Assembly: GCA_964611205.1 (NCBI GenBank)
Contig: CAZSZB010000003.1
Location: 23,764-87,763 of the forward strand
Reading direction: 5' to 3'
Origin: an uncultured Candidatus Saccharibacteria bacterium
Lineage (GTDB): Bacteria; Patescibacteriota; Minisyncoccia; Phycocordibacterales; UBA918
DNA: 64,000 nt
In this document: positions 1 to 64,000 of the stretch, one piece after another
How positions within the stretch are numbered: position 1 is the stretch's first letter
How the letters are laid out: each line of letters begins with the position of its first letter
The notes under the pieces: model-generated
Told to the model about the DNA's origin: nothing
Database searches by the model: none
The model's input: only the letters and a program-made list of their open reading frames with translations
Program-made: the position numbers and the translations under genes

Positions 1-1451
1 CGACTGGTGCCTTCTTACTCTTAGCACGTTTCGTTATCTTGATAATGTATATGATTTTTTCGCCGGTAATGTTTCTCGGTTGGATACTGCCAAAATTTGC
101 TCAGTATTCTACCAAGTGGTGGACAGGTTTTCTTTCTCAAGCTTTCTTAGCTCCCGCTTATCTCTTTATGCTCTATATATCCTATATTGCAATAGAGCGC
201 TTTCGTATCAACCAGAGGGTAGGTGATAGTCTAGGTGAGGTCCTACAAGAAACCTCCAAGATGGATATTGATACTTTTTATGTTGTTTTAGTCTTCGCTT
301 TTGCTGCTGCTATGCTCATCGCTTCGTTATTGGTAGCTAAACAAATGGGAGCGGTAGGTGCTGGCTCAACAATAAAATTTATGGATGGTATTCAAAAGAA
401 TATTCGGGGTAATATGCAGAGTGCTGTTGGCCGCAGAACAGTTGGGTGGGTAGGTAATAAACTAGCCGAGAGAACAAAACAAAATGAAGGTACCGCAGCG
501 GGTCGGGCCAGGAATAAATGGATGAGCAGAGCAACTTTAGGAACCTTCGATACTCAAGCTAGAATCAAAGCCGGTGATAAGATGGCTGGCAGCACTTTTG
601 GTGGCTCACGATCCTACAGTTCACAGCAGAAGTGGGCGGGAGAGAGACAGGCTTTAGAGGCTAGCGGTGCACAAAGTAATACTTTAAAAGCCGCAGTTAA
701 AAATTACAATGAGCACAAAAACAGTGACGATGCTCAAAAAGCAGCTAAAGCAACAGCGGAACTAGAGAGGGTCTTAAGAGAAACTCATCCAACTACTATA
801 ACTAATACCTTAAAAAATGATGGGGACGGTGCTACTCTTATTAGCTCAATAGCTGGAGAATTAACAGACTCCCAACTCAAAGCCATTAATGACGATAAAG
901 AAATAGATGTTGGTACTAAATCAACTATAGATTCTAACCGATCAACTCAAACCATTGAAAGGTTAGGAAGAATGTATAGTGAGAACAAGAGTCCGACAGC
1001 CAACCTGCAAAATACCATACACAAAGCAGCCGCATCGGAATTAGGAGCCATCGGATTAGAGGAAGTTATAAAGCATGCTGAATATTTATCTGCCAAACAA
1101 ATCGAAGACTGGAAAGATTTAACACCATCGGAAAAAGCTAACTTAAAACAAGCTCGGGAAGCACAATTAAAAGAAACCCTTGCTACACCCGCTGGTGCTG
1201 AAACAATATACAATCGCTTTAAAAGCGATATTGAGAGATCAAAACTACCTAAAGATATCTTGTTAAGTGGTGCCTCTAGTTTATATCTTAACAAAAATGT
1301 TCTAACTCATATTATAGACAACCCGGGAATGACAGGAGATGATAGGGCTAAAATAAAAGAGTTAATTAAAATGCGTTACCCGAGTGACACTCCAGAAGGT
1401 AAGGAGTGGAACGAGTGGTTTAACAAAAATAGTGCTGGACAAAGATTCTAA
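1..1451 (+). CDS. T4SS VirB6/TrbL-like membrane protein, C-terminal part (5' end cut by window edge; frame open to position 3)
   Basis: Hydrophobic N-terminal segment continues upstream with no stop, followed by a long hydrophilic K/A/E/Q-rich tail. It sits in a VirB3/VirB4 neighbourhood. Assignment is by architecture and context only. Confidence 0.35.
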   Translation, partial: TGAFLLLARFVILIMYMIFSPVMFLGWILPKFAQYSTKWWTGFLSQAFLAPAYLFMLYISYIAIERFRINQRVGDSLGEVLQETSKMDIDTFYVVLVFAFAAAMLIASLLVAKQMGAVGAGSTIKFMDGIQKNIRGNMQSAVGRRTVGWVGNKLAERTKQNEGTAAGRARNKWMSRATLGTFDTQARIKAGDKMAGSTFGGSRSYSSQQKWAGERQALEASGAQSNTLKAAVKNYNEHKNSDDAQKAAKATAELERVLRETHPTTITNTLKNDGDGATLISSIAGELTDSQLKAINDDKEIDVGTKSTIDSNRSTQTIERLGRMYSENKSPTANLQNTIHKAAASELGAIGLEEVIKHAEYLSAKQIEDWKDLTPSEKANLKQAREAQLKETLATPAGAETIYNRFKSDIERSKLPKDILLSGASSLYLNKNVLTHIIDNPGMTGDDRAKIKELIKMRYPSDTPEGKEWNEWFNKNSAGQRF

Positions 1452-1453
1452 AT

Positions 1454-2137
1454 ATGGAAATAAATGAACAAAACAGAATAGAAATTTACCGTCAGTCACC
1501 AACCAAGATACGAGAACTCTACACGAGTAGTCGGCCGGGAGAAATCATAACCAAGCTGGGCAATACTTTCGCGATGAATTTTTCTGAAAAATTAGCCATT
1601 GAAATAATCGGTGACTGTATTCTTGGTTTTTATAAAACCACCGACTTACCACGCTTGTTTCAAGAAAAGTTATTAGTCGGGGCTGATCAGGCCCATCGTA
1701 TGACTGCAGAATTTATAGAATTTCTAACACCCGTGATAGAGAGGGAGCAAGCACTGAACAATGCTAGTAAGGCAGAAGTGAAACAATTAGCTGATGATTT
1801 TTCTACCAAAACAGAACGAGAAGTTGTGACTAACGAGTCTGATGATATTACCCCAGTGACACCACTGCGAACTATGCAGGGCGATATCGATCGTATTCAT
1901 GGCTATGGTGCCTACCGAACACAAAACCCTCTATCAGCCAGTCCTGACAACGATGAACCCATCATACAGGCTAGACCGCAAGAAGACCTATTAAATAGAA
2001 ACCCCAAACCAGTAACAGACATGCCCAAATATGATGAAGACATTATCTCATCGGAAGAAGACTCTAGTCCTGCCAAACCGACAAACGAAATACCGACTAG
2101 TACAAAAATACCAATCAGACCAGTAAGCGAAGAATAA
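1454..2137 (+). CDS. hypothetical protein with acidic, Pro-rich C-terminus
   Basis: 227-aa ORF tightly packed after the upstream gene. No recognisable motif. Confidence 0.4.
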   Translation: MEINEQNRIEIYRQSPTKIRELYTSSRPGEIITKLGNTFAMNFSEKLAIEIIGDCILGFYKTTDLPRLFQEKLLVGADQAHRMTAEFIEFLTPVIEREQALNNASKAEVKQLADDFSTKTEREVVTNESDDITPVTPLRTMQGDIDRIHGYGAYRTQNPLSASPDNDEPIIQARPQEDLLNRNPKPVTDMPKYDEDIISSEEDSSPAKPTNEIPTSTKIPIRPVSEE

Positions 2138-2147
2138 GAACAAACTC

Positions 2148-2178
2148 AAAACCTAGGACATCGTAAGTCCTAGGTTTT
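2148..2178. terminator. hairpin plus T-run (aaaacctaggac..gtcctaggtttt)
   Basis: Perfect inverted repeat followed by T-run after the 1454..2137 ORF. Confidence 0.5.
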
Positions 2179-2241
2179 GGTAGAACGTGTTTATCCCTTA
2201 TCAGTCTTAAGGTTATTAGTAATCTCTTATATAATGAAGTT

Positions 2242-2649
2242 ATGCGTTTTGAAGTACCACAATTTATTGAAATAGAGGATAAGATTTTCGGGCCTTTTAC
2301 TTGGCGACAATTTGTCTACTTAGCAGGTGGTGTCGGGTTAGCCGCTGTTATCTTTTTAATAACTCCTTTATTTGTTTTTATTATTATCGGCATACCAATT
2401 GGAGGATTGGGTTTGGCTCTGGCTTTTTATCCAGTCAATAATCAACCTTTTTCAGTTTTTTTAGAATCTATTTTTAGATTTTATAGAAGTGGCCAAACAT
2501 ATCATTGGCGCAGCAAAAGAGACACTGTCTATCGCGATAAAGCTCCCGCCCTGGCTAGTAAGGCCATTTATACAACACCTGATCCTGATAATAATCTACA
2601 TTCTATATCTAAAAAATTAGAGTTGGAGGCCTTACAAAAGGATATCTAA
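2242..2649 (+). CDS. PrgI-family / VirB3-like small membrane protein (Tn916 Orf17-like)
   Basis: 135 aa. An N-terminal FGPFTWRQF motif is followed by two hydrophobic helices and a basic C-terminus, matching PrgI-family architecture. It lies directly upstream of VirB4. Confidence 0.55.
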   Translation: MRFEVPQFIEIEDKIFGPFTWRQFVYLAGGVGLAAVIFLITPLFVFIIIGIPIGGLGLALAFYPVNNQPFSVFLESIFRFYRSGQTYHWRSKRDTVYRDKAPALASKAIYTTPDPDNNLHSISKKLELEALQKDI

Positions 2650-2749
2650 ATATCGATATTGTCACATAACGACTTACTCAGGCGCATGGAAGACGGGTGT
2701 AGATAATTGTGAGACAATATAAACAACTAGGTGGTAATTTTGTTTAAGA

Positions 2750-3382
2750 ATGAAAACTCAAACTCAAAAAACAACTCAGAATTTTGTGCCCATAAGGGAT
2801 GTTAAGGATAATGTAGTAATCCTAAAAGATGGCCGTATGAACGGGGTTCTTTTGGCTTCTTCTATCAACTTTGCTTTGAAATCAGGTGACGAGCAAGCAG
2901 CTATTCTTTCTCATTTTCAGTCTTTTCTCAACACTATAGATTTTTCTGTCCAATTTTATGTCCAGTCAAGAAGACTTGATATACGACCTTATATGGAAAA
3001 ACTGGAGAAGAGAATTCCCGAGCAGCACAATGATTTAATGCGTATCCAGTTACGTGAATACATGGGTTTTATCCAGGCTTTCACTGACGAGGTAGAGGTG
3101 ATGACTAAAAACTTTTTTGTGGTAGTGCCTTATACTCCTACCGAAATAAACCTTAAAGCTAATCTGGGTTCAATTTTAGGAGGGAAGAAAGAGCTCCAGA
3201 TAGATAGTCATAAATTTCAAGAACACCGCACTCAGTTGGAACAACGTATGACTTTGGTAGAACAGGGGTTAAATAGAATAGGTGTAAAGACAGTGGCTCT
3301 AAAAAACGAAGAGTTGGTAGAACTCTATTATCATATTTTTAACCCTGGTGATAACATACCAACAGCACCTAAATATAAATAA
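2750..3382 (+). CDS. VirB4/TrsE N-terminal domain encoded as a separate ORF
   Basis: Segments FVPIRDVKDNVVILKDGR..INFALKSGDEQ..ILSHFQSFLNT resemble the CagE/TrbE/VirB4 N-terminal region. The ORF ends at TAA two bases before the VirB4 ATPase ORF, which is in another frame. Confidence 0.55.
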   Translation: MKTQTQKTTQNFVPIRDVKDNVVILKDGRMNGVLLASSINFALKSGDEQAAILSHFQSFLNTIDFSVQFYVQSRRLDIRPYMEKLEKRIPEQHNDLMRIQLREYMGFIQAFTDEVEVMTKNFFVVVPYTPTEINLKANLGSILGGKKELQIDSHKFQEHRTQLEQRMTLVEQGLNRIGVKTVALKNEELVELYYHIFNPGDNIPTAPKYK

Positions 3383-3384
3383 TT

Positions 3385-5223
3385 ATGGGTATATTAGATA
3401 ACTTAAGAAAGCAAGCCATAAATAAATTAGGCGGGACTAGCGAGAAGGAGAGCAACGAGTCAGATTTTACTCTACCGGACAATGCCTTAATGACCCTTGA
3501 GGATGTAATAGCTCCCTCTGGTGTAGAAGTCACACCCCGTAATATAAACATCAACGGTACTTACGCTCGAACTCTTTTTACCGTTTCTTATCCTCGTTAT
3601 CTTCACGAAGGCTGGTTAGAGCCAATTCTTAACTTAGAGAAAGAACTAGATATATCTATTATTATTCACCCGATTAATACGGCGGATACCCTAAAGAAGT
3701 TTCAGAAAAAAGTAGCTGAGGTAGAGAGTCAGATAAATATGCGCTCTGATAAAGGTATGGTTCGTGACCCTCAACTCGAGGCTGCCTTTCGCAACCTTGA
3801 AGATTTACGTGACAAGCTCCAACAGGCCGAAGAAAAATTATTTGATGTTGGTCTTTATATCACTATCTATGGTGATAATGAAAAGATGCTTGATAAAACA
3901 GAAAGTGAACTTAGAGGGATTCTAGATTCTCGTTTGATTTATCTTAAACCTGCTCTCTTCCAACAAGAGCAGGGGATTCGTAGCGTGCTGCCATTTTGTA
4001 ATGATGAATTAATGATTCATAACAAATTTAATTCATCACCTTTGTCTAGTTTTTTCCCCTTTACTTCTTTTGACCTTACCTCTGACACTGGTATTCTCTA
4101 CGGAATTAACCGTCACAACTCTAGCTTGGTGTTATTTGATCGTTTCCAATTAACCAACTACAACTCAGTAACCTTTGCCACCTCTGGAGCTGGTAAATCA
4201 TACGCCACAAAATTAGAAATCCTTCGGTCTTTAATGTTTGATACCGAAGTAATAGTGATAGATCCGGAAAGAGAGTACGAGTACCTAGCCGAAGCAACTG
4301 GTGGTCGGTTTTTTGATATTTCACTTTCCTCAGACCATAATATCAATCCTTTTGATTTACCTGTTCCGCAACCAGACGAGGACCCTGAAGATGTTTTACG
4401 CTCACATATTATAGAAACGATTGGTTTGTTCAGACTGATGCTGGGCGGCCTATCTGCTGAGGAGGAAACCTTAGTCGACCAAGCCATTCGTGAAACTTAT
4501 GCGCTAAAGGACATTAGTGGTAACGCTGATTACAGCGAATTAGAGCCGCCTTTATTATCTGATTTTGAAATGGTGCTAGCCGGTATGGAAGGTAGCTCTT
4601 CTCTAATTTCTAGGTTACAGAAATATACTTCTGGAACTTGGTCTGGTTTTATGAATCGCCCAACCAACGTCGACATCAACCAACGTTTTGTGGTCTTTTC
4701 CTTGCGTGATATGGAAGACGAACTAAAAACTATTGCGATGTACATCATCACGCACCATATCTGGGGAATGATCCGTCGCCGCTTACAAAAAAGATTGTTG
4801 GTGATAGACGAAGCTTGGTGGATGATGAAAAGTGAGGATACCGCTTCCTTCCTCTTTATGCTCGCTAAACGTGGACGAAAATATTACCTAGGATTAGCTA
4901 CCATCACTCAAGACGTTGATGACTTTTTACGCTCACCTTATGGAGAACCCATGATTACAAACTCCAGTCTTCAGTTTTTAATGAAACAGTCACCGACTGC
5001 TATAGATAATATTCAAAATACTTTCCAATTAACCGACGAAGAGAAGTTCTTACTTTTAGAATCAGCAGTGGGTGAGGGAATATTTTTTGCTGGACTAAAA
5101 CACGTGGCTATTAAGGTGATTGCTTCTTATACAGAAGACCAAATTATTACCTCAGACCCTTCTCAGATTCTACAAATTCAGAAAGCTCGAGCTGAACTCA
5201 AGCAAATACAACCAGATAAATAA
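3385..5223 (+). CDS. virB4: T4SS ATPase VirB4/TrsE family (ATPase portion)
   Basis: Walker A motif ATSGAGKSYAT, a VIDPEREYEY segment and an LLVIDEAWWMM Walker B-like motif. 612 aa. Confidence 0.85.
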   Translation: MGILDNLRKQAINKLGGTSEKESNESDFTLPDNALMTLEDVIAPSGVEVTPRNININGTYARTLFTVSYPRYLHEGWLEPILNLEKELDISIIIHPINTADTLKKFQKKVAEVESQINMRSDKGMVRDPQLEAAFRNLEDLRDKLQQAEEKLFDVGLYITIYGDNEKMLDKTESELRGILDSRLIYLKPALFQQEQGIRSVLPFCNDELMIHNKFNSSPLSSFFPFTSFDLTSDTGILYGINRHNSSLVLFDRFQLTNYNSVTFATSGAGKSYATKLEILRSLMFDTEVIVIDPEREYEYLAEATGGRFFDISLSSDHNINPFDLPVPQPDEDPEDVLRSHIIETIGLFRLMLGGLSAEEETLVDQAIRETYALKDISGNADYSELEPPLLSDFEMVLAGMEGSSSLISRLQKYTSGTWSGFMNRPTNVDINQRFVVFSLRDMEDELKTIAMYIITHHIWGMIRRRLQKRLLVIDEAWWMMKSEDTASFLFMLAKRGRKYYLGLATITQDVDDFLRSPYGEPMITNSSLQFLMKQSPTAIDNIQNTFQLTDEEKFLLLESAVGEGIFFAGLKHVAIKVIASYTEDQIITSDPSQILQIQKARAELKQIQPDK

Positions 5224-5225
5224 AT

Positions 5226-5975
5226 ATGGCTTCAGCAAAGAAAGTAGTCGGAGAGGGAGTGGAAAGTGTCAGTAGTCCACGTCACAACCAAAACAGCTAC
5301 AAGCCTTTTGGTGACCCAGATCAATATGCCGAAGATTACACAGCCGAACAATTAAAAAAAAGACGTCAGCGAGTTCAAAAAGGTAATCCCCAGCAGGGTG
5401 CGGATGCTAACGATCAACAGTCTTCAAAATACTTAAATCATCCTATACCATTTGCAAAAGACAGTGTTTCTCTCATTAGTGATGTAGCCCTAAAAATTAA
5501 GGCTACCAGAACCAGTATGGCTATCGGGGCTCCAACTTTCACCTGGTACCTGATGGTGCAATTACCTTTATTCGTTGCCTCTATGGTTTTTTTACTACTT
5601 GCTGCTTCTATGGAAGCTGTTTCTGCCACTGCCGATTCTTCAGTTATACTCAAAGCACTCACAGCCCCTTTAGCCGGGGCAAACTATGTACTGTCATTGG
5701 TTGGTATTGATATTTCTAAACTCAGTTATGATGCTCTGTTAGGAGCAGGAGCTGGTCTTAGTATGCTTAATGCCGGACTGGCTTTGGTATTTATGTTTGC
5801 GGCCGCTATTATGTACTCACTTTCTGGAGTACATTGGTTATTCGGTAAACACTCAGCTTTAAAAATTGGCTTTTTCTTATTGGCTATAATTGGTTATTTT
5901 TCTGGTATATTCCAATTTATTCCGTGGATTTTTGGCTGGATTTTTGTGGTTTCATTATACCCGGGCGATAATTAA
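5226..5975 (+). CDS. polytopic membrane protein of T4SS-like cluster
   Basis: Multiple hydrophobic helices and translational coupling to virB4. Confidence 0.5.
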   Translation: MASAKKVVGEGVESVSSPRHNQNSYKPFGDPDQYAEDYTAEQLKKRRQRVQKGNPQQGADANDQQSSKYLNHPIPFAKDSVSLISDVALKIKATRTSMAIGAPTFTWYLMVQLPLFVASMVFLLLAASMEAVSATADSSVILKALTAPLAGANYVLSLVGIDISKLSYDALLGAGAGLSMLNAGLALVFMFAAAIMYSLSGVHWLFGKHSALKIGFFLLAIIGYFSGIFQFIPWIFGWIFVVSLYPGDN

Positions 5976-6044
5976 GTCCTCTATTTAGTTTGGTTTTAAA
6001 CATTTTTTAAACAGAATGTAACACCTTCGTGTTAATCTAAAGCT

Positions 6045-7007
6045 ATGAAGAAATTATTTGCTCTTACATTTTTTTGGTTCTTTTTATTACCTTTTAGCAG
6101 TCTCCAAGCTCAAGGAGTTGCTATTGATCAAAATTTTTCTATTAAAACAAGCCCCGCAATACCAGAACCAAACTCCGAGGTCACTGTTGAGCTGGATGCT
6201 TATGCCTACGACACGGTAGGAGCAACTATAAATTGGTTTATAGATGGTCAAGAAAATACTAACGTCAAAAACCAATACAACTTTAAGCTAAATACCAAAG
6301 CGATTGGGCAGGCGACTGAAATAAAAGTTGTTGCGACAATGCCATCAGGAAAAACCTTAACGAAAACTATCTTACTGAAACCAGCTCGAGTAGATGTGGT
6401 TATTGAAGCAAATACTTTAGTGCCATCTTTTTATCAAGGACGAGCTTTGCCGACTATTGGCAGTACAATTAGGGTAATAGCTACTCCTTACACAGGCGAA
6501 AGTACCGCTGCTAAAGATTTCACCTATGCTTGGAAACACGACAATCAGGTACTTTTTGGTGGTCCTGTTAAAGGCAAGCAAGTAGCAGAAATAGAAGTAG
6601 GACAAGGTTTAGAACAGATTATTACTGTTGATGTTATAAACAAAAATGGAGTTACAGTCGCTAGAAAATCAGTTGTTCTACCTCTTCACAAACCAGAAGT
6701 TGTTTTTTATGAAGAAAATCCGTTACGAGGAGCTTCTCAAATAGCCATCAATAATAGTTACTATCTAACCAGTGACGAAGTAACACTACGAGCAGAACCA
6801 TATTATATGGACAAAAATATTTTTTCTAGTCAACCGTTAATCGAATGGACACTTAATAACAGGAAAATATCTAATCAGAGCCAAGATCCCCAATATCTAA
6901 CTTTGCAGAAAAAAACCGATGCTGGGGCTGTTAAGTTACGATTCCACATCCGTAATCTCAATCAATTATTGCAAGGAGTTAAAGGTGATCTGAGTATAAG
7001 TTTTTAA
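6045..7007 (+). CDS. secreted protein with N-terminal signal peptide
   Basis: MKKLFALTFFWFFLLPFSSLQAQG signal-like N-terminus, with beta-rich repeats downstream. Confidence 0.5.
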   Translation: MKKLFALTFFWFFLLPFSSLQAQGVAIDQNFSIKTSPAIPEPNSEVTVELDAYAYDTVGATINWFIDGQENTNVKNQYNFKLNTKAIGQATEIKVVATMPSGKTLTKTILLKPARVDVVIEANTLVPSFYQGRALPTIGSTIRVIATPYTGESTAAKDFTYAWKHDNQVLFGGPVKGKQVAEIEVGQGLEQIITVDVINKNGVTVARKSVVLPLHKPEVVFYEENPLRGASQIAINNSYYLTSDEVTLRAEPYYMDKNIFSSQPLIEWTLNNRKISNQSQDPQYLTLQKKTDAGAVKLRFHIRNLNQLLQGVKGDLSISF

Positions 7008-7054
7008 GATTATAAGTTAGCTGTATACAAGACAGTTAATAGGTAAGTCGTCCA

Positions 7055-8242
7055 TTGTATAATGGGATGGTGAAAAGAACGATAATCATAACGATTGGTG
7101 CAATCACCATATTACTTATATTCACCGTTTGGTTATATTTGCTATTTTTTGGTGCCCCTGATGAAACTAATGATATTTTTACCAATCTTGGTTTTGCACC
7201 AGCTATGCAGGAAACTATTCCTGAAATGGTCCCTATTGAAGTAAAGACAGAACATACGGTAAATGTCGCTGAGGGCTTGCAACAGCTCACCACCAAGGCC
7301 GTAGCCGGTTTCATAGCTATCAAAGCTAGCACTTCCACTCCAACCATTGTCCGTTACGTAGAACAGGGAACTGGTTATATTTTCGACATAGATTTAAATA
7401 CCGGTGAAGAAAAGGTGATTAGTCAAAATACTTTTCCTAAAGTCAGACAAGCAGTATTTTCACCCGATGGACAAGCGGTTGCTTTAACAGCTGTTACTGG
7501 TTATGAAAGAAATACTTTTGTCGGCTTAATTGATACTGTTAATAACAAAATAACTGGTGAAAATATAATTCCTAATGCAAATAATATTCATTTACCTAAT
7601 AATCACAGTGTTAAATACACGGTGGAGTCTGAAGATAACCTGCTTGGCTACACCTACGATTTTGTAGCTGGAAAGTTACGACAAGAATTTGTAGTTCCTT
7701 TCCTGGCTGTTAAAGTGCTCTGGCAAGAGGACAATGAAACCTATCTATACAATAAACCGACCGCTGAGTTACCAGGCTACCTATACAAAATAAAAGCCGG
7801 GAGTTATGAAGCAACTGATATTCATGGCTACAGTCTAACTGTTGAAAATAACAGTCAATTTCTAGGCTATAGTTATCAACAAAATGGTTCTTACCAAACT
7901 AAGTTTAAAAGCATTAGCAGTGGTACAGAGTATGATTCACCGATTGTTTTGGTACCAGAAAAATGTGCTTTTTATAATAAAACTAACCTAACCCAGATGT
8001 GGTGCGCTAACCCAATCATCCCAACCAGTTTCGATATCACCAAATGGTATCAGGGCAAAATATCAACTTCAGATTATTTGTGGCAGGTATCAGTCCAGCA
8101 AAATCAAGCTGTCCTACTTAGTGATTTAGAGGCAGTTAGTGGTAGACCGATTGATGTGAAAGATCTTATGATTACGGGTGATGACACTCTCTTACTTTTC
8201 TCTAATAAACTTGATAATACTTTATGGAAATTCGACATCTAG
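7055..8242 (+). CDS. N-terminally membrane-anchored exported protein
   Basis: Single N-terminal TM helix followed by a large hydrophilic domain. Confidence 0.45.
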   Translation: MYNGMVKRTIIITIGAITILLIFTVWLYLLFFGAPDETNDIFTNLGFAPAMQETIPEMVPIEVKTEHTVNVAEGLQQLTTKAVAGFIAIKASTSTPTIVRYVEQGTGYIFDIDLNTGEEKVISQNTFPKVRQAVFSPDGQAVALTAVTGYERNTFVGLIDTVNNKITGENIIPNANNIHLPNNHSVKYTVESEDNLLGYTYDFVAGKLRQEFVVPFLAVKVLWQEDNETYLYNKPTAELPGYLYKIKAGSYEATDIHGYSLTVENNSQFLGYSYQQNGSYQTKFKSISSGTEYDSPIVLVPEKCAFYNKTNLTQMWCANPIIPTSFDITKWYQGKISTSDYLWQVSVQQNQAVLLSDLEAVSGRPIDVKDLMITGDDTLLLFSNKLDNTLWKFDI

Positions 8243-9171
8243 ATAAGCATTTTATATTAAGCTCAGTACTTTTAACTCTGACTCTTTTGGCGATTATTTT
8301 TCCTTTACCAACCTTGGCAATAACCTACACTCCGCTGGTAGAAGGCATGCCTACTGTGGAAAGTTCAGATATATCAGGCTATATAAACGCCCTTTACACA
8401 TTAGCTATTAGCTTAGCAGCTCTCCTAGCGGTAGTAAAAATCATTCTCGCTGGTATGAAGTACATACTCTCTGATGTTGTCCCGAGCAAAAGCGACGCTA
8501 AAAAAGATATCTGGGGAGCTGTTATCGGATTATTAATTGTACTCTCTGCTGTTCTTATCCTTAACACCATCAACCCCAACCTAACTGATTTTAATATCTT
8601 CAAAGAAGCTATTTATACCGAAAGAGAATACTCCGGTGATTTGGGGGAATATTGTGATACTTACTCTCGAAGTAAAGAGTGCCAAGAAAAAGATTACTAT
8701 GGAGCAGCAGGAATTAGGGGAAATGACTCCTTAGGTAACCCGGTCTTGTACGATTATCAATCGCTATCCGCTACTAGAGTTCATCAGTTCATTGAAAGCT
8801 GCGGTTCCGGAAAAATTGTTACTAGTGTAGATGGTTCGATGACATGTAGAGGAGGTGACCAGGCTACACTAGGGAGTGTTGTAAATACCGAAGAGGCTCT
8901 CGAATTAATACCGCCAAGCTTAGCGGATAATGAAAAACAAATTTTAACAGAGCAATTTAGGGAATATGTGGCACCTTATGAGCCAAAAGATGTAGATATT
9001 AATTTAATTAAAGAACAGACTGGTGCTAACAACGTCCTTTTTGTTGTCCAACAAGACCTTCTCCAGACCCGTTCTAATGCTGGTGCTGAATCACAACAGG
9101 AAGCATATTGCTCAGCTATTGGTGGAGAAATAGTACAAGGAGGATCGTATTACAGAGCTTGTGTAAATTAA
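8224..9171 (+). CDS. pilin-like protein (VirB2/TrbC-type two-helix hairpin) with Cys-rich C-terminal domain
   Basis: Long leader, then two hydrophobic helices separated by a basic loop (SKSDAKKD), then a C-terminal domain with at least 6 Cys. Confidence 0.35.
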   Translation: MEIRHLDKHFILSSVLLTLTLLAIIFPLPTLAITYTPLVEGMPTVESSDISGYINALYTLAISLAALLAVVKIILAGMKYILSDVVPSKSDAKKDIWGAVIGLLIVLSAVLILNTINPNLTDFNIFKEAIYTEREYSGDLGEYCDTYSRSKECQEKDYYGAAGIRGNDSLGNPVLYDYQSLSATRVHQFIESCGSGKIVTSVDGSMTCRGGDQATLGSVVNTEEALELIPPSLADNEKQILTEQFREYVAPYEPKDVDINLIKEQTGANNVLFVVQQDLLQTRSNAGAESQQEAYCSAIGGEIVQGGSYYRACVN

Positions 9172-9899
9172 TTATTACGATGCCTTCGCACTACGAATTC
9201 TTGAGCGATGGCCATGAGGTTACTGACTGTGAAGTACAGAGCAATTGAAGCTGAAATAGTATAAGCCACTACAAAGATTATGGCTGGCATAACATAGCGC
9301 ATTTGCACGTGCATACTACGAGCGAAGTCTCCTTTAAGATCTGGTTTTTCACCCTCTTTCTTTGGCTCTGGTTTAGGAAGAGATATCTTAGCGTGAATAA
9401 ACTGAGTAATACCAGCTAGGGCTGCTAACGGGAGACTCTTAGCAGCAATATCTATAAAACCAAGGAAGAACATTGAGACTGTTTCGGGAGCAGTAACAAA
9501 AGAGTAAAGAATCTCGATATTAATATCTGGTAACGGAAATCCACCACCCCGAGAAACAGATAGGTAGAGGGCTATAATAACTGGTATCTGAATAAAAAGC
9601 TGAAGGATACTGGCAAACGGATTAACGTTATTCGTACGATAAAGCTCTAACATCGCCTTAGATTGTTCTTGTTTGTCCTTAATCCTGTCCTTAATTTCTT
9701 TGAGTTTTGGTTCTAGCTCACGCATAACCATTTGTGTTTTTGTCGCCTTAATAGAAAGCGGCAACAAAATTAGCTTTACCAAAATAGTTATCAAAATGAT
9801 AGAAAGACCAACATCTCCCCCTGGCACTACATCAATGAAAAAAACTAAACCATTATAAATCGGATCAAAGAAGACGTTGTGCCAGATGGAATTAAACAT
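9168..9899 (-). CDS. yidC: membrane protein insertase YidC (short form)
   Basis: YidC/Oxa1 hydrophobic core plus a charged coiled region (KLKEIKDRIKDKQEQ). Conserved rpmH-rnpA-yidC synteny. Confidence 0.85.
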   Translation of the reverse strand: MFNSIWHNVFFDPIYNGLVFFIDVVPGGDVGLSIILITILVKLILLPLSIKATKTQMVMRELEPKLKEIKDRIKDKQEQSKAMLELYRTNNVNPFASILQLFIQIPVIIALYLSVSRGGGFPLPDINIEILYSFVTAPETVSMFFLGFIDIAAKSLPLAALAGITQFIHAKISLPKPEPKKEGEKPDLKGDFARSMHVQMRYVMPAIIFVVAYTISASIALYFTVSNLMAIAQEFVVRRHRNN

Positions 9900-9983
9900 A
9901 TAAATTAGCTAAGTATTAAACGTCAGTTATTGTAGCTTGAAACAACGACAAAGTTAAGTTTATTTTATGTTCTGGTCATGGTT

Positions 9984-10307
9984 TTATTTTATATTACCAA
10001 GAACTGTCACTAGATCATTATTGATTTCTTTTTTTGTTAAATTTTTAGCCGCTGGTTTAACTAGCACCAAATAAACACCAGTTAGTGAGTGTTCCTTTTG
10101 AAAATTAAATAACTGACTATAGAGTCTACGGCGCAATAGATTACGTTTAACAGCTTGCTTGTAGACTTTCTTACCAACCACAACAGCCGCTTTAAAGTCA
10201 GCTTGTGGAGTATAGATTATTTGTATAGCAGGGGAGTGAAAACGTTTACCTTTTTTAAAGAAGTAATCAAATTCTGAGGTAGTAAGTCTTTGCTTTTTTC
10301 TAAACAT
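9984..10307 (-). CDS. rnpA: RNase P protein component
   Basis: MFRKKQRLTTSEFDYFFKKGKRFHS..VVVGKKVYKQAVKRNLLRRRL matches the RnpA signature. The start is trimmed to the internal Met. Confidence 0.8.
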   Translation of the reverse strand: MFRKKQRLTTSEFDYFFKKGKRFHSPAIQIIYTPQADFKAAVVVGKKVYKQAVKRNLLRRRLYSQLFNFQKEHSLTGVYLVLVKPAAKNLTKKEINNDLVTVLGNIK

Positions 10308-10387
10308 TTTTATTAGTTTAAGTTTAAACGGAGTAAAAGAAAAGAGCAACGACACCTTCTAAGTGTCGTTGCTCTTTTCTTAACCGA

Positions 10388-10537
10388 CTATTTTGATTTT
10401 TTAACCGCTAGTGAAACACGACCCTTACGACGTCGATTACGTAGAATCTTTATTCCTGTTTTTGAGGCCGTTCGCGCTAAGAAACCATGAGTGGTCATAC
10501 GTTTCTTTTGGCTCGGCTGATAAGTTCTTTTTACCAT
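10388..10537 (-). CDS. rpmH: 50S ribosomal protein L34
   Basis: Hand translation gives [49 protein letters not shown]. It is below the ORF-track size cutoff. Confidence 0.85.
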
Positions 10538-10656
10538 ATTGAATGTTTAGTGGCCACAACTATACACTACACACAGTATTTTTCAAGCCATTAAAATCAG
10601 TCTTAATTACCTTAGCTAAATTAAGGAGGGAGAGCAGAAGAAATAATATTTAAAAA

Positions 10657-10729
10657 GTTATACACAACTTATACACAGATGACTGGGGTTGCAAAAAAAA
10701 TCGGGCGGTTTCTTTTGGTTTTATCCACA
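10657..10729. promoter_or_regulatory. oriC-type DnaA box cluster upstream of dnaA
   Basis: TTATACACA at 10657-10665 and 10668-10676, and a perfect TTATCCACA at 10721-10729. Confidence 0.6.
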
Positions 10730-10734
10730 AAAAG

Positions 10735-10762
10735 TTTACAGTTTCGGTGGGGAGGGTATAAT
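10735..10762 (+). promoter_or_regulatory. putative sigma70-type dnaA promoter (TTTACA-16-TATAAT)
   Basis: Hexamers read directly, 34 nt upstream of the dnaA ATG. Confidence 0.4.
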
Positions 10763-10795
10763 GCTTTCACTACTTAAATTGACTAAGTCTTTGTT

Positions 10796-12178
10796 ATGAA
10801 TACACAATCACATCTATCTACAAACAATATTGTCCACACTGAACAAGTAGATGTAAAAAAATTGTGGGATGACGCCTTAGTCAATATTGAACTATCAATT
10901 ACTCCAGCCAACTTCAAAACTTGGTTTAAAGACACTTACATTGTTTCTCTGGAAGATGGGACCATCACTCTTGGGGTACCTAGTGTTTTTGTTCGTGACT
11001 GGTTACAGGATAAATTCCAAACTCTAGTGTTAAAAACCCTCCGAGAATTAACCCCTCATGTTCGCAGCATCGAATATACAGTAGTACAACGTAATGACAA
11101 AAAGCAAAGCAATAGCCGCACCCAAACAGTTAATGCTTCTTTACCTTTAGAAGAATATTACATAAACAAAAATGACAACTTAAACCCAAAATATACTTTT
11201 GGTACATTTGTCATAGGTCCTTTCAATGCCTTAGCCCACACTGCTGCTAAAACTGTTAGTGAGAAACCAGGGATTGCTTATAACCCACTCTTTATCTACG
11301 GAAAAACTGGTCACGGTAAAACTCATCTTATTCAAGCTGTTGGTAACCAACTTAAAAAAGCTGGCAAAAAAGTTTTTTATGTTACCAGCGAACGTTTTAC
11401 AGTAGATTATTTCAATTCTCTACAAAACGGTACGGCTAATAATTTTAAAGATAAATATCGCCAATATGACGTTCTGATAATGGATGATATTCAATTTTTA
11501 GCTAATAAAGAGAAAACTCAAGAAGAATTATTCCACTTATTTAACGCTTTACACGATTGTAATAAACAAATTGTTTTTTCTAGTGATCTTCATCCAGCTT
11601 TACTTTCTGGCTTAGAGGACAGACTACGATCTCGCTTTAGCCAGGGTATGATTGTTGATATTCCAGCTCCTGATATGGAATCACGAGCCGCTATTTTACG
11701 AGCTAAAGCAGCCCAAAATAGCTTAAGTCTATCTGAAGAAGTAGTTGACCACTTAGCAAATACTATTGAAGGTAATATTAGGGAATTGGAAGGGGCACTT
11801 AATACTATTATGTGTCAATCTCAGTTAATGGGGCGTACTCTTTCTCTAGATGAAGTTAAAACCATCATAAAAAATAGCACTCGACCGCGAAAAACTCTGG
11901 CTGTATCTGATGTAGTAGAAAAAGTTGCTCGTTATTTCGATATTGATCCAGCCTCAATCTATGAAAAAACCCGTCGCAAAGAAATTGTTAAACCAAGGCA
12001 ACTTATTATGTATATTTTGCGAGAAGATTTTCAAGTTTCTTACCCAGCGATTGGGCAAAAGTTAGGGGGCCGTGACCATACTACAGTTATTCACTCTTGT
12101 GAGAAGATAAGAAATGATTTGAAAGGTAACTCAGAACTTGATGAAGAAATTACTCAGATAAGATTACTTCTTAAATAA
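10796..12178 (+). CDS. dnaA: chromosomal replication initiator DnaA
   Basis: AAA+ Walker A GKTGHGKTHL, a DVLIMDDIQF box, and the C-terminal DNA-binding helix region. Confidence 0.95.
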   Translation: MNTQSHLSTNNIVHTEQVDVKKLWDDALVNIELSITPANFKTWFKDTYIVSLEDGTITLGVPSVFVRDWLQDKFQTLVLKTLRELTPHVRSIEYTVVQRNDKKQSNSRTQTVNASLPLEEYYINKNDNLNPKYTFGTFVIGPFNALAHTAAKTVSEKPGIAYNPLFIYGKTGHGKTHLIQAVGNQLKKAGKKVFYVTSERFTVDYFNSLQNGTANNFKDKYRQYDVLIMDDIQFLANKEKTQEELFHLFNALHDCNKQIVFSSDLHPALLSGLEDRLRSRFSQGMIVDIPAPDMESRAAILRAKAAQNSLSLSEEVVDHLANTIEGNIRELEGALNTIMCQSQLMGRTLSLDEVKTIIKNSTRPRKTLAVSDVVEKVARYFDIDPASIYEKTRRKEIVKPRQLIMYILREDFQVSYPAIGQKLGGRDHTTVIHSCEKIRNDLKGNSELDEEITQIRLLLK

Positions 12179-12180
12179 AA

Positions 12181-12208
12181 CACTTCAGTTAACTGAAGTG
12201 TTTTATTT
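12181..12208 (+). terminator. hairpin cacttcagttaactgaagtg plus T-run
   Basis: Lies immediately after the dnaA stop. Confidence 0.5.
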
Positions 12209-12349
12209 AATATCTACAGCTGTGTATAAAGCTGTAGATAAGTAATGGAAATTCAAAAGTTCCTCTGTTAGTAAAGCTAGTGTAGAATGAGGGACAACTG
12301 TGAATGCTTTGGGGATTAGAAAGAAGTTATACCCACTTTTTTAGAAACT

Positions 12350-12470
12350 CTCAGCTATACACAAACTTATCCGAGTTATTACCCACTTCTATTAACAGTT
12401 TCCACAAAAATAACCACTAAAATAAAACATATACTAAGCCATAGATTTGAGATTTCCACAGATCCACAGA
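12350..12470. promoter_or_regulatory. second DnaA-box-like cluster / AT-rich region between dnaA and dnaN
   Basis: cTATACACA, TTTCCACAA, TTTCCACAG and gATCCACAG variants lie within an AT-rich stretch, giving a bipartite-origin-like layout. Confidence 0.35.
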
Positions 12471-12510
12471 CCTAATAATAAGGAGTAAAATAGAAGAATA
12501 AAAAATAATT

Positions 12511-13605
12511 ATGCACATCACTCTCGACAAAGACCAATTATTAAAACAATTGGAATTAGCACAAAAGATAAGTACTAAACATGCTACCTTGCCGGTACTA
12601 CAGTGTTTACTTTTAGAAGCAAAAGATGGGCAATTAATTATTAGAGCTACTAACTTAGAAATTGGTTTAGAATCAACTATTAAAGCTAATATTGAAACAC
12701 CAGGAAAAATTGCCGTCCCTGCTACTACTTTGACACAAACTATTTCTTTTTTGAATTGTAAGGAAGTTACTCTGAAAGTAGAAGATTCTGTTTTATTGGT
12801 TGAAAGTAATGGTTCTAATACGAGTATAAAAACTATCCCCGATGATGAATTTCCTACTATCCCTAAGATAAAAACTACTGGTCAGACAATTAAGAAAGAT
12901 TTATTTTCTTTAGGAATTAAAACAGCTGCTATTGCAGCTAGTGTAGCCTCTATTAAACCTGAGTTAGGAAGTATTTACATAAATCAAAAAAAAGAACACA
13001 CTCTAACTTTTGTGGCAACAGATTCCTTTCGTTTAATAGAAAAAACAGTCCCCCAAAAAGGTTTTGTTTTAGATGAATCTATAATGATTCCTTATAAAAA
13101 TGCTCTGGAATTAGCTCGAGTTTGTGATGTGGAAGAAGGAGACGTTGAGTTAAAGATAAATGAAAATCAATGTGCCTTAGTCTTTTCAGATGGTCTTTAT
13201 ATAACTTCTCGTTTAACAACTGGATCTTTCCCTGATTATGAACAAATAATACCAAAAGAGTACTCTTCACATACCACTTTAATAAAACAAGATTTACAAA
13301 ATACCTTCAGAAAAACAAATATTTTTTTAAACAAGTTTTTACAAGTTACTCTAAACATAACCAATAATTCTCTAACCGTATCAGCTAATAGTGGAGATGT
13401 TGGTAATACTACTGAATCAATCAAAGCCCAAACAGAAGGTGATGAATTAACTTTAAGTTTTAATCAACGTTATCTTTCAGAACCTTTAAATTATATTACT
13501 GATGATAGTTTGGTGATGCATTTTGCTGGTATTGGTAGACCTTTGGTTATGAGTGGTGTGAATGATAATACTCTACGTTATTTGGTTATGCCGATGAATA
13601 AGTAG
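12511..13605 (+). CDS. dnaN: DNA polymerase III beta sliding clamp
   Basis: Position after dnaA, a three-domain clamp length of 364 aa, and the N-terminal MxITLDKDQLLKQL..PVLQCLLLEA pattern. Confidence 0.9.
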   Translation: MHITLDKDQLLKQLELAQKISTKHATLPVLQCLLLEAKDGQLIIRATNLEIGLESTIKANIETPGKIAVPATTLTQTISFLNCKEVTLKVEDSVLLVESNGSNTSIKTIPDDEFPTIPKIKTTGQTIKKDLFSLGIKTAAIAASVASIKPELGSIYINQKKEHTLTFVATDSFRLIEKTVPQKGFVLDESIMIPYKNALELARVCDVEEGDVELKINENQCALVFSDGLYITSRLTTGSFPDYEQIIPKEYSSHTTLIKQDLQNTFRKTNIFLNKFLQVTLNITNNSLTVSANSGDVGNTTESIKAQTEGDELTLSFNQRYLSEPLNYITDDSLVMHFAGIGRPLVMSGVNDNTLRYLVMPMNK

Positions 13606-13627
13606 GTTCTAAATACTTTATTATCTT

Positions 13628-13915
13628 ATGGCTCGCGGAGAAGGAATTAAAAAATTATCAGATTTATTTAGTAAGTATAAAAATACTTTAATTGCTCCCC
13701 AAGGATCAGTCATTAATACTTTTTGTGAAGTAGTTTATGAAACTTTAGATATATCCTTAAATAAAACACAAATTAAATATAATGTTCATAATAAAACTAT
13801 TATTTTAAATACACCTAGTGTCCTAAAGTCAGAAATAAAGTTGCACCAAAAAGATATATTAAATCACTTGAAAGGGAGGTTAGGAGTTGATAACGCACCA
13901 AAAGACATTCTTTAA
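13628..13915 (+). CDS. DUF721 / DciA-like small protein
   Basis: 95 aa immediately after dnaN. The C-terminal SEIKLHQKDILNHLKGRLG pattern is typical of DUF721. Confidence 0.4.
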   Translation: MARGEGIKKLSDLFSKYKNTLIAPQGSVINTFCEVVYETLDISLNKTQIKYNVHNKTIILNTPSVLKSEIKLHQKDILNHLKGRLGVDNAPKDIL

Positions 13916-13929
13916 ATAATTATGAAATT

Positions 13930-13961
13930 AAAAAACTCTGGAGTATTCTCCAGAGTTTTTT
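13930..13961. terminator. bidirectional hairpin aaaaaactctggag..ctccagagtttttt
   Basis: Lies between the convergent DUF721 and PBP genes. Confidence 0.5.
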
Positions 13962-13969
13962 AATTTAAT

Positions 13970-16195
13970 TTAGTCTTGATTTTCGGACTCTTCGTTTTCA
14001 GTTACGGTGTTTGTTATTTGTGGAATGAAAGAAGAAAAGTTTTCATTTTTCCACTTTTGGACAGCGTATTCCCAGTTCCTATACTGTGGATCATTGGCCG
14101 GGTTGCTAGGGTAATCTCCTAAAGGATCACTTTTATTAACAAAGTGAAGAATATTGTGAATACCAAATGATAAATCATTGAAGTCTAATGAACCATTGTC
14201 GCCCAAATTAATATTGTTGATAATGGTGCTAGCATCAACGACACTACCTCTTAAGATAGGTTTAATGTTACTTGGTATAGCATCTGGCTCAGAAAAACTC
14301 TGAGCTTCTGTTTTAGTGAGAGCAAAATCCATGAACTCCCGCCACATAGGTGTAGCAATTAAACCAGATAATCCACCGCCCATAGCTGAGTTGTCATTAT
14401 TTCCAACCCAAACACCAACTGCTAGATTTGGTGTATAACCCATTATCCAAGCATCAAGTAAGTTGTTGGTACTACCTGATTTAACGGCTACATCACGATT
14501 GGTAAAGTTAACTATCGAGTTATATCCCCAAAGTGGCGATCGAGCAGCATCATCCGATAGGATATCGCTTATTTGAAGAGCTACTTGTCTATCTAGGACA
14601 CGTCTTTGTTTTGGCTCAAATTCGTCTATAACGTTCCCTTGGGTATCTTCTACTCTTAAGATGGATCTACTGTCAGCCTTGACCCCCTCATTGGCAAATA
14701 CAGCATAAGCTCCAGTGTGTTCAGCAAGCTTTACCTCACCTCCTCCAAGTACTAGGGTTAAACCTAATCGATCAGGGTCGTTTAGAGTTGTTATTCCCAT
14801 ATCTCCAGCTAATCTAATAGCGTCACGTAGTCCAGTTAAATAAAGAACTTTTACAGCCGGTATGTTTAGAGATTGAGCTAAAGCTTCGCGCAGAGAGGTT
14901 GGACCTTTGAATTTATGGTTATAGTTATTAGGAGAATAACAAGGTGAAGCAGAAGTCATATCCCAAGGCTCACAAACCGCTCCAAACTGTGTCTTTACGT
15001 CATATACGATAGTACTAGGAGTATAGCCTTTACTAAAAGCAGAGGCATAAACTATTGGTTTAATAGAAGACCCTGGCTGACGAGAGGCTAGAGCGACGTT
15101 ATAGTTACCATCTATTTCTTCATCAAAGTAATCACGTGAACCAACCATCACTAAAATATCACCCTCCTGAGGATTAATCGCCACTAAGCCTGCATTGCTA
15201 GCGTTGTATTTCTCAGTGTTCTCTAAGGCCTTTCTCTTTACAATTTCCTCGGCCTCTTTTTGTAATTCCCAATCTAAAGTAGTGATAACCCGCAGGCCTT
15301 TTTCGGCTAAGGCATTTTCTCCGTACATTTGGGCCAGTTGTTCTCTGATATACATTACGAAATGAGGAGCTCTAATTCCAGAAACTGCTTGCGGTTGAAA
15401 TTCTACCTCGGTATTTACAGCCTCATCATATTCTTCTTGGTTGATGAAACCATTAATCTGCATTCTTTTAAGAACTAAACGGGCTCGCTCATCTAGCTTG
15501 TCCCGATTATTTCCGTACGGTGATAAATAAGTTGGAGCTTGTGGTAGGGCAGCTATATAAGCACTTTCTGCTAAGTTCACTTCACTAGCTGGCTTTCCAA
15601 AAAAAGATTGGGAAGCTTCCTCCACCCCATAAATAGTTCCACCGTACGGTGATTCATTTAGATAGTGACCAAGAATTTCATCTTTGGTTAAGGATTGTTC
15701 TAAACGGATAGCTAAGATAGCTTCTTTTATTTTACGTTGTAATTTTTTGTCACCCTCTAAAATAGAGTTTTTTACTACTTGTTGCGTAATGGTAGAACCA
15801 CCTTGTCCACCAAGTAAATTACCTTGGGTTAGGTTGGTTAAAGCCGCTCTAACAATCGCTTTCAAATCAACTCCCCAGTGCTTATAGAACTGATCGTCTT
15901 CAATTGCAACGGTGGCATTCTTAATATGGTAGGAGATATCTTCATAAGGAACTATGGTGCGACGGACATCCTGGTGTAGGTCATAAAGTAAGATTTCCCC
16001 TGTCCGGTCATAGATCTTTGTGGATTGGAGAATACGTCTTTGGTCGAAGCTGGAAAGATCAGGAATATCAAGAGTCGATATCCAAATAAATAAACCACCA
16101 ATTAATACCATCATTAGTACAAAAAAACCGATGAGACCGTCTATAGCTGTGTCTCGCCAGTGCTTTTTGAACCAACTTTTTATATTATTTTTCAT
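13970..16195 (-). CDS. class A penicillin-binding protein 1A (transglycosylase + transpeptidase)
   Basis: GT51 motifs (GGSTITQQVVKN region), and SSIKP, SGS and KSGSTNN transpeptidase motifs. N-terminal TM anchor. Confidence 0.9.
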   Translation of the reverse strand: MKNNIKSWFKKHWRDTAIDGLIGFFVLMMVLIGGLFIWISTLDIPDLSSFDQRRILQSTKIYDRTGEILLYDLHQDVRRTIVPYEDISYHIKNATVAIEDDQFYKHWGVDLKAIVRAALTNLTQGNLLGGQGGSTITQQVVKNSILEGDKKLQRKIKEAILAIRLEQSLTKDEILGHYLNESPYGGTIYGVEEASQSFFGKPASEVNLAESAYIAALPQAPTYLSPYGNNRDKLDERARLVLKRMQINGFINQEEYDEAVNTEVEFQPQAVSGIRAPHFVMYIREQLAQMYGENALAEKGLRVITTLDWELQKEAEEIVKRKALENTEKYNASNAGLVAINPQEGDILVMVGSRDYFDEEIDGNYNVALASRQPGSSIKPIVYASAFSKGYTPSTIVYDVKTQFGAVCEPWDMTSASPCYSPNNYNHKFKGPTSLREALAQSLNIPAVKVLYLTGLRDAIRLAGDMGITTLNDPDRLGLTLVLGGGEVKLAEHTGAYAVFANEGVKADSRSILRVEDTQGNVIDEFEPKQRRVLDRQVALQISDILSDDAARSPLWGYNSIVNFTNRDVAVKSGSTNNLLDAWIMGYTPNLAVGVWVGNNDNSAMGGGLSGLIATPMWREFMDFALTKTEAQSFSEPDAIPSNIKPILRGSVVDASTIINNINLGDNGSLDFNDLSFGIHNILHFVNKSDPLGDYPSNPANDPQYRNWEYAVQKWKNENFSSFIPQITNTVTENEESENQD

Positions 16196-16280
16196 ATTGT
16201 TAGTCGTTATAAAAACAATAGTAGCACGGTCTGTCTAGCTATACTTAAAGCAATCCTGTGGTAAAGTTATTTCATAATTA

Positions 16281-17531
16281 ATGTTTATGAAACTATCTGA
16301 AGAGTTAAAAGCACGAGGATTTATTAGTCAACACACGGGGGAATCACTCGACGAAGTATTGGATGGTGATAAGCGGACTGTTTACCATGGAATAGACCCT
16401 TCAGCTGATTCCGCTCACGCTGGAAATATGGTGATGTGGATGTTGTTAAGACACTTAACCAATAATGGACATAAAGTAATCTTCTTGGTGGGTGGTGGAA
16501 CCGGTATGATTGGAGACCCTAAACCAGACTCTGAACGAGTATTGCAGAGTACAGAAAAAGTAGAGGAGAATGTCCAAAAAATTAAATCCCAAGCGGAGCG
16601 TTTGATTGGAGGACAGGCCGGAATTGAGTTTGTGAATAATGCAGACTGGTTGTGTCAGGTTGGCTTAATTGATTTTTTACGTGATATTGGTAAACACTTC
16701 ACTGTTAATGAATTAGTAAAAAAAGAAGCTATCTCTTCAAGGATGGAGAGTGAGCAAGGTATTTCTTATACTGAGTTTGCCTATCCCTTGCTTCAAGGAT
16801 TTGATTATTTAACTCTATATCGAGACAAGGGTTGTACTCTTCAAGTAGGTGGCTCTGACCAATGGGGAAATATTATAGCGGGAGTTGATTTAGTTAGGAG
16901 AAAAGAGCAGAAAACAGTCCATGCTCTGACAACTCCTCTGGTCGTTGATAAAGCAACTGGTAAAAAGTTTGGTAAAAGTGAAGGTAACGCTGTTTGGCTT
17001 GATGCAGAAAAAACATCACCTTATCAATTTTATCAATTTTGGTTGAATGTCTCTGATGAAAGCGTAATTGATTACCTTAAGCTGTTCACCTTCTTATCTC
17101 TAGATGAAATAGCCGTCATTGAGGCTGAATTTACGGCTAACCCGGGTTCACGTCAGGCGCAAAGAAAATTGGCAGCCGAAGTTACCAAGTTTGTGCATAA
17201 AGAAGATGTTACCGAATCGGTTATAAAAGCTTCTGAAGCATTATTTGGCACAGTTGAGTTTGCTGATTTGAGCGAAGCTGAGCTTTCGATGGTGAAAGAA
17301 AATGCACCAGCTTTTAAAGTTGCTAATAAAATTACCTTAGTAGATGCTCTAGTTGAATCAAAGTTAGCTGCCAGTAAAAGAGAGGCTAGGACTTTTATTA
17401 CTGAAGGAGCTGTTCAGATAAACAATAATAAAATAGAAGATACAGATAGTGTTTTAGATAGCAGTAGCTTAGGACAGGATGTTTTATTAAAACGGGGTAA
17501 GAAATATTACGCTATTTTGAGCCTTGGTTAG
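16281..17531 (+). CDS. tyrS: tyrosyl-tRNA synthetase
   Basis: HIGH-region variant (SAHAGN), a KFGKSEGN KMSKS-type motif, and a C-terminal S4-like domain. Confidence 0.9.
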   Translation: MFMKLSEELKARGFISQHTGESLDEVLDGDKRTVYHGIDPSADSAHAGNMVMWMLLRHLTNNGHKVIFLVGGGTGMIGDPKPDSERVLQSTEKVEENVQKIKSQAERLIGGQAGIEFVNNADWLCQVGLIDFLRDIGKHFTVNELVKKEAISSRMESEQGISYTEFAYPLLQGFDYLTLYRDKGCTLQVGGSDQWGNIIAGVDLVRRKEQKTVHALTTPLVVDKATGKKFGKSEGNAVWLDAEKTSPYQFYQFWLNVSDESVIDYLKLFTFLSLDEIAVIEAEFTANPGSRQAQRKLAAEVTKFVHKEDVTESVIKASEALFGTVEFADLSEAELSMVKENAPAFKVANKITLVDALVESKLAASKREARTFITEGAVQINNNKIEDTDSVLDSSSLGQDVLLKRGKKYYAILSLG

Positions 17532-17543
17532 ATTACTATTATT

Positions 17544-17584
17544 AAAATACCCGCTTCATAGTCTGACTATGAAGCGGGTATTTT
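17544..17584. terminator. bidirectional hairpin aaaatacccgcttcata..tatgaagcgggtatttt
   Basis: Lies between tyrS and the convergent acidic-protein gene. Confidence 0.55.
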
Positions 17585-17598
17585 AGCAAATTTTGTTT

Positions 17599-17880
17599 TT
17601 AGAGTTCATCAACATCATCGAAACGGTCATAATCCATATCCTCAGCATCGTCCTCCAGCTCGGGATCGTCCTCGTCTTCTTTGTCATCAGAATCGTCATC
17701 ATCGTCCTCGTCGTCTGATTCATCTAGTAGTCCAAAACCTTCAGTATCATCATCTGTATCATCGTCACTGGATATCTCATCTAGGATATCGTCGCCCAAA
17801 CTAACATCATCATCTACCATGTCAGATTCTTCATCTGGGTTTAATTCCTCGTCATTAATAGTATCGGTAAAAAAAGTCAT
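17599..17880 (-). CDS. extremely acidic small protein (Asp/Glu over 45%)
   Basis: 93-aa ORF with D/E runs and a terminator downstream. The complementary-strand Ser-rich ORF is the mirror artefact. Confidence 0.45.
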   Translation of the reverse strand: MTFFTDTINDEELNPDEESDMVDDDVSLGDDILDEISSDDDTDDDTEGFGLLDESDDEDDDDDSDDKEDEDDPELEDDAEDMDYDRFDDVDEL

Positions 17881-17969
17881 ACGTTTTGCTTTGGTGATTT
17901 ATTTATACTAATTTTTAACAAAGTTTCAAATCTTTGCAACCATTGTTTGTTGCGCAGATTTTATCTAAA

Positions 17970-18440
17970 TCATCGTTGGTATGCAAGTGTTGTAATACCA
18001 ATAGCAATAGCATCGTACTCATCGTCAAGGGCATTCTCAGGTACATTCTGCACTAATCGTTTAACCATATCAATAACAGCGTTTTTATCGCTCTTACCAT
18101 ACCCGGTCACAGCTATTTTTATCTGCTGAGGGCTGAGTTCAAGAACCTGTGCTTTCGCTTCCTGAGCTAGAAACATCACTACTCCTCTCGCCTGAGCGAC
18201 ACCAATAGCGGTTTTTATGTTTTTGTTAAAAAATAAGGTCTCGATACCGACCACGGTGGGTTGATATTTTTTAAGTAGTGTCTGCACCACCTTTCCTAAT
18301 TCATACAGACGTTCATCCAAGGTAGCTTCTTTATTTGTTTCGATACAGACTGAATATAGCAATATTTCTTTGCCATTTTGTTTTTCCATAACGGCTACAC
18401 CCATCCGGTCGTAGCCTGGATCAACTGCTAAAACTTTCAT
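17970..18440 (-). CDS. ruvC: crossover junction endodeoxyribonuclease RuvC
   Basis: An MKVLAVDPGYDRMGVAV start and a VVGIETLFFNKN..AxGVAQARG core. Confidence 0.85.
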   Translation of the reverse strand: MKVLAVDPGYDRMGVAVMEKQNGKEILLYSVCIETNKEATLDERLYELGKVVQTLLKKYQPTVVGIETLFFNKNIKTAIGVAQARGVVMFLAQEAKAQVLELSPQQIKIAVTGYGKSDKNAVIDMVKRLVQNVPENALDDEYDAIAIGITTLAYQR

Positions 18441-18513
18441 GATTTAATTAGAATATCACGAATTAAATAGATTATTTCTTATACCTTAGTCAGACTAAGG
18501 TGTAAGGAGTTAC

Positions 18514-19056
18514 TTATTCTTCGGTACTATCAGCCCCAGTGAAGACATCAGTTACATCTTCCAGATCTTCTAACTTCTCGATAAATTCTGCCAATTTTTC
18601 ACCAGTTGCGTCGTCCAGTTCCATAGGTGTTTGCGGAATGTAGACACCATCTTGTTTAGTAAAAGCCCAAGCAGCACTACCCGGGGTGCCCATTTCTAAT
18701 CCTGATTTAGAAAAGACATTTCGTACTTCGGCGGAAGTCCGGTTGTTGTTGTCTGTTACCGCTTGAATAAGGATAGCTACTCCGCCCGGACCATAACCCT
18801 CAAACATAACTTCCTCTAAGGCGTTGCCGCCACCACCAGATCCTTTGGCCACCGCTCGATCGATATTATCTTTAGGCATAGAATCTTTTTTAGCTCTTTC
18901 AATAGCGGCCGCTAGTCCGGCTGAGTTTATATCACCACCGGCTTTACGCGACTCCATTGCAATAATAGCCGAGTGCTTAGAAAAGATTTTACTTTTTGCA
19001 GCATCAGTCGCGGCTTTTTTGTGTTTAATTTTTGACCATTTATTATGTCCACTCAT
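18514..19056 (-). CDS. yebC: YebC/PmpR family DNA-binding regulator (short form)
   Basis: MSGHNKWSKIKHKKAATDAAKSKIFSK, a family-typical N-terminus. Confidence 0.8.
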   Translation of the reverse strand: MSGHNKWSKIKHKKAATDAAKSKIFSKHSAIIAMESRKAGGDINSAGLAAAIERAKKDSMPKDNIDRAVAKGSGGGGNALEEVMFEGYGPGGVAILIQAVTDNNNRTSAEVRNVFSKSGLEMGTPGSAAWAFTKQDGVYIPQTPMELDDATGEKLAEFIEKLEDLEDVTDVFTGADSTEE

Positions 19057-19116
19057 ATTATTATTAGTTTAAATTAATTTTTTTAAATTGTCTCTCTAGA
19101 AGTTGTATTTATTTTA

Positions 19117-20103
19117 TTATAAATTTTGTATGTGATTATAAGCACTAGCACTAGCTATTCGTCCCCGAGGAGTTCTCTCCAGCAAGCCTTGGCGGATAAG
19201 GTAGGGTTCGATAACATCCTCTATCGTAGATTGCTCCTCACCAGTGGCTGCTGCAATAGTGTTGAGTCCGACTGGCCCACCATTAAATTTATTGATGATA
19301 ACTTCTAGAACTGCTCGGTCTGGCGAACTAAGTCCGAGCTGGTCTATCTCTAAAAGATCAAAAGTTCTGTCTACAATCTCAGAAGTTAATCCATCACCTT
19401 CAAGTTGTGCTAAGTCTCGACAACGTTTCAGTAGATAATTAGCTGTTCGCGGGGTAGCTCGACAACGTTTCGCGATGTCACTCATTATTTGACTGTTGGT
19501 TTCTATATTAAGTAGGTTAGCCGAGCGAGCGAGGATGTGAGCGATTTCTTCTTCTTTGTAAAATTCTAGACGAAAAGTTCCACCCGAAAAACGAGAACGC
19601 AAAGGAGAGGATAGAAGTGAGATGCGAGTAGTGGCGGCGACTAAAGTAAAAGGCGGTAATTCTAGTTGGACAGTTCGAGCAGAGGGACCTTTGCCGATAA
19701 TTATATCGAGTACACCGGATTCCATAGCGGGATAAAGCACCTCCTCGATACTTTTAGATAGACGATGGATTTCATCGATAAAGAGTACATCTCCAGGTGA
19801 AAGGTTAGTTAAGATGGCTGCTAGATCACCAACTCGTTCGATAGCTGGTCCTGAGGTAGTACGCATATTGGTGCCAAGAGTCTTAGAGACTAAGTGAGCT
19901 AAAGTAGTTTTACCTAGTCCAGGCGGTCCGTATAACAAAATATGCTCAGCCGCGTGACCACGTTGCCTAGCTGCAGTTAAGAGGATTCTTAAATTTTCTT
20001 TAGTTTTTGTTTGACCGACATATTCCTCCCAGCTTTGTGGACGTAGAGTTTGGTCCAGGTTGCCAGAATTGTCTCGTATGAAGTCGCTGGTTGTTTCTGC
20101 CAT
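19117..20103 (-). CDS. ruvB: Holliday junction helicase RuvB
   Basis: Walker A LLYGPPGLGKTTLA, a sensor region, and a winged-helix C-terminus. The start is placed at the MAETTSDF Met. Confidence 0.9.
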   Translation of the reverse strand: MAETTSDFIRDNSGNLDQTLRPQSWEEYVGQTKTKENLRILLTAARQRGHAAEHILLYGPPGLGKTTLAHLVSKTLGTNMRTTSGPAIERVGDLAAILTNLSPGDVLFIDEIHRLSKSIEEVLYPAMESGVLDIIIGKGPSARTVQLELPPFTLVAATTRISLLSSPLRSRFSGGTFRLEFYKEEEIAHILARSANLLNIETNSQIMSDIAKRCRATPRTANYLLKRCRDLAQLEGDGLTSEIVDRTFDLLEIDQLGLSSPDRAVLEVIINKFNGGPVGLNTIAAATGEEQSTIEDVIEPYLIRQGLLERTPRGRIASASAYNHIQNL

Positions 20104-20168
20104 AATAACTTTATTGTATACAAAAATATACTGACTGGATACTTGTTCTGAGCAAAGTGTATTATCCA

Positions 20169-20208
20169 ATAGGTACGTACTATGGTACGTACCATAGTAC
20201 GTACCTAT
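20169..20208. promoter_or_regulatory. 40-bp perfect palindrome containing three GTACGTAC units at 12-bp spacing
   Basis: ataggtacgtactatggtacgtaccatagtacgtacctat equals its own reverse complement. A TATAAT box lies at 20211-20216, and the element sits between divergent ruvB and the AbrB-like gene. Confidence 0.6.
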
Positions 20209-20229
20209 GTTATAATTTAAATAAATAAT

Positions 20230-20406
20230 ATGACAAAAAGAACTATTGATTTAACCCGTACTCATAAATTATCAAAAGCTGGAGGTAAAAGTTACTATGT
20301 AACTTTACCGATTGAATTTATTCGGCATTTGGGCTGGCAAGAAGGTCAAAAAATAGATGTTACTTTAGAAGGGGAAAGCTTATCCATAAAAGACTGGAAG
20401 AAGTAA
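20230..20406 (+). CDS. AbrB/MazE/SpoVT-type swapped-hairpin DNA-binding protein (58 aa)
   Basis: Hand-translated MTKRTIDLTRTHKLSKAGGKSYYVTLPIEFIRHLGWQEGQKIDVTLEGESLSIKDWKK. It is below the ORF-track cutoff. The pattern matches the SpoVT/AbrB beta-hairpin. Confidence 0.5.
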   Translation: MTKRTIDLTRTHKLSKAGGKSYYVTLPIEFIRHLGWQEGQKIDVTLEGESLSIKDWKK

Positions 20407-20410
20407 TAAA

Positions 20411-20454
20411 GTCAATAAAATATTGACAAAATTGTATACTGTGCTAGTATATTG
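20411..20454 (+). promoter_or_regulatory. palindrome gtcaataaaatattgac overlapping TTGACA-18-TATATT promoter
   Basis: Read directly. No downstream CDS exists before the terminator at 20527-20552. Confidence 0.35.
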
Positions 20455-20459
20455 CTAAT

Positions 20460-20552
20460 TCGTTCTCTTGGGGCAGGTTTCTTCTGCCCGTCTGATCTAT
20501 TTTAAATATTCCATAAAATAAAAAAGCACCCAGCTTAGGGTGTAATTATTTT
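20460..20552 (+). ncRNA. candidate short sRNA (promoter to rho-independent terminator, about 90 nt)
   Basis: Strong promoter upstream and internal hairpin gggcag..ctgccc, ending in a cacccagcttagggtg hairpin and T-run. No ORF present. Confidence 0.2.
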
Positions 20553-20569
20553 GCATTGGTTATTATTTT

Positions 20570-20700
20570 CAGTGTATAACCCTCTAAACAACAAAAGGCT
20601 GCTCTGCGAGGATCTCATGGTGCTCATCATTGAATGAGTGAGCTGTGATTCTCCTTAGTACAGTATCCACTTCGTCCGCGAAGTTTTGCTTAGAGGGTTA
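20570..20700 (-). ncRNA. candidate structured RNA closed by a long-range stem, ending at the 20514-20552 terminator
   Basis: Inverted repeats gtataaccctctaa and ttagagggttat enclose internal hairpins. On the minus strand this is followed by cacccTAAGCTgggtg plus a T-run. It lies between convergent genes. The RNA class is unidentified. Confidence 0.2.
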
Positions 20701-20806
20701 TCTACTGAAAAAGGACTTTTCTTTAAATCGTTTTTGACTATAACATACAGAATAAAAAAACACCCTTGACCGGGTAGTTTTTTTATTCTTGAAATGAAAA
20801 AATAAA

Positions 20807-22537
20807 TTAAGTTAGACTTGGTGTGGTGTCAGAGTCAGTGTTTTCTTTTTCATCAGACTTCTGTTCGTGTCGTCCGTTAAATAAATCTACAACACGTTGT
20901 AGCTCGGTAAGAGACGTTATGCCTCTGATCACTTTATCTATTCCGTCTTCGGCCATAGTAGGGATGTTTTGTTTTTCGGCGGCTTCTAATATTACGTGTT
21001 CACGTGAGTCTTCTATGACTGCGGCTTCTACTTCTTTGTCCATACGAATGGCTTCAAAAACAGCCTCTCGTCCACTGAAACCTGTTTGGTTACAAGCATC
21101 ACAACCCTTAGCTTCAAATATATATAAATCTTTAGGTATGGTCGGAGTTTGCGGATGAGTTAATAGTATTGACTCTATCAAGCTTCTTTCTTCGGGGGTA
21201 GCCAACTTAGCTTCCTTACACTCGTTGCATAAAACTCGAACTAAGCGTTGTCCCAAAACCAGGTTTATAGACGAACCAATTATGTGATCTTGGATACCCA
21301 AATCTATCAAACGTGGGAAAGCCCCGACTGCACTATTGGTATGCAGGGTAGAGAAGACAAGGTGACCAGTCTGGGCCGCGTGAATAGCAGTTTCTGCTAC
21401 TTCACGATCACGAATCTCACCGATCATAATGATGTCCGGGTCTTGTCTGAGGATTGCTTTCAAACCAGTTTCAAAAGAGTAGCCTTCGGCTACTTGAGTC
21501 TGCACGATATTATCAAGTTTGTATTCAACTGGGTTTTCAACTGTAATAATTTTAACTCCTGGCTTGTGAACTTGTTGCAAAAAAGCGTAAAGGGCAGTAG
21601 TTTTTCCGGACCCGGTTGGACCAGTCGTTAGGATTAGTCCGTTTGGTCTTTGTAATTCTTCTTTTAGAACATCATAAAGAGCTTTGTTTAATCCTAATGA
21701 ATCCATTTTAAAACTGGCTACTGTTGGATCAAGTAAACGCATCACCATAGATTCTCCAGAGGCGCCAGGAATAATAGAAGATCGTACTTCAGTATCTTTA
21801 TCTTTAGTGTTGAAAGTAAAACGTCCGTCCTGAGCTTGATCTTTTATATTAAGGATCATGCCAGAGAGTAGTTTCAAGCGTGAGATTAGGCGTTCATAAA
21901 TACTTTTATCTAGGTCAACTATGTCGTGAAGAACTCCATCTAAACGGTAACGCAATCTGATGCTACCTTCTTCTGGTTCAATGTGAATGTCTGAAGCATT
22001 CAGAGCTAAAGCTCCAGCCAGAATAGCCTCTAGAGTTTCTGAAATCCGGCGGGCGTTGTTAAGGGTTTTGATATTAGTGAGATAGTTGGAAACAGCTTCG
22101 GGAGTTTTTAATTTTTTAGTTTGCTCGCTAATATTGTTGGTATCAATATCAAGGGCACCGTATTTTACGGCAGTGGTATCTTTTTGGTCTTTATAACGCT
22201 GCCAGCCGTGCTCTAAGCTATTGGTGGAGGTCATAAAAATATTAATTTCATAACCTTTATCCCTTAAATCGTTGAGAACCGCTTGGGTTTTTTGATTGTT
22301 GGGATTACGGATAGCTACCGATAAATTTTTGCGGTTAGTTTCAAAAGCTATCATATTAGCTTCCTGAGCTGTTACTTCAGGAATAGTTTTTAAGGCTGAA
22401 GGATTTATATAAGCACCGCGTAAATCAATAAATTCGTAACCATATTGATTGGAGAGGGAACGAATCAAACCTTCCTCCTCAAGACGGCGGAGTTGCTTTA
22501 ATTTGTCTTCATCAAAAGTATCATCGAATTGAACCAT
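20807..22537 (-). CDS. pilB: type IV pilus assembly ATPase PilB (GspE family)
   Basis: Walker A TGPTGSGKTT, Asp and His boxes, and a CxxC tetracysteine motif (CNECK..CDACNQTG). Confidence 0.9.
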   Translation of the reverse strand: MVQFDDTFDEDKLKQLRRLEEEGLIRSLSNQYGYEFIDLRGAYINPSALKTIPEVTAQEANMIAFETNRKNLSVAIRNPNNQKTQAVLNDLRDKGYEINIFMTSTNSLEHGWQRYKDQKDTTAVKYGALDIDTNNISEQTKKLKTPEAVSNYLTNIKTLNNARRISETLEAILAGALALNASDIHIEPEEGSIRLRYRLDGVLHDIVDLDKSIYERLISRLKLLSGMILNIKDQAQDGRFTFNTKDKDTEVRSSIIPGASGESMVMRLLDPTVASFKMDSLGLNKALYDVLKEELQRPNGLILTTGPTGSGKTTALYAFLQQVHKPGVKIITVENPVEYKLDNIVQTQVAEGYSFETGLKAILRQDPDIIMIGEIRDREVAETAIHAAQTGHLVFSTLHTNSAVGAFPRLIDLGIQDHIIGSSINLVLGQRLVRVLCNECKEAKLATPEERSLIESILLTHPQTPTIPKDLYIFEAKGCDACNQTGFSGREAVFEAIRMDKEVEAAVIEDSREHVILEAAEKQNIPTMAEDGIDKVIRGITSLTELQRVVDLFNGRHEQKSDEKENTDSDTTPSLT

Positions 22538-22572
22538 ATTAGGATGTATTTCATTTATTGTAGCAGGTTGGT

Positions 22573-22599
22573 GGCGGGAAAAGCTGTGCTTTTCCCGCC
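22573..22599. promoter_or_regulatory. 12-bp perfect GC-rich stem-loop in pilB/tsaE divergent intergenic region
   Basis: ggcgggaaaagc-tgt-gcttttcccgcc. Confidence 0.3.
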
Positions 22600-22630
22600 T
22601 TGGTCTTAAAATGTTAGAATAAGAATAATT

Positions 22631-23071
22631 ATGAAATGGGAACTTACCACAATTGTTGATTTAGAAATTGTCGTCAAAGCAGTCTTAGAAAAATTAGAAA
22701 AAAATCTAGAGCTTGAGCAAGCAACTGTTTTAGCTCTGCACGGTGATCTTGGAGCCGGTAAGACTACTTTTATGCAGACTTTGGCTCGACATCTTAAGGT
22801 TACAGAAACAGTCACCAGCCCGACGTTTGTGGTGATGAAGATTTATGATCTGTATGATCAGTCTTGGGATAAGTTAATCCACATAGATGCGTACCGGATT
22901 GAGGAAGTTGACGAGATGCGACCTTTGGGGTTTGACGAACTCTTAAAAAGAAAAGGTACTATTATAGGTATTGAATGGGCTGAAAAAATTGAGTCTTTAT
23001 TACCTAAAAATACAGTCCATCTTAATTTCTCAGTAGCAGGCAATCATCATCAGATCACTCTTCTTGAATAA
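22631..23071 (+). CDS. tsaE: tRNA t6A37 biosynthesis ATPase TsaE
   Basis: P-loop LHGDLGAGKTTF, an SPTF motif, and a DAYR..IEW tail. Confidence 0.8.
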   Translation: MKWELTTIVDLEIVVKAVLEKLEKNLELEQATVLALHGDLGAGKTTFMQTLARHLKVTETVTSPTFVVMKIYDLYDQSWDKLIHIDAYRIEEVDEMRPLGFDELLKRKGTIIGIEWAEKIESLLPKNTVHLNFSVAGNHHQITLLE

Positions 23072-25469
23072 AATGGTTACCAAAGATAAAAACAAAAAAA
23101 CTCTAGTCTTGTTAGATGCTCACGCTATATTGCATCGAGCTTATCATGCTTTACCAGACTTCACTTCACCGAGTGGTGAACCAACAGGAGCTCTTTATGG
23201 AGTGGTAGCAATGTTGCTAAAAATAGTAGAAGAAATAAAACCAGATTACATCGCAGCTTGTTATGACCTACCGGAGCCAACCTATCGACATGAAGCTTTT
23301 GCGGATTATAAAAATGGTCGCAGAAAAACTGATAATGAACTAGTAGAGCAAATAAACAGATCACGAGATATTTTTTCAGTTTTCGGTATTCGTATTTTTG
23401 AACAGCCAGGATTTGAGGCTGATGATATTTTAGGTACCATCGCTCACCAATTGAAAGACAATAAAGATCTGTCGGTCATTATTGCTTCTGGTGATATGGA
23501 TACGTTGCAGTGTGTAGATGGTAAAAGAGTACAAGTATATACACTGAAAAAAGGTATTAAAGATACCATTATGTATAACGAAAAAACGGTCAAGGATCGT
23601 TATGGGTTTCCTCCGAGTTTGGTACCAGACTACAAGGGTCTTCGGGGTGATCCATCAGATAATATTCCAGGCATACCGGGGATTGGAGAAAAGACCGCCA
23701 CTACTTTAATTACTGAATTTGGCAGTATTGATAATATCTATAAAAAACTGAAAAAATCAGAACAAACATTTTTAGATAAAGGTATTAAACCAAGAATCAT
23801 AAATCTTTTAAAAGAACATGAGGAGGAGGCTCAGTTCTCTAAAATGTTAGCGACTATTCGTATTGACGCTGATGTTACTTTTGAAATACCAGAACAGACA
23901 TGGCGTGAGAAGTTAGACATTGAGAAGATTATGAATCTATTTAGCGAGCTTGGTTTCCGTACTTTGTCTGCTCGGGTTAAAAATTTCCTAGCGGTCGAAG
24001 ATGATGTATCAATCGACCAAATAACAGCCAAGGTAAATGATAAGGATGTACAAGAGGCAGCTATCCTACTCTGGCTTTTAGAAAGTGAGCGAACTAATTC
24101 ATCTTATGAAGATATAGTCGATTACGGTCGATCCTATTTTAAGTTAAAAGATTTCTCTGAGATCCTTGAAAGATTGAAGGTGGAAACTAAAAAAGCCGGA
24201 GTTTATGATGTGTATGAAAAAATTGAAAAACCTCTTATTCCGGTTCTTAAAGAGGTAAATGATACGGGTGTAGTTTTAGATAAAAAATATTTAAAAAGTT
24301 TATCTGTAAAATTACATAAAGAATTAACTAAGCTCGAGAGTGCAATTTGGCAACAAGCTGGTGTTGAGTTTAATATCAACTCACCAAAACAAATGGGTGA
24401 TATCTTATTTGATAAATTAGCTTTAAAACCCAAAAATGCTAAAAAAACTACTGGCGGGCAGCGTTCTACGAGAGAGAGTGAATTAGAAAAAATGAAAGAT
24501 GATCACCCAATCATCGCCAAAATATTACGTTACCGGGAATTACAAAAATTACTTTCTACTTATATAGATAACCTACCGGAGATGGTTAGTGAGGATGGGC
24601 GGTTGCGGACTACCTTTATCCAAACCGGAACTGCGACTGGTCGGTTTTCTAGTAAGGAACCAAACTTACAAAATATACCAGCTCGAAGCGAGGAGGGCAG
24701 GGCTATTAGAAGAGCTTTTGTGGCAGCACCTGGTTATAAGCTAGTAGCCATAGATTATTCTCAGATAGAGCTAAGAATTGCCGCAATCCTATCAGGAGAT
24801 GAAAAAATGATTGATATCTTTAAAAATAAAGAAGACGTTCACGCAGGTGTTGCCGCCCGAGTATTTGCCGTAGAGCAATCGGCAGTAACTCCCGATATGC
24901 GTCGCCAGGCTAAGGTAATTAATTTTGGCATTCTTTATGGTATGGGAGTTAATGCTTTGCGGAGTAATTTAGGAGCAGAGACAACCAGGGAAGAAGCACA
25001 GGAATTTTTAAATGCCTACTTCAATACCTTCACTCGATTAGCTGAGTATTTAGAAGAGACTAAAGAATTTGCCCGAACCAATGGCTACACAGAGACGATG
25101 TTTGGTAGGAGGCGACAATTTCCGAGTATTTCTTCTCGGATACCATTTATGAGAGCAGCCGCTGAAAGGATGGCAATCAATGCTCCGGTTCAAGGAACAG
25201 AAGGTGATATTTTGAGGATTGCTATGGTTGATATACATAATTATGTCGCTAAGAACAAACTGGTTGGTGATGTAAAAATGTTACTTCAAGTACATGATGA
25301 ATTAGTTTTTGAGATTAAGGAAGAAAAAATGTCAGAAGTAATACCAGAGATTAAAAAGATCATGGAGGGCGTACTCACTAGCTGGAAGAAGGATAGTAAA
25401 GGGGTACCGATTTCGACAGATATTAAAGTTGGACATAATTGGCAGGAAATGACCCCTTGGGAAAAATAG
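23064..25469 (+). CDS. polA: DNA polymerase I (5'-3' exonuclease + polymerase domains)
   Basis: FEN-like N-terminus. Polymerase motif A DYSQIELR, motif B RRQAKVINFGILYG and motif C QVHDELVFE are present. Confidence 0.9.
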   Translation: MNKMVTKDKNKKTLVLLDAHAILHRAYHALPDFTSPSGEPTGALYGVVAMLLKIVEEIKPDYIAACYDLPEPTYRHEAFADYKNGRRKTDNELVEQINRSRDIFSVFGIRIFEQPGFEADDILGTIAHQLKDNKDLSVIIASGDMDTLQCVDGKRVQVYTLKKGIKDTIMYNEKTVKDRYGFPPSLVPDYKGLRGDPSDNIPGIPGIGEKTATTLITEFGSIDNIYKKLKKSEQTFLDKGIKPRIINLLKEHEEEAQFSKMLATIRIDADVTFEIPEQTWREKLDIEKIMNLFSELGFRTLSARVKNFLAVEDDVSIDQITAKVNDKDVQEAAILLWLLESERTNSSYEDIVDYGRSYFKLKDFSEILERLKVETKKAGVYDVYEKIEKPLIPVLKEVNDTGVVLDKKYLKSLSVKLHKELTKLESAIWQQAGVEFNINSPKQMGDILFDKLALKPKNAKKTTGGQRSTRESELEKMKDDHPIIAKILRYRELQKLLSTYIDNLPEMVSEDGRLRTTFIQTGTATGRFSSKEPNLQNIPARSEEGRAIRRAFVAAPGYKLVAIDYSQIELRIAAILSGDEKMIDIFKNKEDVHAGVAARVFAVEQSAVTPDMRRQAKVINFGILYGMGVNALRSNLGAETTREEAQEFLNAYFNTFTRLAEYLEETKEFARTNGYTETMFGRRRQFPSISSRIPFMRAAAERMAINAPVQGTEGDILRIAMVDIHNYVAKNKLVGDVKMLLQVHDELVFEIKEEKMSEVIPEIKKIMEGVLTSWKKDSKGVPISTDIKVGHNWQEMTPWEK

Positions 25470-25470
25470 T

Positions 25471-26172
25471 ATGCTCAAGGTTTATTTTGGTAATGATACG
25501 GTAAAGGTTAGACAAGCAGCTTTTGCTTTGGTTGCGAAGAAGGAGTTAGCAGGAGCAACTATAGTAACGATTGATGAGGATAGTTTTGCGCCGGGAATAG
25601 TGCCAAGTGCTGCCAGCACAGCTTCTCTTTTTGCTGGTGAAGAAATCTATGTATTGGACACACCTAGCAGTAATGAAGAGTTTGCCCAAGAGGTAAGGGA
25701 TAGTCTAAGTGCCCTGCATGAGTCAAACAACCTTTTTATTTTAATTGAGAATAGCTTATTGGCTCCCGAGAAGAAAAAGATAGAAAAAGCAGCAGATAGC
25801 ATAGAAGAATTTAAGGGAGGGCCGGCCGAAAGATTTGATGTTTTTGCTTTTGCTGACTTACTCGCTAGACGTGATAAGCGTTCGCTTTGGGTACATCTGC
25901 AATCAGCTCGAGTAAAAGAAATACCAGCTGAAGAAATTATTGGTATTTTGTGGTGGCAACTAAAAACTTTGCGTTTAGCAACTTTGGTAGCAAATGCTGA
26001 AGAGGCAGGGATGAAAGATTTTTCTTTTAATAAGGCTAAGCAGGCGTTAGGTAAATTCAAGACAGGAGAACTAGAGAGCCTTTCTCAACAGTTACTGGCT
26101 GTTTATCATGATGGCCACGGTGGTATTAGAGATATAGACTTGGCTTTAGAAAAGTGGGTCTTGACTATATAA
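25471..26172 (+). CDS. hypothetical; weak resemblance to DNA polymerase III delta (HolA) but short
   Basis: 233 aa translationally coupled to polA. The N-terminal pattern is HolA-like. The assignment is uncertain. Confidence 0.3.
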   Translation: MLKVYFGNDTVKVRQAAFALVAKKELAGATIVTIDEDSFAPGIVPSAASTASLFAGEEIYVLDTPSSNEEFAQEVRDSLSALHESNNLFILIENSLLAPEKKKIEKAADSIEEFKGGPAERFDVFAFADLLARRDKRSLWVHLQSARVKEIPAEEIIGILWWQLKTLRLATLVANAEEAGMKDFSFNKAKQALGKFKTGELESLSQQLLAVYHDGHGGIRDIDLALEKWVLTI

Positions 26173-26179
26173 GGTCAAT

Positions 26180-26220
26180 AAAATACAACTACTCCAGTTA
26201 ACTGAAGTAGTTGTATTTTA
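26180..26220. terminator. hairpin aaaatacaactactccagttaactgaagtagttgtatttt
   Basis: Perfect inverted repeat with a flanking T-run. Confidence 0.5.
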
Positions 26221-26319
26221 TAGAGGGTCTCGATTTTTTTGTGGTATGTGTTATATTTTGGCAACTTTTATAGGTTTTTATAAAAGTTATAACTTTATAT
26301 TGTTATAGTATTAAGTACA

Positions 26320-26393
26320 TCCGCCTATAGCTCAGATGGTAGAGCAGAGGACTTTTAATCCTTGTGTCCCAGGTTCGAGTCCTGGTGGGCGGA
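26320..26393 (+). tRNA. tRNA-Lys (anticodon TTT), no encoded CCA
   Basis: Hand-folded: acceptor UCCGCCU/GGGCGGA, D-arm AGCUCAGAUGGUAGAGC, anticodon loop CUUUUAA, and a GGTTCGAGTCC T-loop. Confidence 0.9.
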
Positions 26394-26522
26394 CAAAATA
26401 AAGGAAAGAAAAGCGAATACTTGGAGTTTTTAGTGACTATTATTTTGCAACCAACAGGACTCGAAAAGGTTGCCTACGATTTTGACGAAGGAAAAATCGT
26501 GACAACCTGTACAGAATATGTA

Positions 26523-26544
26523 ATATTCGAGTCCTGGTGGGCGG
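26523..26544 (+). repeat. 21-bp exact duplicate of the tRNA-Lys 3' end (ttcgagtcctggtgggcggac)
   Basis: Identical to 26372-26393, 130 bp downstream of the gene. This is an att-site-like footprint. Confidence 0.7.
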
Positions 26545-26763
26545 ACTCGGGTAAGAAAAAAGAAGATGTTTAAACATCTTCTTTTTTCTTAGTTCCTGAC
26601 TGGTGTCAGGAACGGCTCGAGTCCGAGGCGGAGCGTTGTGAGGTGAGAAAGTACCAAAGTACTTTCGCAAGACTTTTTGTGATTTTTCATATGAAAAATC
26701 CAAAAGGTTTACCGTTCCTGTAAGGAAGGACTCTGTCCCGTCCCGACGAACCGCGAGCCGGGG

Positions 26764-26818
26764 TCGAGAGTACTTAGTATAATTTATATTAAATATAAAT
26801 TATACTTAGTAACTCGTG
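26764..26818. repeat. tRNA-associated MITE-like element copy (inverted orientation), itself a near-perfect palindrome
   Basis: The termini tcgagagtacttagta and tacttagtaactcgtg match the copies at 30158-30215 and 63166-63221. Confidence 0.6.
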
Positions 26819-27062
26819 ACGACAAGTCTAGAATATGTAATATTCGAGTTCCTCTACAGAACCTGTAAACAAGTTTCCTAAAACTGCATTCGTATTACAT
26901 TTATAAGTGAAACTTCTAAATAAATACTCACTTGTTTCAGTAGAGTTCAAGAGTGCTTAGTTGTGACGACAAGTCCAGAACCAAAGTTAGAGACCTGGTC
27001 TCTAAGACCTACCTAACTTCCTTGAGTCAAAAGTCTAAGTGTCTGTTAAAATTGTATAGAAT

Positions 27063-27563
27063 TTGCAAATTATGAACGATATCCAGATTATTCTCGATAA
27101 TATACGAAGTGCCCACAATGTGGGCTCTATTTTTCGTACCAGTGATGGCGCTGGGGTATCTAAGATATATTTAGTTGGCTCTACACCTACTCCGGTCGAC
27201 CGGTTTGGTCGAGTTCAAGCGGAAATAAAAAAGACTTCTTTAGGAGCTAGCGAGAGCGTGGCCTTCGAACATATTGGGGAAGCTAGTAGCAAGTCGAGTG
27301 CTGCAGCAGTTAAACTTATTGTTCGATTGAAAGCCGAGGGTTACACCATCGTAGCAGTCGAGCAAGTAAAAAATAGTATTCTCCTACCAGATTTTGTCGT
27401 ACCAGATAAGGTTGTTTATATTTTTGGAGCTGAAGTAGATGGAGTGGGGCCAGAGCTTATAGCGACGGCTGATTGTGTTGTAGAAATACCAATGGCCGGA
27501 ATCAAAGAATCTTTAAATGTTTCAGTCACAGCCGGTATAGTTTTGTTCCATAAACACAAATAA
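27063..27563 (+). CDS. SpoU/TrmH-class RNA 2'-O-methyltransferase
   Basis: SPOUT motifs: an AHNVGSIFRTSDGAG segment, an IVAVEQ segment, and a VVYIFGAEVDGV..EIPMAGIKESLNVSVTAGIVL tail. Confidence 0.75.
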   Translation: MQIMNDIQIILDNIRSAHNVGSIFRTSDGAGVSKIYLVGSTPTPVDRFGRVQAEIKKTSLGASESVAFEHIGEASSKSSAAAVKLIVRLKAEGYTIVAVEQVKNSILLPDFVVPDKVVYIFGAEVDGVGPELIATADCVVEIPMAGIKESLNVSVTAGIVLFHKHK

Positions 27564-27594
27564 TAAGTACTGTGATTAATCACAGTAGTAAAAC

Positions 27595-27637
27595 AAAATC
27601 CCCCAGAGATTAAAATCTCTGGGGGATTTTGTTTTTT
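27595..27637. terminator. bidirectional hairpin aaaatcccccagagatt..aatctctgggggatttt
   Basis: Perfect stem with T-runs on both sides, between the convergent trmH-like gene and murE. Confidence 0.6.
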
Positions 27638-27653
27638 AGAAGACTTAAACTAG

Positions 27654-28949
27654 TTAAGATTTTTTTGGTAGATCAGCCAATTCCTTCTTTACCACCTCGG
27701 CGTCACTCCAGGGTTGTCTGGTGTTATGAGGGCCCATTATATAAGGATCGGTACCCTTACCAGAAACAATAACATAACCACCTTCTTCAGCTTTTTCAAT
27801 CGCAGTTCTTATCGCCAATCTACGATCCATAATAATTTCAAACTTACTCTTATCTTCTATTCCTTTGGCCATTTGCTCGACAATTTTACGTGGGTTTTCA
27901 TCATACGGATCTTCGTTAGTGAGGATCACATAATCACAGTGTTCTTCGGCAATATGAGCCATAACTGGTCTCTTCCATGAGTCGCGTCCACCACCACAAT
28001 TACCCAGTACAGCTATCTTAGGAATACCTTTAAAGGCACCGTATAACTTAGTGAGGGAGTCAGGTGTATGAGCATAGTCCACAACTCCAGTTACGTATTT
28101 TTGAGTTTCGCGATCACTAGTAAAATGCTCAACTCGACCTTTGATAGGCGGTAGGGAACGCAGGGCTTTTTCAATTGTTCGTAATTGTACGCCGAGAGCT
28201 CGAGTTAGAGTAATAGCAGCTAACGCATTATAGACGTTGAAAAGTCCCACCAAAGGAACTCTGATTGTTACTTGTTCGTCGCCATCGTTGAAAATAAGTC
28301 CAGAACCGTCTTTGTGCAGAGTGTAGAGACTGAGATCTTTTAAACAGTATGGTAATTTTTCCTCCACCTTTATATTCAAAAAATCTTCACCATGCTCATC
28401 ATCGGTGTTGACTACGATGTAACGAGGTTGCTTGGCTGAATTTTCTAGTTGTTTAGCAATCTCTAATTTCGCTGCTTTGTATTTTTCGAAAGATCCGTGT
28501 GATTCAATATGTTCAGGAGTTAGATTGGTGAAAACTAAAGCATCCATTTCTATAAAACGATGGCGGAATTGTTTAGCTCCCTCGGATGTCATTTCGATAA
28601 CTGCGTGAGTACAGCCGATATCGACAGCTTTACGTAAAAAGTGTTGAACAAAGAAACGACCAGGTGTGGTCATTTTGTATAAGTTACGTTCGATGGTGTC
28701 TCCGTATTTAAATTGGATGGTAGAAAGAGAGGCTACTTTATGACCGTCAGTTTCCAAAATGGCCGCAATCATTTCAGTGACTGTAGATTTGCCTTTTGTC
28801 CCAGTAACAGCAATTACATTTATTTCTTTAGACGGACTACGGTAGATAAGGTTACCCAAGTATGCTAAAGCAAAGTGATATGGTGGGCGAATAGCCTTTA
28901 GAGCCGATTTGGGGAGTAGTTTTTTGATCCAATATAATATGGTGTCCAT
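27654..28949 (-). CDS. murE: Mur ligase family, MurE-like (UDP-MurNAc-tripeptide synthetase)
   Basis: P-loop AVTGTKGKST and a DYAHTPDSL motif. Confidence 0.65.
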   Translation of the reverse strand: MDTILYWIKKLLPKSALKAIRPPYHFALAYLGNLIYRSPSKEINVIAVTGTKGKSTVTEMIAAILETDGHKVASLSTIQFKYGDTIERNLYKMTTPGRFFVQHFLRKAVDIGCTHAVIEMTSEGAKQFRHRFIEMDALVFTNLTPEHIESHGSFEKYKAAKLEIAKQLENSAKQPRYIVVNTDDEHGEDFLNIKVEEKLPYCLKDLSLYTLHKDGSGLIFNDGDEQVTIRVPLVGLFNVYNALAAITLTRALGVQLRTIEKALRSLPPIKGRVEHFTSDRETQKYVTGVVDYAHTPDSLTKLYGAFKGIPKIAVLGNCGGGRDSWKRPVMAHIAEEHCDYVILTNEDPYDENPRKIVEQMAKGIEDKSKFEIIMDRRLAIRTAIEKAEEGGYVIVSGKGTDPYIMGPHNTRQPWSDAEVVKKELADLPKKS

Positions 28950-28997
28950 AGTTCTAGTATACGATAATAATTAAATTTAAGGGATTGAACTGGCTGG

Positions 28998-29585
28998 TTA
29001 ATTCTGGCCGAGTTCCTTCAGGATTACTTTTATAGCATCATTTACATTATCTATATCGTTTGGTAGTTGTTGTACCAGATTACGGGCTTCGCTTTGCGGG
29101 TAACCAAGAGAGACGAGAGCATCGATGGTGTCTGTCTGGAAACTAGTGATAATGGTGTTGGTGCTTCCATCAGTATGGTTTGCTATACCCAGGTTATCCA
29201 ATTTGTCTTTTAAGCCGAGAACAATTTTTTCAGCCGTTTTTTTTCCAATACCAGACATTTTTGAGAGGTGATTAGGATCATTGTTTAAAACTGCAATTTT
29301 AAGTAATTCAATATCTGCTTGATTCATTATTTGAGCAGCCGACTTAGGTCCTACTTTCGGCAAAGAAAGTAGTAATTCAAAAGTCTCTAATTCATCTAGG
29401 GTAAAAAAACCGTACAAGTCAGAGACCGTATCACGCAGTACGTGGTAAGTATGTAAGGTGATTTCAGCATCTATCTTGAACTGCTCTGTTCGGCTAACAT
29501 AAACCTGATAGCCGATACCATTATTATCAATAACAATATAGTTACTATTTAGGTGAGAGATTTTGCCTGTGATATGTCTAATCAT
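28998..29585 (-). CDS. ruvA: Holliday junction DNA helicase RuvA
   Basis: OB-fold N-terminus (MIRHITGKI..GIGYQVYVS), and HhH motifs LPKVGPKSAAQI and IGKKTAEKIV. Confidence 0.85.
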   Translation of the reverse strand: MIRHITGKISHLNSNYIVIDNNGIGYQVYVSRTEQFKIDAEITLHTYHVLRDTVSDLYGFFTLDELETFELLLSLPKVGPKSAAQIMNQADIELLKIAVLNNDPNHLSKMSGIGKKTAEKIVLGLKDKLDNLGIANHTDGSTNTIITSFQTDTIDALVSLGYPQSEARNLVQQLPNDIDNVNDAIKVILKELGQN

Positions 29586-29728
29586 AAATCTATTAGAGTT
29601 TAGTATACAACAGCTTATCTGATGACGTGTCTAGACATATTCATATATTGTAATTTGTTATAAGGACAATCCTCCAATCTTGCAATTTTTGATAGGTTAC
29701 GGTATAGTTGCGGCCACATAAAAACAAT

Positions 29729-29998
29729 ATGCCAATTACTACAGGAGCAAAAAAAGCCCACCGTTCGTCACTGAAAAAACGTATCTTTAATTTACGTCGA
29801 CGACGTGATATGAACGAGTCTGTTAAAGCAGTACAGAAACTTATTGCCTCTGGCGCAACAGCTGAAGCTGAAAAAATGATGCCAGAAGTATATAAGGTTA
29901 TCGATAAAGCCGCTAAGCGGGGAGTTATTAAAGACAATACAGCTGACCGCAAAAAATCACGATTAATGATTGCTATTGCAAAAACCAAGACTAAATAA
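29729..29998 (+). CDS. rpsT: 30S ribosomal protein S20
   Basis: MPITTGAKKAHRSSLKKRIFNLRRRR... is a basic helical protein of about 89 aa. The start is trimmed to the internal Met. Confidence 0.75.
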   Translation: MPITTGAKKAHRSSLKKRIFNLRRRRDMNESVKAVQKLIASGATAEAEKMMPEVYKVIDKAAKRGVIKDNTADRKKSRLMIAIAKTKTK

Positions 29999-30004
29999 TA
30001 AATC

Positions 30005-30030
30005 AAAAAACTGCCCTCGGGCAGTTTTTT
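30005..30030 (+). terminator. hairpin aaaaaactgccctcgggcagtttttt
   Basis: Lies after rpsT. Confidence 0.6.
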
Positions 30031-30157
30031 GATTGGGGGGTGCGGGTTACTAAGTACTCGCGTTTTTATTTGTGAGAAGCTGAAGCTTGTTTATATATTC
30101 TGCGGTCGCACAGATAAGAAAAAAGCACAAACAAGTTGTGCTCTTTTATTTACGCGG

Positions 30158-30215
30158 TCACGAGTTACTAAGTATATTTGTTGTCTATGACTACAGATCT
30201 ACTAAGTACTCTCGA
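30158..30215. repeat. tRNA-associated MITE-like element copy
   Basis: Bounded by cacgagttactaagta and ctaagtactctcga, the same termini as 63166-63221. Confidence 0.6.
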
Positions 30216-30447
30216 ACTCTACGAGTTCTGTACACCTTGTCACTACTCTTTGCTTCACTCAAAGATAGTAGGCAAGGTTTTACGAAGTGACATTGAGTCA
30301 CTTCTCACCCGCCTCGACCGTTTTCATTTCTAGGAAAAAAGAAATGAAAACAAGTCTGCGGCCAGCACCAAGGTACGCAAGCAAAGCAGTTTGCTTGCTA
30401 TAGGAAAGATAGTCAGTTCTTAAAAACTGACTATCTTTCTTATATCT

Positions 30448-30522
30448 TGGTGCTCTCGCCAGGAGTCGAACCTGGAGCATCGGTACCGCAAACCGATATT
30501 TTATCCATTAAACTACGAGAGC
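30448..30522 (-). tRNA. tRNA-Arg (anticodon read as GCG), CCA encoded
   Basis: Hand-folded: acceptor GCUCUCG/CGAGAGC, anticodon stem UCGGU/ACCGA with loop UUGCGGU, and a GGTTCGACTCC T-loop. Confidence 0.7.
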
Positions 30523-30565
30523 AAGCGAGGAAACAAATGAAAGTTTACTTTCATTTGCTTTCCGA

Positions 30566-30711
30566 GAGCAGCTCTCGCAACAAATTCGACGTCAGAAGAA
30601 TTTGTTCCAGTAGAGCAAGCGCCCCGGAAGATTATATTCGATTGTGTCTTGGAGCAGCTCTCGCAACAAATTCGACGTCAGAAGAATTTGTTCCAGTAGA
30701 GCAAGCGCCCG
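30566..30711. repeat. two tandem copies of a 59-bp unit (period 87 bp), each containing the hairpin aacaaattc-N10-gaatttgtt
   Basis: Identical copies at 30566-30624 and 30653-30711. The unit end agtagagcaagcgccc resembles the tRNA-Arg 5' flank. Confidence 0.7.
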
Positions 30712-30772
30712 TTTATTGCTATTGCTACAGATACTAAAGTAATCGTCACTTGGTATCGAGCAACATAATATA

Positions 30773-31243
30773 TTAAAAACCGAAAAAATCCAGCAACTGT
30801 TGGAAGAATGGTATTTCCAAATATTCTTCTGGTAAGCGACTGGCTATAATGTCTTCTATTTCATCTACATACTCTTCTGGCAACGGCATAACAATCAAGG
30901 GCATAAACATCTTTTCGGAACGGGCTAATAGTTGGGGTCCCCAAGGATTTTCTTCATCTATATAAAAACACTCCAATGTACTATAAGGATATAATTTATC
31001 TTCGATACGCAGACCGCGTTGACTAACAGCAAAGGGAACAGTGTTGGGTTCACGAACTGCTATGATACCCATCACAATACCTGATATCAGTATGACAAAA
31101 GCAAAAAGAGAGTTACCTAACAGCAAGGCAGCTCCAGTAGCGGAGACGGTAAGAATACCCAAAGCCCAGAGCCAGTTTGCTTCCTGGGGTCCATGACTGT
31201 GTTCCAGAGCCTTCCAGGTTACTTCTTTAATGTAGTCAGACAT
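30773..31243 (-). CDS. hypothetical membrane protein
   Basis: 156-aa ORF with a central hydrophobic stretch. Confidence 0.4.
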   Translation of the reverse strand: MSDYIKEVTWKALEHSHGPQEANWLWALGILTVSATGAALLLGNSLFAFVILISGIVMGIIAVREPNTVPFAVSQRGLRIEDKLYPYSTLECFYIDEENPWGPQLLARSEKMFMPLIVMPLPEEYVDEIEDIIASRLPEEYLEIPFFQQLLDFFGF

Positions 31244-31397
31244 GGCTAAATTGTAACATGCTGTAAAAAACTTTTTACAAGCTAATTTGCTAGAAACTAC
31301 TTCTTTATTTTACGATATGCTATATTTTGTTAAATAATATGACAGAATAAGCGTTTTCTGGAAAGAAAACGCTTATTCGTTCGTCATTAGTTAATCT

Positions 31398-33191
31398 ATG
31401 TTTTTTAAACCAGCAAAAACAGAACAAACCAAAAAAGTAAATCAAGGAAACGGTACCCCAAGAACACCGTTGCGGTTTTTATGGTATACGGTAAAACCGT
31501 ATCGCTACTGGTTATTGTTGGGGGTGAGTTTGAATATCATCAATCAACTTCTTAGCGTCTATGTCGCTATATTTATTGGTAATTTAGCTGATGCGGCGGC
31601 CAAAGTGTCTGAGCCAGAGCAGTTTTTAAGTTGGGTCATCGGCTTTTTGGTATTGATTGTTTCTACCTTCATTTTTTATCGAGTGGGAGGTTTCATTACT
31701 ATACATTTTGTTCTAAAACAAAATCAGTACGCTTTTGAAACAGTCAAAGGCTATCTCTTAAAACACAGTCATACATATTATATAGATCGCTTTGCAGGAA
31801 CTTTAACTGGCAAGATATTTAATGCTGGTGACCGCAGTAGTGAGATACTGCTGATGATTAATTATGGTTTTGTTCGTTTGGTAGTTAGTTTGACAGCGAC
31901 CGGTGTTGTTATCGGCTTTTTTAGTATCAAGCTTACCCTCATATACGCCGCAATCGTTTTCTTAACTATCTTAGTGAATATTTATTTGGTCAAACGCCGT
32001 CGTCCATTAGTTGTTGATTATGCTAAAACCACTTCACGCTACCGGGGGCAATTAACAGATGTTGTCTCAAACATCCAGGCGGTGCGACAATTTTCCGCGA
32101 TAAATAGTGAATTTGATTATCTTAAACAAACTCTCAGTGAAAGAGTTTTAAAAGATCGCAAGCAATGGACAGTCGGCGAGTGGAATCATGTGGTCAACAA
32201 TATCCTCACTACGCTCCTGATGGTTCTGATGATTGGTGGAACTTATATCTTGCTCATTAACGGCTCAGTAACTTTAGGTGCGATGGTTTCGGTTATGATA
32301 CTTATGTATCGAGTATCAGGAATTATGGTTGATCTTGGTGACTGGATGAATCGAATTATAAGGATATACGGCGATGTGGAAGAAGGATTAGACGATATTT
32401 TGGTAGACCATGAGATAGTCGATGAGCCTGGGGCGGGCTTGCTTAAGGCAGAAGAGGGTAGGATTCAGTTCAATAATGTAACTTTCCAATATGGTGAGAA
32501 TTGCATTTTTAAAGATTTTAATTTAACCATCGAACCAGGACAGAGAGTTGGTTTGGTTGGTTCCTCAGGGGCTGGAAAAACTACCCTGATTTCTTTGCTG
32601 TTAAGACAACATGATATTCAAGAAGGAGAAATTAATATCGACGGACAAAATATTTCTTCAGTTACTCAGGATTCTCTACGGGAAAATATTGCGATAGTCC
32701 CGCAAGAACCCATTCTGTTTCATCGTTCGATAAGGGAAAATATTATTTATGGCAAACCAAACGCTACCGAGGAAGAAATTATTGCGGTAGCAAAAAAAGC
32801 CCAAGCCCATGATTTTATTATGCAATTATCAGAAGGCTACGATACATTGGTTGGAGAAAGAGGAGTGAAGCTTTCAGGTGGACAAAAACAACGGGTCGCA
32901 ATTGCCAGAGCTATGCTTAAAGAAGCGCCGATATTAGTATTGGATGAAGCCACTTCTGCGCTAGATAGTGAAAGCGAGGTAGCTATACAAAAGGCCCTGA
33001 GTGAATTAATGAAAGGGAAGACCGTGTTAGCGATTGCTCACCGGCTATCGACTTTGCGGGAGATGGATAGAATTCTGGTACTAGAAAGTGGAACCATTAT
33101 TGAAGATGGTACCCATAGAGAATTAGCTAAAGGTGGTTGTACCTACCAAAAACTTTGGGAGCACCAAGCGGGCGGATTTTTGCAGGAGTAG
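31398..33191 (+). CDS. ABC exporter, fused permease + ATPase (MsbA-like)
   Basis: Six-TM N-terminal half, Walker A GSSGAGKTT, signature LSGGQKQRVAIARA, and Walker B ILVLDEATSALD. Confidence 0.9.
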   Translation: MFFKPAKTEQTKKVNQGNGTPRTPLRFLWYTVKPYRYWLLLGVSLNIINQLLSVYVAIFIGNLADAAAKVSEPEQFLSWVIGFLVLIVSTFIFYRVGGFITIHFVLKQNQYAFETVKGYLLKHSHTYYIDRFAGTLTGKIFNAGDRSSEILLMINYGFVRLVVSLTATGVVIGFFSIKLTLIYAAIVFLTILVNIYLVKRRRPLVVDYAKTTSRYRGQLTDVVSNIQAVRQFSAINSEFDYLKQTLSERVLKDRKQWTVGEWNHVVNNILTTLLMVLMIGGTYILLINGSVTLGAMVSVMILMYRVSGIMVDLGDWMNRIIRIYGDVEEGLDDILVDHEIVDEPGAGLLKAEEGRIQFNNVTFQYGENCIFKDFNLTIEPGQRVGLVGSSGAGKTTLISLLLRQHDIQEGEINIDGQNISSVTQDSLRENIAIVPQEPILFHRSIRENIIYGKPNATEEEIIAVAKKAQAHDFIMQLSEGYDTLVGERGVKLSGGQKQRVAIARAMLKEAPILVLDEATSALDSESEVAIQKALSELMKGKTVLAIAHRLSTLREMDRILVLESGTIIEDGTHRELAKGGCTYQKLWEHQAGGFLQE

Positions 33192-33259
33192 TTTTTGGCT
33201 CTAGACTTTGTGAAAGAAATTAGATAGTTTAAGTTGAACAAAAAAGAAGGAGTTCTTCA

Positions 33260-33532
33260 ATGGAAGCAGAAAAAGTCCAAGAGGTCATCCAGCTTTATCG
33301 TCGCGAGTTTGAGGCGACGGGTGTTGGTAAGACCAAATATCCTCACGGAAAGTCGTTGGATCAGTCCAGTCACAGCCTCGAGCATTGCCACGCTATGCTC
33401 GATGATATGGATGAATTCCTGAAGGAAGGTAGGACTGACAAAGTCTTCCGCTGGCTCGGTTTCATACAGGGAGTTCTTTGGGCCCAAGGCCTTTACTCAC
33501 TGACCGAATTGACCGGTCACAATCGCCCTTAG
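33260..33532 (+). CDS. hypothetical protein encoded in GC-rich (about 52%) DNA
   Basis: 90-aa ORF starting where GC content jumps relative to the ABC transporter gene. A hairpin terminator lies at about 33568-33600. Confidence 0.35.
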   Translation: MEAEKVQEVIQLYRREFEATGVGKTKYPHGKSLDQSSHSLEHCHAMLDDMDEFLKEGRTDKVFRWLGFIQGVLWAQGLYSLTELTGHNRP

Positions 33533-33777
33533 TTGGGAGGAAAAGACAGAAAGACAGTAAGATTTAAGGTCGTCCGATTTATCGGACGGCCTTTCTGGTT
33601 GGAGTTAATGGAAAGGGATTGCTTTGCTTTTTCTAATTCTTTACAGGAACTGTGTAGGTTAACTAATATTTTTCCTTCGTCAAAATATTAGTTAACCTCT
33701 CGAGAAAATGTGTAAACATTTTCTCTCCCCAACCCTCCCATGCGCGCACTGAACCATCTGAAAACAGATAGTCTTCC

Positions 33778-33807
33778 AAAAAAAACCACCAGTATGCACA
33801 CTGGTGG
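33778..33807 (-). terminator. rho-independent terminator on minus strand (ccaccagtgtgcatactggtgg + T8)
   Basis: Perfect 8-bp GC-rich stem followed by eight T on the minus strand. Confidence 0.55.
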
Positions 33808-33932
33808 CATTTTCGGTTCGTGTGTTGGCTTGCGGACAAGCCTTCAGGGACGTGTCCGCTCTGCGAGCGGAAAGGAACGGTGCTGGTGCATCAGCGTGTT
33901 GGACATCCATGTCCTGAACCGACGGGCTGGGC

Positions 33933-34052
33933 TCAGACGATGGTGTCGATGGCGGCGCAGTGGCTCGGGTAGCCAGCGGCTGGGTTGTTCGCGCCATTGG
34001 TCATCAGCTCGACGGGACCGGCACGAACGGTGGTGAGTGCGAAGCGTTTCAT
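33933..34052 (-). CDS. candidate 39-aa micro-ORF in about 60% GC DNA with consensus Shine-Dalgarno
   Basis: AAGGAG sits 6 nt upstream of the ATG. Hand translation gives MKRFALTTVRAGPVELMTNGANNPAAGYPSHCAAIDTIV, followed about 120 nt downstream by the strong terminator. Confidence 0.25.
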   Translation of the reverse strand: MKRFALTTVRAGPVELMTNGANNPAAGYPSHCAAIDTIV

Positions 34053-34177
34053 CGCAGTCTCCTTGTCCGAGTGTGAAGGAAGTCACACGCTCATTGGCCA
34101 GATAATACTGACCTCTATAGCTAAAAGTAGTAGATTTTGTTTTTTTTCAAGTGAGAAGTGAAGAGAAAAGTGAAAAT

Positions 34178-34195
34178 TGGCGGAGAGGGATTCTC
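34178..34195. repeat. partial copy of tRNA-Ser 3' end (ttggcggagag..ggattc), candidate attL
   Basis: Matches 46295-46305 exactly (11 nt) plus a further 6 nt after a 4-nt gap. It has the same orientation as the tRNA gene. Confidence 0.35.
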
Positions 34196-34465
34196 TCGTT
34201 ACACGAGCAGTATACCTTTTGCATCAGATTACTTCGCAAGCTCATAATCTGACGCAAAAGCTTTCGAATCCCCACAGAAGTGACACTGAGTCACTTCTTC
34301 TCTCTCCACCAACAAAATAGCACCCCAAAAAGGGTGCTATTTTGTACTCGCGGGCTACGTGGGTTAAGTACCCACACGTTCAAGCCTTGTAAGGGTATTC
34401 TAGCGCATTTTGGGTATGCGAATCTAGGTACGTGGGTCGGGGTCTAAGAGTAGACAAAGTAGACA

Positions 34466-34912
34466 CTAATAGCGACTTCGGCGGTATCGCTTCTTTCGCC
34501 TGCCTCCAGGCTCTTTAAGGTAAACCCAGAAGCCAGTGAGATTAAGGAGTATCCCAGAGCAAAGGAAGATAAGTAAGTGAAGTGCAAGTGGCCACTTCAA
34601 GCAATAGACAAAGTTGCCGAAGATCGTGGTGAAGATGAGGAATGTCAGGGTCTGCAATCCAAGGTATGTCCCGCTTCCGACAAAGCGGTTGAATGTCGGC
34701 GAGAAGCCGTTGTCGGAATTGTAATGGGCGGTGCCGTTGCGGGTGTAAATCTCCCAAGCTACCCACCCGATCATGGCAAGAATGATCCAGACGAAATGCC
34801 ACGGCCACAGATACTTGATCGCAGTCCAGAGAAAATCGGAAAGCGAAGAAACCGCCATATCCGATACGGTTGAGCAGATTTCTCCAAATGAAAATATTGT
34901 TTGTGGATCCAT
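34466..34912 (-). CDS. hypothetical polytopic membrane protein with Arg/Lys-rich C-terminus
   Basis: 148-aa ORF, hydrophobic, in the island. Confidence 0.35.
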   Translation of the reverse strand: MDPQTIFSFGEICSTVSDMAVSSLSDFLWTAIKYLWPWHFVWIILAMIGWVAWEIYTRNGTAHYNSDNGFSPTFNRFVGSGTYLGLQTLTFLIFTTIFGNFVYCLKWPLALHLLIFLCSGILLNLTGFWVYLKEPGGRRKKRYRRSRY

Positions 34913-35308
34913 GTCTTTGACACCTCGGTTCTGGGAAATGCCCCGACCTCGGCGTTTCTTATCTTCTCGCTAATCGTCAATTTACACTATTGACACTGTG
35001 GATAAATACTTGTTTGATTTTTAATACGGAAGTGCATATAATTCACTCAGTTCTTCACAGATGAAACTACCTTCTCCCTCGGGAGAGGCAGTCCGATCGC
35101 ATAGGTCATCGACCAAAAAAAATATGCGTGAGGGTTGTCGAATGGAGTGCGTATTGAACGAATCGTTGTCGGGTCCATTGTGGCAAAAAGACAGCTGTTC
35201 GAGATCGCAGTCGAAGGCACACCAAGCATCACGCTTGCTGTTTCTTTGAGTGCGATTTTTTGTTTGTAGAAAATCAAAACTCTCCGTGCAGAACTAATTA
35301 TCAATTAT

Positions 35309-36652
35309 TTGAAATTAGTTATGACCAATCACAACCACACATTAGAAATCCAATACGTCGCAGTCGGTGACCTCAAGGAGAACGAATACAACCCGAAGAA
35401 GTTCTCAGCGGAGGCTTTGGACGGCATCAGAGAAAGCGTTACCCGTTTCGGGTTCGCAGATCCATTGGTAGTTAACAGCAACGAAGAGCGGAAAAACATT
35501 CTCATCGGAGGACATGCACGCCTCAAGATCGCCAAGGAGCTCGGCTTCGAGACCGTACCAGTCGTCTTCGTTAATCTGAGTGAAGACAAGGAAAAGGAAC
35601 TCAACCTCCGTCTCCACAGGAACCAAGGAGCGTTCGACTTGGAACTGCTCGCAAAGTTCGACGAGACGCTTCTTGCGGACATCGGATTCAACTCGGAGGA
35701 TCTCGATTCGATCTTCAACATGGACCCGACACCCGAGCACTTCGACCTCAAGAAGGAACTTGAGAAGTTGAATATCAAGGACGTGAAGGTAAAGCACGGA
35801 GACCGATACGAGATCGACGGCTCGATCCTCATGTGCGGAGACAGCACCATCGAGGAAGACATGCTCAAGCTCATGCAGGGAGCAAAAGCCGACATGGTGA
35901 TGACCGATCCTCCTTACATTCTCGACTACCTCAAGGGTAAGACGAAGAACAAGGACGGGATCACGGAAGGCTTCGGTGCGAAGAAGAACCGCGTCTATCT
36001 CGGCACCACTTCCTTGCCCGACAACTTCACCGACCTCTGGATGAACGGCGTGTCCAAGGTTCAGAAGGAGGACTTCTCGATCGTCATCTTCGAGCATCCG
36101 AAGAATCTCCGCACCATCTGGAACGCACTTGAGAAGCACTGGAAGTATCGCAACACCATCACATGGCACGTGCCAAACCGCATGCAGGGATTCGCTGGGA
36201 AGTACAAGCTTTTCAACAAGCAGGACATCGCACTTGTAGGAAGCACCGACCGAGTGATCGTTAATCTCGAGCCAGAGGATGAGCTGTTCCAGAACGAGTA
36301 CGAGAATGCCATTTATGCCACGAGCGGAAGACCGCATTGGGAAAGCTACGGCAAAGGAAAGAAGAACTGCCCGACGGACTTCATCGAGCACATCGCCGCA
36401 GACAAGAAGTCCTCTGGTCAGGACATCATATTTGGCACGAAGCCGATAGAGCTTCTCATCCCGTACATCAAGGTACTCACGAAGCGTGACGACTTGGTGC
36501 TCGAGCCGTTCGGAGGATCGGGATCAACGCTCATCGCATCGCTGAAGATCGGACGCAAGTGCCGCATCATGGAGAAGCAGCCGATCTATGCGGAGGTCAT
36601 TATCAAACGCTGGGAGAAAGCGACCGGCAAGAAGGCGGTGAAGATAGACTAG
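35309..36652 (+). CDS. ParB-like nuclease domain fused to N4/N6 DNA methyltransferase (beta-class)
   Basis: N-terminal ParB/Srx motif (ILIGGHARLKIAKELG). Motif IV VMTDPPY comes before motif I LEPFGGSGST. Confidence 0.8.
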   Translation: MKLVMTNHNHTLEIQYVAVGDLKENEYNPKKFSAEALDGIRESVTRFGFADPLVVNSNEERKNILIGGHARLKIAKELGFETVPVVFVNLSEDKEKELNLRLHRNQGAFDLELLAKFDETLLADIGFNSEDLDSIFNMDPTPEHFDLKKELEKLNIKDVKVKHGDRYEIDGSILMCGDSTIEEDMLKLMQGAKADMVMTDPPYILDYLKGKTKNKDGITEGFGAKKNRVYLGTTSLPDNFTDLWMNGVSKVQKEDFSIVIFEHPKNLRTIWNALEKHWKYRNTITWHVPNRMQGFAGKYKLFNKQDIALVGSTDRVIVNLEPEDELFQNEYENAIYATSGRPHWESYGKGKKNCPTDFIEHIAADKKSSGQDIIFGTKPIELLIPYIKVLTKRDDLVLEPFGGSGSTLIASLKIGRKCRIMEKQPIYAEVIIKRWEKATGKKAVKID

Positions 36653-36653
36653 T

Positions 36654-37229
36654 ATGGCAAAGCAGAAAGAAGCGGTCGCTACCGCACAGCTGAAGCACAA
36701 GCTCGTACAGCACCTACGGGACATCCCGATCCCGACATATGCGTGCCAGCGGGTCGGCGTTCCCAAAGCCACCTACTACAAGTGGCGGAAGACAGACCAG
36801 ATATTCCGTGAAGCGAGCGACGAGGCGATCATCACGGGAAAGCTCACACTTAATGATGTTGCTAAGTCCCAGCTCGTGAAGCTCATCAAGGAGGGAGACT
36901 ATCGCTCGATCAACTTCTGGCTGAAGCACAACGACGAGGACTTCGGATCGAAGCTCAAGCTTGAGATCGAGGACAGGACGAGAAAGTACGACCCCGAAGA
37001 ACTCAAACTCATGGCGACAGCGATGCATAATGCAGGATTGGTCGGCGTTACACTCGCTCACCAAAAGATGGCGAAGGTGTTTCAGGGATTGCAGGAAAAG
37101 GAAGAAGAGCGAGCCAACGAGAAGAACGAATACGACGAGGATGAAGAACCTGTCGTTCAGGAAAAACAGAAGCGAAAAGGCGGAGTGAAGATTGCAGAGT
37201 TTATGAAGAAGAGGAAGTCTGAGGAATAA
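36654..37229 (+). CDS. HTH DNA-binding protein, phage terminase small subunit-like
   Basis: N-terminal HTH (ACQRVGVPKATYYKWRK), and charged helices downstream. It is translationally coupled to the ParB-MTase. Confidence 0.4.
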   Translation: MAKQKEAVATAQLKHKLVQHLRDIPIPTYACQRVGVPKATYYKWRKTDQIFREASDEAIITGKLTLNDVAKSQLVKLIKEGDYRSINFWLKHNDEDFGSKLKLEIEDRTRKYDPEELKLMATAMHNAGLVGVTLAHQKMAKVFQGLQEKEEERANEKNEYDEDEEPVVQEKQKRKGGVKIAEFMKKRKSEE

Positions 37230-37659
37230 GTCGCCTCAGCACCTCTCCCGTGAGGATGCGGTGCTTCTTGAAGGCGTTGCACCGCTTGCATGCAAGCGTC
37301 AGGTTTCTCGGGTGGTTGGAGCCGAAGCTTTGTGGTTCGACTTTCACACCCGACACGCCTTTCATCTTACGAAGCTCCTTGTTCAGGACATTCGATGACA
37401 GCGGAATGATGTGGTCGGGTTCGAAGATTCCATCGTTGGTGCACTCAGGGTGAATGCTTAACTGGCATTCGCCTTTGTGCTTTTCGATGAGTTCATGCAA
37501 TACCTTCTTGCTGGTCTTGTCGAATTGCCACCGCTTGATTGCAGGATGCTGAAAATCAAAGAGATCGGAATATTCTTTGTTGAAATACTCTAGGTCTCCG
37601 TCTGCAAGCAGGTGTACGAAAAAATCCTGATCCTCAGGATTTTCAAACTGCATTCGCAA
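37201..37659 (-). CDS. HNH endonuclease
   Basis: A CxxC ... H-N-H core (EPDHIIPLS..NHPRNLTLACKRCNAFKKHR). Confidence 0.8.
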   Translation of the reverse strand: MRMQFENPEDQDFFVHLLADGDLEYFNKEYSDLFDFQHPAIKRWQFDKTSKKVLHELIEKHKGECQLSIHPECTNDGIFEPDHIIPLSSNVLNKELRKMKGVSGVKVEPQSFGSNHPRNLTLACKRCNAFKKHRILTGEVLRRLIPQTSSSS

Positions 37660-38002
37660 TGAAGATGAAAAGGACTATGGCGGTAAAGACAACTAAACCG
37701 ATGAGTACCTTTTCGCTTCGAGTATAGATTCGAGCAGGTTCTTTTTCAGCCAGAGCCTGCTCGAGTGTTTTGCCTTGGTCAGCCAAGAGCTTCTGTCCGA
37801 TTGGAGAATCCAACGGAATCAGATTGGTCGCACCACAGGCGGAGCACTTCTTGTACCTTGATGACGATCGCCACACCGAATATATGAGACCCGGAATGAT
37901 GAAGAAGCACCAGAGGATTATTTCTATTAAAAGGTTTCCCTTAACGGCAGTTTTGGAACTGCCAATATGCCCACAAGCGGAGCATATGAGTTTCTTAGAC
38001 AT
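37643..38002 (-). CDS. zinc-ribbon (2x CxxC) membrane protein
   Basis: CSACGH..CSACG pairs flank a TM helix, with a second TM at the C-terminus. It overlaps the HNH start by 17 nt. Confidence 0.4.
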   Translation of the reverse strand: MSKKLICSACGHIGSSKTAVKGNLLIEIILWCFFIIPGLIYSVWRSSSRYKKCSACGATNLIPLDSPIGQKLLADQGKTLEQALAEKEPARIYTRSEKVLIGLVVFTAIVLFIFIANAV

Positions 38003-38227
38003 GTTTTTTGGACGGTTTTCATGACGCTAATAATTCTGGTAGGTAGCAAAAATCTCCTAACCAGGGCTGATATATCCCGTGAGATATACCCATACCCCTT
38101 TCGGGATATGACCGTCCAAAGTGGCCTCTGATTAGGAGGTTTTTACTTTGGACGGAATTTGCGACCATATCCTAGAAAACCAAGGGTTCTTTAGGGGTTA
38201 GGTCGACTGTATTCAGTTGTATGTACA

Positions 38228-38250
38228 TGATACCAAAATTGATGGTATCA
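38228..38250. promoter_or_regulatory. palindrome tgatacca-N7-tggtatca upstream of the putative restriction endonuclease gene
   Basis: 8-bp perfect arms, about 80 bp upstream of the 38330 start. Confidence 0.3.
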
Positions 38251-38329
38251 GTCAGTACCTTAGCTTAGTTATTGGGTCTTGCGAAGGGCTTCATAAAGGC
38301 TTGATAAATTGCTAGAATGAGGCGTAACC

Positions 38330-39397
38330 ATGGCAGTATCCGCTCAAAAAGTAAGCAAGTATGTCGATTCCATTTCCAAGAGCGGTCTTAGCATCTATGA
38401 CCCTATTGAAGTCGGAGATCCAAATCTTTGGATACCTTCAGGAGAACTGGAGGTTATTTTGAATGAGGCTTTAAAAGGTCTCTCCCTTACAGGTCTGCCC
38501 CTAAGAACACGATCAAAAGTTGTGAAGCAGAAAGTATGCTCTGCTTTGGGCTATCCTGTGCCAAATAGTTTTGAGAAAACACAGCCACGTTTCCCAGGAC
38601 AGTGCTTCGATACTTATATTCAGAAATCAAACAACTTGCAGATTTGGAACGAAGAACTTTCATCAACCCGACGATACGTAACGATCAAAGTAACCGACGA
38701 AGACGTGGTTGAAGTTGTACGTGTCGTAACTGGAGACACTCTTGCTGTACTTGATACAACAGGCACCCTCACTCAGAAATACCAAGCTCGACTTACAGTC
38801 GGTGATAATGTGTCAGAACTTGTATCTGCGGAGGATACTGACCGAATCGTTGCGATAATCGAATCTGCAAACGGTGATCAAAAGCTTGGTGATCCCACAG
38901 ATCATGTATCAGCTGAAAACATTCTTCCTATCGAAGATGTATTTGAAAAACTTAAGACAATAATCGGAAAGTCTTTTGCTGACGCTGGTTCTGATCAAGA
39001 AAGGAATCGAGGTGGACTACTCCACAAACTAGTGTGTCATGCATTGGGTTATGAAATACATCGAGACAACGGACAGTTTCCTGATGTACCGAATCAATTA
39101 CTTGAAGTAAAGCTTCAAACTTCTCCAACTATTGATCTTGGCTTGGTTACACCCGACAGTAAGGACGCATTGGATACGCCTAAAATCAACGGGAAGCAGA
39201 TACGTCACTGCGACGTTCGCTATGCAATCTTTTATGCCAACATCGAGAACGGACAAATTAATGTCACCAACCTTTTTCTATCAACAGGAAAAGATTTCTT
39301 TAGTCGTTTCCCTCGCTTTGAAGGAAAGGTACTTAATAAGAAAATTCAGATACCCCTTCCGTCAGATTTTTTCACCTATAAGCCGAAGGCTGAATAG
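38330..39397 (+). CDS. putative type II restriction endonuclease (PD-(D/E)xK-like)
   Basis: Convergent and overlapping by 22 bp with the N6-adenine MTase gene. It has a candidate catalytic HRDNGQFPDVPNQLLEVKLQT segment (D..EVK). Confidence 0.45.
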   Translation: MAVSAQKVSKYVDSISKSGLSIYDPIEVGDPNLWIPSGELEVILNEALKGLSLTGLPLRTRSKVVKQKVCSALGYPVPNSFEKTQPRFPGQCFDTYIQKSNNLQIWNEELSSTRRYVTIKVTDEDVVEVVRVVTGDTLAVLDTTGTLTQKYQARLTVGDNVSELVSAEDTDRIVAIIESANGDQKLGDPTDHVSAENILPIEDVFEKLKTIIGKSFADAGSDQERNRGGLLHKLVCHALGYEIHRDNGQFPDVPNQLLEVKLQTSPTIDLGLVTPDSKDALDTPKINGKQIRHCDVRYAIFYANIENGQINVTNLFLSTGKDFFSRFPRFEGKVLNKKIQIPLPSDFFTYKPKAE

Positions 39398-41070
39398 ACA
39401 AGTTTGTTTAGCTTCTCCTCCTGAGAATCAAATTCAGCATCTACAGGCAACTCGTAGATTGATTTAGTTAAGTTGATGATCTCTTTTGCTATCTTTGATT
39501 TTGGATCAGGCAATGGAAACTTCTCAACGTATTGAGTAATAAAGCGTCTTCGTCCCGAGTAGAGTTTATTGTTGAAACTGTGGTCGTAGAACTCCTCGAC
39601 AAACTTTGAGTTTGCAATTGCCAAAGCGAGCCACAGCAATTCGGAATTATCTTCTTCTGAAGTTAACCAGTAGCAGTCTCCATTCACCACACCGCCTGTT
39701 TGATCCATCCAAAAGATTGGTTGTTCAGAAATATCTCTGAAGACTAACTTGGGCTTCTCCCAAGTCTTTGGATTATGAGGAACCCAGATCTCGTACCAGT
39801 TACGTCCTGAATCAATCACGTAACTTCTCGATGAGAGCTGATCTTTGTGTTCTTCAAGATACCTTTTTACGTTGGGATACTGATCAAGATCAATGGGCTT
39901 CTTTTTGTTGCCGATTTCCTCATGTGTGTAAACAACATGCTTCTTTGCTGAATCTGTTTTGTATCTTCTTGCGACGTGATGAGTAATCAGTGGCTTTAGA
40001 GTTTCAGGTAGGTTTCCATTAAATTTAGAAATGTCGGATACGATAAAAACATTGTCAGCAGTCGTTTTGATACCAACTTTTACCTTGCCAATATCCCCAA
40101 ATAAAAGTTGAGTCTTTTCTTTAACTTTCTTCAACCACAGGTCTGCTTTGTCATGAGCAAGCCTCCATGTGTCGCCGATCTTATTGCCAATATCAAGCTT
40201 GCCGTGCAGTACTTTAAAATGTTCCGATTCCTCTCCTTCGAGTGATTGAAAGACTTGTTGTGGATCAATCTTTGTATTCTTTCCCGAAAGATATATTGAT
40301 GTGAATCTAGGGTCAGCATCCTTTGATGTCTCTTTTTGCAAAAGCAGAACAGCTGGAAGCACTGCCGCTTCAAACAAGCGTGTATCTCCTAAATCCCATA
40401 CATGTAGAACACTAAAATCATTTAGGAGATTCTTTCGAACAGCTTCGCCTGATTTAGTGGTAAGAAAGCGATTGGAAACAATGATACCTACTACACCTTC
40501 TGGCTTAAGAAGTTTCTCAATTCCTTTTAGGAAAGCGTGATACAGATCAACTCGACCTGAGAGATTAAAATCTTCCGCAAGCTTTTGAGCCTTTTCAGCA
40601 CCCATGACTTGAGTTCTGACATAAGGCGGATTCGCAATAACAAGATCAAAGAGTGGAACATCTGTTTTTGAAAACAAAGAACCTCCATAAGTTTCAGAGA
40701 CCCATTCTAAGAAATCCTGAGTTTTAATATCAGCCTTAACTTCAGGGAAATCCTTCTTGATTAGATCCAGAGAAGCATCAACTGCATCTTGATTAATATC
40801 GAAACCGAATACTTCGATTTTATTGAATCCGCGCGAGTAGGCTATCTGTATAAGATTACGCAGAAGCTCCCCGTCACCAACAGCAGGATCAATTACTTTT
40901 AGTGTTTTGGTTTTCTTTAAATTCTTTTTCTCAACTTGATCAAAGATTTGAGATGCCACAAAGCCAGCCAAAGAAGTTGGGGTGTAATGAGCCCCTGTAT
41001 TCTTTCTTAATCCAGCATCGAGTTGTGCATCTAAAGTTGGCATTTGTAAACCTATTTTAACATTTTTCAA
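39376..41070 (-). CDS. N6-adenine DNA methyltransferase, gamma-class (Eco57I/TaqI-like) with C-terminal target-recognition half
   Basis: A TGAHYTP segment, motif I VIDPAVGDGELL and motif IV VIANPPY. 564 aa. Confidence 0.85.
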   Translation of the reverse strand: MKNVKIGLQMPTLDAQLDAGLRKNTGAHYTPTSLAGFVASQIFDQVEKKNLKKTKTLKVIDPAVGDGELLRNLIQIAYSRGFNKIEVFGFDINQDAVDASLDLIKKDFPEVKADIKTQDFLEWVSETYGGSLFSKTDVPLFDLVIANPPYVRTQVMGAEKAQKLAEDFNLSGRVDLYHAFLKGIEKLLKPEGVVGIIVSNRFLTTKSGEAVRKNLLNDFSVLHVWDLGDTRLFEAAVLPAVLLLQKETSKDADPRFTSIYLSGKNTKIDPQQVFQSLEGEESEHFKVLHGKLDIGNKIGDTWRLAHDKADLWLKKVKEKTQLLFGDIGKVKVGIKTTADNVFIVSDISKFNGNLPETLKPLITHHVARRYKTDSAKKHVVYTHEEIGNKKKPIDLDQYPNVKRYLEEHKDQLSSRSYVIDSGRNWYEIWVPHNPKTWEKPKLVFRDISEQPIFWMDQTGGVVNGDCYWLTSEEDNSELLWLALAIANSKFVEEFYDHSFNNKLYSGRRRFITQYVEKFPLPDPKSKIAKEIINLTKSIYELPVDAEFDSQEEKLNKLVYSAFGL

Positions 41071-41111
41071 GATCGCTTGATACCTTAGCTTAGACCTGAA
41101 AAATTGTGTAA

Positions 41112-41507
41112 TTGGTTACCAGATTGACCCTTTGCAGACCTCTGGACTTATTTGCAGTTCAGCGTCATTCCTTGGGTGTGGATGAAGATATCGAGGCAAT
41201 TATTGATGCGAGTAAGCATTTCAAATACCACGAGGAGCGTGGGATGACCCTCTTTAATCGCGTCTCTCATCTACCCGAATCAAAGCGACACATGAAGATG
41301 GCAATTAAGGAACGCATACTCTTCTTGGCAGGTGCTTATATATCTCTTGCGTCATTCATTGATGATGACCTCGTGGATTTCTTAGAGAACGCTGACAATG
41401 AATCAGATAAAGAAAAAATAAAGAGAATTTATAGCGATGTAATCAAACAGATGGATACTCTACGTAAGGAGATGGAAGAATTCAAAATCATAGACTTACC
41501 AACCTAA
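41112..41507 (+). CDS. hypothetical protein upstream of the recombinase (true start probably internal)
   Basis: ORF with a charged helical C-terminus. Confidence 0.3.
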   Translation: MVTRLTLCRPLDLFAVQRHSLGVDEDIEAIIDASKHFKYHEERGMTLFNRVSHLPESKRHMKMAIKERILFLAGAYISLASFIDDDLVDFLENADNESDKEKIKRIYSDVIKQMDTLRKEMEEFKIIDLPT

Positions 41508-41541
41508 GGGTACTTAGGACGCTCTGGACTCTTCAAAGGGA

Positions 41542-42882
41542 TTGCGTCATTCATTGGGTTGTATGAATAACGCAATATCAATGCCGTACGGGACAACGGT
41601 ACAAGAGCAAGTCCCTGTAAAGGTGAAGTACTGCCTTTATGCGAGAAAGTCGACAGAATCGGAGGAGCGACAAGTGCTGTCCATAGATAGCCAGATCAAG
41701 GAGATGCTCCAGCTCGCGGATCGAGAATGTTTAGAGATTGTGGAGATGAAGCGAGAGTCACACTCTGCAAAAGAGACAGGTCAGCGACCAGTCTTCAATG
41801 AAATAATCGAGGAGATACGAGAAGGAAAATACAACGGTATCCTGACATGGGCACCAGACCGTATTTCAAGAAACGCAGGTGACCTTGGAAGGATTGTAGA
41901 CCTGATGGATTCGGGCAAGCTTGAGGAAATACGAACTTTTGGTCAGAAGTTCGGCAACAATCCAAACGAGAAGTTTCTCCTGATGATTCTGGGGTCACAA
42001 GCAAAGCTTGAGAACGACAATCGAGGAATCAACGTGAAGCGAGGTCTGCGAACGAGAGCGGAGATGGGGCTATGGTCAGGCATGCCTCCTCTCGGGTACG
42101 TGACGCAGGGACTAATGGAAAAGAAATGTCAGGTAGCGGTAGATCCGCTACGAGCACCAACAGTGAAGAAGATGTTTGAGAAAGTTGCATACGAACAATG
42201 GTCTGGGCGAAAGGTATACAACTGGCTGAGGTTTGAGCTGAACTTCTACACCAGAGGAAACAAACCACTCACTCTCGGAGGTGTGTATCGCATATTAGAA
42301 AACCCTTTCTACTATGGAGTGTTCGAGAGACCAAAGAAGAGCGGAAACTGGTATCAAGGAAAGCACACGCCACTCATCACGCAGGAACTGTTCGAGAAAG
42401 CAAAGGCACAGCTTAAGCGTGACCAGATAGTGCGAGAGACGAAGGAGTTCGCATTCACTAAGCTCTTCACCTGCGGGTACTGCGGAAGCGGGATATCCGC
42501 CGAAGAGAAATGGAAACAGCTCAAGGATGGCGGCGTGAACAGATACATCTACTACTCCTGTGCCAGATCAAGAGACCGCAACTGCAAGAACATGTACATA
42601 CGAGAAGAAGATTTGATACTCGAACTACTGAAAATACTCGACAAAGTGAACATCAACGAGCTTGGCATGCGAAAGAAACTGGAGGATGAGATTGCGAGGT
42701 TCAATATATTCCAAAGGTCGGTACTCGGCGCCAAAGAAAAGATAAAGACGGATGCAGAGACAGATATCAGGAACTATGCGAAGTACATCCTAAAAGAAGG
42801 GTCTACTACTGAAAAACGAGAGCTATTGGCTAACCTGAGATCACGAATTGAATACAAAGATAAGAACCTAAGGCTCGTCTAG
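41542..42882 (+). CDS. large serine recombinase (resolvase catalytic domain + recombinase domain + zinc ribbon)
   Basis: YARKSTESEERQ catalytic Ser motif, a recombinase domain, and CGYCGS..YYSC zinc-ribbon cysteines. Confidence 0.85.
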   Translation: MRHSLGCMNNAISMPYGTTVQEQVPVKVKYCLYARKSTESEERQVLSIDSQIKEMLQLADRECLEIVEMKRESHSAKETGQRPVFNEIIEEIREGKYNGILTWAPDRISRNAGDLGRIVDLMDSGKLEEIRTFGQKFGNNPNEKFLLMILGSQAKLENDNRGINVKRGLRTRAEMGLWSGMPPLGYVTQGLMEKKCQVAVDPLRAPTVKKMFEKVAYEQWSGRKVYNWLRFELNFYTRGNKPLTLGGVYRILENPFYYGVFERPKKSGNWYQGKHTPLITQELFEKAKAQLKRDQIVRETKEFAFTKLFTCGYCGSGISAEEKWKQLKDGGVNRYIYYSCARSRDRNCKNMYIREEDLILELLKILDKVNINELGMRKKLEDEIARFNIFQRSVLGAKEKIKTDAETDIRNYAKYILKEGSTTEKRELLANLRSRIEYKDKNLRLV

Positions 42883-42962
42883 ACAGAATAGATGGGTTGT
42901 TGCAAAAGTGTTAAAATAGAGGCGTAACATGAAATCCAAATTTCACCTTACGAGAACATTGC

Positions 42963-45900
42963 ATGAGCCCAAATACCGCTCCACAACCAAACACGCTCAT
43001 TCTCCCAATCTTAGAATTGGGGCCTATTAGGCATGATCTCGGACAGATAAGGCATGTTTTGGATCTTGGCGGGAGCAAAGAGATAGTATCAACAGAAGAT
43101 TTCAATACTTCGCCTAGAGTTGTAGAAAAGCTACACGTACTCTCTGACGGACAAAGAGTATTGGTAACAAAGAAAAAGAAACTCCAGCTACCTGTCGATG
43201 TGGACGGAGTGCTTCATCGTAACGAAGAAGGAGAACTAAAGTGGGTTGCTCATAGAAAACTGGAAGCGATAGAACAGGATATTGCTCGAGACGGGATAGA
43301 AAGTGTCGCATCTGAAATAGCTGAAAGCTGGTCTGGGAAATTTAACTTTCGTGCAGAAGAGCGAGATGCTTCAGGAAACATCACTAAGGCAGGACTGAGA
43401 CCTCCACAAATCGGTGGACTTCATGCGATTGGTGCTCACTGGAGTCTCTACCAGCAACCTGCGACGGTTGTAATGCCCACTGGTACAGGAAAGACAGAAA
43501 CGATGTTGGCAACTCTCGTGGCATATTCACCAGGTAGCTTGCTTGTAGTGGTTCCCTCAAAAGTACTTCGGGATCAAACCGCAAGAAAATTTCTAACGTT
43601 AGGATTGCTTCGTTCTCTCGGTAATATTTCTCCAGAAACAAAAAATCCAATTGTTGGAGTAATCAAAAAGAGACCTCAGTCAGAACAAGATCTGGATATT
43701 TTTGATAAATGCAATGTCGTTATTGCAACCATGAGTGCCATGGGTGGCGAAGCATCCGATGACATATCCCTTCCTGTTGCCGACCATGCCAAAACACTGA
43801 TCGTCGACGAAGCACATCACATTGGAGCAAATGGATGGAGTGCTTTTCGAGAAAAATTTAAGGAAAACAAGGTTTTACAATTTACAGCAACCCCCTATCG
43901 AAGAGACGGAAAGCTTGTCGATGGAAAGGTTATTTATGAGTATCCTCTACACTCAGCCCAGAAAGACGGATATTTCAAAAATATCAACTTCGAGCCCGTA
44001 TATGAGATTGATCAAGAAGATGCGGATGAAGCAATAGCCACAAAGGCAGTAGAAGTGCTCAGAAGCGATATTGAGTCTGGAATGGACCATCTCATGATGG
44101 CAAGATGTGTGAGCATTGGTCGGGCAAGGACAATACATGCTATTTACAGCAGGATCGCTCCTGACCTGAACCCTGTTCTAATACATTCAGAGGCTGACGA
44201 AGCCGATGCTTCTATTGAGCTCATAAAATCTCGTGGAAGTCGTATTGCAGTTTGCGTAAATATGCTCGGAGAAGGTTTTGATTTGCCTCAACTTAAAATT
44301 GCAGCTGTCCACGATGCTCATAAAAGCCTTGCTATCCTTTTGCAATTTACGGGTAGATTCACTCGAAGTTCAGGAGAAGCAATTGGTGATGCGACTGTCG
44401 TGGCAAATATCGCAGATCAGGATGTCTCCTCATCGCTTGAACGTCTTTACAGTGAGGATGCGGATTGGAATCAATTGTTAAGTGAATTTAGCTCCGAAGC
44501 AGCAAAAGCCCATTCAGAGCTTATTGCCTTTTTGAATTCATCCGAAAGGCTTGATGACCCAGAAGATGAAGAGAAGATCGAAATATCCCACCATCTATTT
44601 CGCCCTACCTTCAGCACACTAATGTACGAAGCAGATTCTTTCACTCCTAAAAAATTCATCGAAGGAATTCCCAAAGGAACGACTGTGCACAATGTCTGGA
44701 TTCACGAAGAATCCAAAACCCTCTATTTTGTAACAAGACTAGAACCATCCATTCGTTGGACAAGATCACGCAAACTAAAGGATAGGACATGGGATTTGCA
44801 CGTTTTTCATTATGACGAAGCGCGCCACATGTTGTTCGTGTCCTCGAGTGACAAGTCCTCAGCGCATGAAAAAATTGCCAAGGCCATTGGTGCCACACGA
44901 CTCATTTCTGGTGACGTTATTTTCCGAGCACTAGGACGAATCAATAGACTTATCTTTCAGAACGTGGGAGTAACCAAGCATGGCCGTCGAAACCTGAGGT
45001 ATGCAATGTATACAGGTTCTGATGTTGCTACAGCGTTGAGTGTGTCTGAACGAGCTGGTTCAGTTAAATCAAACCTAAGTGGTACTGGTTGGGAAAATGG
45101 TGAACCTGTCACAATCGGATGCTCCTACAAAGGACGTGTGTGGGCTAGAGATCCTGGATCAATACCTGAACTCGTAAAATGGTGTGAAGCTGTTGGCGAT
45201 AAAATTAAAGATGAAGGAATAGACACGGCAGATATTATTGCCAACGTTCTTATCCCCGAAGAAGTAACAGCATTGCCAGATAAACAGGTACTCAGCATTG
45301 AGTGGCCTCTGGAAATTATCAGACAGTCGGAAGAAAGAGTGGTTATCAAGAAAGGAGCTGTTGAGAGATCAATTTCAATGTTTGATCTTCAATTCGTTAA
45401 AACTGATCTGGTAACCAGTCAGGTTGAATTTAATCTTGTCACAGATCCTGAGGAGGTTTGGGCAAAATTAGTTCTGACAGTGGGTGGCGATGACGGATTC
45501 AAAGTCACAAAAAGCACAAGAGAAGCTGTAACAATTCGTGTTGGGAATTTGGAACTTCCAATCGAGGAGTATTTTTCAAATTACCCTCCGATGATTCGCT
45601 TCATAGATATTTCTGAGCTTGACGGCAACTTACTCATTAAGCCGCAAAACACTCAAGACCTTGTGTTTCCTGAAGAAAGTTTTGAGGTCTGGGACTGGGA
45701 AGGAGTCGACATGCAAAAGGAGTCTATTTGGAAAGGTGGTAATGAACGTCAGGACTCAATCCAATGGAAAGCGGCTCAGCAGTTTATTGCTGGAAACTTC
45801 GATGTGGTCTTTGATGATGACAGTGCGGGAGAAGCTGCTGATCTTGTCTGTTTTAAGGAAGAAGATGATCATATACGGTTAGCTTTGGTGCATTGTAAAT

Positions 45901-46256
45901 TCACAAAAGGTACAACCGCAGGTGAGCGAGTAAGTGACGTTGTGGAAGTTTCATCTCAAGCGGTTCGATCAGCAAAATGGAAATGGAAATTTAAAGATTT
46001 GTGCCGACACGTTCTTGAAAGAGAGAAGAGGCTTTCTGGTGGTCGCACAACTAGATTCCTCAAAGGAATTGGATCAGATATGAATAGGTTCGTGAAGTTG
46101 AGCAGATTCAAGGAAATTAGACCAGAGATCATTATCGTTCAACCTGGCTTATCAAAGGCTAATCACACGGCAGATCAGACAGCCGTATTAGCAGCAGCTC
46201 ATAGCTATCTCAAGGAGACAGTCGGAGTTGATCTTGATGTTATTTGTAGCGAATAA
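42963..46256 (+). CDS. 1097-aa SF2 (DEAH / ResIII-type) helicase with roughly 600-aa C-terminal extension carrying a possible degenerate nuclease-like motif
   Basis: Q-like motif LRPPQ, Walker A MPTGTGKTET, DEAH box LIVDEAHH and motif VI QFTGRFTR. The C-terminal segment FDVVFDDD..ADLVCFK..ALVHCKFT is PD-(D/E)xK-like but not canonical. Confidence 0.8.
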   Translation: MSPNTAPQPNTLILPILELGPIRHDLGQIRHVLDLGGSKEIVSTEDFNTSPRVVEKLHVLSDGQRVLVTKKKKLQLPVDVDGVLHRNEEGELKWVAHRKLEAIEQDIARDGIESVASEIAESWSGKFNFRAEERDASGNITKAGLRPPQIGGLHAIGAHWSLYQQPATVVMPTGTGKTETMLATLVAYSPGSLLVVVPSKVLRDQTARKFLTLGLLRSLGNISPETKNPIVGVIKKRPQSEQDLDIFDKCNVVIATMSAMGGEASDDISLPVADHAKTLIVDEAHHIGANGWSAFREKFKENKVLQFTATPYRRDGKLVDGKVIYEYPLHSAQKDGYFKNINFEPVYEIDQEDADEAIATKAVEVLRSDIESGMDHLMMARCVSIGRARTIHAIYSRIAPDLNPVLIHSEADEADASIELIKSRGSRIAVCVNMLGEGFDLPQLKIAAVHDAHKSLAILLQFTGRFTRSSGEAIGDATVVANIADQDVSSSLERLYSEDADWNQLLSEFSSEAAKAHSELIAFLNSSERLDDPEDEEKIEISHHLFRPTFSTLMYEADSFTPKKFIEGIPKGTTVHNVWIHEESKTLYFVTRLEPSIRWTRSRKLKDRTWDLHVFHYDEARHMLFVSSSDKSSAHEKIAKAIGATRLISGDVIFRALGRINRLIFQNVGVTKHGRRNLRYAMYTGSDVATALSVSERAGSVKSNLSGTGWENGEPVTIGCSYKGRVWARDPGSIPELVKWCEAVGDKIKDEGIDTADIIANVLIPEEVTALPDKQVLSIEWPLEIIRQSEERVVIKKGAVERSISMFDLQFVKTDLVTSQVEFNLVTDPEEVWAKLVLTVGGDDGFKVTKSTREAVTIRVGNLELPIEEYFSNYPPMIRFIDISELDGNLLIKPQNTQDLVFPEESFEVWDWEGVDMQKESIWKGGNERQDSIQWKAAQQFIAGNFDVVFDDDSAGEAADLVCFKEEDDHIRLALVHCKFTKGTTAGERVSDVVEVSSQAVRSAKWKWKFKDLCRHVLEREKRLSGGRTTRFLKGIGSDMNRFVKLSRFKEIRPEIIIVQPGLSKANHTADQTAVLAAAHSYLKETVGVDLDVICSE

Positions 46257-46295
46257 CCCGAGCCCCATTCAAGGGTACTCGGGTCACTCCGATAC

Positions 46296-46385
46296 TTAGT
46301 TCTCTTGGCGGAGAGAGAGGGATTCGAACCCTCGGTACGCGTAAACGTACAACGGTTTTCAAGACCGCCGCCTTCAACCACTCAG
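46296..46385 (-). tRNA. tRNA-Ser (anticodon TGA), long variable arm, CCA encoded
   Basis: Hand-folded: GGAGAGA acceptor, GCTGAGTGGTTGAAGGC D-arm, anticodon loop CUUGAAA, long extra arm, and a GGTTCGAATCC T-loop. Confidence 0.9.
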
Positions 46386-46541
46386 CCATCTCTCCAGATA
46401 TTAAATTGTTGCGGTAAACGATTGTTATCAGTTCAACCAGCTTACCACCGCATGCTTAATCCTTGATAAGGATTGTGACCAGGATATTACCAGAAAAAAA
46501 GCTTTTTTCCAACTATATTTTCATCGTGTTATGATTATCGA

Positions 46542-46925
46542 ATGCGAAAAATGGGTATTGATTTTGGAAGTAAACGGGTTGGTATAGCCTTAAGTGATGA
46601 CCAAGGGCTGATGGCTTTTCCAGAAATGGTAATAGAAAATAATAAAGATTTACTTAAAACCATAGTGAAGCTTATTTCTGATAAGCAAGTAGGGGAAATA
46701 GTAATCGGTCATTCCTTAGGACGTGATGGTAAGCCCAACGAAATTCACGATATGGTTGAGGATTTAATCACCGCTTTAACTCTGGAGACTGGTCTACCGA
46801 CCCATCTGGAACCAGAGCAATACACAACTCAGGAAGCCATTCGTTTTCAAGGTCGCAACCAAGAGACAGATGCTTCGGCGGCCGCTATAATCTTGAATAG
46901 TTACATAACGAGAAATAAAAAATAA
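46542..46925 (+). CDS. ruvX: RuvX/YqgF Holliday-junction-resolvase-like nuclease
   Basis: MGIDFGSKRVGIALSD start and a VIGHSLGRDGKPNE core. Confidence 0.8.
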   Translation: MRKMGIDFGSKRVGIALSDDQGLMAFPEMVIENNKDLLKTIVKLISDKQVGEIVIGHSLGRDGKPNEIHDMVEDLITALTLETGLPTHLEPEQYTTQEAIRFQGRNQETDASAAAIILNSYITRNKK

Positions 46926-46926
46926 T

Positions 46927-47343
46927 ATGACAGACAACAACGAACAAAAAGATTTAACAGCAAACGATGAATCTAATACTTCTCCAGCGGCAGAAGCTGA
47001 AGCTACCAATCACATTAGTTACAGTGACTTCGCTAAGTTAGATATAAGAATCGGTACAATAACAGCAGCGGAGATAGTGGTCGAGGCTGACAAACTTCTC
47101 AAACTAACTGTTGATTTAGGAGAAGAAAATAAACGACAAATTATTTCCGGCATTCGTGAATATTTTGCTGACCCAGAAGAACTAGTGGGTCGACAGTGTC
47201 CGTTTGTAGCTAATCTAGAGCCAAGGGTAATTCGTGGCTTAGAAAGTCAGGGGATGATTATGGCTGCCTATGATGATAAGGAAAATATTTTTGCCTTATT
47301 AAACCCACATGTAACTCTGCCACCGGGCACGAAAGTTAACTAA
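46927..47343 (+). CDS. tRNA-binding protein (Myf/EMAPII-like OB domain, CsaA-type)
   Basis: DIRIGTITAAE..QIISGIREYF..RGLESQGMIMAAY matches the tRNA-binding OB fold. Confidence 0.7.
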   Translation: MTDNNEQKDLTANDESNTSPAAEAEATNHISYSDFAKLDIRIGTITAAEIVVEADKLLKLTVDLGEENKRQIISGIREYFADPEELVGRQCPFVANLEPRVIRGLESQGMIMAAYDDKENIFALLNPHVTLPPGTKVN

Positions 47344-47348
47344 TTGTT

Positions 47349-47948
47349 ATGAACGGATATTTTAAAAAAAGAACCATTGCGGTTGTGGCTAGTAGTTCAG
47401 AGTATTTGCGTTCCAAATACGCAGGGCTAGCCTTGGGAGTTTTTGCGTTTGCTGAGTCGGCCTTCTTGCCGGTTGTTATCGACCCTCTGCTGGCGGCTAT
47501 GATTCTGGTAAAGCCAGAGAAATGGCGACGTTACACAATCATCGCTATTTTAGCTTCAGTTTTGGGTGGTGTCTTTGGTTATCTCTTAGGAACTTTATTT
47601 TTTGATACTTTGGGAGTTAGGTTGGTTGCCTTTTATTCTTTAGAGTCAGTCTTTGCTTCAGTATCTGATAATCTTAATCAAAACGGTTTTGTATTTGTTT
47701 TAATTGGAGCATTAACACCAGTTCCTTATAAACTAGTTGCCATCGCTAGTGGATTATTACATCTTAATATCTTCACATTTATTATTGCTTCTTTGGTCGG
47801 TCGCTGTCTGCGGTTGGGTATTGTGGGTTTGATCACTTACTATGCTGGTCCGCAAACTTTGGCTATCATCCGAAAAAATTTATACCAAATTTCCTTATTC
47901 ATAGCCGTCATCCTATCAACCTACTTACTGATTAAGTTTTTTATTTAA
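47349..47948 (+). CDS. DedA/YqaA-type polytopic membrane protein
   Basis: Four to five hydrophobic helices. The family call is tentative. Confidence 0.35.
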   Translation: MNGYFKKRTIAVVASSSEYLRSKYAGLALGVFAFAESAFLPVVIDPLLAAMILVKPEKWRRYTIIAILASVLGGVFGYLLGTLFFDTLGVRLVAFYSLESVFASVSDNLNQNGFVFVLIGALTPVPYKLVAIASGLLHLNIFTFIIASLVGRCLRLGIVGLITYYAGPQTLAIIRKNLYQISLFIAVILSTYLLIKFFI

Positions 47949-49097
47949 GTGTGGGTTGTTGGTAATTCAGCTATCTTTTCATCGTATAATGATGGGATGA
48001 GTATCTATAGCTATATCAATAGATTTTTCCCTGCCCCTACCTATATGCAACTACCAGGTGCTGGGGTTGATATATCTGACTCTTCTTTAAAATATATAAA
48101 GTTTAAAACTACTTATAATAAAGAATCTCCTTTGGAATTAGAGTATTGGGGAGATATTGATATCCCTGATGGGGTACTACAAAGAGGCGCTGTCAATGAT
48201 CCAGAAAAACTAACAGCTGTGATTAGAGAAGTTCGCAAGCGAACAGGGGTTAAGTACGTTCGGGTTTCTCTGCCAGAAGAACATGCTTATATTTTTGAAA
48301 CAGAGATTAGAAAGGATACTAAATTTAAAGAGATTAGAGGACAGTTAGAGTTCAAGATGCAAGAGGAGGTACCTCTTTCTCCGGCGGATGCATTTTTTGA
48401 TTATGATATATCAGAATCAGGCCGAGACACCTCAATGTTGAACTTAACGGTGACTGCTTATGCTCGGGATACAGTTATGAGTTATTACGATGCTTGTATA
48501 AAAGCTGGCGTTAGACCACTCTCCTTTGAGGTTGAGGCCCAAGCTATTACTCGAGCAGCAATTTTAACAGGCAACGTTCACACCCATTTGATTGTTGATT
48601 TTGGACATACTAGAACTGGGATTGGAATAGTTCACGATGGGGTATTGATGTATACATCCACTATTGATATTGGAGGCCGAGATTTGTCGCAAGCTCTCCG
48701 GTCGACTCTGGGTGATAAAACTGAAGATGAACTAACCGAGATTAAAAACAAAAAAGGTTTAGTTCCTGGCACCGAAGACACTATTGTTTATGACACACTT
48801 AAACCAGTTATTGATTCAATCATAAAAGAGCTCAACCAAAGAATTCAATACTGGAATAATAAAGAAGATAATCTAAACGACCGACAAATAGAATCAGTGA
48901 TTCTTTGTGGTGGTAGCATTAATATGCGCGGATTACTGTCTTATTTTAAGAGTGAATTAAAACTAGAAGTGAAGCAAGCAGAGGTCTGGCAAAATGCTTT
49001 TTCTTTGGAAGAAATAGTACCGCCGATAGATCGTCAGCATTCTTATGGTTACGCTACTGCTATCGGTTTGGCCCTAAGTTTCTTTAGCGAAAAATAA
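47949..49097 (+). CDS. pilM: type IV pilus assembly protein PilM (actin-like ATPase fold); start uncertain
   Basis: Actin-fold phosphate motifs (LIVDFGHTRTGIGIV, GGSINM) and position ahead of pilN/O-like genes. Confidence 0.7.
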   Translation: MWVVGNSAIFSSYNDGMSIYSYINRFFPAPTYMQLPGAGVDISDSSLKYIKFKTTYNKESPLELEYWGDIDIPDGVLQRGAVNDPEKLTAVIREVRKRTGVKYVRVSLPEEHAYIFETEIRKDTKFKEIRGQLEFKMQEEVPLSPADAFFDYDISESGRDTSMLNLTVTAYARDTVMSYYDACIKAGVRPLSFEVEAQAITRAAILTGNVHTHLIVDFGHTRTGIGIVHDGVLMYTSTIDIGGRDLSQALRSTLGDKTEDELTEIKNKKGLVPGTEDTIVYDTLKPVIDSIIKELNQRIQYWNNKEDNLNDRQIESVILCGGSINMRGLLSYFKSELKLEVKQAEVWQNAFSLEEIVPPIDRQHSYGYATAIGLALSFFSEK

Positions 49098-49104
49098 AAT
49101 AATT

Positions 49105-49650
49105 ATGGCTAACTTATTACCACCAATTGCGCGTACTAAAATCAAAAGAGAATATTGGCTCCGGGTTATTACGGTCTGGGTTTCTCTATTGGGTACAGCG
49201 TTTCTAATGTTGGCCACTCTCCAAATACCGGCCTACGTATTGGTCACCGAACAACTAAAGGTTTTTAATAATTGGTATAACGAGACAGGAGTTGATAAGG
49301 ATCAATTGCAGTATTTATCCGATGTTACTGAATACAGTAACAGTCTCAGTCTTTTACTAAATAACAACTCTGAGTCAATCTTATTTTCTGATGTAATGTC
49401 AGAGGTTGAGATGGTGGCGACGGATTTAGTAGAGGTAGATAACATTAAGTTGGTACGTAGTGCGGGGAAGATAGAAGCTTTTACCATAACCGGCAAAGCT
49501 AAGTCACGTATAAAATTAGCTGACTTCCGTAACAACTTGGAGGCTAGCGAGATGTTTGGCACAGCTACTTTGCCGTTGGCAAACTTAGCTAAAGATATTG
49601 ATGTGCCATTTACCATAACTGTCACGATGGCAACAACAGATAATATTTAA
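49105..49650 (+). CDS. PilN-like bitopic membrane protein
   Basis: Short cytoplasmic N-terminus, one TM and a periplasmic domain, following pilM. Confidence 0.5.
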   Translation: MANLLPPIARTKIKREYWLRVITVWVSLLGTAFLMLATLQIPAYVLVTEQLKVFNNWYNETGVDKDQLQYLSDVTEYSNSLSLLLNNNSESILFSDVMSEVEMVATDLVEVDNIKLVRSAGKIEAFTITGKAKSRIKLADFRNNLEASEMFGTATLPLANLAKDIDVPFTITVTMATTDNI

Positions 49651-49651
49651 T

Positions 49652-50173
49652 ATGAAAAACCAACGAACAAAAATAATATTCATAATCGCTTTGGTTTATT
49701 TATCTCTATCCCTGTTTGTTTTATGGTGGATGTTTTCTAGTGTTGAAAAAACTGGTCAGGAGATGAGTGCCCAAGCTATCATTTTGGCTGACAATATGGC
49801 TCAAGAGAGAGAGGTGGGGGATTTAAGTAGATTGGTCGACGCTAGTTTTGTGGTCCGGAGTCAATTGGAGGAGTTCGTTTTAGCTGAAGCAGAAACAGTT
49901 AATTTCCTAGCTGATATAGAGCTAATAGGGAATGAGCAAGGTGTGAAGTTAGAGACCTCATCCCTTGAGGTTATAGATAGTGGAGGTGAATTTCCTATCT
50001 TGTTAGTAGATTTTTCGATTATTGGATACGAAAAAGATGCTTTAAAAATGATTAAGATTCTTGAAAATATTCCTTACCATAGTGAGTTGAGAAGTATAAC
50101 CTTTGACCGTAATCCGGATAATGAATCGTTGGTTTTAATTTCTACTACCTTAGCTGTTAGTATGAATAGATAA
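49652..50173 (+). CDS. PilO-like bitopic membrane protein
   Basis: N-terminal TM plus a coiled and beta-rich domain, translationally coupled. Confidence 0.45.
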   Translation: MKNQRTKIIFIIALVYLSLSLFVLWWMFSSVEKTGQEMSAQAIILADNMAQEREVGDLSRLVDASFVVRSQLEEFVLAEAETVNFLADIELIGNEQGVKLETSSLEVIDSGGEFPILLVDFSIIGYEKDALKMIKILENIPYHSELRSITFDRNPDNESLVLISTTLAVSMNR

Positions 50174-50180
50174 AAGTATC

Positions 50181-50582
50181 ATGGATAAATCCGATATTAT
50201 AAAAATTGCAAAACATGTATTTAAGAAAGGTGGTGGTTCATCAGATCATTCCTTTTTCAACCCAAGCCGAGACTGGCTAATTGGAATTTTTATTTTTATT
50301 ATCATCCTTTTAGTAGGTAGTTATATCAGTGGCTTAAACTATGCTCGATATCATAATGTTGAAGTTACCGAGCTCGGAACAAAAACAAATCTTCCTAAAT
50401 ACAATGAAGTGAGGGTAAACGAAGCAATTTTAAAATATAAAAGTATCGATGCTAAATTCAAAGGATTGATAAGTGAGACACCAAATGGAACTCGGAGGTT
50501 AGAATTAATTGATAAAGACAACGTTGAACCCGAGCCTGACATTAGAAGAGACACTCCACCAGAAAGTTACTCGGCTGAGTAG
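50181..50582 (+). CDS. small membrane-anchored protein (possible PilP-like)
   Basis: One TM, and operon position. Confidence 0.3.
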   Translation: MDKSDIIKIAKHVFKKGGGSSDHSFFNPSRDWLIGIFIFIIILLVGSYISGLNYARYHNVEVTELGTKTNLPKYNEVRVNEAILKYKSIDAKFKGLISETPNGTRRLELIDKDNVEPEPDIRRDTPPESYSAE

Positions 50583-50672
50583 TTAATTTTTATATTTAGT
50601 TAAGTTTAATAATTAAAACAAATACATTACACTTTGTTTCTATAAAATATAAAATTTAGTTATAATGCTCGA

Positions 50673-51236
50673 ATGAAAAATGATTTACTTACTATAAGTG
50701 ATCGCTATAAACAGGCAGCAGATATTTTGATTGAAGAGTCTGGTTTAGTTAATGTTCTTAAAAAATATGGCTATATTGAATACGAAGGTGCTTACTCTGG
50801 TAATGTAATGATGCATGGTGATATTGATATAAAGGTAATTCGGGATTCTGAGTATACTCAAGATGATATATTTATTATCCTAAGAGACATTTATGATACT
50901 TGTGATAAATACTTCAGAAGTTTGTTTATCAAAGCAGACTGGGATGATCCAAGAATTGGACAACAATTTCCATACGGTAGATATATAGGGCTTAAAACAT
51001 ACTTTAATGATGAGCGTTGGAAGTTTGATATCTGGTTCATTTCTGAAAAAGAAAATGCTAAAGAAAAAACAAAACTAGATATTAGTAAGGTTAGTCTCAC
51101 TGAAGAGCAACGCATTAAAATTTTAGAGTTTAAACAATTCAGGAAAGATCAAAATATTAAAATTTCGGGACAAGAAATATACGAAGCAGTTTTAGAAAAG
51201 AATTTTATAAGTCCTGAATTGTTTTTTAACAAATAA
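50673..51236 (+). CDS. nucleotidyltransferase-fold protein (pol-beta superfamily GS..DxD motif) in about 30% GC islet
   Basis: YEGAYSGNVMMHGDIDIKV matches G-S-x(n)-D-h-D. Confidence 0.4.
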   Translation: MKNDLLTISDRYKQAADILIEESGLVNVLKKYGYIEYEGAYSGNVMMHGDIDIKVIRDSEYTQDDIFIILRDIYDTCDKYFRSLFIKADWDDPRIGQQFPYGRYIGLKTYFNDERWKFDIWFISEKENAKEKTKLDISKVSLTEEQRIKILEFKQFRKDQNIKISGQEIYEAVLEKNFISPELFFNK

Positions 51237-51238
51237 GT

Positions 51239-51673
51239 ATGAATTTAATAAACAGATGGCATGACATTCTCAATATGCCCAAACTTGACGAAGTTTGGCA
51301 TAGACAAGATATGTCAGATGAACTAGCAGAATATGAAGAAGCTTGTGGTTTTTTAAATAATTGGAGTGAATTATCAGATGTTGTCTATACTTATAGTCGT
51401 GCAAGGTGGTCTGGACACACCACAATATATTTTCCACTCTCTAAAACAAAATTATTTTTTGGTGTTATATATATGATACCTAAGTACACATTACGTTGGC
51501 GATTTTTCCGTAAAATAGGTCATCAGTTTGATAAAAATCTTAATATTTCAGAAGTTCGTAACCCTAAAAAAATTGAAAAACTGAAAAAGATTGCTAGTAA
51601 GTACGAACTTGATCCTGAAATATTTGTAATAAAAGCTGAAAAAATGCGTCGAAGGACAATTTTATTAAAATAG
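51239..51673 (+). CDS. hypothetical protein, partner of NTase-fold gene (possible R-x6-H HEPN-like motif)
   Basis: RFFRKIGH segment, translationally coupled, and equally AT-rich. Confidence 0.3.
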   Translation: MNLINRWHDILNMPKLDEVWHRQDMSDELAEYEEACGFLNNWSELSDVVYTYSRARWSGHTTIYFPLSKTKLFFGVIYMIPKYTLRWRFFRKIGHQFDKNLNISEVRNPKKIEKLKKIASKYELDPEIFVIKAEKMRRRTILLK

Positions 51674-51712
51674 TTTATTTACTCCTTAGCTTTTAATTAT
51701 GTAAACAGTTCT

Positions 51713-54142
51713 CTAAAGATCCCTCGTTATTTTCAAGTTTACAGAATTTTGTTTTTGTTCTAAAAAACGACCGATGCGTCTTTTTGAAAATTCTGTAGTA
51801 ACAAAATACAGTGCAGTAAGTGAGAGAATTAGACCTAGGTCAGAAAAAGATGGTCTGACAAACCCAAAGTAATAAGCGGTTAATGGGATGAACGGAATAA
51901 GGAGAGTAGTCACAAATGCTCCTAGTGATAGCCATATAATACTCTTAGCTGGCGGGCCTGCTTTTTCAATAGGTAACATAGAACGAATGGAAAAAATCAG
52001 TACTAGTTCAGTTAGAATGCTTGCTATGAACCAGTTAGTTTGCAAAATACTGGCTCCTTCTTTGTAGAATAAACCGAACCATAAAAAGTCGAATACTGTA
52101 CTCACTAAGCCAACTGTAATAAAAATAATATAAAGAGTTTTAAAATCGTATTTCTGTGGATGTTGGATTTCGTTTTTATTTACTCGGTCAAAGGCAATAG
52201 CCATTAAAGGAAAGTCAGATAGTAGATTCAGTAATAATAATTGTTTCGGCAGCATTGGTAAAAAAGTAATGAAGAGGGAACTAATTGCCACTGCATAGAA
52301 ATTACCAAAGTTGGCAATCAAAGTAGTACGGATATATTTCAAAGTGTTGGCGTGGGTTTCTCTACCAATCTGAATACCGTCAATAATGACTCGCAAATCT
52401 GATTTTAATAAAATAATATCCGCTGTCTCTCGTGATACATCTGAAGCTGACTTGACCACTAGAGCTACGTCAGCTGTTTTTAAGGCTGCTGCATCATTAA
52501 TTCCTTCTCCTAAAAATCCGACGGTATACTGCTCTTTAAGTAGTTGAATCAAAGTCACTTTTTGTTCTGGGGTTGTCCGGGCGAAAACACGAATAGTGGA
52601 TAGTCGCTCAAATTGTTCAGTAGTTGATAGAGCAAAGAAGGCATTAGCCTCGATTGCTTCTTCAGGTTTGGTCACCAAATTCACTTCACGTCCAATGGCT
52701 TCAGCTACCCGCAGAGAATCGCCAGTAATGATAGTGACAGCCACATTCAAGTCGCGGGCTTGGTTGAGAGTTTTTATAGTGGTACTTTTTAAGGCATCAG
52801 AGAAGGAGATAAAGCCACCAAATGAAGCACCCGAACCAGTATCGTAACTTACACCTAAAATACGCCGACCAAGTTTCTCTTCTGCCTCTAGCCACTCTTC
52901 CACTAGCGCCTGATCGATTAGTCCTTGTTCAATAAAATATTCCGGAGCCCCACGACGAATATGTATTTGGTTTCCGCGAGCATCTTTTACGATGGCACCA
53001 TTGCTGCGTAAAGCAGGTTCGAAAGCCTCCTCGGTAACCAACTGATATTCTTCCAAATGAGACTTTTGTTCGGCACTGAGTGCACTTAAAGTAGCTCGGT
53101 CAAATGGTTCAGGATTGGCTTTGTGAGTACTGTTAACAGTTAGTGCAGAGAGAATGAGTGGGTGCCACCGACTATCAGGTATAAGATAGTCATTTTGAAA
53201 TTCCAGTTCGTTTTTTGTAATGGTACCAGTTTTATCGGTGCATAAAAGTTCGATTGAACCAAGATCTTGGATAGAGGATAGGCGTTTTACAATCACGCCT
53301 TTCTTTACTAGCTTTAACGCACCATTTGAGAGGGAGAAAGCCATCACTAAAGGTAGAGCTTCGGGGATGACTGATATAGCCAAGGCGATAGCAAAGATAA
53401 GTAGGTGGGGGATATCAGCTGCACTGCCATCAATTAAAATATTAGCTAGAACAACAAATAATAACGTCACTAAAGTTACTCGCAGTATAAAGGTACTGAT
53501 GCGATCGATACTCTTTACATTATGGCTCTTACTCTCGATTGCGGAAGTCTTTTTAAGAATTTGAGCTAGTCTAGTATTTTTTCCAGTAGCTATTACTTCA
53601 GCGAAGGCTAAGCCTTTCACTACAACAATTCCTTGGAGAATTAAAGATTCATCGGTTGCGTCATCACTGCTGGCGTGTTTAGTAACAGGAATACTTTCAC
53701 CGGTGAAAGTTGTTTCGTCCACCTGAAAGCCAGTAGTAAAACGTATAACACAATCGGCTGGCACTATATCTCCCGACTCGAGTTTTATGATATCTCCAGG
53801 CACTAGTTCTGAAACTGGTACCTCTTTATCTGTGTTATTTCGTCTAACAGTAATAGACCGCGCTAGGTATGATTGTAGTTGACTGGCAGTGGCGTTTGAT
53901 TTGTACTCTTGAAAAAAACTGAGTCCAATACTTAAGACAACAAACACGAGAATGAAACTAGCGTCAAATGGCTCTTCTAGCATATAGGTAATTGCTGAGG
54001 CCAATATTAAGAGAATGACAAAGATACTTTTGAATTGCCGAGCAAGCAACCGTAGAGTTTGGTACTTAGGTTGAGGGATTTCATTTAACCCAAATTCAGC
54101 TTGCCGCTGAGTAATTTCTTTTGTGGTTAGTCCAGGGAACAT
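51713..54142 (-). CDS. cation-transporting P-type ATPase
   Basis: CTDKTGTITKN phosphorylation motif, a GEGINDAAALKTADVAL hinge, a TGES motif and 10 TM segments. Confidence 0.9.
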   Translation of the reverse strand: MFPGLTTKEITQRQAEFGLNEIPQPKYQTLRLLARQFKSIFVILLILASAITYMLEEPFDASFILVFVVLSIGLSFFQEYKSNATASQLQSYLARSITVRRNNTDKEVPVSELVPGDIIKLESGDIVPADCVIRFTTGFQVDETTFTGESIPVTKHASSDDATDESLILQGIVVVKGLAFAEVIATGKNTRLAQILKKTSAIESKSHNVKSIDRISTFILRVTLVTLLFVVLANILIDGSAADIPHLLIFAIALAISVIPEALPLVMAFSLSNGALKLVKKGVIVKRLSSIQDLGSIELLCTDKTGTITKNELEFQNDYLIPDSRWHPLILSALTVNSTHKANPEPFDRATLSALSAEQKSHLEEYQLVTEEAFEPALRSNGAIVKDARGNQIHIRRGAPEYFIEQGLIDQALVEEWLEAEEKLGRRILGVSYDTGSGASFGGFISFSDALKSTTIKTLNQARDLNVAVTIITGDSLRVAEAIGREVNLVTKPEEAIEANAFFALSTTEQFERLSTIRVFARTTPEQKVTLIQLLKEQYTVGFLGEGINDAAALKTADVALVVKSASDVSRETADIILLKSDLRVIIDGIQIGRETHANTLKYIRTTLIANFGNFYAVAISSLFITFLPMLPKQLLLLNLLSDFPLMAIAFDRVNKNEIQHPQKYDFKTLYIIFITVGLVSTVFDFLWFGLFYKEGASILQTNWFIASILTELVLIFSIRSMLPIEKAGPPAKSIIWLSLGAFVTTLLIPFIPLTAYYFGFVRPSFSDLGLILSLTALYFVTTEFSKRRIGRFLEQKQNSVNLKITRDL

Positions 54143-54253
54143 CTGTAAAGTATAGCCAATTATAAAAGTTATTCATCTTAAGGGGGTTAGCAGTTTGCTT
54201 TCTAAAATTAAAAGACCGATAGCAAAGCTGTTGGTCTTTTAATTTTACCAATG

Positions 54254-54325
54254 TGCCCCCACCAGGAATCGAACCCAGATCAAGAGCTTAGAAGTCTCCT
54301 GTTTTATCCATTAAACTATAGGGGC
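54254..54325 (-). tRNA. tRNA-Arg (anticodon TCT)
   Basis: Hand-folded: acceptor GCCCCUA/UGGGGGC, D-arm GTTTAATGGATAAAAC, anticodon loop CUUCUAA, and a GGTTCGATTCC T-loop. Confidence 0.75.
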
Positions 54326-54526
54326 AACAAACCCAATATATATGTTCTGGGCAGAGATACAATAGCAAATTATGGTGAGAATTTAAACCAAAGCAGACGG
54401 GAGCTTCGCCCCCGTCTGCTTTGGTTTAAATAATTTAGTTGTTTTATCCAGAAAAAAGAGCGGGTCAAACAAGTGATATAAATATTGTGCTTGTGACACG
54501 CTCTTGAGTTTTTCTGATCTGGCCGC

Positions 54527-54691
54527 CTATTCAGCAGCCAGATCAGGTTGCTCCGGTATCTTGGCAGGTTCGGAATACTGTTCCTCCACCAGCTCGAACT
54601 CTCGGCTGCCCTCGGTGAGATTCCCGTGGGTTATGGCGTCGGCTAACTGAGGATATTTGTCCGCAATCAGCTTAACTTCTTTGTGGCACAT
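54527..54691 (-). CDS. candidate 54-aa ORF in GC-rich patch with consensus SD (AGGAGG-6-ATG)
   Basis: Hand translation gives MCHKEVKLIADKYPQLADAITHGNLTEGSREFELVEEQYSEPAKIPEQPDLAAE. Local GC is about 55%. Confidence 0.3.
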   Translation of the reverse strand: MCHKEVKLIADKYPQLADAITHGNLTEGSREFELVEEQYSEPAKIPEQPDLAAE

Positions 54692-55356
54692 TTTATCCTC
54701 CTGTCTGTCTATGCCCTGACCTCACTATAACTGCTGTGGGGTGAGATTTTCTCCTGACTTTGTGGATAAAGAAGTTAATTAATTAGTGAAAAGAAAATAA
54801 AGCCCAAACTGTAAAGATTATCGATTCTTAGAATAGTATCGTAACTGCAAATAATACAGATTGACCCACGAAAGATGCAAATCAATCCGTGGGTCAGATC
54901 AGGCGGTTCGAATCTTGTATTGATTGCCAGCACTGCCGGCAAAGAACATGGTCTTTATCTGGGGGAGGTCCCCAGCGACCCTGTATACAAACTCGAATTC
55001 TCCGACCACATTCGCAGTATCTAGACATAACGATCTCCCTACGACCGTGGTTGTCTCTTTATTATGAATATAATTGATAGCTTGTCAATTAATTATTTTC
55101 CTACCCGAGTATTTGTATAATTGTGGGGTCAAGTTTCTAATTCGCTTTGCTCATAAGAACTTCCTCCTCGGACTCGACTGTTTCCTTTAAAGGGAGCGAA
55201 AGATTTGAATCTTACAGATTCGGTACACCTTTTGGGGGTTTTAATTCGCTTTGCTCTTAAAACTCCACAAAAGCTTTTCAAATCTCACGTAACAGTGTGT
55301 AAGCACTGTTACTTCATCGCGCACAAGAAAAACCGCCAAAGGCGATTTTCTAATTG

Positions 55357-55429
55357 TGCGCGATGAGAGATTTGAACTCCCGACCTTCGCAGTGTAAATG
55401 CGCTGCTCTACCAACTGAGCTAATCGCGC
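55357..55429 (-). tRNA. tRNA-Val (anticodon TAC)
   Basis: Hand-folded: GCGCGAU acceptor, AGCTCAGTTGGTAGAGC D-arm, anticodon loop UUUACAC, and a GGGAGTTCAAATCTCTC T-arm. A terminator hairpin lies at 55327-55349. Confidence 0.85.
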
Positions 55430-55914
55430 AGACGTGTTGTCTGTGTTTTTTTGTAAAGAGTGTATGTAATACGCCTCCTCACAGGAGCTGTACAGGTTAT
55501 CAGTATTTTTCGTAAACTTAAAATATCAGGTAACCTCTTGCGAAGTGACGTTAGGTCACTTCTCACTCCACCACCTTCGCTAATTACGCGTCGGCACCTG
55601 TAATAGGTACGTCCACGTTCTGAATGTGTGGCAAAAAGTATAGCGTATATAAGACTAAATGCAATAGTTTTACTATTTAAACGATAAATATATTAGGTAA
55701 AAATGGAGGTCGATCCCCAAAGGGATCGACCTCCATACTTGTTACCGACTCTTGCCTTGACGCCAGGGTGTGCGTCCCTGATTGTTGTGTTCGGTTTCGT
55801 CACGAGCTCGAATCGGTGTACCAAGAATCATCTTTGCCTCCTCTGTTGCTGATTCCTCCGCTCCATATATTTTATAAGTCGATTTCTGTTTATTTGCAAG
55901 GTATACTTCAACCC

Positions 55915-56187
55915 ATGATGGAAATTCATTGTGTGGTTAGTGGTTTGGTACAGCAAGTGTCTTACCGTACCTACGTACAAGATTCGGCAACTTTGCTCGG
56001 TATTTGTGGTTGGGTAGAGAATCTTCCAGATGGTACAGTAGAAGTATTAGCTCAGGGGGAAAAGGATTTGCTTAATGATTTTGTGGAATATCTACACGAA
56101 GGTTCACTTAAAGCAAAGGTAGAGTCGGTGGCTGTAGATTGGCAAACCCCAAAAGTGATATATGATGACTTTTCGGTTAAATTTTAA
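55915..56187 (+). CDS. acyP: acylphosphatase
   Basis: VSGLVQQVSYRTYVQ..GICGWVENLPDGTVEV..GE is the acylphosphatase signature. The start is trimmed to the internal Met. Confidence 0.7.
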   Translation: MMEIHCVVSGLVQQVSYRTYVQDSATLLGICGWVENLPDGTVEVLAQGEKDLLNDFVEYLHEGSLKAKVESVAVDWQTPKVIYDDFSVKF

Positions 56188-56937
56188 TTGTTTGTGTCTA
56201 ATAATATAGAAATTTTATTTGAGAATGATGATGTCCTGGTAGTTGATAAACCAGTTGGTTTGTTAGTGCATGAAGACGGTCATAATGAAGGAGAAACTTT
56301 GGTCGATTGGTTTTTACACCGGCAGCCAGAGGCTGCCGGCGTTGGCGAACCTGGTTATTCATCACAAGGTAAACTACTAGAACGATCGGGTGTGGTTCAT
56401 CGTCTAGATCGTAATACATCGGGGGTGATGATTTTGGCAAAAAAACAGGAGACTTTTACATATTTGAAAGATCAGTTTCAGAAACGAGCTGTTAAAAAAA
56501 CCTACATCGCATTAGTTTATGGATTGATGAAAGAAGAATGGGGAACAATAAGTAAACCAATTGGTCGTTCACCTAGTGATTATCGCAAACGGCTTTCTGG
56601 TCGGGGGGCAGTTGGTAGTATACGAGAAGCAGAAACGGATTGGCGATGTCTCAAGACAGGACAATACAATAATGAACCTTTTTCTTATTTACAGTTAAAT
56701 CCTAAAACCGGACGTACTCATCAGATTAGAGTCCACCTGAGATCTATAAGTCGTCCGGTGGTAGGGGACAATTTATATGCTGAAAGTGAGATGTCCAAAT
56801 CAAATAATCTTGAATTAGACCGCATGGCCTTACACGCACTGGAATTAAGGTTGTCCTTGCCGGGTGGAGAAGAAAAAGTATTTACATCATCAGTCCCACA
56901 TGAGTTAGCAGAGGCAATCGAATTAATAGAAAAATAG
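56188..56937 (+). CDS. RluA-family pseudouridine synthase
   Basis: A VHRLDRNTSGVMILAKK catalytic Asp motif and a VVDKPVGLLVH segment. Confidence 0.85.
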   Translation: MFVSNNIEILFENDDVLVVDKPVGLLVHEDGHNEGETLVDWFLHRQPEAAGVGEPGYSSQGKLLERSGVVHRLDRNTSGVMILAKKQETFTYLKDQFQKRAVKKTYIALVYGLMKEEWGTISKPIGRSPSDYRKRLSGRGAVGSIREAETDWRCLKTGQYNNEPFSYLQLNPKTGRTHQIRVHLRSISRPVVGDNLYAESEMSKSNNLELDRMALHALELRLSLPGGEEKVFTSSVPHELAEAIELIEK

Positions 56938-57014
56938 GACATTGCGTGACGGCGGCTCTTATGGTAAAGTACGCCCGTTTTAACGACTATTTGTAGTTAT
57001 TAAGAGTAAAAAAT

Positions 57015-57623
57015 ATGAACACAGTAAAAGCCGGTGTCACAATCTCTCCAGTTAACATGGAGGACCGTAAGAATCTAGGTCTTAGATCTGGAGATACAGT
57101 TCGTGTACACCAAAAAATTCAAGATAAAGGAAAAACCCGACTTCAGATTTTTGAAGGTTTGGTGTTGGCACGTAAGCACGGAAGTGAACCGGGAGCTACT
57201 TTTACAGTACGAAAAGTTGCTAGTGGAGTAGGAGTAGAAAAAATCTACCCACTGTACTCACCTAATATAGATAAGATTGAGATTGTAAAAAGAGCCAAAG
57301 TTCGTCGAGCAAAACTTTACTACATACGTGAGAAGGTTGCGCGCGAGATTAAACGACAGATGCGTCGTATGAACCTAGTCGACATTTCAACAGAATCAGA
57401 GACTGAAGAAGCCAAAAAAGCTGAGGAAGCAGAAAAAGCAGCTGCCGAAGCTGCAGCCAAGGCAGAAGAAGAAGCTACAGCAGCCTTAGAGCAAGAGGCA
57501 GCAGAAAAGGAAGAGGTTGCTGCAGAAGAGACTCCAGCAGAATCAACTGAAGAAGTTGATGTTAAGGAAGAAGCTTCAGAGGCAGAAAAAACTGAAGAGG
57601 AAGAAAGCGAAAAGAAGGAATAA
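57015..57623 (+). CDS. rplS: 50S ribosomal protein L19 with about 80-aa Glu/Ala-rich C-terminal extension
   Basis: L19 core (GDTVRVHQKIQDKGKTRLQIFEGLVLARK..FTVRKVASGVGVEKIYPLYSP), then an AEEAEKAAAEAAAKAEEE repeat region. Confidence 0.85.
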   Translation: MNTVKAGVTISPVNMEDRKNLGLRSGDTVRVHQKIQDKGKTRLQIFEGLVLARKHGSEPGATFTVRKVASGVGVEKIYPLYSPNIDKIEIVKRAKVRRAKLYYIREKVAREIKRQMRRMNLVDISTESETEEAKKAEEAEKAAAEAAAKAEEEATAALEQEAAEKEEVAAEETPAESTEEVDVKEEASEAEKTEEEESEKKE

Positions 57624-57737
57624 TATTTTCCAAAGTCAGTACGAAAAACCCCGGCATGGCCGGGGTTTTTCGTACTGTAACCATGATCATGGTTCTTAAC
57701 TCCAATTACTTAATTACTTTGGGTATAATAAAGAAGT

Positions 57738-58202
57738 ATGATTGAAACATTATTTCCTTTAGGGGTATCACAATATGTGATAGGTGGTTTATTAGTTGGA
57801 ATAGGAATTGCTATTCCGTTTCTTTTAACCGGGTTAGTGGCTGGTGTCTCGACAGTCTATACATCAACTTGGTCGTATCTCTCTGGGGGAAGTTTTTTTC
57901 AGAGTGGTAAATTTATCAAGGTTAGAATACAAAGATTGTTGCTGGCAGGTGGTTTAGTTACCGGTGGAATTATATATTTGTTCTTCATAAATGATGGAGC
58001 GGTATTAATGACAGAACTAGAACCGTGGCGTTTACTACTAGGCGGAATATTGGCCGGTATCGGGACTCGAATGGCTAACGGTTGTACTTCCGGTCATGGT
58101 ATTTGTGGTAATGCGAGTCTGGAGAAATCATCTATGGTAGCAACAGTCACGTTTTTAGTAACAGGTATTTTAGTAGCATACTTAACAGCTTTTATTTTCT
58201 AG
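57738..58202 (+). CDS. YeeE/YedE family transporter, N-terminal half
   Basis: GCTSGHGICG motif and four TM helices. Confidence 0.65.
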   Translation: MIETLFPLGVSQYVIGGLLVGIGIAIPFLLTGLVAGVSTVYTSTWSYLSGGSFFQSGKFIKVRIQRLLLAGGLVTGGIIYLFFINDGAVLMTELEPWRLLLGGILAGIGTRMANGCTSGHGICGNASLEKSSMVATVTFLVTGILVAYLTAFIF

Positions 58203-58203
58203 T

Positions 58204-58617
58204 ATGAAAAATTTCTCAATGTATGTCGGTGGGGTAGTATTCGGACTCGGTCTGGCTATTGCTGGAGCTACACAACCGGAAATAGTTCTGTCTTTTTTGC
58301 GCCTAGAAGATTTAGGTTTGGCTCTAGTGATTGGTGTGGCGTTAGTCCTCACTTTATTTGTTTTTCAAGTAGTGACCCGAGTTATGGGTAAGCCTGTGTT
58401 TGGTGGTCAGTTTGACTTGCATGACGGATTTCCAATTACCCGCGGTACGATACTGGGGTCTATTATCTTTGGTATTGGCTGGGGTATTTCTGGTTTATGT
58501 CCAGCTACTTCTCTAGCAGCTATTGGCGCAGGTAATCTTCCGGTAGTTTGGGGAGTCATTGGTATGTTTGTCGGGGCTTTCATCTACGGATCGATTCGTA
58601 GCCGGCAGAGCAAGTAA
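58204..58617 (+). CDS. YeeE/YedE family transporter, C-terminal half
   Basis: GISGLCPATS motif, adjacent and translationally coupled. Confidence 0.65.
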   Translation: MKNFSMYVGGVVFGLGLAIAGATQPEIVLSFLRLEDLGLALVIGVALVLTLFVFQVVTRVMGKPVFGGQFDLHDGFPITRGTILGSIIFGIGWGISGLCPATSLAAIGAGNLPVVWGVIGMFVGAFIYGSIRSRQSK

Positions 58618-58643
58618 CGGAAACTACTTTAGATGATTTAAAC

Positions 58644-58679
58644 AAACAAAACCTTTCATTCGAATGAAAGGTTTTGTTT
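58644..58679. terminator. bidirectional hairpin aaacaaaacctttcatt..aatgaaaggttttgttt
   Basis: Perfect inverted repeat between the YedE half and tRNA-Leu. Confidence 0.55.
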
Positions 58680-58688
58680 GTTTCTTTG

Positions 58689-58772
58689 TGTCCAAGACTG
58701 GAGTTGAACCAGCACGTCCGTAAGGACACATCCCCCTCAAGGATGCGCGTCTACCAATTTCGCCACTTGGAC
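58689..58772 (-). tRNA. tRNA-Leu (anticodon GAG), long variable arm
   Basis: Hand-folded: GUCCAAG acceptor, GCGAAATTGGTAGACGC D-arm, anticodon loop UUGAGGG, long extra arm, and a GGTTCAACTCC T-loop. Confidence 0.85.
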
Positions 58773-58864
58773 TCCTGTGTTCCTATGGAGAGTTTGCTAA
58801 TTCTAAATACTTTTTGCTTTTTTGCAAATATTCTAGAATCTAAATATTTGCTATAATTTTTAAT

Positions 58865-59485
58865 ATGAATACAAAAATTGTGATGCTACTTAGCATTGTG
58901 GTGGTAATCATAGCGGCTGGATTTTATTTCTTAACAAAATCACCAGACACTAATGATGCTACCGGAACAGAAGCTGATAAAGAGGCGACTGATTCTAAGG
59001 ATTTTAAAAATAGTGGACGGGGGTCATTCGCCTCTCTTATGAACTCGGGAGAAAATATAAAATGTTCTTTTTCTACCACAGAAGAAGACGCTGTCTCCAC
59101 AGGAGTGTTTTATCATAGCGGTGGAAAATATCGAGTTGAAGCAGAAACTCAATCAGAAGGACAAACATACCAAACAAATATGATCGGCCTATCTAATAAG
59201 ACATATATGTGGGGATCGTCACCTGAAGGTGAGATGGCCTTTGTGATGTCAAACGATATGATGAACAATGACGGAGCAGTAGCGCAGTATACTGAAACTC
59301 AGGGTAGTGCAGCGGTAGATATGGAAACTGAGGCAGAGTATGACTGTGATTCGTGGCGACCAAATACTTCCGTATTTGTACCCCCAAGTGATGTAGAGTT
59401 TGTAGATATAGAAGTGATGATGAGGGAAATGTTTTCCGCAGAAATACAAGGTTTGCCAGAAGGCTTTAAGATACAAGCGCAGTAG
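58865..59485 (+). CDS. exported protein with N-terminal TM/signal anchor
   Basis: MNTKIVMLLSIVVVIIAAGFYFL anchor and an acidic mature region with 3 Cys. Confidence 0.45.
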   Translation: MNTKIVMLLSIVVVIIAAGFYFLTKSPDTNDATGTEADKEATDSKDFKNSGRGSFASLMNSGENIKCSFSTTEEDAVSTGVFYHSGGKYRVEAETQSEGQTYQTNMIGLSNKTYMWGSSPEGEMAFVMSNDMMNNDGAVAQYTETQGSAAVDMETEAEYDCDSWRPNTSVFVPPSDVEFVDIEVMMREMFSAEIQGLPEGFKIQAQ

Positions 59486-59560
59486 ATTCTCCTACTAATT
59501 TTAAAAAACGGGCATTTTATGCCCGTTTTTTAATAGCTACAGAAGCAATATATAAACATT

Positions 59561-60214
59561 TTGTTTGTTATAGTTGAGCTTATGAAAAAGATAAAAAATT
59601 ACGTAGTGCCGAAATATATTTATGCGATGTGGTTCACATTAGTATTGGCAATCGGGTTTGGAATTTATCTTCAAGAATGGTCGACAGTTTTTGTTAGCCT
59701 AATGACATTGGGTATATCAATCTATGTTATTTCATTAAGTCGACGGATAAAGATACGCATTCCAGCCTCACTTCTCACGGCGTCAATTATTTTTGTATAT
59801 GCAACATTATTTCTAGGGGAAGTAGGTAGTTTCTACGAACGTTTTTGGTGGTGGGATGTAATTCTACATGCTGGATCAGCTATTGGATTTGGTTTGATTG
59901 GAGCGATTATTTTGATTTTGTTATTTCACCAGGGAAAGGTAAAAACTAGTCCATTACTAGTGTCTGTCTTTGTTTTCGCGTTTGCAGTCGCCATCGGGGC
60001 AGTTTGGGAGATATTTGAATTTAGTATGGACCAGTTGTTTGGTTTGTCGATGCAAAAGAGTGGTCTGGTGGATACTATGGCTGATTTAATTGTTGATAGT
60101 ATCGGGGCTCTTCTTGCTGCTTTAGCAAGTTATGCATATTTAACTAAAGGCAGAAAATCATTTCTCACTGCCATATTAGAAGAAGCTGTTGCAATAAATA
60201 GTAAGTACGAATAG
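59561..60214 (+). CDS. hypothetical polytopic membrane protein
   Basis: Five to six hydrophobic helices. No family motif recognised. Confidence 0.4.
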   Translation: MFVIVELMKKIKNYVVPKYIYAMWFTLVLAIGFGIYLQEWSTVFVSLMTLGISIYVISLSRRIKIRIPASLLTASIIFVYATLFLGEVGSFYERFWWWDVILHAGSAIGFGLIGAIILILLFHQGKVKTSPLLVSVFVFAFAVAIGAVWEIFEFSMDQLFGLSMQKSGLVDTMADLIVDSIGALLAALASYAYLTKGRKSFLTAILEEAVAINSKYE

Positions 60215-60334
60215 GAATGTTAGTGGATAAAGGTGTCCTAGGTTTTCCTAGAACGATAGAGTAAGGAAGGTCTTAATTGTGTTTGATGGGAATATGATAA
60301 TGTTTTGCTGGTTTCTACAAATTTTAATTTAGGG

Positions 60335-62239
60335 CTAATACGTGAGGCCGAAATATCGAGGAAAAAGAACAGCACTACCATCACTTGTTTTTCCAGATGT
60401 AGAAATAGGTAGTTGGTTTATATGTGCCGGCCACGGCAAGGGAAGCGAGCCAGTAAAAGGTTTTTCACCAAAAAGTACATCAGCCACGCCGGCCCCCTCA
60501 CTGCCTGGCAACCACGCAACTACGACTGCATCCCAATCATCGATCTCATCAGTAATTATGAGAGGTCGTCCAGTCACCAGTACCACGATTACTATCTGAC
60601 TGGCTTTCTGAAGATTTTTAATAGTTGACAAGTCCTCCTCGCTTAACGACGGTTTTTCATTGTCGCCCCAACCTTCAGCGTAGGGTGATTCACCAACAAC
60701 AGCGATGCCGATATCGGCTCTTTGTGAACTGTTGGGGAATAGAGCGTGTTCTTCAAACTCAACCAGTGTACTTTCGCCAGCAGTCTCTTTAATGCCTTCT
60801 AGGATAGATGTGGAATTAGGTAGCCAATTACCATCTATACCCTGCCATTCAACCGTCCAGGCACCCACTTGTTTCCCAATGTTATCCGCAGCACTCCCAG
60901 AAACTCGAATGGTGGAGTTCTTCTTTATAGGGAGTACATTATTTTTATTTTTCAATAATACCAATGACTCTGCTACTGCTTCACGAGCTAACATTTTATT
61001 ATCTTCCGAACCAAGAACAGAAATATCAAGAATCTTACGAGTATCATCGAAAAGTCCTAATGTAAATTTTGCAGTCAAAATTCGTCGTACTGCATCGTCA
61101 ATTCTCTCTTTTGAAATATCACCTCTTTGTACCGCTAAGCGGACGTTTTTAACGAAGTTTTTATATTCAAAAGGTAGCATTACCATATCAACACCAGCAT
61201 TAATGGCTGTAACTGTGGCTTGGTAGTTACCACCAGGAATTTCATAAACGCCATACCAGTCAGATACGACAAAACCCTGGAAGCCGAGCTCTCCTTTAAG
61301 CACATCAGTAATAAGATAAGAGTCTGCTGCTAGCTTGGTATTGCCCCAACTATTAAGTCCCACCATAATACTCAAGGCGCCAACATCGACGGCTTTAGCA
61401 AAGGCCGGTAGGTAGATATTATGTAATTTCTGTTCATTTTTTGGTGTGACCCCCCGATCAATTTTAAAATCTTTATTACTTGATGTGTTCCAAAACATTG
61501 AGCCACCACCGATGTAGTGTTTTGGTGTAGCGAGAATTGATATGGTTGTTGGGTCAATTTTATTTTCTTGTAGCCCAGTAATATATGCGGCCCCAAGCTT
61601 ACTTACTAGGTCCGGGTCATTAGAAAAAGTTTCGTACACTCGACCCCACCGAATATCTTCTGGCATGTCATAAGTTGGAGAGAAGTTCCAGTTAACACCA
61701 GTGGCTAGAAGCTCATCTCTAGTTGCTTTTGCAATTGTGGTAACAAGTGTTTGGTTGCCACTAGCACCAAGTCCAATAAAATGAGGAAACACCGTTGCTC
61801 CGGGCACATTGCTGTGTCCGTGAATAGCATCAACTCCATACAAAATTGGTATCTCTAGTCTCGATGAGTAGGACTCTTTACTAAAGTTTTCTACCATTTG
61901 TTTCCAGCCAAGTGGAGTATTGTCTTTTGGTCTACCTCCAAATCCGCTTAAGATTCCCCCGAGGCCATACTGACTGACATCACTAAGTTTTTTGATACTA
62001 TTTTTTTCAACGAGTGCCATTTGCCCAATTTTTTCGTCTAGTGTCATGAGCGATAATAAATTATCAACACGCGTCGAGACAGAGAATGAGGTATCTAAAT
62101 ATAAAGGATTATCGGGTATTGAAGGTGAAGTTATTTGTCGCATAAACATAAAGAGGAAGATTGCACTACCAATAATCACTACTAGTACACCAGCCGAAAT
62201 ATATAGATATTTTTTAGATTTGAAATGTTTCAATATCAT
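60335..62239 (-). CDS. glycoside hydrolase family 3 (beta-glucosidase/beta-hexosaminidase-like), N-terminal membrane anchor
   Basis: GH3 motifs GFQGFVVSDW (catalytic Asp region) and a KHYIGGG segment. Two-domain length of 634 aa. Confidence 0.85.
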   Translation of the reverse strand: MILKHFKSKKYLYISAGVLVVIIGSAIFLFMFMRQITSPSIPDNPLYLDTSFSVSTRVDNLLSLMTLDEKIGQMALVEKNSIKKLSDVSQYGLGGILSGFGGRPKDNTPLGWKQMVENFSKESYSSRLEIPILYGVDAIHGHSNVPGATVFPHFIGLGASGNQTLVTTIAKATRDELLATGVNWNFSPTYDMPEDIRWGRVYETFSNDPDLVSKLGAAYITGLQENKIDPTTISILATPKHYIGGGSMFWNTSSNKDFKIDRGVTPKNEQKLHNIYLPAFAKAVDVGALSIMVGLNSWGNTKLAADSYLITDVLKGELGFQGFVVSDWYGVYEIPGGNYQATVTAINAGVDMVMLPFEYKNFVKNVRLAVQRGDISKERIDDAVRRILTAKFTLGLFDDTRKILDISVLGSEDNKMLAREAVAESLVLLKNKNNVLPIKKNSTIRVSGSAADNIGKQVGAWTVEWQGIDGNWLPNSTSILEGIKETAGESTLVEFEEHALFPNSSQRADIGIAVVGESPYAEGWGDNEKPSLSEEDLSTIKNLQKASQIVIVVLVTGRPLIITDEIDDWDAVVVAWLPGSEGAGVADVLFGEKPFTGSLPLPWPAHINQLPISTSGKTSDGSAVLFPRYFGLTY

Positions 62240-62423
62240 TTATGTAGTATAACAATATTATGTCTAATTAATTAGGACCAAGATTAGACAAGGAACAATT
62301 ATTGTGGTGCCTATTATATGTACCATTGAGGTGTTATAATATAAATATAAGAGGGTGATACCTATCATCATCTGTTACTACTAAATCGTATCGCACTCTT
62401 AAGCGGTCGAAACAATAAAATAT

Positions 62424-62798
62424 ATGAATACAAAAAATGTATTATTAGCAATTCTCATAGTGTTCGTTTTTGCTGTTGGCTTTATGATGGGGCGTTTTAG
62501 TTCCGTTGGTAGCTCATACATGAGTGGCCCAGCATCAGCACCGGCCACCATAAACACAGATAGTGATAATGGTGACGCTACCACTGCTGAAGGTACGACA
62601 ATTCAAGCTTCGAGTTTGTCTGAGGGACAAATTAAATTACTCGGCGCTCTCGGTATTGATGCTGACTCAATTAATGTAACACCAGAGATGGTTGCTTGTG
62701 CGGAAGCCAGTTTAGGTTCAGCGCGAATAGAGGAGATTATTAATGGAGCCACTCCGTCTTTTTCGGAAGGCCTCAAGTTAGCTGGATGTTATAAATAA
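62424..62798 (+). CDS. small secreted protein
   Basis: N-terminal hydrophobic anchor, 124 aa. Confidence 0.35.
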   Translation: MNTKNVLLAILIVFVFAVGFMMGRFSSVGSSYMSGPASAPATINTDSDNGDATTAEGTTIQASSLSEGQIKLLGALGIDADSINVTPEMVACAEASLGSARIEEIINGATPSFSEGLKLAGCYK

Positions 62799-62812
62799 CT
62801 AAAAATAAATAT

Positions 62813-63061
62813 ATGGGTATATTACTATGGATAGTGTTTGGTGCATTAGTTGGTTGGGTGGGATCAATGATTATGGGTACCGATGAACAACAAGGTCTAA
62901 TTCTCAACATTGTAGTGGGTGTTATTGGAGCAAGTCTTGGTGGGTACATCATGAGCTTGTTTGGTGAAAGTGGTGTCAGTGGTTTCAACCTGTACAGCTT
63001 CGTGGTAGCAGTTGTCGGAGCTATAGTACTGCTGGCCATTTTGAAACTTATTCGGGGATAG
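62813..63061 (+). CDS. GlsB/YeaQ/YmgE family membrane protein
   Basis: 82 aa with an ALVGWVGSMIMG...GVIGASLGGYI pattern. Confidence 0.8.
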   Translation: MGILLWIVFGALVGWVGSMIMGTDEQQGLILNIVVGVIGASLGGYIMSLFGESGVSGFNLYSFVVAVVGAIVLLAILKLIRG

Positions 63062-63100
63062 AATTGATTTGTTAGGTAAGAACAACCCAACCACTGAAGT

Positions 63101-63137
63101 AAAAAACAACACTCCTTAGAAAGGAGTGTTGTTTTTT
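63101..63137 (+). terminator. hairpin aaaaaacaacactcctt-aga-aaggagtgttgtttttt
   Basis: Perfect stem plus T-run after the GlsB-like gene. Confidence 0.6.
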
Positions 63138-63165
63138 CTAGGGAGACTACCGGGAAGGAATCGGT

Positions 63166-63221
63166 CACGAGTTACTAAGTTTTTTATTTCGTTTCATTCA
63201 TAAAAATCTAAGTACTCTCGA
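63166..63221. repeat. tRNA-associated MITE-like element copy
   Basis: Termini cacgagttactaagt and ctaagtactctcga, adjacent to tRNA-His. Confidence 0.6.
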
Positions 63222-63338
63222 CCCCGACTCGTCTGTCGCAAGCGACATGACTCCGTCTTTCGATTCCCGGACAGAAGCAAAGCAATTTGCTTCTTTAGCC
63301 GCTCCATACGCAAAAATCCCCACAAGGGGATTTTGCTT

Positions 63339-63414
63339 TGGGGCGGCTACCGGGAATCGAACCCGAATTTTCGGTACCACAAACCGACGTAATAACCGTT
63401 ATACAATAGCCGCC
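63339..63414 (-). tRNA. tRNA-His (anticodon GTG) with encoded G-1 and CCA
   Basis: Hand-folded: G-1 + GCGGCUA acceptor, anticodon loop UUGUGGU, and a GGGTTCGATTCCCGG T-arm. A terminator hairpin lies at 63312-63334. Confidence 0.85.
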
Positions 63415-63693
63415 ATGAATTTTTCCTGCTCATCAGGGTGGTGATGAACGAGGTGGTGGCAATTGTGGCATAGCTTGTTTAAATATTCAATACTTAAAAG
63501 GTTTTGGTCTGATATTGTTTGTTATAATTAACATACACGTATGGACAAAGAAGCAATGCAGGCTGCAATTTTCTTCATTTTTTTAGCCGGATCGGGGATC
63601 GGTTTTTATCTGGCTCATTTCTTTCTTGGCTAGGGTTGTTTGTGAAGACAGATATATCTATAATTAGTTTAGTTTATTAATAACTATTTTGTT

Positions 63694-64000
63694 ATGCGCG
63701 GATTTATAGATGAATTCAAGGCTTTCGCCATGAAGGGGAATGTAATCGATTTGGCAGTAGCGGTTGTTATTGGTGCAGCTTTTGGAAAAATTGTCTCCTC
63801 TTTAGTGGACAATATAATTACTCCTTTAATTGGTTTGATTTTGGGAGGTATCAATTTTTCTGGTTTAGGTTACACAGTTGGAGGGTCTGTTATTTCGTAC
63901 GGCATGTTTATTCAGGCAGTCATCGATTTCCTGATTGTGGCTCTGGTTATATTTGTAGTTGTGAAGGCAATTAATAAAGCACAGAGTTTAGGTCAGGAAG
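63694..64000 (+). CDS. mscL: large-conductance mechanosensitive channel MscL (3' end beyond window)
   Basis: [44 protein letters not shown] is the MscL signature. Confidence 0.8.

Follow-up and report, generated by a model that had tools for sequence, protein, structure and literature searches.

Hairpin modules of tRNA-linked repeat units in Patescibacteria and their likeness to RtT

Described systems at tRNA 3′ ends

RtT (RF00391), itself poorly understood, appears to be the closest known system to the tRNA-linked units described here. The E. coli tyrTV locus has four RtT copies, with a spacing of 178 bp for the repeats downstream of tyrV. Each repeat ends in the last 19 nt of tRNA-Tyr, and the closing stem (GGGGAAGGAU/AUCCUUCCCC) pairs an inverted copy of the tRNA end with a direct one, as in the units of Patescibacteria (CPR). 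The rtT RNA has been described as linked to processing of the tyrT transcript (10.1101/2024.07.17.603846). Like RtT, the CPR units are non-coding and co-oriented directly 3′ of a tRNA gene, occur in tandem, contain a direct copy that starts in the T-loop and have a structured interior. Unlike RtT, they comprise several cassette families at no fewer than 18 tRNA isotypes plus tmRNA, and a terminator-like palindrome, which continues the inverted repeat across the trailer, usually stands in front of them. An additional hairpin is frequently present where the acceptor and T-stem meet, and gains, losses and nested copies are clearly seen. The RtT model gave no match in the window (the whole 64,000-nucleotide stretch of DNA analysed), even at E up to 10, and the CM of our H-type units gave none in tyrTV. 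Since no homology is detectable in either direction, the parallel is architectural only.

The units also share features with CIMEs and tRNA-targeting islands, including tycheposons, which we compared from their description in 10.1101/2020.12.28.424599. In both, the insert lies between direct repeats of the tRNA 3′ end, tmRNA genes are targeted too, newer insertions displace older ones outward, and cargo islands sit at the same tRNAs. Unlike those elements, the units have no integrase in or near them, consist of 150-300 nt of strand-specific, covarying hairpins, include an inverted tRNA-end copy, and can fit one cassette into the frames of different tRNAs. Like MITEs and REPINs (RAYT-mobilised REP doublets), they are short, non-coding, hairpin-forming, intergenic and multi-copy. 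However, the sequence of their hairpins is conserved among classes of a phylum-level group instead of being confined to one species, their variable interior covaries, their tRNA-adjacent location is fixed, their flanks copy the tRNA end, and no partner transposase was seen.

Integron attC sites and the CTX-phage attP(+) hairpin likewise favour structure over sequence, are strand-specific, form imperfect palindromes with variable terminal structure, and depend on an enzyme that is not in the element. The resemblance is conceptual only: the units lack the R/L-box consensus, an integron integrase and an attI context, and their target is the tRNA T-loop. Plant mitochondrial t-elements and the tRNA-like domains of tmRNA and bacterial Y RNAs are tRNA-like processing signals, in which a mimic of the acceptor/T-arm minihelix on another RNA could recruit RNase P, RNase Z or the CCA-adding enzyme. 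Unlike these, the putative minihelix of the units copies the neighbouring tRNA exactly, and its T-loop is interrupted by the cassette.

Hairpins and tRNA-linked units in the window

A sequence-only reading of the window had proposed a 57-bp miniature inverted-repeat element near tRNA genes and a separate second family of hairpins. The three copies of the element are where it placed them (26764-26818, 30159-30215 and 63166-63221), with exact CACGAGTTACTAAGT at 30159(+), 63166(+) and 26818(-) and exact CTAAGTACTCTCGA at 30202(+), 63208(+) and 26777(-). With up to 3 mismatches allowed, the CACGAGTTACTAAGT pattern has 5 matches in the window against 1.6 expected, the three element copies being exact. 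The hairpin GAAGTGAC-N5-GTCACTTC occurs three times (0.03 expected), at 30284 and 34277 exactly as reported and at 55542 instead of 55543. Both repeats occur far above chance in the window. The neighbouring tRNA genes had been named correctly, and the claimed distance of less than 300 bp holds for tRNA-Arg(gcg) and tRNA-His (233 and 118 nt from the tRNA 3′ end) but not for tRNA-Lys (370 nt). The element arms, described as imperfect inverted repeats, do pair as an imperfect hairpin, while the interiors differ completely among the three copies. A motif fragment noticed near 30046 is also real; it spans 30044-30063 and looks like a decayed copy of this hairpin that has collapsed.

The 57-bp element is hairpin H1 of a cassette family that we call H (H2′ + H1′), and the GAAGTGAC hairpin is P3 of a family that we call P (P3′, P2′, GGUGUAC, and P1′ with a UGUAA loop). 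The two are not separate families of free-standing repeats: each is a single hairpin within a larger unit of 150-300 nt, whose outer stem derives from inverted and direct copies of a tRNA 3′ end. Several cassette families exist, H and P among them.

Each unit directly follows the 3′ end of a tRNA or tmRNA gene and has the same orientation as the gene. In the tRNA sense, a hairpin/terminator is followed by a reverse-complement copy of the adjoining tRNA's 3′ end, a structured non-coding cassette and a forward copy of that end. The inverted copy is complementary to the 3′ strands of the acceptor and the T-stem, ends in the T-loop complement GAAUCGAA, and is often interrupted by an additional hairpin, H3 or P3, at the precise point where acceptor and T-stem join; the H3 consensus recurs at many loci. 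The direct copy begins within the T-loop (C56/G57), and the direct repeats from T-loop to tRNA 3′ end measure 13-25 nt. When single-stranded, the two copies base-pair over 10-12 bp; the resulting helix mimics the tRNA's acceptor/T minihelix and closes the cassette. Of 10 informative positions in the inverted copy, 9 agree with the real tRNA end, which it follows instead of the distal direct copy; a DNA palindrome centred on the terminator therefore fits better than selection for an RNA minihelix. A hairpin with a T-run, expected to terminate transcription, separates about half of the units from their tRNA, and no convincing promoter for the units was found.

The features of the window are collected in Table 1. 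In unit D, the copy of the tRNA-Ser 3′ end lies 84 nt from the hairpin at 34277. A P-type unit of the kind directly 3′ of tRNA-Lys is also present in L007. The window's tRNA-Arg(tct) and tRNA-Leu have no unit.

Table 1. Hairpins, cassettes and linked tRNA genes in the window. Positions in brackets are those of the sequence-only reading.
Feature	Position	Strand	Composition or basis
tRNA-Lys(ttt)	26321-26394	+	head of 26395-26975 array
P-type unit directly 3′ of tRNA-Lys	26443-26546	+	partial inverted tRNA-end copy, P2′, UGUACAG, P1′ (GAAUA-UGUAA-UAUUC); closing direct copy of tRNA-Lys 3′ end 26526-26546
Unit C, H2′ region with nested P-type cassette	26614-26760	+	P3′ GAAAGUAC-CAAA-GUACUUUC 26647-26666; P2′ 26671-26710; P1′ 26714-26729
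Unit C, H1′ hairpin (inverted copy, 26764-26818)	26761-26821	+	exact motifs, CM match
tRNA-Lys array, more decayed pieces	26822-26975	+	P1′ and tRNA-end-like tail 26822-26860; collapsed H1′-like relic 26940-26975
Older H1′, collapsed relic distal to unit A	30044-30063	-	CGCGAGUACUUAGUAACCC
Unit A, H1′ hairpin (30158-30215)	30156-30217	-	exact motifs, CM match
Unit A, nested P-type cassette between H1′ and H2′	30211-30308	-	P1 30211-30225; P2 30235-30277; P3 30284-30304 (the GAAGTGAC hairpin)
Unit A, H2′ and inverted tRNA-Arg 3′-end copy	within 30309-30398	-	H2′ 30309-30361; CCUUGGUGCUGG 30362-30373
Unit A, H3′ hairpin	30377-30398	-	GCAAGCAAACUGCUUUGCUUGC
tRNA-Arg(gcg)	30448-30522	-	tied to unit A via hairpin 30404-30439
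Unit D, complete P-type, far end of GC-rich island	34178-34346	-	terminator 34313-34346; inverted acceptor copy 34300-34312; P3′ 34277-34297 (the GAAGTGAC hairpin); T-loop/T-stem complement 34261-34273; P2′ 34216-34260; P1′ 34195-34207; direct copy of tRNA-Ser 3′ end 34178-34193
Unit F, P-type, downstream of tRNA-Val (55356-55429)	55200-55350	-	terminator 55328-55350; inverted acceptor copy 55313-55327; P3′ 55289-55312; T-loop complement 55276-55288; P2′ 55228-55275; P1′ 55207-55221; T-loop copy 55200-55211
Cassette E, orphan P-type	55475-55575	-	P3′ is the GAAGTGAC hairpin at 55542; 5′ side of tRNA-Val, no matching tRNA end close by
Terminator beyond unit B direct copy	63103-63138		
Unit B, closing direct copy of tRNA-His 3′ end	63141-63162	-	slightly decayed, GAUUCC[UU]CCCGGUAGUCUCCC
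Unit B, H1′ hairpin (63166-63221)	63163-63223	-	exact motifs, CM R1 match; GGUCGAGAGUACUUAG, variable inner hairpin, ACUUAGUAACUCGUGACC
Unit B, junction and H2′ hairpin	63224-63264	-	AUCGAAAG; GACGGAG, hairpin, CGAGUCGG; CM match
Unit B, inverted copy of tRNA-His 3′ end	63258-63306	-	comparison with tRNA-His; acceptor-strand complement UGGAGCGGCUA; H3′ hairpin 63274-63293; T-stem/T-loop complement CCGGGAAUCGAA
Hairpin/terminator between tRNA-His and unit B	63310-63336		
tRNA-His(gtg), linked to unit B	63339-63413	-	

Structure, distribution and turnover

The elements and hairpins have folding z-scores of -3.9 to -9.5 and fold better on the tRNA-sense strand (104 v 13 for H1, 55 v 4 for H2, 23 v 3 for the P type). 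The same asymmetry is seen in CM scores, with 104 bits against 26 on the opposite strand for unit B (R1, 63163-63263(-)), 50.8 against 17 for unit A (30156-30258(-)) and 58.8 against 24 for unit C (26718-26821(+)). Among 17 independently found copies, 94.4% of cells pair, compared with 73% after shuffling and 26-43% when partners are slid, and compensatory double changes occur at 19 of 24 pairs. The outer H2′ pair covaries (AU/CG/GC/UA), and one G.U pair is preserved in 20/20 sequences of the seed and in 14/17 of the independent set. Both the invariant G.U and the folding energies assign the structure to the tRNA-sense strand, which is the reverse of the orientation first assigned to the element, although a folded single-stranded DNA intermediate could equally account for the strand bias.

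Exact matches to the H1 termini occur in no fewer than 119 stretches of public (GTDB) genomes, nearly all of them labelled as Patescibacteria lineages, and the units recur across the whole group. A tRNA gene (18 isotypes) or a tmRNA gene lies within 700 nt of 97 of 124 copies, on one fixed side and strand and at a median gap of about 121 nt. The claim of a real family of non-coding, hairpin-forming repeats closely tied to tRNA genes is borne out. In the Mur ligase loci, a set picked independently of the motif, a direct copy of the tRNA's own last 14 nt was present 30-420 nt downstream of 20 of 74 tRNAs and upstream of none of the 74. No Rfam family matches the units, and no viral or plasmid copies were found.

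Insertion polymorphism, raised by the sequence-only reading, is evident from empty orthologous sites and from nested or tandem copies. About 13 relatives have no unit at the orthologous tRNA-Arg(gcg) flank, only a plain terminator; in L131 and L069 this flank holds a homologous H unit without the nested P cassette, and elsewhere other cassette families or tandem copies. These states indicate that the units are insertional. In one MAG, an identical 78-nt P cassette lies beside tRNA-Arg and tRNA-Lys, with frames fitted to each tRNA. Thus, the units are gained and lost at orthologous sites, stack in tandem, nest in one another, and can lie apart from their tRNA with a genomic island in between.

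Possible origins of the units

That the units are DNA-level remnants or miniature integrative elements (cis-mobilisable, CIME-like), aimed at the T-loop of tRNA and tmRNA genes by a recombinase encoded elsewhere, is unlikely in our judgement. The direct repeat would be the att core, and the cassette hairpins would be the attP arms for the recombinase or accessory proteins. The direct repeats occupy a classic integrase sublocation, and the use of tmRNA genes, the empty sites, the tandem accretion and the nesting all fit, as do the islands with defence genes that separate a tRNA from its distal unit (seen in the window, L090 and L103) and two TACTAAGTA boxes spaced 32-34 bp, about three helical turns. 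However, no integrase, recombinase or recurrent protein family was found near units among the 119 loci, and two of the three islands examined contain no integrase. The covariation, the invariant G.U and the strand asymmetry point to a folded single strand and not to duplex protein sites; the inverted tRNA-end copy and junction hairpin are foreign to known att sites, and one cassette in the frames of two tRNAs is hard to reconcile with a sequence-specific attP. A folded single-stranded DNA substrate, comparable to attC or CTX attP(+), would accommodate the strand-specific structure, its retention while flanking stem sequences vary, and the lack of an enzyme in cis. In this purely inferential and quite improbable scheme, the tRNA-sense strand folds, the two tRNA-end copies mimic a duplex tRNA gene, and a tyrosine recombinase of the host, Xer-like or integron-like, swaps a single strand at the T-loop's palindromic TTCGAA, the product being resolved by replication. 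The crossover region within TTCGAA and the palindrome, centred on the terminator loop, that the inverted copy forms with the tRNA-proximal copy agree with it, but no recombinase was identified, the match of the stems to each tRNA is left unexplained, the invariant G.U and the conserved internal loops are features seen more often in RNA, and no viral or plasmid copies were found.

The original proposal of a genome-specific MITE/REP-like family that a transposase moves or that the island's serine recombinase recognises, plus an unrelated second hairpin family, drew on the imperfect inverted termini, the three copies in 64 kb, and the large serine recombinase encoded in the window island, whose end abuts one P-type unit. 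It is already contradicted by the cross-genome data, which show the termini conserved across many Patescibacteria classes, and we give it almost no credence. The copies are not near-identical transposons, given their unrelated interiors; their termini are stems of a covarying structure, their flanks are tRNA-end copies with no transposase-type target-site duplication, and the supposed second family, nested inside the first, is one more module of such units. Nor is there an association with a transposase or a link to the recombinase, as units sit in housekeeping neighbourhoods without any. Ordinary tRNA expression signals (terminator, trailer or promoter) conserved with the genes would explain the constant position relative to the tRNA 3′ end and the terminator-like hairpin and T-run adjoining about half of the units. 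This, too, is highly improbable and already contradicted by the relatives with a plain terminator and no unit, by the window's unit-free tRNA-Arg(tct) and tRNA-Leu, by a tRNA-end repeat at only roughly one in four tRNAs of the unbiased set, and by several unrelated cassette families sharing one frame.

We favour, as the probable explanation, that the elements are hairpin modules of tRNA-linked repeat units sharing the architecture of E. coli RtT. RNA-minihelix and DNA-palindrome models alike leave unexplained how a cassette gains flanks matched to each new tRNA. The structured strand would be an RNA, transcribed with the tRNA or just after it and probably freed by tRNA-end processing, as reported for RtT. 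Within Patescibacteria genomes and from one genome to another, the cassettes would spread by means of a trans-acting host function that recognises the T-loop and the minihelix, and would have no recombinase themselves.

Hairpin elements downstream of tRNA genes

All three 57-bp elements proposed by the sequence-only reading are present in the window, with exact terminal motifs at each place. The 15-mer CACGAGTTACTAAGT occurs exactly at 30159 (+), 63166 (+) and 26818 (-), and the 14-mer CTAAGTACTCTCGA at 30202 (+), 63208 (+) and 26777 (-), while the AT-rich interiors of the three elements are unrelated to one another. The second hairpin described there, GAAGTGAC-N5-GTCACTTC, is also real, with matches at 30284, 34277 and 55542 (three versus 0.03 expected). 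ARAGORN identified seven tRNA genes in the window. The 57-bp elements all lie on the 3' side of a tRNA and in the same relative orientation, at 233 nt from the 3' end of tRNA-Arg(gcg), 118 nt from that of tRNA-His and 370 nt from that of tRNA-Lys. A covariance model search of the 64 kb found only these three copies of the H type (the cassette family that includes the 57-bp element), each adjoining a tRNA.

To analyze the distribution of the element, we scanned GTDB, with one genome per species, for the pattern AGTTACTAAGT-N16-42-CTAAGTACTCT. At least 119 stretches matched, and almost all of the sources listed carry Saccharibacteria, Paceibacteria, Yonath-, Nomura- or Kaiserbacteria, Minisyncoccia or "Patescibacteria group" record titles. 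The matches are thus spread over many Patescibacteria lineages, and conservation of the termini on the scale of a phylum-level radiation rules out a genome-specific MITE. Among the matches listed, the only two outside Patescibacteria or unclassified-bacteria titles come from a Patiriisocius sp. MAG (L007) and a Parachlamydiaceae MAG (L056); both contigs carry typical units and are probably mis-binned CPR contigs.

A tRNA (18 isotypes) or tmRNA gene lies within 700 nt on the CTAAGTACTCT side in 97 of 124 copies (the matches listed and the three in the window), always on the strand opposite to the orientation in which the element was first read. Most of the remaining 27 copies, which have no such gene nearby, are at contig ends. 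The association can also be seen from the tRNA genes. In 80 loci picked through a Mur ligase gene and not through the motif, 20 of 74 tRNAs are followed, 30-420 nt downstream, by a direct copy of their last 14 nt, and none has such a copy upstream. Over all fetched loci, the tRNA-end repeat accompanies 88 of 306 tRNA or tmRNA genes, mostly 100-200 nt away.

Units and associated features in the window (H and P, cassette families)
Feature	Type or content	Linked tRNA or setting	Position
Unit B	H type	tRNA-His	63141-63306
Unit A	H type with nested P cassette	tRNA-Arg	30139-30398
Array	P unit, H unit C with nested P, relics	tRNA-Lys	26443-26975
Unit F	P type	tRNA-Val	55200-55350
Unit E	orphan P cassette	no linked tRNA nearby	55475-55575
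Unit D	P type	distal end of a 12-kb GC-rich island that separates it from tRNA-Ser	34178-34346
Relic	collapsed H1'		30044-30063
GC-rich island	up to 54% GC vs ~39% in flanks	between tRNA-Ser(tga) and unit D	~34347-46305
Island gene	ParB-N/N6_N4 DNA methylase		within ~34347-46305
Island gene	HNH protein		within ~34347-46305
Island gene	Eco57I/TaqI-type methylase and adjacent unannotated 355-aa protein		within ~34347-46305
Island gene	large serine recombinase		41542-42882
Island gene	1097-aa ResIII/DEAD helicase		within ~34347-46305

Two other non-coding stretches of the window were noted beside tRNA genes. Just 5' of tRNA-Arg(gcg), and in its orientation, a 59-nt repeat occurs in two identical copies (30566-30624 and 30652-30710, read on the minus strand). 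In each copy, a 10-bp hairpin separates a repeat of the tRNA leader and 5' acceptor strand (GCUU-GCUCUAC) from one of the 3' acceptor strand (CGAGAGC), which suggests that mini-tRNA-like repeats of an acceptor stem plus hairpin are found 5' of a tRNA gene as well. Between tRNA-Arg(tct) and unit F, about 900 bp of non-coding DNA (54330-55200) hold a perfect 24-bp palindrome (54381-54431), small ORF-like segments and a decayed cassette like the GUCC..UUCUUAUGAGC type of two public-genome loci, L094 and L110.

Architecture and sense strand of the units

The 57-bp elements are single hairpins within longer non-coding stretches that fold strongly (z-scores -3.9 to -9.5). Read in the tRNA direction, a unit consists of the tRNA, a trailer with a hairpin (followed by a T-run in about half of the units), an inverted copy of the tRNA 3' end, a structured cassette and a direct copy of the tRNA 3' end. 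The two flanking copies are 13-25 nt long. The inverted copy comprises the complements of the acceptor 3' strand, the T-stem and the T-loop (GAAUCGAA), and an extra hairpin often splits it exactly at the acceptor/T-stem junction. The direct copy starts at C56/G57 of the T-loop; this repeat has a median of 15 nt and reaches into the trailer mainly where units are tandem. The inverted repeat often spans the trailer, such that the tRNA end and the inverted copy form a single palindrome centred on the terminator loop (seen in L013, L023 and L002). A closing stem, in which the inverted copy pairs with the direct copy, is present in units B, D and F of the window.

Several cassettes occupy this frame. 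The H cassette contains the hairpins H2' (GNCGGAG..hairpin..CGAGN'CGG) and H1' (GGUCGAGAGUACUUAG-inner hairpin-ACUUAGUAACUCGUGACC), of which H1' is the 57-bp element taken on its other strand. The P cassette, with 26 occurrences in the fetched loci and the window, contains in order P3' (the GAAGTGAC hairpin or a covarying equivalent), a long variable P2', GGUGUAC and P1' with a UGUAA loop. Downstream of other tRNAs in the fetched loci, the same frame holds at least three further cassette types. The 57-bp element and the second hairpin had been taken for two separate families; instead, H1 and P3 are hairpins of cassettes in the same tRNA-derived frame, and a P cassette is nested in unit A. A target-derived origin of the P1 5' arm was considered and dropped, since, with more copies compared, P1 covaries like any other hairpin of the cassette.

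An alignment of 20 H cassettes yielded a consensus of 24 pairs, from which a covariance model was built. The pairs covary wherever the sequence varies: the outer H2' pair is AU in ten cassettes, CG in six, GC in two and UA in two, with none broken, and one pair is an invariant G.U. In the 80 Mur-ligase loci, the model finds 17 independent copies. In these, 94.4% of cells pair, compared with 73% in column shuffles and 26-43% with slid partners; compensatory changes occur at 19 of the 24 pairs, and 14 of the 17 copies retain the G.U pair.

With the same model, the copies in the window reach 104, 59 and 51 bits when read on the tRNA-sense strand and 26, 24 and 17 bits on the other. Independently of the model, RNAfold energies are better on the tRNA-sense strand, for 104 versus 13 H1 hairpins, 55 versus 4 H2 hairpins and 23 versus 3 P cassettes. 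The orientation given in the sequence-only reading is thus reversed, and the covariation, model scores and folding energies show the functional form to be a single strand co-oriented with the tRNA. RNA is the simplest reading of that strand; a folded DNA strand could also be the functional form.

Gain, loss and genomic islands

The units are insertions and not fixed features of tRNA genes. The Mur-ligase loci retain the synteny tRNA-Ser(tga)/tRNA-Arg(gcg)/mur/tRNA-Lys(ttt), and in about 13 relatives the orthologous 3' flank of tRNA-Arg(gcg) holds a plain terminator followed by the next gene. At the same flank, L131 and L069 carry an H unit homologous to unit A without its 127-nt nested P cassette, and other relatives carry different cassette families or two or three tandem copies. 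In the MAG JBBDJV01, an identical 78-nt P cassette adjoins both tRNA-Arg and tRNA-Lys, and each copy is framed by the end of its own tRNA. The empty orthologous sites, together with the frequent proximity to tRNA or tmRNA genes, uphold the earlier proposal that the repeats are an insertional family linked to tRNA genes.

Relative to the conserved Mur ligase gene, tRNA-Arg(gcg) and tRNA-Lys(ttt) point one way in some related genomes and the other way in others (L120-L199 versus the window), and inversions may take place between inverted tRNA-end copies. The trailer after the real tRNA-Ser(tga) of the window (46256-46305) is AGAGAACUAAGUAUCGGAGUGACCCGAGUACCC. The same sequence is found in the Nomurabacteria MAG locus L074 (2008-2123 and flanks) after the distal direct copy of an H unit, where the acceptor stem of the neighbouring tRNA-Ser differs; this placement would fit an original tRNA end displaced by an incoming unit or tRNA.

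In the window, L090 and L103, the tRNA and the repeat are several kb apart, with genes intervening before an otherwise complete distal unit; in the three loci taken together, these include restriction-modification and OLD-type nuclease genes. In relatives of the window, tRNA-Ser(tga) and tRNA-Arg(gcg) are about 0.7-2.6 kb apart. The window island also contains a LOOT RNA match (Rfam RF03000; 38069-38204, minus strand; 73.4 bits versus a gathering threshold of 46.4), between a small membrane-protein ORF and a putative restriction gene. The islands in L090 and L103 show no integrase. The window island does have a large serine recombinase, suggested earlier as one that may recognise the repeats, but nothing connects it to the units and the proposal is not sustained.

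Known systems, possible mechanism and meaning

Clustering of all ORFs in the 119 H1 loci listed gave only housekeeping neighbours (LepA, SmpB and similar), with no recurrent recombinase, transposase or integrase. A scan of viral contigs with the H1 pattern returned no match, and the units have no phage link. No Rfam family matched any of the units, either at gathering thresholds or with E relaxed to 10; the sole overlap was freshwater-2 at chance level (21.9 bits, E 7). Searchable literature on tRNA repeats, tRNA-like RNAs and structured RNAs of Patescibacteria/CPR holds no description of these units. A paper on Patescibacteria tRNA introns concerns group I introns at position 35/36, which are unrelated to the units, and the tycheposon preprint (10.1101/2020.12.28.424599) deals with elements that carry an integrase and have partial tRNAs, with no mention of hairpins or palindromes.

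The tRNA-linked repeats or RtT RNA of E. coli have been known for decades, and their origin and function are unclear. As a positive control, the MG1655 tyrT-tyrV operon gave four RtT copies (RF00391, 133-138 bits), and the repeats downstream of tyrV have a spacing of 178 bp, each ending in the last 19 nt of tRNA-Tyr. In the Rfam consensus, the RtT closing stem is GGGGAAGGAU/AUCCUUCCCC, an inverted tRNA 3'-end copy paired with a direct copy. The CPR units share this closing stem, the co-oriented position downstream of a tRNA gene and the terminal direct copy. However, the RtT model has no match in the window at its gathering score, nor over the unit regions with E relaxed to 10, and the H-type model has none in E. 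coli tyrTV. E. coli RtT is the closest known system, of the same design and not of the same family.

The earlier label of MITE or REP cannot be kept. Unlike MITEs, the units have no fixed-length target-site duplication; their flanks are tRNA 3'-end copies, the interiors of the three window copies are unrelated, no transposase or recombinase recurs near them in the 119 loci listed, and the inverted termini form the two arms of a covarying hairpin. REPs and REPINs are species- or genus-specific palindromes, found with a RAYT gene and scattered over hundreds of intergenic sites, whereas the termini here span many Patescibacteria lineages, with three H copies in 64 kb, all by tRNAs. CIMEs resemble the units in that direct tRNA 3'-end repeats (the att core) flank the insert and tmRNA is also a target, but the units add an inverted tRNA-end copy and strand-specific covarying hairpins, and no integrase clusters near them in the 119 loci listed. 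By eye, neither the H1 nor the P modules show the R''/L''...L'/R' boxes with a GTTRRRY core of integron attC sites. Other ideas were dropped by inspection: a promoter whose -35/-10 boxes would lie in the AT-rich interior, ribozyme cores of the hammerhead or another known type, a K-turn in H2', TTAC targeting as by IS200/IS605, bridge-RNA-like guides as in IS110, a retroviral PBS analogy, and snap-back reverse transcription. Some of these misfit the sequences and others had no supporting enzyme or signature; the Rfam scans are the sole formal exclusion.

We then propose a possible mechanism. The units would be transcribed with the tRNA or just after it, and the inverted and direct tRNA-end copies would pair into a mimic of the acceptor/T minihelix, which would allow tRNA-end processing enzymes to release the cassette RNA. 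The cassettes themselves would spread with the help of a host activity able to recognise the T-loop or minihelix. Against the RNA-processing part stand the terminator-like hairpins often found between tRNA and unit, the lack of an evident promoter for the units, and the inverted copy itself, which complements the real tRNA end rather than the distal direct copy at 9 of the 10 informative positions available. As the inverted copy follows the real tRNA end, a DNA palindrome fits better than selection for an RNA minihelix, and folded-DNA recombination of the attC or CTX kind is a conceptual rival to the proposed mechanism. None of the models formulated accounts for the acquisition, by each cassette, of flanks copied from its new tRNA.

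Together, our results show that the window holds a local sample of Patescibacteria-wide, RtT-like, tRNA-linked structured units that are absent from Rfam. It is conceivable, and we put this forward tentatively, that they form a large uncatalogued superfamily of protein-free cassettes in at least five to six structural families, which install themselves in the T-loop region 3' of tRNA/tmRNA genes and are enclosed by inverted and direct tRNA-end copies, each then forming a mimic of the acceptor/T minihelix of its own tRNA, fused to a conserved structured RNA. If true, the units would be either RNA-structured mobile elements of a new kind, which rely on a host activity that recognises tRNA, or a new and abundant class of non-coding RNAs that mimic tRNA, with E. 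coli RtT as an isolated relative by design. There is a substantial chance that the units are one or the other, a new protein-free mobile cassette type or an abundant tRNA-mimicking RNA class.

The RtT-like design occurs in Patescibacteria on a much larger scale: about one quarter of the tRNA genes in one lineage are followed by a repeat of their own 3' end, the structures of several cassette families are conserved across classes, and gain, loss, nesting and tandem growth are visible at orthologous sites. In the reduced genomes of CPR bacteria, the units account for many "partial tRNA" calls and for long non-coding stretches beside tRNAs, and they mark the distal ends of defence islands; as Rfam lacks them, annotation would benefit from dedicated covariance models. 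Where the units come from, how the tRNA end is copied and what role a tRNA-mimicking RNA would play can now be approached by RNA-seq in the few cultured Saccharibacteria and by comparative genomics.

Follow-up and report, generated by a model that had tools for sequence, protein, structure and literature searches.

The window analysed here, i.e. the whole stretch of 64,000 nucleotides from an uncultured Candidatus Saccharibacteria bacterium, has a mean GC content of 0.40, its 1-kb bins outside 33-46 kb staying mostly within 0.36-0.42 (extremes 0.29-0.42). This raises the question of what the GC-rich DNA between positions 33230 and 34330 may be, for which the original prediction had offered two answers: DNA derived from an actinobacterial host, or a small-peptide or sRNA locus belonging to the neighbouring island. 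The GC-rich patch is real, with a GC content of 0.62 over the 200-nt intervals 33800-33999 and 33900-34099. What had been flagged as one locus is a mosaic of four unrelated features, namely a 90-aa gene, a hairpin repeat module (D), the GC-rich unit proper and a second module (B). Our best guess for the GC-rich unit is a laterally moving accessory small-protein gene.

Features flanking the GC-rich unit

The 90-aa ORF, reported as a GC-rich frame upstream of the unit, is present at 33260-33532 with its Shine-Dalgarno (SD) sequence AAGGAG at 33247-33252, but it lies outside the GC-rich unit, has a GC content of about 50% and is read from the plus strand, therefore converging on the unit instead of sitting upstream of it. 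It belongs to the ordinary small genes conserved in CPR-type bacteria, with 26 homologues (identity up to 67%, one of them named Candidatus Sungbacteria), its product matches phrog_7775 (E 1.4e-10), and in the relatives L005, L007 and L010 it is followed by a minus-strand tRNA-Ser gene. A terminator-like hairpin ending this gene was located at 33566-33593 on the plus strand by a self-inverted match and by its sequence.

The long hairpin gttaactaatatttt also exists, although its stem is not of 15 bp but a perfect one of 17 bp (33656-33672 pairing with 33682-33698 around a 9-nt loop), and it forms part of a three-hairpin repeat module of which the window contains five copies, most of them next to tRNA genes. 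This copy, module D (33637-33726, plus strand), consists of hp3 (33637-33649, loop TTACA), hp1 (33656-33698, with the 17-bp stem) and hp2' (33702-33725), and its homologues are found at 30207-30318, 34195-34320, 55476-55574 and, on the minus strand, 26459-26525. The one at 34195-34320 (module B, plus strand) comprises hp3 (34195-34207), hp1 (about 34211-34261), hp2 (34277-34298) and a tail, TCTCTCTCCACCA; together with 34178-34192 it closes into a tRNA-like fold (z = -6.6), and a strain SNP at 34223 (A to G) mends a mismatch in its hp1. The architecture of module B recurs with compensatory changes in the variant contig L014, likewise just upstream of the unit of that contig. A strict three-hairpin descriptor detected copies B and D alone, together with one doubtful match in L018.

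Organisation of the GC-rich unit

The GC-rich core (about 33727-34160), a compact unit of about 400 bp, is organised on the minus strand as a promoter-like region, a 5'UTR with a hairpin and an SD, a 39-codon ORF, a structured 3'UTR and a terminator. The promoter-like region (34113-34160), 85-92% identical among the variants described below, contains TTGAAA (34145-34150), an A8 tract (34140-34147) and CTACTTTTAGCTATAGAGG; the A-tract is one base shorter in the strain contigs L002-L004, and this region offered no -10 hexamer of constant spacing. A similar TTGCAAAAAA motif was found upstream of tRNA-Leu and tRNA-Val. The 5'UTR (34053-34112) is near-invariant across the four variants and carries a conserved hairpin (GTGTGA-loop-TCACAC, 34071-34088), and the SD-led start proposed for the ORF is borne out by AAGGAG at 34059-34064, a 6-nt spacer and ATG at 34050-34052. 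Our analysis of this leader yielded helices 2 and 3, the latter being predicted to cover both the SD and the start codon.

The ORF itself (MKRFALTTVRAGPVELMTNGANNPAAGYPSHCAAIDTIV, 33933-34052) translates exactly as quoted in the original prediction; its codons 1-21 and its last 7 codons are conserved, the 11-12 codons in between being hypervariable. Stretches of the 39-aa product include MKRFALTTVR and AGPVELMTNGANNPAAGYPSHCAAIDTIV. The 3'UTR (33809-33932) is structured by one helix spanning the stop codon and by three hairpins, at 33827-33842 (GGCTTG/CAAGCC), at 33856-33870 (CCGCTC/GAGCGG, the ccgctc-tgc-gagcgg hairpin already recognised) and at 33901-33914 (GGACA/TGTCC); helices 8, 10 and 11 of this region show compensatory changes, and two of the hairpins are missing in the variant L014. 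The predicted terminator was found at 33777-33808, where a G+C-rich stem-loop (33785-33808; 10-bp stem with 5 G-C pairs, 4-nt loop) directly precedes a T8 run (33777-33784) at the unit end, as in intrinsic (Rho-independent) terminators. Its stem, helix 12, covaries among the variants (CCACCAGTG, CCACTAGCG, CCACCTGTG and CCGCCTGTG). Beyond it, the minus-strand segment 33727-33776 is common with the variant L013 (local alignment score 46, null maximum 20) and consists of a hairpin with compensatory changes followed by AGTGCGCGCAYGGGAGGGT.

Variants of the unit and search for relatives

Three other variants of the unit were retrieved from public assemblies, all of them with 40-codon ORFs using the same start and stop. 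Their flanks are 85-95% identical, whereas a middle part of 36-39 nt is nearly unalignable, and conservation extends over the four variants from about 10 nt upstream of TTGCAA through the terminator. By segment, identities amount to 83-92% in the promoter and 5'UTR, 76-94% in codons 1-21, 28-69% in the variable part and 86-100% in the last 7 codons plus stop. The unit keeps a GC content of about 60% whatever that of its contig (40, 49, 53 or 57%) and, being kept in unrelated contigs, is therefore more than a chance spike in composition. All statistics on the unit are weak because they derive from only four independent sequences.

Searches for more distant relatives placed the unit outside every described family in the curated libraries and collections searched. 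HMMER over 1.84 billion proteins matched solely two of the three 40-aa peptides, and Pfam, PHROGs, NCBIfam, PADLOC and the PDB sequence search gave no match for the 39-aa peptide. Gene callers had predicted the ORF in three lineages, and an exact look-up returned no gene call for the 39-aa product on identical Logan contigs. With Rfam 15 nothing reached the gathering threshold over 33100-34700 (best E-values 0.12 or worse, far below threshold), ARAGORN did not find a tmRNA, and both blastn and tblastn against phage (50,697 records) and plasmid collections were without match. Two patterns, a degenerate ORF N-terminus and the 5'UTR, recovered the window and the fetched variants and gave zero matches in 185,579 species genomes, JGI metagenome contigs and IMG/VR, with a sensitivity limited by their need for exact matches, by which distant relatives may be missed. 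A literature search returned nothing relevant to this unit, and AlphaFold, run on the four-sequence alignment, proposed no fold (pLDDT 49).

These searches bear directly on the idea that the patch was captured from a high-GC actinobacterial host. A GC content of 62% and a codon usage of high GC3 are indeed foreign to a 40% GC window; nevertheless, the three relatives all reside in CPR-like or unassigned contigs of 49-57% GC, whose placeable neighbour genes we judged to belong to CPR/Saccharibacteria-like families, and no actinobacterial match appeared among the 1.84 billion proteins, in the pattern scans of the species genomes or in the phage and plasmid collections. For Actinomycetota in particular, the two exact-match patterns found nothing in the GTDB species genomes, within their limited sensitivity. 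We thus rate a host origin as scarcely probable, and the tempting story of host DNA captured by an epibiont is removed as unsupported.

Coding signals and RNA structure

The remaining proposal, a small-peptide or sRNA locus, is upheld by the conservation from promoter to terminator in four variants, by the maintenance of frame, start and stop and by covarying helices. Several traits of these sequences favour translation. SD, ATG and TGA are invariant across the four variants, with the SD spacing at 6 nt; the sole ORF indel is of 3 nt and in frame, the 3'UTR having indels of 1-5 nt and one large deletion. GC content by codon position in the ORF is 0.57/0.55/0.78, a period of 3 that continues into the variable part and is absent from the UTRs, and third-position C amounts to 55-64% in all four variants versus 26-31% at positions 1 and 2. 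Within the hypervariable part, G or C occupies 38/47 third positions versus 55/94 first and second positions (Fisher p = 0.009), and a common start and stop are kept in no other frame.

On the other hand, substitutions affect all three codon positions of the ORF evenly, most of them being non-synonymous. A classical signal of purifying selection is therefore lacking, and the same pattern would be expected of a structured non-coding RNA. The conservation of promoter and 5'UTR equals or exceeds that of the ORF. Compensatory change affects 14 pairs as compared to 6.4 +/- 1.8 in shuffles (0/500) and 0-5 in slid controls, and the fold of the unit RNA scores z = -4.1 versus shuffles, which indicates that the predicted transcript is also structured. 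That the unit specifies a purely non-coding structured sRNA, whose ORF would be incidental and whose middle part would form a variable hairpin or loop, is possible albeit rather unlikely in our opinion. Such an RNA would account for the compensatory changes in several helices, including helix 7 in the variable middle (4/5 pairs) and the one across the stop codon, for a UTR conservation matching that of the ORF ends and for substitutions without concentration at third codon positions; structured RNAs, besides, are typically GC-rich in AT-rich genomes. It would not explain why C-richness with period 3 is limited to the ORF and persists in its diverged middle, nor the invariant translation signals and the in-frame indel; no Rfam family matches the unit, and the helix in the variable middle depends on an uncertain four-sequence alignment.

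We give about an even chance to the GC-rich core being a self-contained mobile accessory gene whose structured mRNA most likely encodes a peptide of 39-40 residues with a hypervariable middle. In this gene the conserved promoter-like region would drive an mRNA of about 330 nt ending at the intrinsic terminator and predicted to be strongly folded, with the 5'UTR hairpin, the helix over SD and start codon and the several hairpins of the 3'UTR. This mRNA would most likely be translated into a cytoplasmic peptide in which a conserved N-terminus of 21 residues and a C-terminus of 7 (xAIDTxV) enclose 11-12 hypervariable residues, a pattern that may correspond to a peptide which determines specificity and is subject to diversifying selection or to the replacement of cassettes. 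Dual-function sRNAs, e.g. SR1/SR1P of Bacillus subtilis (39-aa peptide) and SgrS/SgrT, are comparable in that the predicted transcript measures a few hundred nucleotides, has a promoter and an intrinsic terminator to itself and combines conserved helices with an SD-led ORF of about 40 codons; they differ from the unit, which lacks sequence or Rfam similarity, is GC-rich and laterally mobile, has a hypervariable ORF middle and no known base-pairing target.

Possible roles of the hypervariable segment

The arrangement of near-identical flanks around a scrambled core recalls the leader, core and follower of RiPP-type precursors, and the cyanobactin precursor PatE and the prochlorosin precursor ProcA do combine a conserved leader and follower with a hypervariable core. 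The likeness extends over an 11-12-residue core at both the DNA and the protein level, an ABC exporter that might export the product lies 750 bp from the unit, and a trypsin-like protease follows the unit in L014. Maturation enzymes would have to be encoded elsewhere, as no such enzyme or C39-peptidase domain stands beside any variant (the variant contigs being 1-1.4 kb long); moreover, the neighbours differ in each context, NCBIfam and Pfam precursor models give no match, the short leader belongs to no known leader family and the sole Cys is replaced by Val in P0029. A precursor of this kind is accordingly, to our mind, quite unlikely. As regards lasso peptides, Thr at -2 before Gly had been noticed and is present in 4/4 variants (T18-x-G20), and the doubt expressed about the ring-forming acid was justified: Asp/Glu at core positions 7-9 occurs in 1/4 variants, namely P0029 (D at position 8), and not in the window peptide, P0027 or P0028. 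Genes for lasso B (protease/RRE) and C (cyclase) proteins are not adjacent to the unit, whose neighbours are the ABC transporter, the 90-aa gene, the repeat modules and the island genes.

A small ORF standing alone on mobile DNA could also represent a type I toxin-antitoxin-like module, in which a translationally silenced, structured mRNA for a toxic peptide would stabilise the mobile element. The highly structured mRNA, with SD and start codon within the conserved helix 3, is consistent with such a module, and a weak opposite-strand promoter-like site at 33640-33669 could yield an RNA overlapping the 3' end. Nevertheless, the peptide has no hydrophobic stretch of transmembrane length (the longest run, FALTTV, has 6 residues), no conserved antisense unit was identified and a hypervariable middle is untypical of such toxins, and we find this interpretation very unlikely. 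Equally little probability is assigned to a decayed piece of a larger gene or to a cis-acting leader-peptide attenuator. The latter would fit a short ORF preceding alternative hairpins and a terminator, as well as the same-direction gene downstream in L014; in the window, however, a repeat module and then a convergent gene come next, the downstream neighbours differ per variant and no regulatory codon occurs in runs within the ORF, while for a gene fragment no larger protein shares the N-terminus. Two further candidates found no support: complementarity of the variable segment within the 64-kb window, expected of a guide RNA, was no better than that of shuffles, and for a DGR target the window has no duplicate of any segment of the unit that could serve as template repeat, nor was a reverse transcriptase found among the neighbouring ORFs examined.

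Genomic location and putative mobility of the unit

One of the two original answers made the unit part of the island, a placement that is not supported. The Logan contig L002, without the 12-kb serine-recombinase island (34354-46307), joins 34353 directly to 46308 (tRNA-Ser 3' end) and retains the unit at 99.6% identity, the unit therefore lying outside the island. A perfect 14-bp hairpin (ACAAAATAGCACCC/GGGTGCTATTTTGT, 34312-34345) is found just before the junction 34353/34354 defined by this contig. Occupancy of the site varies in relatives: L007 keeps the synteny of the 90-aa gene, tRNA-Ser, RuvX and tRNA_bind with a different gene in the slot, and in L020, which shares its upstream gene with L013 at 84% identity, no unit comes after the same terminator. 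The 153-aa gene upstream of the variant L013 was used to find the longer relatives L018-L021, none of which carries the unit, and the contexts of the variants have no partner gene in common.

Traces of integration were also sought around the tRNA-Ser gene. Adjoining the unit promoter, a 15-nt sequence on the minus strand (AATCCCTCTCCGCCA, 34178-34192), which also supplies the 3' side of the stem closing module B, differs from the tRNA-Ser 3' end only by a 4-nt deletion; its significance is borderline, with 5/100 shuffles matching at up to 2 mismatches, and it is possibly the scar of an old attachment site. A second tRNA-Ser-like candidate at 33598-33623 falls below significance, and the motif ACTAAGTAYTC is not enriched near tRNA genes beyond chance. 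The parallel at tRNA-Lys is clear, with 21-nt perfect repeats around a 131-bp insert.

The unit would not be native to the 40% GC genome, and its near-identical flanks in other CPR-type genomes of differing GC content suggest that it moves laterally. It would be the cargo or the remnant of an older integrated element, sitting with a miniature hairpin repeat module on either side in the integration hotspot that the 3' end of tRNA-Ser(tga) represents. The morons of phages and islands are autonomous promoter-gene-terminator units of deviant GC carried as cargo, and the unit resembles them in being bounded by promoter and terminator, in its foreign composition, in its presence or absence between close relatives and in its location at an integration hotspot; unlike them, it is surrounded by no intact phage or element and matches neither the 50,697 phage records nor IMG/VR. 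Integrative elements at tRNA 3' ends can also leave CIME-type (cis-mobilisable) remnants and grow by tandem accretion. Likewise, inserts are stacked at the tRNA-Ser 3' end, namely the 12-kb island, a module of 160 bp and about 550 bp of DNA containing the unit, with candidate tRNA-3'-like repeats between them, and tRNA-Lys offers a clear parallel. In contrast to such accretion, the tRNA-Ser repeats are short or degenerate, the sole recombinase is of the large serine type, which does not generate long duplications, and the mobility of the mini-elements is putative.

In the tiny genomes of CPR bacteria and Saccharibacteria almost all accessory genes are uncharacterised; a compact, clearly delimited and apparently mobile gene combining strong RNA structure with a hypervariable peptide core provides a tractable handle on strain-specific functions of episymbionts (recognition, immunity, competition) and on the accumulation of DNA at their tRNA genes. 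It is tempting to speculate, although we deem it unlikely, that the unit, with or without the tRNA-like module abutting its promoter in two independent lineages, represents a new class of CPR mobile-element cassette consisting of a structured peptide-encoding RNA with a swappable 36-nt specificity segment. In a cassette of this class the segment could be the core of a recognition or natural-product peptide or an RNA guide, and the length of the promoter A-tract might switch expression. Among the genes neighbouring the unit elsewhere, the phosphohydrolase upstream of the variant L015 gave phage matches that are all distant, in phages of Rhizobium, Brevundimonas, Rhodococcus and Xanthomonas.

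Components of the GC-rich patch

All of the features listed in the original prediction are present in 33230-34330, where the GC content rises to 0.62 (33800-34099) versus 0.40 for the whole window, and they belong to four separate components: a 90-aa gene, a 17-bp hairpin within a repeat module, a GC-rich unit on the minus strand (approximately 33727-34160) and a further repeat module, module B. In the unit, a Shine-Dalgarno (SD) sequence AAGGAG (34059-34064, minus strand) lies 6 nt before the ATG (34050-34052, minus strand) of a 39-codon ORF whose translation is exactly that quoted earlier; the ccgctc/gagcgg hairpin (33856-33870) and a terminator (10-bp stem at 33785-33808, then T8) complete the arrangement. 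None of 100 shuffled sequences folds as well as the RNA spanning 34110 to 33775 (z = -4.1). Two descriptions need amendment: the 'gttaactaatatttt' hairpin has a perfect stem of 17 bp (33656-33698) and not of 15 bp, and the 90-aa ORF reported upstream is indeed found at 33260-33532 but on the plus strand, converging on the small ORF. With 26 homologues (one of them annotated in Candidatus Sungbacteria), a match to phrog_7775 and its own SD and terminator, the latter is an ordinary conserved small gene.

Relatives of the GC-rich unit

An exhaustive HMMER search with the 39-aa query among 1.84 billion representative proteins retrieved two full-length matches of 40 aa (E-values 3.5e-6 and 2.2e-5), to which a profile search of a 5.8-billion set added a third 40-aa protein. 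The contigs carrying these variants are L013, L014 and the group L015-L017, which includes a TARA sample. Similarity among variants extends beyond the ORF on both sides. Its upstream limit lies roughly 10 nt before a TTGCAA/TTGAAA box, to which an A7-A10 tract is attached; the 5'UTR (hairpin GTGTGA..TCACAC plus SD) hardly varies, and past the ORF the similarity continues across a 3'UTR of 110-160 nt as far as the terminator. Identity is 83-92% in the promoter and 5'UTR and 76-94% over codons 1-21, falls to 28-69% in the following 36-39 nt, returns to 86-100% in the last seven codons and stop, and is 53-89% in the 3'UTR. No two variants have the same neighbouring genes, which encode an HD phosphohydrolase, a trypsin-like protease and a 153-aa protein whose family occurs on contigs that also carry T4SS-pilin genes. 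In another contig, L020, the gene preceding the unit in L013 is present at 84% identity together with the same terminator, but the unit is missing. The unit keeps about 60% GC within contigs of 40, 49, 53 and 57% GC. Since the window and L013 share about 65 nt past the terminator, the transferred segment may be slightly larger than the transcript.

The family is previously undescribed and rare (roughly 15 billion proteins yielded four variants), but objects of this kind, small accessory genes or dual-function RNAs that move laterally as cargo at a tRNA hotspot, are known. The unit matched no Rfam family and, by blastn and tblastn, no phage or plasmid; the peptide had no match in Pfam, PHROG, NCBIfam, PADLOC or PDB chains, and two conserved patterns gave zero matches in species genomes, JGI metagenomes and IMG/VR. 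Nothing was found linking the unit to Actinobacteria, from which it had been suggested to derive as host DNA. A pseudogene fragment was rejected because no larger protein among the 1.84 billion searched with HMMER shares the N-terminus; a lasso precursor, already doubted in the original prediction, because the ring acid occurs in just 1 of 4 variants; a membrane toxin because the peptide has no hydrophobic segment; and a DGR target because the window contains no template copy of the variable region. The variable segment has no complementary site within the 64-kb window.

Small-protein gene or pure sRNA

Five points favour translation of the ORF, as judged from the variant sequences. SD, ATG and TGA are invariant and define the sole frame with a common start and stop; the only indel in the ORF is of 3 nt, compared with indels of many lengths in the 3'UTR; the three codon positions have GC contents of about 0.57, 0.55 and 0.78 in 4 of 4 variants, with C at 55-64% of third positions versus 26-31% of positions 1 and 2; the hypervariable middle, where variant sequences are effectively independent, keeps the third-position bias (GC 38/47 versus 55/94 at positions 1 and 2, Fisher p = 0.009), a period-3 signal being absent from both UTRs; and gene callers predict the ORF in three lineages. 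On the other hand, substitutions are even over the three codon positions and mostly non-synonymous, conservation of the UTRs equals that of the ORF ends, and AlphaFold gave no fold for the peptide (pLDDT 49). A pure sRNA is the main rival explanation. The RNA is clearly structured: in the RNAalifold consensus 14 pairs are changed on both sides, versus 6.4 +/- 1.8 in column shuffles (0/500) and 0-5 in slid controls. These compensatory changes sit in the terminator, two 3'UTR hairpins and a helix across the stop codon; the helix that contains the SD and start codon is fully conserved. We conclude that the unit is a small-protein gene, somewhat more likely translated than not, whose mRNA is highly structured.

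Every step of the mechanism that we infer for such a gene is conditional. Transcription would be driven by its own promoter. A TTGCAAAAAA box similar to that of the unit precedes tRNA-Leu with a good -10 (TAGAAT, 16 nt later), and boxes of this type are found at 58816-58827, 55445-55456 and 10689-10700, upstream of tRNA-Leu, tRNA-Val and an ORF, respectively; with 8 matches versus 2.9 expected, this is probably a native promoter type of the genome. The A8 of the promoter-like region (34140-34147, minus strand) has lost or lacks one base in three independent strain contigs and measures A8-A10 in other variants; it may be a phase-variable promoter spacer, and the one-base difference between strains could tune expression. 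The 5' hairpin and the SD/start helix would limit translation, the product would be a soluble 39-40-aa peptide whose conserved ends hold a hypervariable loop, and the 3'UTR hairpins could stabilise the RNA or serve as an RNA moiety. By analogy, identical flanks with a scrambled core would fit the pattern that one sees in specificity-determining molecules, such as RiPP cores or recognition/immunity peptides.

A variable slot next to tRNA-Ser

The flagged region is covered by identical or 99.6% identical Logan contigs. One of them, L002, spans window positions 30679-34353 and then jumps straight to 46308, the 3' end of tRNA-Ser(tga) (46306-46395, minus strand); therefore, 34354-46307 is a 12-kb insertion missing in that strain. 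This island (about 45-55% GC) carries a large serine recombinase (41542-42882) and genes for a ParB-N6/N4 methyltransferase fusion, an Eco57I/TaqI-type methyltransferase, a 1097-aa helicase, an HNH protein and an HTH protein. The overlap at its junction is only 4 nt (GCGG), and tRNA-Ser(tga) ends in an encoded CCA with the island but not without it. The GC-rich patch is retained in the island-free strain and thus is not island cargo, contrary to an earlier suggestion. Also within the island are a LOOT RNA (RF03000; 38069-38204, minus strand; 73.4 bits versus a threshold of 46.4) and antisense ORFs of 188 and 328 aa (35329-36391, minus strand) overlapping the ParB-methyltransferase gene; the latter resemble the spurious ORFs that are typical of a GC-richer segment.

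In three contigs with relatives of the 90-aa gene (L005, L007 and L010) the next gene is a tRNA-Ser on the opposite strand, which is the older layout. L007 continues with RuvX and a tRNA-binding protein, matching window 46542-47343, and an unrelated gene of 165 aa and low GC fills the gap between its small gene and tRNA-Ser. Given this differing content, the interval is a variable slot abutting a tRNA gene at its 3' end, a classic integration hotspot. The phrog_7775-like family repeatedly adjoins a convergent tRNA-Ser in these differing CPR-type genomes.

Hairpin modules and tRNA genes

The locus is real and sharply defined, and odd for its hypervariable core and its association with tRNA-like hairpin modules. 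Each module consists of a small hairpin with a TYACA loop, a long hairpin whose stem varies in sequence between copies with pairing kept, and an 8-10-bp hairpin. Copies lie at 30207-30318, 33637-33740 (module D, with the 17-bp hairpin), 34195-34320 (module B) and 55476-55574 on the plus strand, with a partial one at 26459-26525 (minus strand). Compensatory changes occur in every stem; the TYACA loop, CTGTAC and, in three copies, GAAGTGAC..GTCACTTC are conserved. The modules matched nothing in Rfam. Most copies adjoin tRNA genes, and in two the fold is closed and tRNA-like, with an outer stem resembling the neighbouring tRNA at its 3' end. Module B forms such a multi-helix fold (z = -6.6) with a tRNA-Ser-3'-like 15-mer (34178-34192); the unit promoter lies 17 nt past the tRNA-Ser-like ...CTCTCCGCCA, which is the 3' strand of this module. 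A homologous module (L014 8-186) occupies the same place relative to the unit in L014 and also ends in CCA, its helices being kept by compensatory changes from the window to L014 (GGAGAG/CTCTCC to GGGATA/TATCCC, GGGGATTC/GAATCCC to GGGGAATC/GATTCCCC and, in hairpin 2, GAAGTGAC to AAGGTGC).

At tRNA-Lys, a 131-bp insert lies between two perfect 21-nt direct repeats (26374-26394 and 26526-26546) of the tRNA 3' end. It contains one module copy as well as part of the tRNA-Lys T arm in inverted orientation, and looks like a miniature integrated element. The tRNA-Ser region may likewise be a stack of inserts that, counted from the tRNA, would comprise the 12-kb island, a 160-bp module (34194-34353) and about 550 bp (33624-34177) with module D and the unit, a layering read conditionally because the repeats on this side are short and of borderline significance. 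Next to tRNA-Arg(gcg), a 59-nt perfect direct repeat (30566-30624 and 30652-30710, spacing 86 nt) marks a point where Logan contigs break.

What the first reader, a model, noticed from the sequence alone, without database searches (positions are those of the whole stretch)
34178..46385. About 12 kb GC-rich island inserted at the 3' end of tRNA-Ser: large serine recombinase plus defence/phage cargo
GC content rises from about 37% to about 50% across this block. The block ends 40 bp from the 3' end of tRNA-Ser(TGA). It encodes a large serine recombinase (41542..42882) with catalytic domain, recombinase domain and zinc ribbon. A partial copy of the tRNA 3' end (ttggcggagag..ggattc) lies at 34178, and an inverted partial copy (tctctctccaccaa) at 34286-34299. 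The cargo is a type II RM pair, a ParB-MTase fusion, an HNH endonuclease, a TerS-like HTH protein and a 1097-aa helicase. Islands delivered by serine integrases into tRNA genes are well known. This gene combination, in what appears to be a reduced symbiont-type genome, is not one I recognise as a described element family.
Basis: partly seen in the sequence, partly recalled or inferred. Interest (0 to 1): 0.75.

Follow-up and report, generated by a model that had tools for sequence, protein, structure and literature searches.

The report
Serine-recombinase island beside tRNA-Ser gene
About 12 kb of foreign DNA, carrying its own large serine recombinase, a restriction-modification pair and a helicase-nuclease, sits in the last four bases of a serine tRNA gene of a Patescibacteria bacterium. 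It belongs to a widespread family I could not find described, and the "tRNA repeat" that drew attention is part of a separate, unexplained tRNA-mimicking structure that follows many tRNA genes in this lineage.

Summary
It is an 11,958-bp element bounded by a 4-bp core, GCGG, at 34350-34353 and 46308-46311. On the tRNA strand the core reads CCGC: the last two acceptor-stem bases, the discriminator base and the next C of tRNA-Ser(UGA).

Three lines of evidence fix the ends. At least eleven related genomes have the empty site. A sister island in another genome shows homology that starts exactly at GCGG. A natural attP junction on a viral contig matches the attP I reconstructed.

TLS normally lies 6-80 nt after tRNA genes, including at empty sites. 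Here the island has pushed it 12 kb away from its tRNA.

The element belongs to a family found in Patescibacteria metagenomes. The shared backbone is LOOT RNA, ParB-methyltransferase, a TerS-like protein, sometimes TerL, and a large serine recombinase. The cargo is variable defence genes, and the target is the 3' end of tRNA genes. This copy has no TerL and no structural genes, so it is a satellite-like or decayed element rather than a prophage. Serine integrases that target tRNA genes are uncommon, not "well known".

The parts
34176..34312 (-). TLS-Ser, a tRNA-trailing structured element. It is host-side sequence, not part of the island. Its 3' end copies the tRNA-Ser 3' end and its 5' strand is the inverted copy.
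   Evidence: Covariance model R1 scores 140 bits, E = 2e-37. Fold is -64.6 kcal/mol, z = -8.1. The family of 37 copies has 92.7% of cells paired against 62.3% in shuffles. In relatives it lies 6-67 nt after tRNA-Ser.
34312..34345 (-). Terminator-like hairpin that in relatives directly follows tRNA-Ser. It is the host-side (B') flank of attL.
   Evidence: 14-bp perfect inverted repeat (I25). It aligns with the spacer hairpins of the empty sites L155 and L180.
34350..34353 (.). attL core, GCGG.
   Evidence: Homology with the left end of sister island L195 starts exactly here, while the upstream flanks are unrelated. The same 4 bases occur at attR.
34354..34442 (+). P arm, the conserved left end of the element.
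   Evidence: Aligns with L195 453-538. Also aligns with the P side of the natural attP junction in L102 (GGGTACTTAACCC..GT.GC-CCGC).
34466..34912 (-). 148-aa predicted membrane protein, function unknown.
   Evidence: No family hit. A homologue with 52% identity lies in related element L115.
35309..36652 (+). ParB_N + N6/N4 DNA methyltransferase fusion. The gene callers start it at 35321.
   Evidence: Pfam ParB_N 8.7e-11 and N6_N4_Mtase 3.4e-18. phrog_498 5e-74. Homologues with 55-73% identity occur in many related elements.
36654..37229 (+). HTH protein, a putative small terminase subunit homologue.
   Evidence: Weak TerS PHROG hits at about 1e-4. In relatives its homologue sits directly before TerL.
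37201..37659 (-). HNH endonuclease.
   Evidence: Pfam HNH 22.5 bits against a cutoff of 21.4. PHROG HNH hits.
37643..38002 (-). Zinc-ribbon / small membrane protein.
   Evidence: Pmp3 3.1e-5 and a weak Zn_ribbon_3 hit.
38069..38204 (-). LOOT RNA (Rfam RF03000).
   Evidence: 73.4 bits against a gathering score of 46.4. Also present in 7 of 14 related IMG/VR loci and in sister islands L191-L195.
38330..39397 (+). Type II restriction endonuclease.
   Evidence: PADLOC REase_II PDLC03565, 1.9e-151.
39376..41070 (-). N6-adenine DNA methyltransferase of the Eco57I/TaqI_C type, convergent with the REase.
   Evidence: Pfam Eco57I 5.9e-21, N6_Mtase 4.4e-16, TaqI_C 8.4e-11. PADLOC MTase_II 2.1e-193.
41112..41507 (+). 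Unknown ORF upstream of the recombinase. The position would suit a directionality factor, but the ORF is not conserved in sister islands.
   Evidence: No family hits. No homologue in L191-L196.
41563..42882 (+). Large serine recombinase, 439 aa. The YARKS motif places the catalytic serine at residue 30.
   Evidence: Pfam Resolvase 1.2e-18, Recombinase 5.6e-13, Zn_ribbon_recom 1.8e-8. phrog_95 integrase 7.1e-59. 34 relatives with 45-82% identity in IMG/VR.
42963..46256 (+). 1097-aa SF2 helicase with a C-terminal PD-(D/E)xK-fold nuclease domain. It is a conserved neighbour of the recombinase in sister islands.
46257..46307 (+). P' arm, the right end of the element. It contains CCGATA (46289-46294), the reverse complement of TATCGG, 13 nt from the core.
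   Evidence: CCG[CG]-N13-TATCGG next to a tRNA-like 3' end at 11 distinct junctions. Identical in L191/L192.
46308..46311 (.). attR core, GCGG. On the tRNA strand this is CCGC: acceptor C71-C72, discriminator G73, C74.
46306..46395 (-). tRNA-Ser(UGA), intact. This is the target gene.
   Evidence: ARAGORN. Rfam tRNA 60.3 bits.

Best explanation
The block 34350-46311 is an 11,958-bp integrative element inserted by its own large serine recombinase (LSR). The crossover lies in a 4-bp core, CCGC, at the extreme 3' end of the tRNA-Ser(UGA) gene. The element sits between the tRNA and the terminator hairpin plus TLS structure that normally follow it.

Inferred from what is established for LSRs, not shown here:
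- Recombinase dimers bind attP (P'-GCGG-P) on a circular form and attB (tRNA 3' end-GCGG-hairpin).
- They cut with a 2-nt stagger inside the core, rotate and religate, giving attL at 34350 and attR at 46308.
- Excision would need a directionality factor, which I could not identify.

The tRNA stays intact, because only its last bases are exchanged and the element supplies ...CA.

The element belongs to a family common in Patescibacteria metagenomes. The backbone is LOOT RNA, a ParB-methyltransferase, a TerS-like protein, TerL in some members, and the LSR. Defence cargo is swapped between members. Different LSR subclades sit next to different tRNA genes.

This copy, like its closest sisters L191/L192, has no TerL, portal, capsid or tail genes. 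It is therefore not an autonomous phage. It is either a helper-dependent, satellite-like defence island or a decayed derivative. Its cargo is a type II restriction-modification pair, an orphan ParB-methyltransferase, an HNH nuclease and a helicase-nuclease.
For: 1. Empty sites. ruvX relatives keep the tRNA-Ser(tga)-ruvX arrangement. In 11 of them the covariance model finds TLS 6-67 nt after the tRNA. Across 35 tRNA-TLS pairs the gap is at most a few hundred nt (34 of 35 are 6-260 nt, most 6-80), except here, where it is 11,994 nt.
2. Boundaries. The left end of sister island L195, in an unrelated flank, aligns with window 34350-34442 starting exactly at GCGG. GCGG is also at attR in both islands.
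3. attP. The attP I reconstructed aligns across both arms with a natural P-CCGC-P' junction in L102. L098 has another such junction with no tRNA.
4. Conserved geometry. CCG[CG]-N13-TATCGG..GACC follows a tRNA-like 3' end at 11 distinct junctions.
5. Recombinase. The LSR is intact. Its 34 IMG/VR relatives (45-82% identity) often lie 0.1-4 kb from a tRNA on the opposite strand: Ser, Asp, Glu, Asn, Gln or Trp.
6. Other contexts. The same LSR-helicase module sits next to tRNA-Ser(gct) and tRNA-Ser(act) in other genomes, with different cargo.
7. Composition is foreign over the whole block.
8. Assembly. Independent Logan contigs from the same sample span attL (L010, 30681-34442) and the island interior (L013, 34416-46304).
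9. No TerL. tblastn with relatives' TerL finds nothing in the island. Relatives do have TerL between the HTH protein and the LSR.
Against: - I have no direct evidence of excision or activity. No attB or attP junction from this species was recovered. Contigs from other strains simply break inside the tRNA at 46346-46359.
- The arms of the reconstructed attP show little dyad symmetry around GCGG, so the exact crossover dinucleotide is inferred.
- No directionality factor was identified.
- Whether the family members are phages, satellites or neither is unresolved. PHROGs and Pfam found terminase but no capsid or portal in about 10 kb around the LSR of relatives. Structural proteins of Patescibacteria phages may be too divergent for these profiles.
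- The 1 kb left of TLS is also strain-variable, so the locus has a more complex history than one insertion.
Confidence: 0.85

Rival explanations
1. The island spans 34178-46385, and its ends are marked by a displaced copy of the tRNA 3' end (TTGGCGGAGAG..GGATTC) created or used as the att core, as in classical tRNA-inserting islands.
For: The 13/14 direct match between 34177-34190 and 46304-46317 is real, and GGATTC follows after a 4-nt gap.
Against: Every TLS copy carries an 11-22 nt exact copy of its own tRNA's 3' end plus an inverted copy, including at sites with no island: tRNA-Val, Lys and Arg in this window, and at least 11 empty tRNA-Ser sites in relatives. Sister-island homology and the natural attP place the boundary at 34350, 170 nt further right. 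No tyrosine integrase is encoded.
Confidence: 0.04
2. An intact, inducible temperate phage (prophage).
For: IMG/VR classes the relatives as viral. The family has TerS and TerL, and one 55.9-kb member (L098) has an endolysin-like gene and a free attP.
Against: The element is only 11,958 bp. All ten ORFs of 95 aa or more were scanned, and none is a TerL, portal, capsid, tail or lysis gene.
Confidence: 0.03
3. An active helper-dependent satellite. It excises by its LSR and is packaged by a related helper phage through its TerS-like protein, carrying defence genes as P4-like and PICI satellites do. The alternative within the best explanation is an inert remnant.
For: The size is 12-13 kb in the window and in L195. 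The same TerL-less layout recurs in L191/L192, with 94% LSR and 97% helicase identity but different cargo. Both att arms and the LSR are intact. Cargo is exchanged between members, for example the L195 helicase is 93% identical but its LSR only 66%.
Against: TerS similarity is weak, about 1e-4 and below the Pfam cutoff. No helper, capsid-remodelling gene or replication initiator was recognised. There is no expression or excision data.
Confidence: 0.35
4. The block is ancestral and was deleted in relatives, or it is an assembly or binning chimera.
For: The flanks are from a metagenome-assembled genome. Logan contigs break at the tRNA.
Against: Composition is foreign. The same module lies beside other tRNA-Ser genes in unrelated flanks. 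Independent contigs from the same sample cross attL (L010). Sister contigs L191/L192 cross attR into a tRNA. Eleven or more independent precise deletions would be required.
Confidence: 0.03

Closest known systems
Integrative elements and temperate phages that use large serine recombinases (phiC31, Bxb1, A118, SPbeta; SCCmec Ccr recombinases)
   Same: Three-domain LSR (Resolvase, Recombinase, zinc ribbon). A very short shared core rather than a long identity block. The recombinase gene lies near one end of the element.
   Different: The target is the last bases of a tRNA gene. Identity to any LSR in 50,697 GenBank phage records is at most 27%. The best NCBIfam hit, CcrB, scores 119 bits against a cutoff of 900. 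The backbone of LOOT RNA, ParB-methyltransferase and TerS is specific to this family.
Islands and satellites that insert into tRNA genes with tyrosine integrases (Islander-type islands, P4-like satellites)
   Same: Insertion at the tRNA 3' end leaves the tRNA intact. Size is about 12 kb. Defence genes occupy variable slots near the att site.
   Different: A different recombinase family. The core is only 4 bp, and no displaced tRNA fragment is generated. The apparent fragment belongs to TLS, which was there before the insertion.
Phage satellites that carry packaging genes (PICI and related)
   Same: Small, integrase-bearing, with a TerS-like gene, no structural genes and defence cargo.
   Different: No recognisable satellite hallmark genes. 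Helper dependence is untested. The host is a Patescibacteria bacterium.
Genomic islands with restriction-modification systems, and about 44-kb prophages, reported in Paceibacteria MAGs (PMC12455944)
   Same: The same host group and the same kind of cargo.
   Different: That paper never mentions integrases or tRNA genes (0 occurrences each). The att sites and the family defined here are not in it.
Helicase-nuclease defence and restriction proteins (Hachiman HamAB, type ISP LlaBIII, Hna)
   Same: An SF2 helicase combined with a PD-(D/E)xK nuclease fold.
   Different: No sequence-level membership. PADLOC gives only a partial PbeA hit at 3.3e-14. About 300 residues between helicase and nuclease, and the first 140 residues, match nothing.

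Membership tests
Integrative element using a large serine recombinase | Recombinase with an N-terminal resolvase catalytic domain, a recombinase domain and a zinc ribbon | tested here: met
   Pfam PF00239 1.2e-18, PF07508 5.6e-13, PF13408 1.8e-8, all above their curated cutoffs.
Integrative element using a large serine recombinase | Catalytic serine motif present | tested here: met
   Y-A-R-K-S-T at residues 26-31 of the 439-aa product, read from the translation. The full Resolvase profile is matched at positions 3-144 of 145.
Integrative element using a large serine recombinase | attL and attR share only a few bases around the crossover | tested here: met
   4-bp GCGG at 34350 and 46308, with unrelated flanks.
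Integrative element using a large serine recombinase | Unoccupied attB in related genomes, and attP on a free or tandem element | tested here: met
   Empty tRNA-Ser-hairpin-TLS sites in 11 or more relatives. Natural P-CCGC-P' junctions in L102 and L098.
Integrative element using a large serine recombinase | Recombination of attP with attB by the enzyme; a directionality factor for excision | not testable with these tools
   Needs an in vitro or in vivo assay. No directionality factor is recognisable, and the ORF at 41112-41507 is not conserved.
tRNA-inserting island of the tyrosine-integrase type | Tyrosine integrase encoded in the island | tested here: not met
   None of the ten ORFs of 95 aa or more matches Phage_integrase.
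tRNA-inserting island of the tyrosine-integrase type | A displaced tRNA 3' fragment at the far end, produced by the integration | tested here: not met
   The fragment at 34177-34194 is the 3' end of TLS, which is present at empty sites.
Tailed temperate phage (prophage) | Large terminase, portal, capsid and tail genes | tested here: not met
   No hits in Pfam, PHROGs or NCBIfam. tblastn with relatives' TerL finds nothing in the island.
Phage satellite | Small integrated element that depends on a helper phage for packaging | not testable with these tools
   Size and gene content are compatible. Helper dependence needs an experiment.
LOOT RNA (Rfam RF03000) | Score at or above the curated gathering threshold over the full model | tested here: met
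   73.4 bits against 46.4, model positions 1-121 of 121.
Type II restriction-modification system | Adjacent endonuclease and methyltransferase genes matching type II profiles | tested here: met
   REase_II 1.9e-151 and MTase_II 2.1e-193, convergent genes overlapping by 22 nt. Activity and recognition site were not tested.
Hachiman / type ISP / Hna helicase-nuclease defence proteins | Sequence membership in the family profiles | tested here: not met
   PADLOC returned only a partial PbeA match and weak helicase-core matches. The similarity is at fold level only.

The most novel reading that the evidence does not exclude
Two linked possibilities.

(a) TLS may be a previously undescribed class of structured RNA, or a miniature integrative element, that trails tRNA genes in Paceibacteria. 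Each copy carries a direct copy of its own tRNA's 3' end, from the T-loop to the discriminator base. It also carries an inverted copy split by a hairpin, so the direct copy sits in a tRNA-minihelix-like stem. Because it reproduces the recombinase's tRNA half-site, it can act as a second or decoy integration target. In L181 a P' arm is fused to a TLS rather than to a tRNA.

(b) The recombinase clade may be the first well-documented lineage of serine integrases that specialises in the 3' ends of tRNA genes and has switched between at least six tRNA types.
Probability: 0.3. Interest if true: 0.75.

Novelty: new variant of a known kind. Interest (0 to 1): 0.6.

Why it matters
- Serine integrases are the preferred tools for inserting large DNA, and their natural targets are almost always protein-coding genes. 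A clade that recombines at a 4-bp core in the conserved 3' end of tRNA genes, with conserved arm geometry and natural target switching, bears on an open question raised in PMC7192596: why serine integrases avoid tRNA genes. It also offers candidate att and enzyme pairs for hosts that are hard to engineer.
- Biologically, defence genes in ultra-small Patescibacteria genomes (type I, II and III restriction-modification, reverse transcriptase, RelA/SpoT-like, GmrSD, helicase-nuclease) are shown to travel on a defined mobile platform.
- LOOT RNA, an orphan Rfam motif, gets a genomic context.
- TLS is a strongly covarying structure with no Rfam match, and it can mislead att-site calling at tRNA genes.

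Tried and rejected
- **Logan contig ends as junction evidence.** L010 ends at 34442, L013 spans 34416-46304, and other strains break at 46346-46359. These ends do not coincide with the junctions fixed later and are not explained by a simple attB/attP branch. I use them only as independent support for contiguity.
- **A 3-bp CTC core (34347-34349 / 46302-46304).** I proposed this from spacer comparison. GCGG replaced it once the L195 left end and the L102 attP were found.
- **Dyad symmetry of attP.** Only 6 of 40 and 12 of 40 matches at equal offsets. Half-sites could not be defined.
- **ABC-transporter synteny in GTDB genomes.** The transporter is not conserved next to tRNA-Ser, so this was uninformative for the site.
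- **Exact-protein look-ups for the LSR and the ParB-methyltransferase.** These failed because I used the longest-ORF TTG starts.
- **Viral-contig scans for more P arms.** They returned only the L102 contig.
- **Rfam at permissive threshold on 33190-35320.** No family matches TLS.
- **Literature searches.** I looked for LOOT context, serine recombinases or prophages in Patescibacteria, and tRNA-like RNAs in the Candidate Phyla Radiation. Nothing described this family or TLS.
Full report
**1. What is in the sequence**

ARAGORN and Rfam place tRNA-Ser(tga) at 46306-46395 on the minus strand, so its 3' end faces lower coordinates. To its left lie ten ORFs:

- 34466-34912 (-): 148-aa membrane protein.
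- 35309-36652 (+): ParB_N + N6/N4 methyltransferase.
- 36654-37229 (+): HTH protein with weak small-terminase similarity.
- 37201-37659 (-): HNH nuclease.
- 37643-38002 (-): zinc-ribbon membrane protein.
- 38330-39397 (+): type II endonuclease.
- 39376-41070 (-): Eco57I/TaqI_C-type methyltransferase.
- 41112-41507 (+): unknown ORF.
- 41563-42882 (+): large serine recombinase (LSR) with all three domains.
- 42963-46256 (+): 1097-aa ResIII/DEAD helicase.

Rfam also finds a LOOT RNA (RF03000) at 38069-38204 on the minus strand, 73.4 bits against a gathering score of 46.4.

Flanking genes are ordinary host genes: an ABC transporter ending at 33191, and ruvX starting at 46542. Record titles of the closest transporter homologues identify the host as Patescibacteria, Paceibacteria/Parcubacteria type.

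**2. Composition**

Host 1-kb windows average 38.6 +/- 2.9% GC. The island averages 45.0%. Only 34350-38002 is near 50% (49.8%). The restriction-modification pair is host-like at 40.7%.

Tetranucleotide distance from the host profile is raised over the whole block, z = 3.4-12.6, and falls to baseline right of about 46.5 kb and left of about 32 kb.

**3. The "tRNA repeats" are a separate structure**

The direct copy (34177-34190, 13 of 14 identical to 46304-46317) and the inverted copy (34299-34312) exist. They pair with each other. The minus strand of 34170-34312 folds into a four-way structure at -64.6 kcal/mol, z = -8.1.

A homologue in L103 lies between two tRNA-Ser genes, and its ends copy the acceptor stem of that neighbouring tRNA-Ser(gct) rather than of tRNA-Ser(tga). 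Similar elements follow tRNA-Val, tRNA-Lys and tRNA-Arg(gcg) in this window.

A covariance model built from three copies found 39 copies at E up to about 1e-5 in the window and related contigs, of which 37 were aligned. Of the 39, 35 have a same-strand tRNA just upstream.

- The 3' end of the element matches the cognate tRNA's 3' end exactly for typically 11-22 nt. Non-cognate controls average about 5 nt.
- Its 5' strand carries an 8-15-nt inverted copy.
- Covariation is strong. 92.7% of cells are paired, against 62.3% in shuffles and 40-48% when partners are slid. 35 of 37 pairs show compensatory changes. The alignment was fitted to the model, which favours pairing.
- No Rfam family matches it.

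I call it TLS, for tRNA-trailing structure. Its function is unknown.

**4. Empty sites**

A scan of metagenome contigs with ruvX returned 63 relatives at 38-78% identity (most 52-73%). Most keep tRNA-Ser(tga) immediately upstream of ruvX.

In 11 of them the model finds TLS 6-67 nt beyond the tRNA, separated only by a terminator-like hairpin. By eye about ten more show the same start. The window's TLS-Ser is the only copy 11,994 nt from its tRNA.

Joining the window's tRNA end to the sequence right of the hairpin gives a spacer that aligns with the empty sites of L155 and L180.

**5. Exact ends**

The helicase has close homologues. Looking up their contigs gave sister islands:

| Locus | Source | LSR identity | Helicase identity | Neighbouring tRNA |
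|---|---|---|---|---|
| L191/L192 | Logan | 94% | 97% | contig ends inside a tRNA-Ser 3' half |
| L193/L194 | NCBI Parcubacteria MAG | 69% | 82% | tRNA-Ser(gct) |
| L195/L196 | JGI / Logan | 66% | 93% | tRNA-Ser(act) |

L195 has both flanks. Its left end (449-538) is homologous to window 34350-34442. The homology begins exactly at GCGG and the upstream sequences are unrelated. GCGG also sits at the tRNA junction of both islands.

So attL core = 34350-34353, attR core = 46308-46311, and the island is 11,958 bp (12,939 bp in L195).

The reconstructed attP aligns over both arms with a natural P-CCGC-P' junction in viral contig L102. L098, a 55.9-kb viral contig with no tRNA, carries another.

On the tRNA side, the motif CCG[CG]-N13-TATCGG..GACC follows a tRNA-like 3' end at 11 distinct junctions. 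About eight unrelated matches occurred, against about nine expected by chance in 2.33 Mb.

**6. The family**

The LSR has 34 relatives at 45-82% identity in IMG/VR, but at most 27% identity to anything in 50,697 GenBank phage records.

Relatives share ParB-methyltransferase, then the HTH/TerS-like protein, then TerL (441-522 aa), then variable genes, then the LSR, then variable genes, then a tRNA on the opposite strand.

- The closest relatives use tRNA-Ser(tga). Others use Asp, Glu, Ser(gct), Asn, Gln or Trp.
- Variable slots hold type I and type III restriction-modification systems, reverse transcriptases, a RelA/SpoT-like protein, GmrSD, an AAA_13 ATPase and DinG-like helicases.
- LOOT RNA occurs in 7 of 14 relatives scanned and in all sister islands.
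- The window and L191/L192 have no TerL. No capsid, portal or tail gene was detected anywhere, though divergent ones could be missed.
- Other LSR lineages occupy the same tRNA-Ser in L128 (35% identity) and L153 (55%).

**7. The helicase**

**8. The left segment**

Contigs from other strains, 99.6% identical across the transporter, diverge from the window right after 33209. They reach a TLS-like 5' end after 115 nt. So 33210-34175 (48% GC, a 90-aa ORF and a 39-aa peptide gene) is a separate variable segment on the far side of TLS.

**9. Comparison with what is known, and verdict**

The mechanism is the standard LSR pathway and is inferred, not shown. What is unusual is the target. Mageeney et al. 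2020 predicted tRNA/tmRNA use for only 14 of 297 serine integrases and called it previously unreported. A survey of Patescibacteria islands and prophages never mentions integrases or tRNA genes.

The island is a new variant of a known kind. TLS, which caused the misreading, is the least explained and possibly the most novel item.

Noticed in passing
window 34176-34312(-), 55189-55326(-), 26455-26536(+), 26636-26739(+), 30202-30318(-); weaker copy near 55452-55600(-): TLS, a roughly 135-nt structured element that follows tRNA-Ser, Val, Lys (two copies) and Arg(gcg). Each copy carries a direct and an inverted copy of its own tRNA's 3' end. Covariation is strong across 37 copies, and no Rfam family matches. 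Function unknown.
   Followed up: partly
window 38069-38204(-); L094, L097, L099, L106, L109, L112, L119, L191-L195: LOOT RNA (RF03000) recurs in this family of recombinase elements, in variable positions. This gives the orphan motif a mobile-element context.
   Followed up: partly
L181 161-330: A P' arm of the element family (CCGC-N13-TATCGGATGACCC) is fused to the 3' end of a TLS rather than to a tRNA. TLS may therefore serve as an alternative or decoy integration site.
   Followed up: no
window 33210-34175: A GC-rich (48%) segment that is absent from strains 99.6% identical in the flanking gene. It holds a 90-aa ORF with a ribosome-binding site and terminator, a 39-aa peptide gene on the minus strand (34052-33936), and a perfect 17-bp palindrome at 33656-33698.
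   Followed up: partly
L103 15923-16010; L195 13388-13475: The tRNA at the junction of two related elements is called tRNA-Ser with an ACU anticodon, which is unusual for bacteria. A normal tRNA-Ser(gct) lies next to it in both cases.
   Followed up: no
L128, L131, L132; L134, L135, L150, L153: The same tRNA-Ser(tga) site in relatives is followed by other conserved arms (AGAAAGAAACTTC..., AGTCGTGCTAGCACGA...). In L128 and L153 other serine recombinases are present (35% and 55% identity). The site is a hot spot for several recombinase lineages.
   Followed up: partly
window 42963-46256; P0001-P0120: The helicase-nuclease family is very widespread and conserved (57-97% identity over the full length, Parcubacteria to Bacteroidota). 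It has no name beyond DEAD/DEAH helicase. About 440 residues match no Pfam family.
   Followed up: partly
window 46346-46359; L001-L009: Contigs from nine independent Logan assemblies of this species all end inside tRNA-Ser. This indicates a graph branch there in every sample. The cause is undetermined: a tRNA shared between species, or alternative elements.
   Followed up: no
window 12001-14000 and 50001-52000: Two stretches with unusually low GC (29-32%) compared with the 38.6% background.
   Followed up: no
L102/L103 (IMGVR_UViG_3300000970_000154); L100: Some viral contigs carry two recombinase genes. In L102/L103 they flank a P-CCGC-P' junction, which suggests tandem elements. In L100 two copies are adjacent and convergent.
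   Followed up: no
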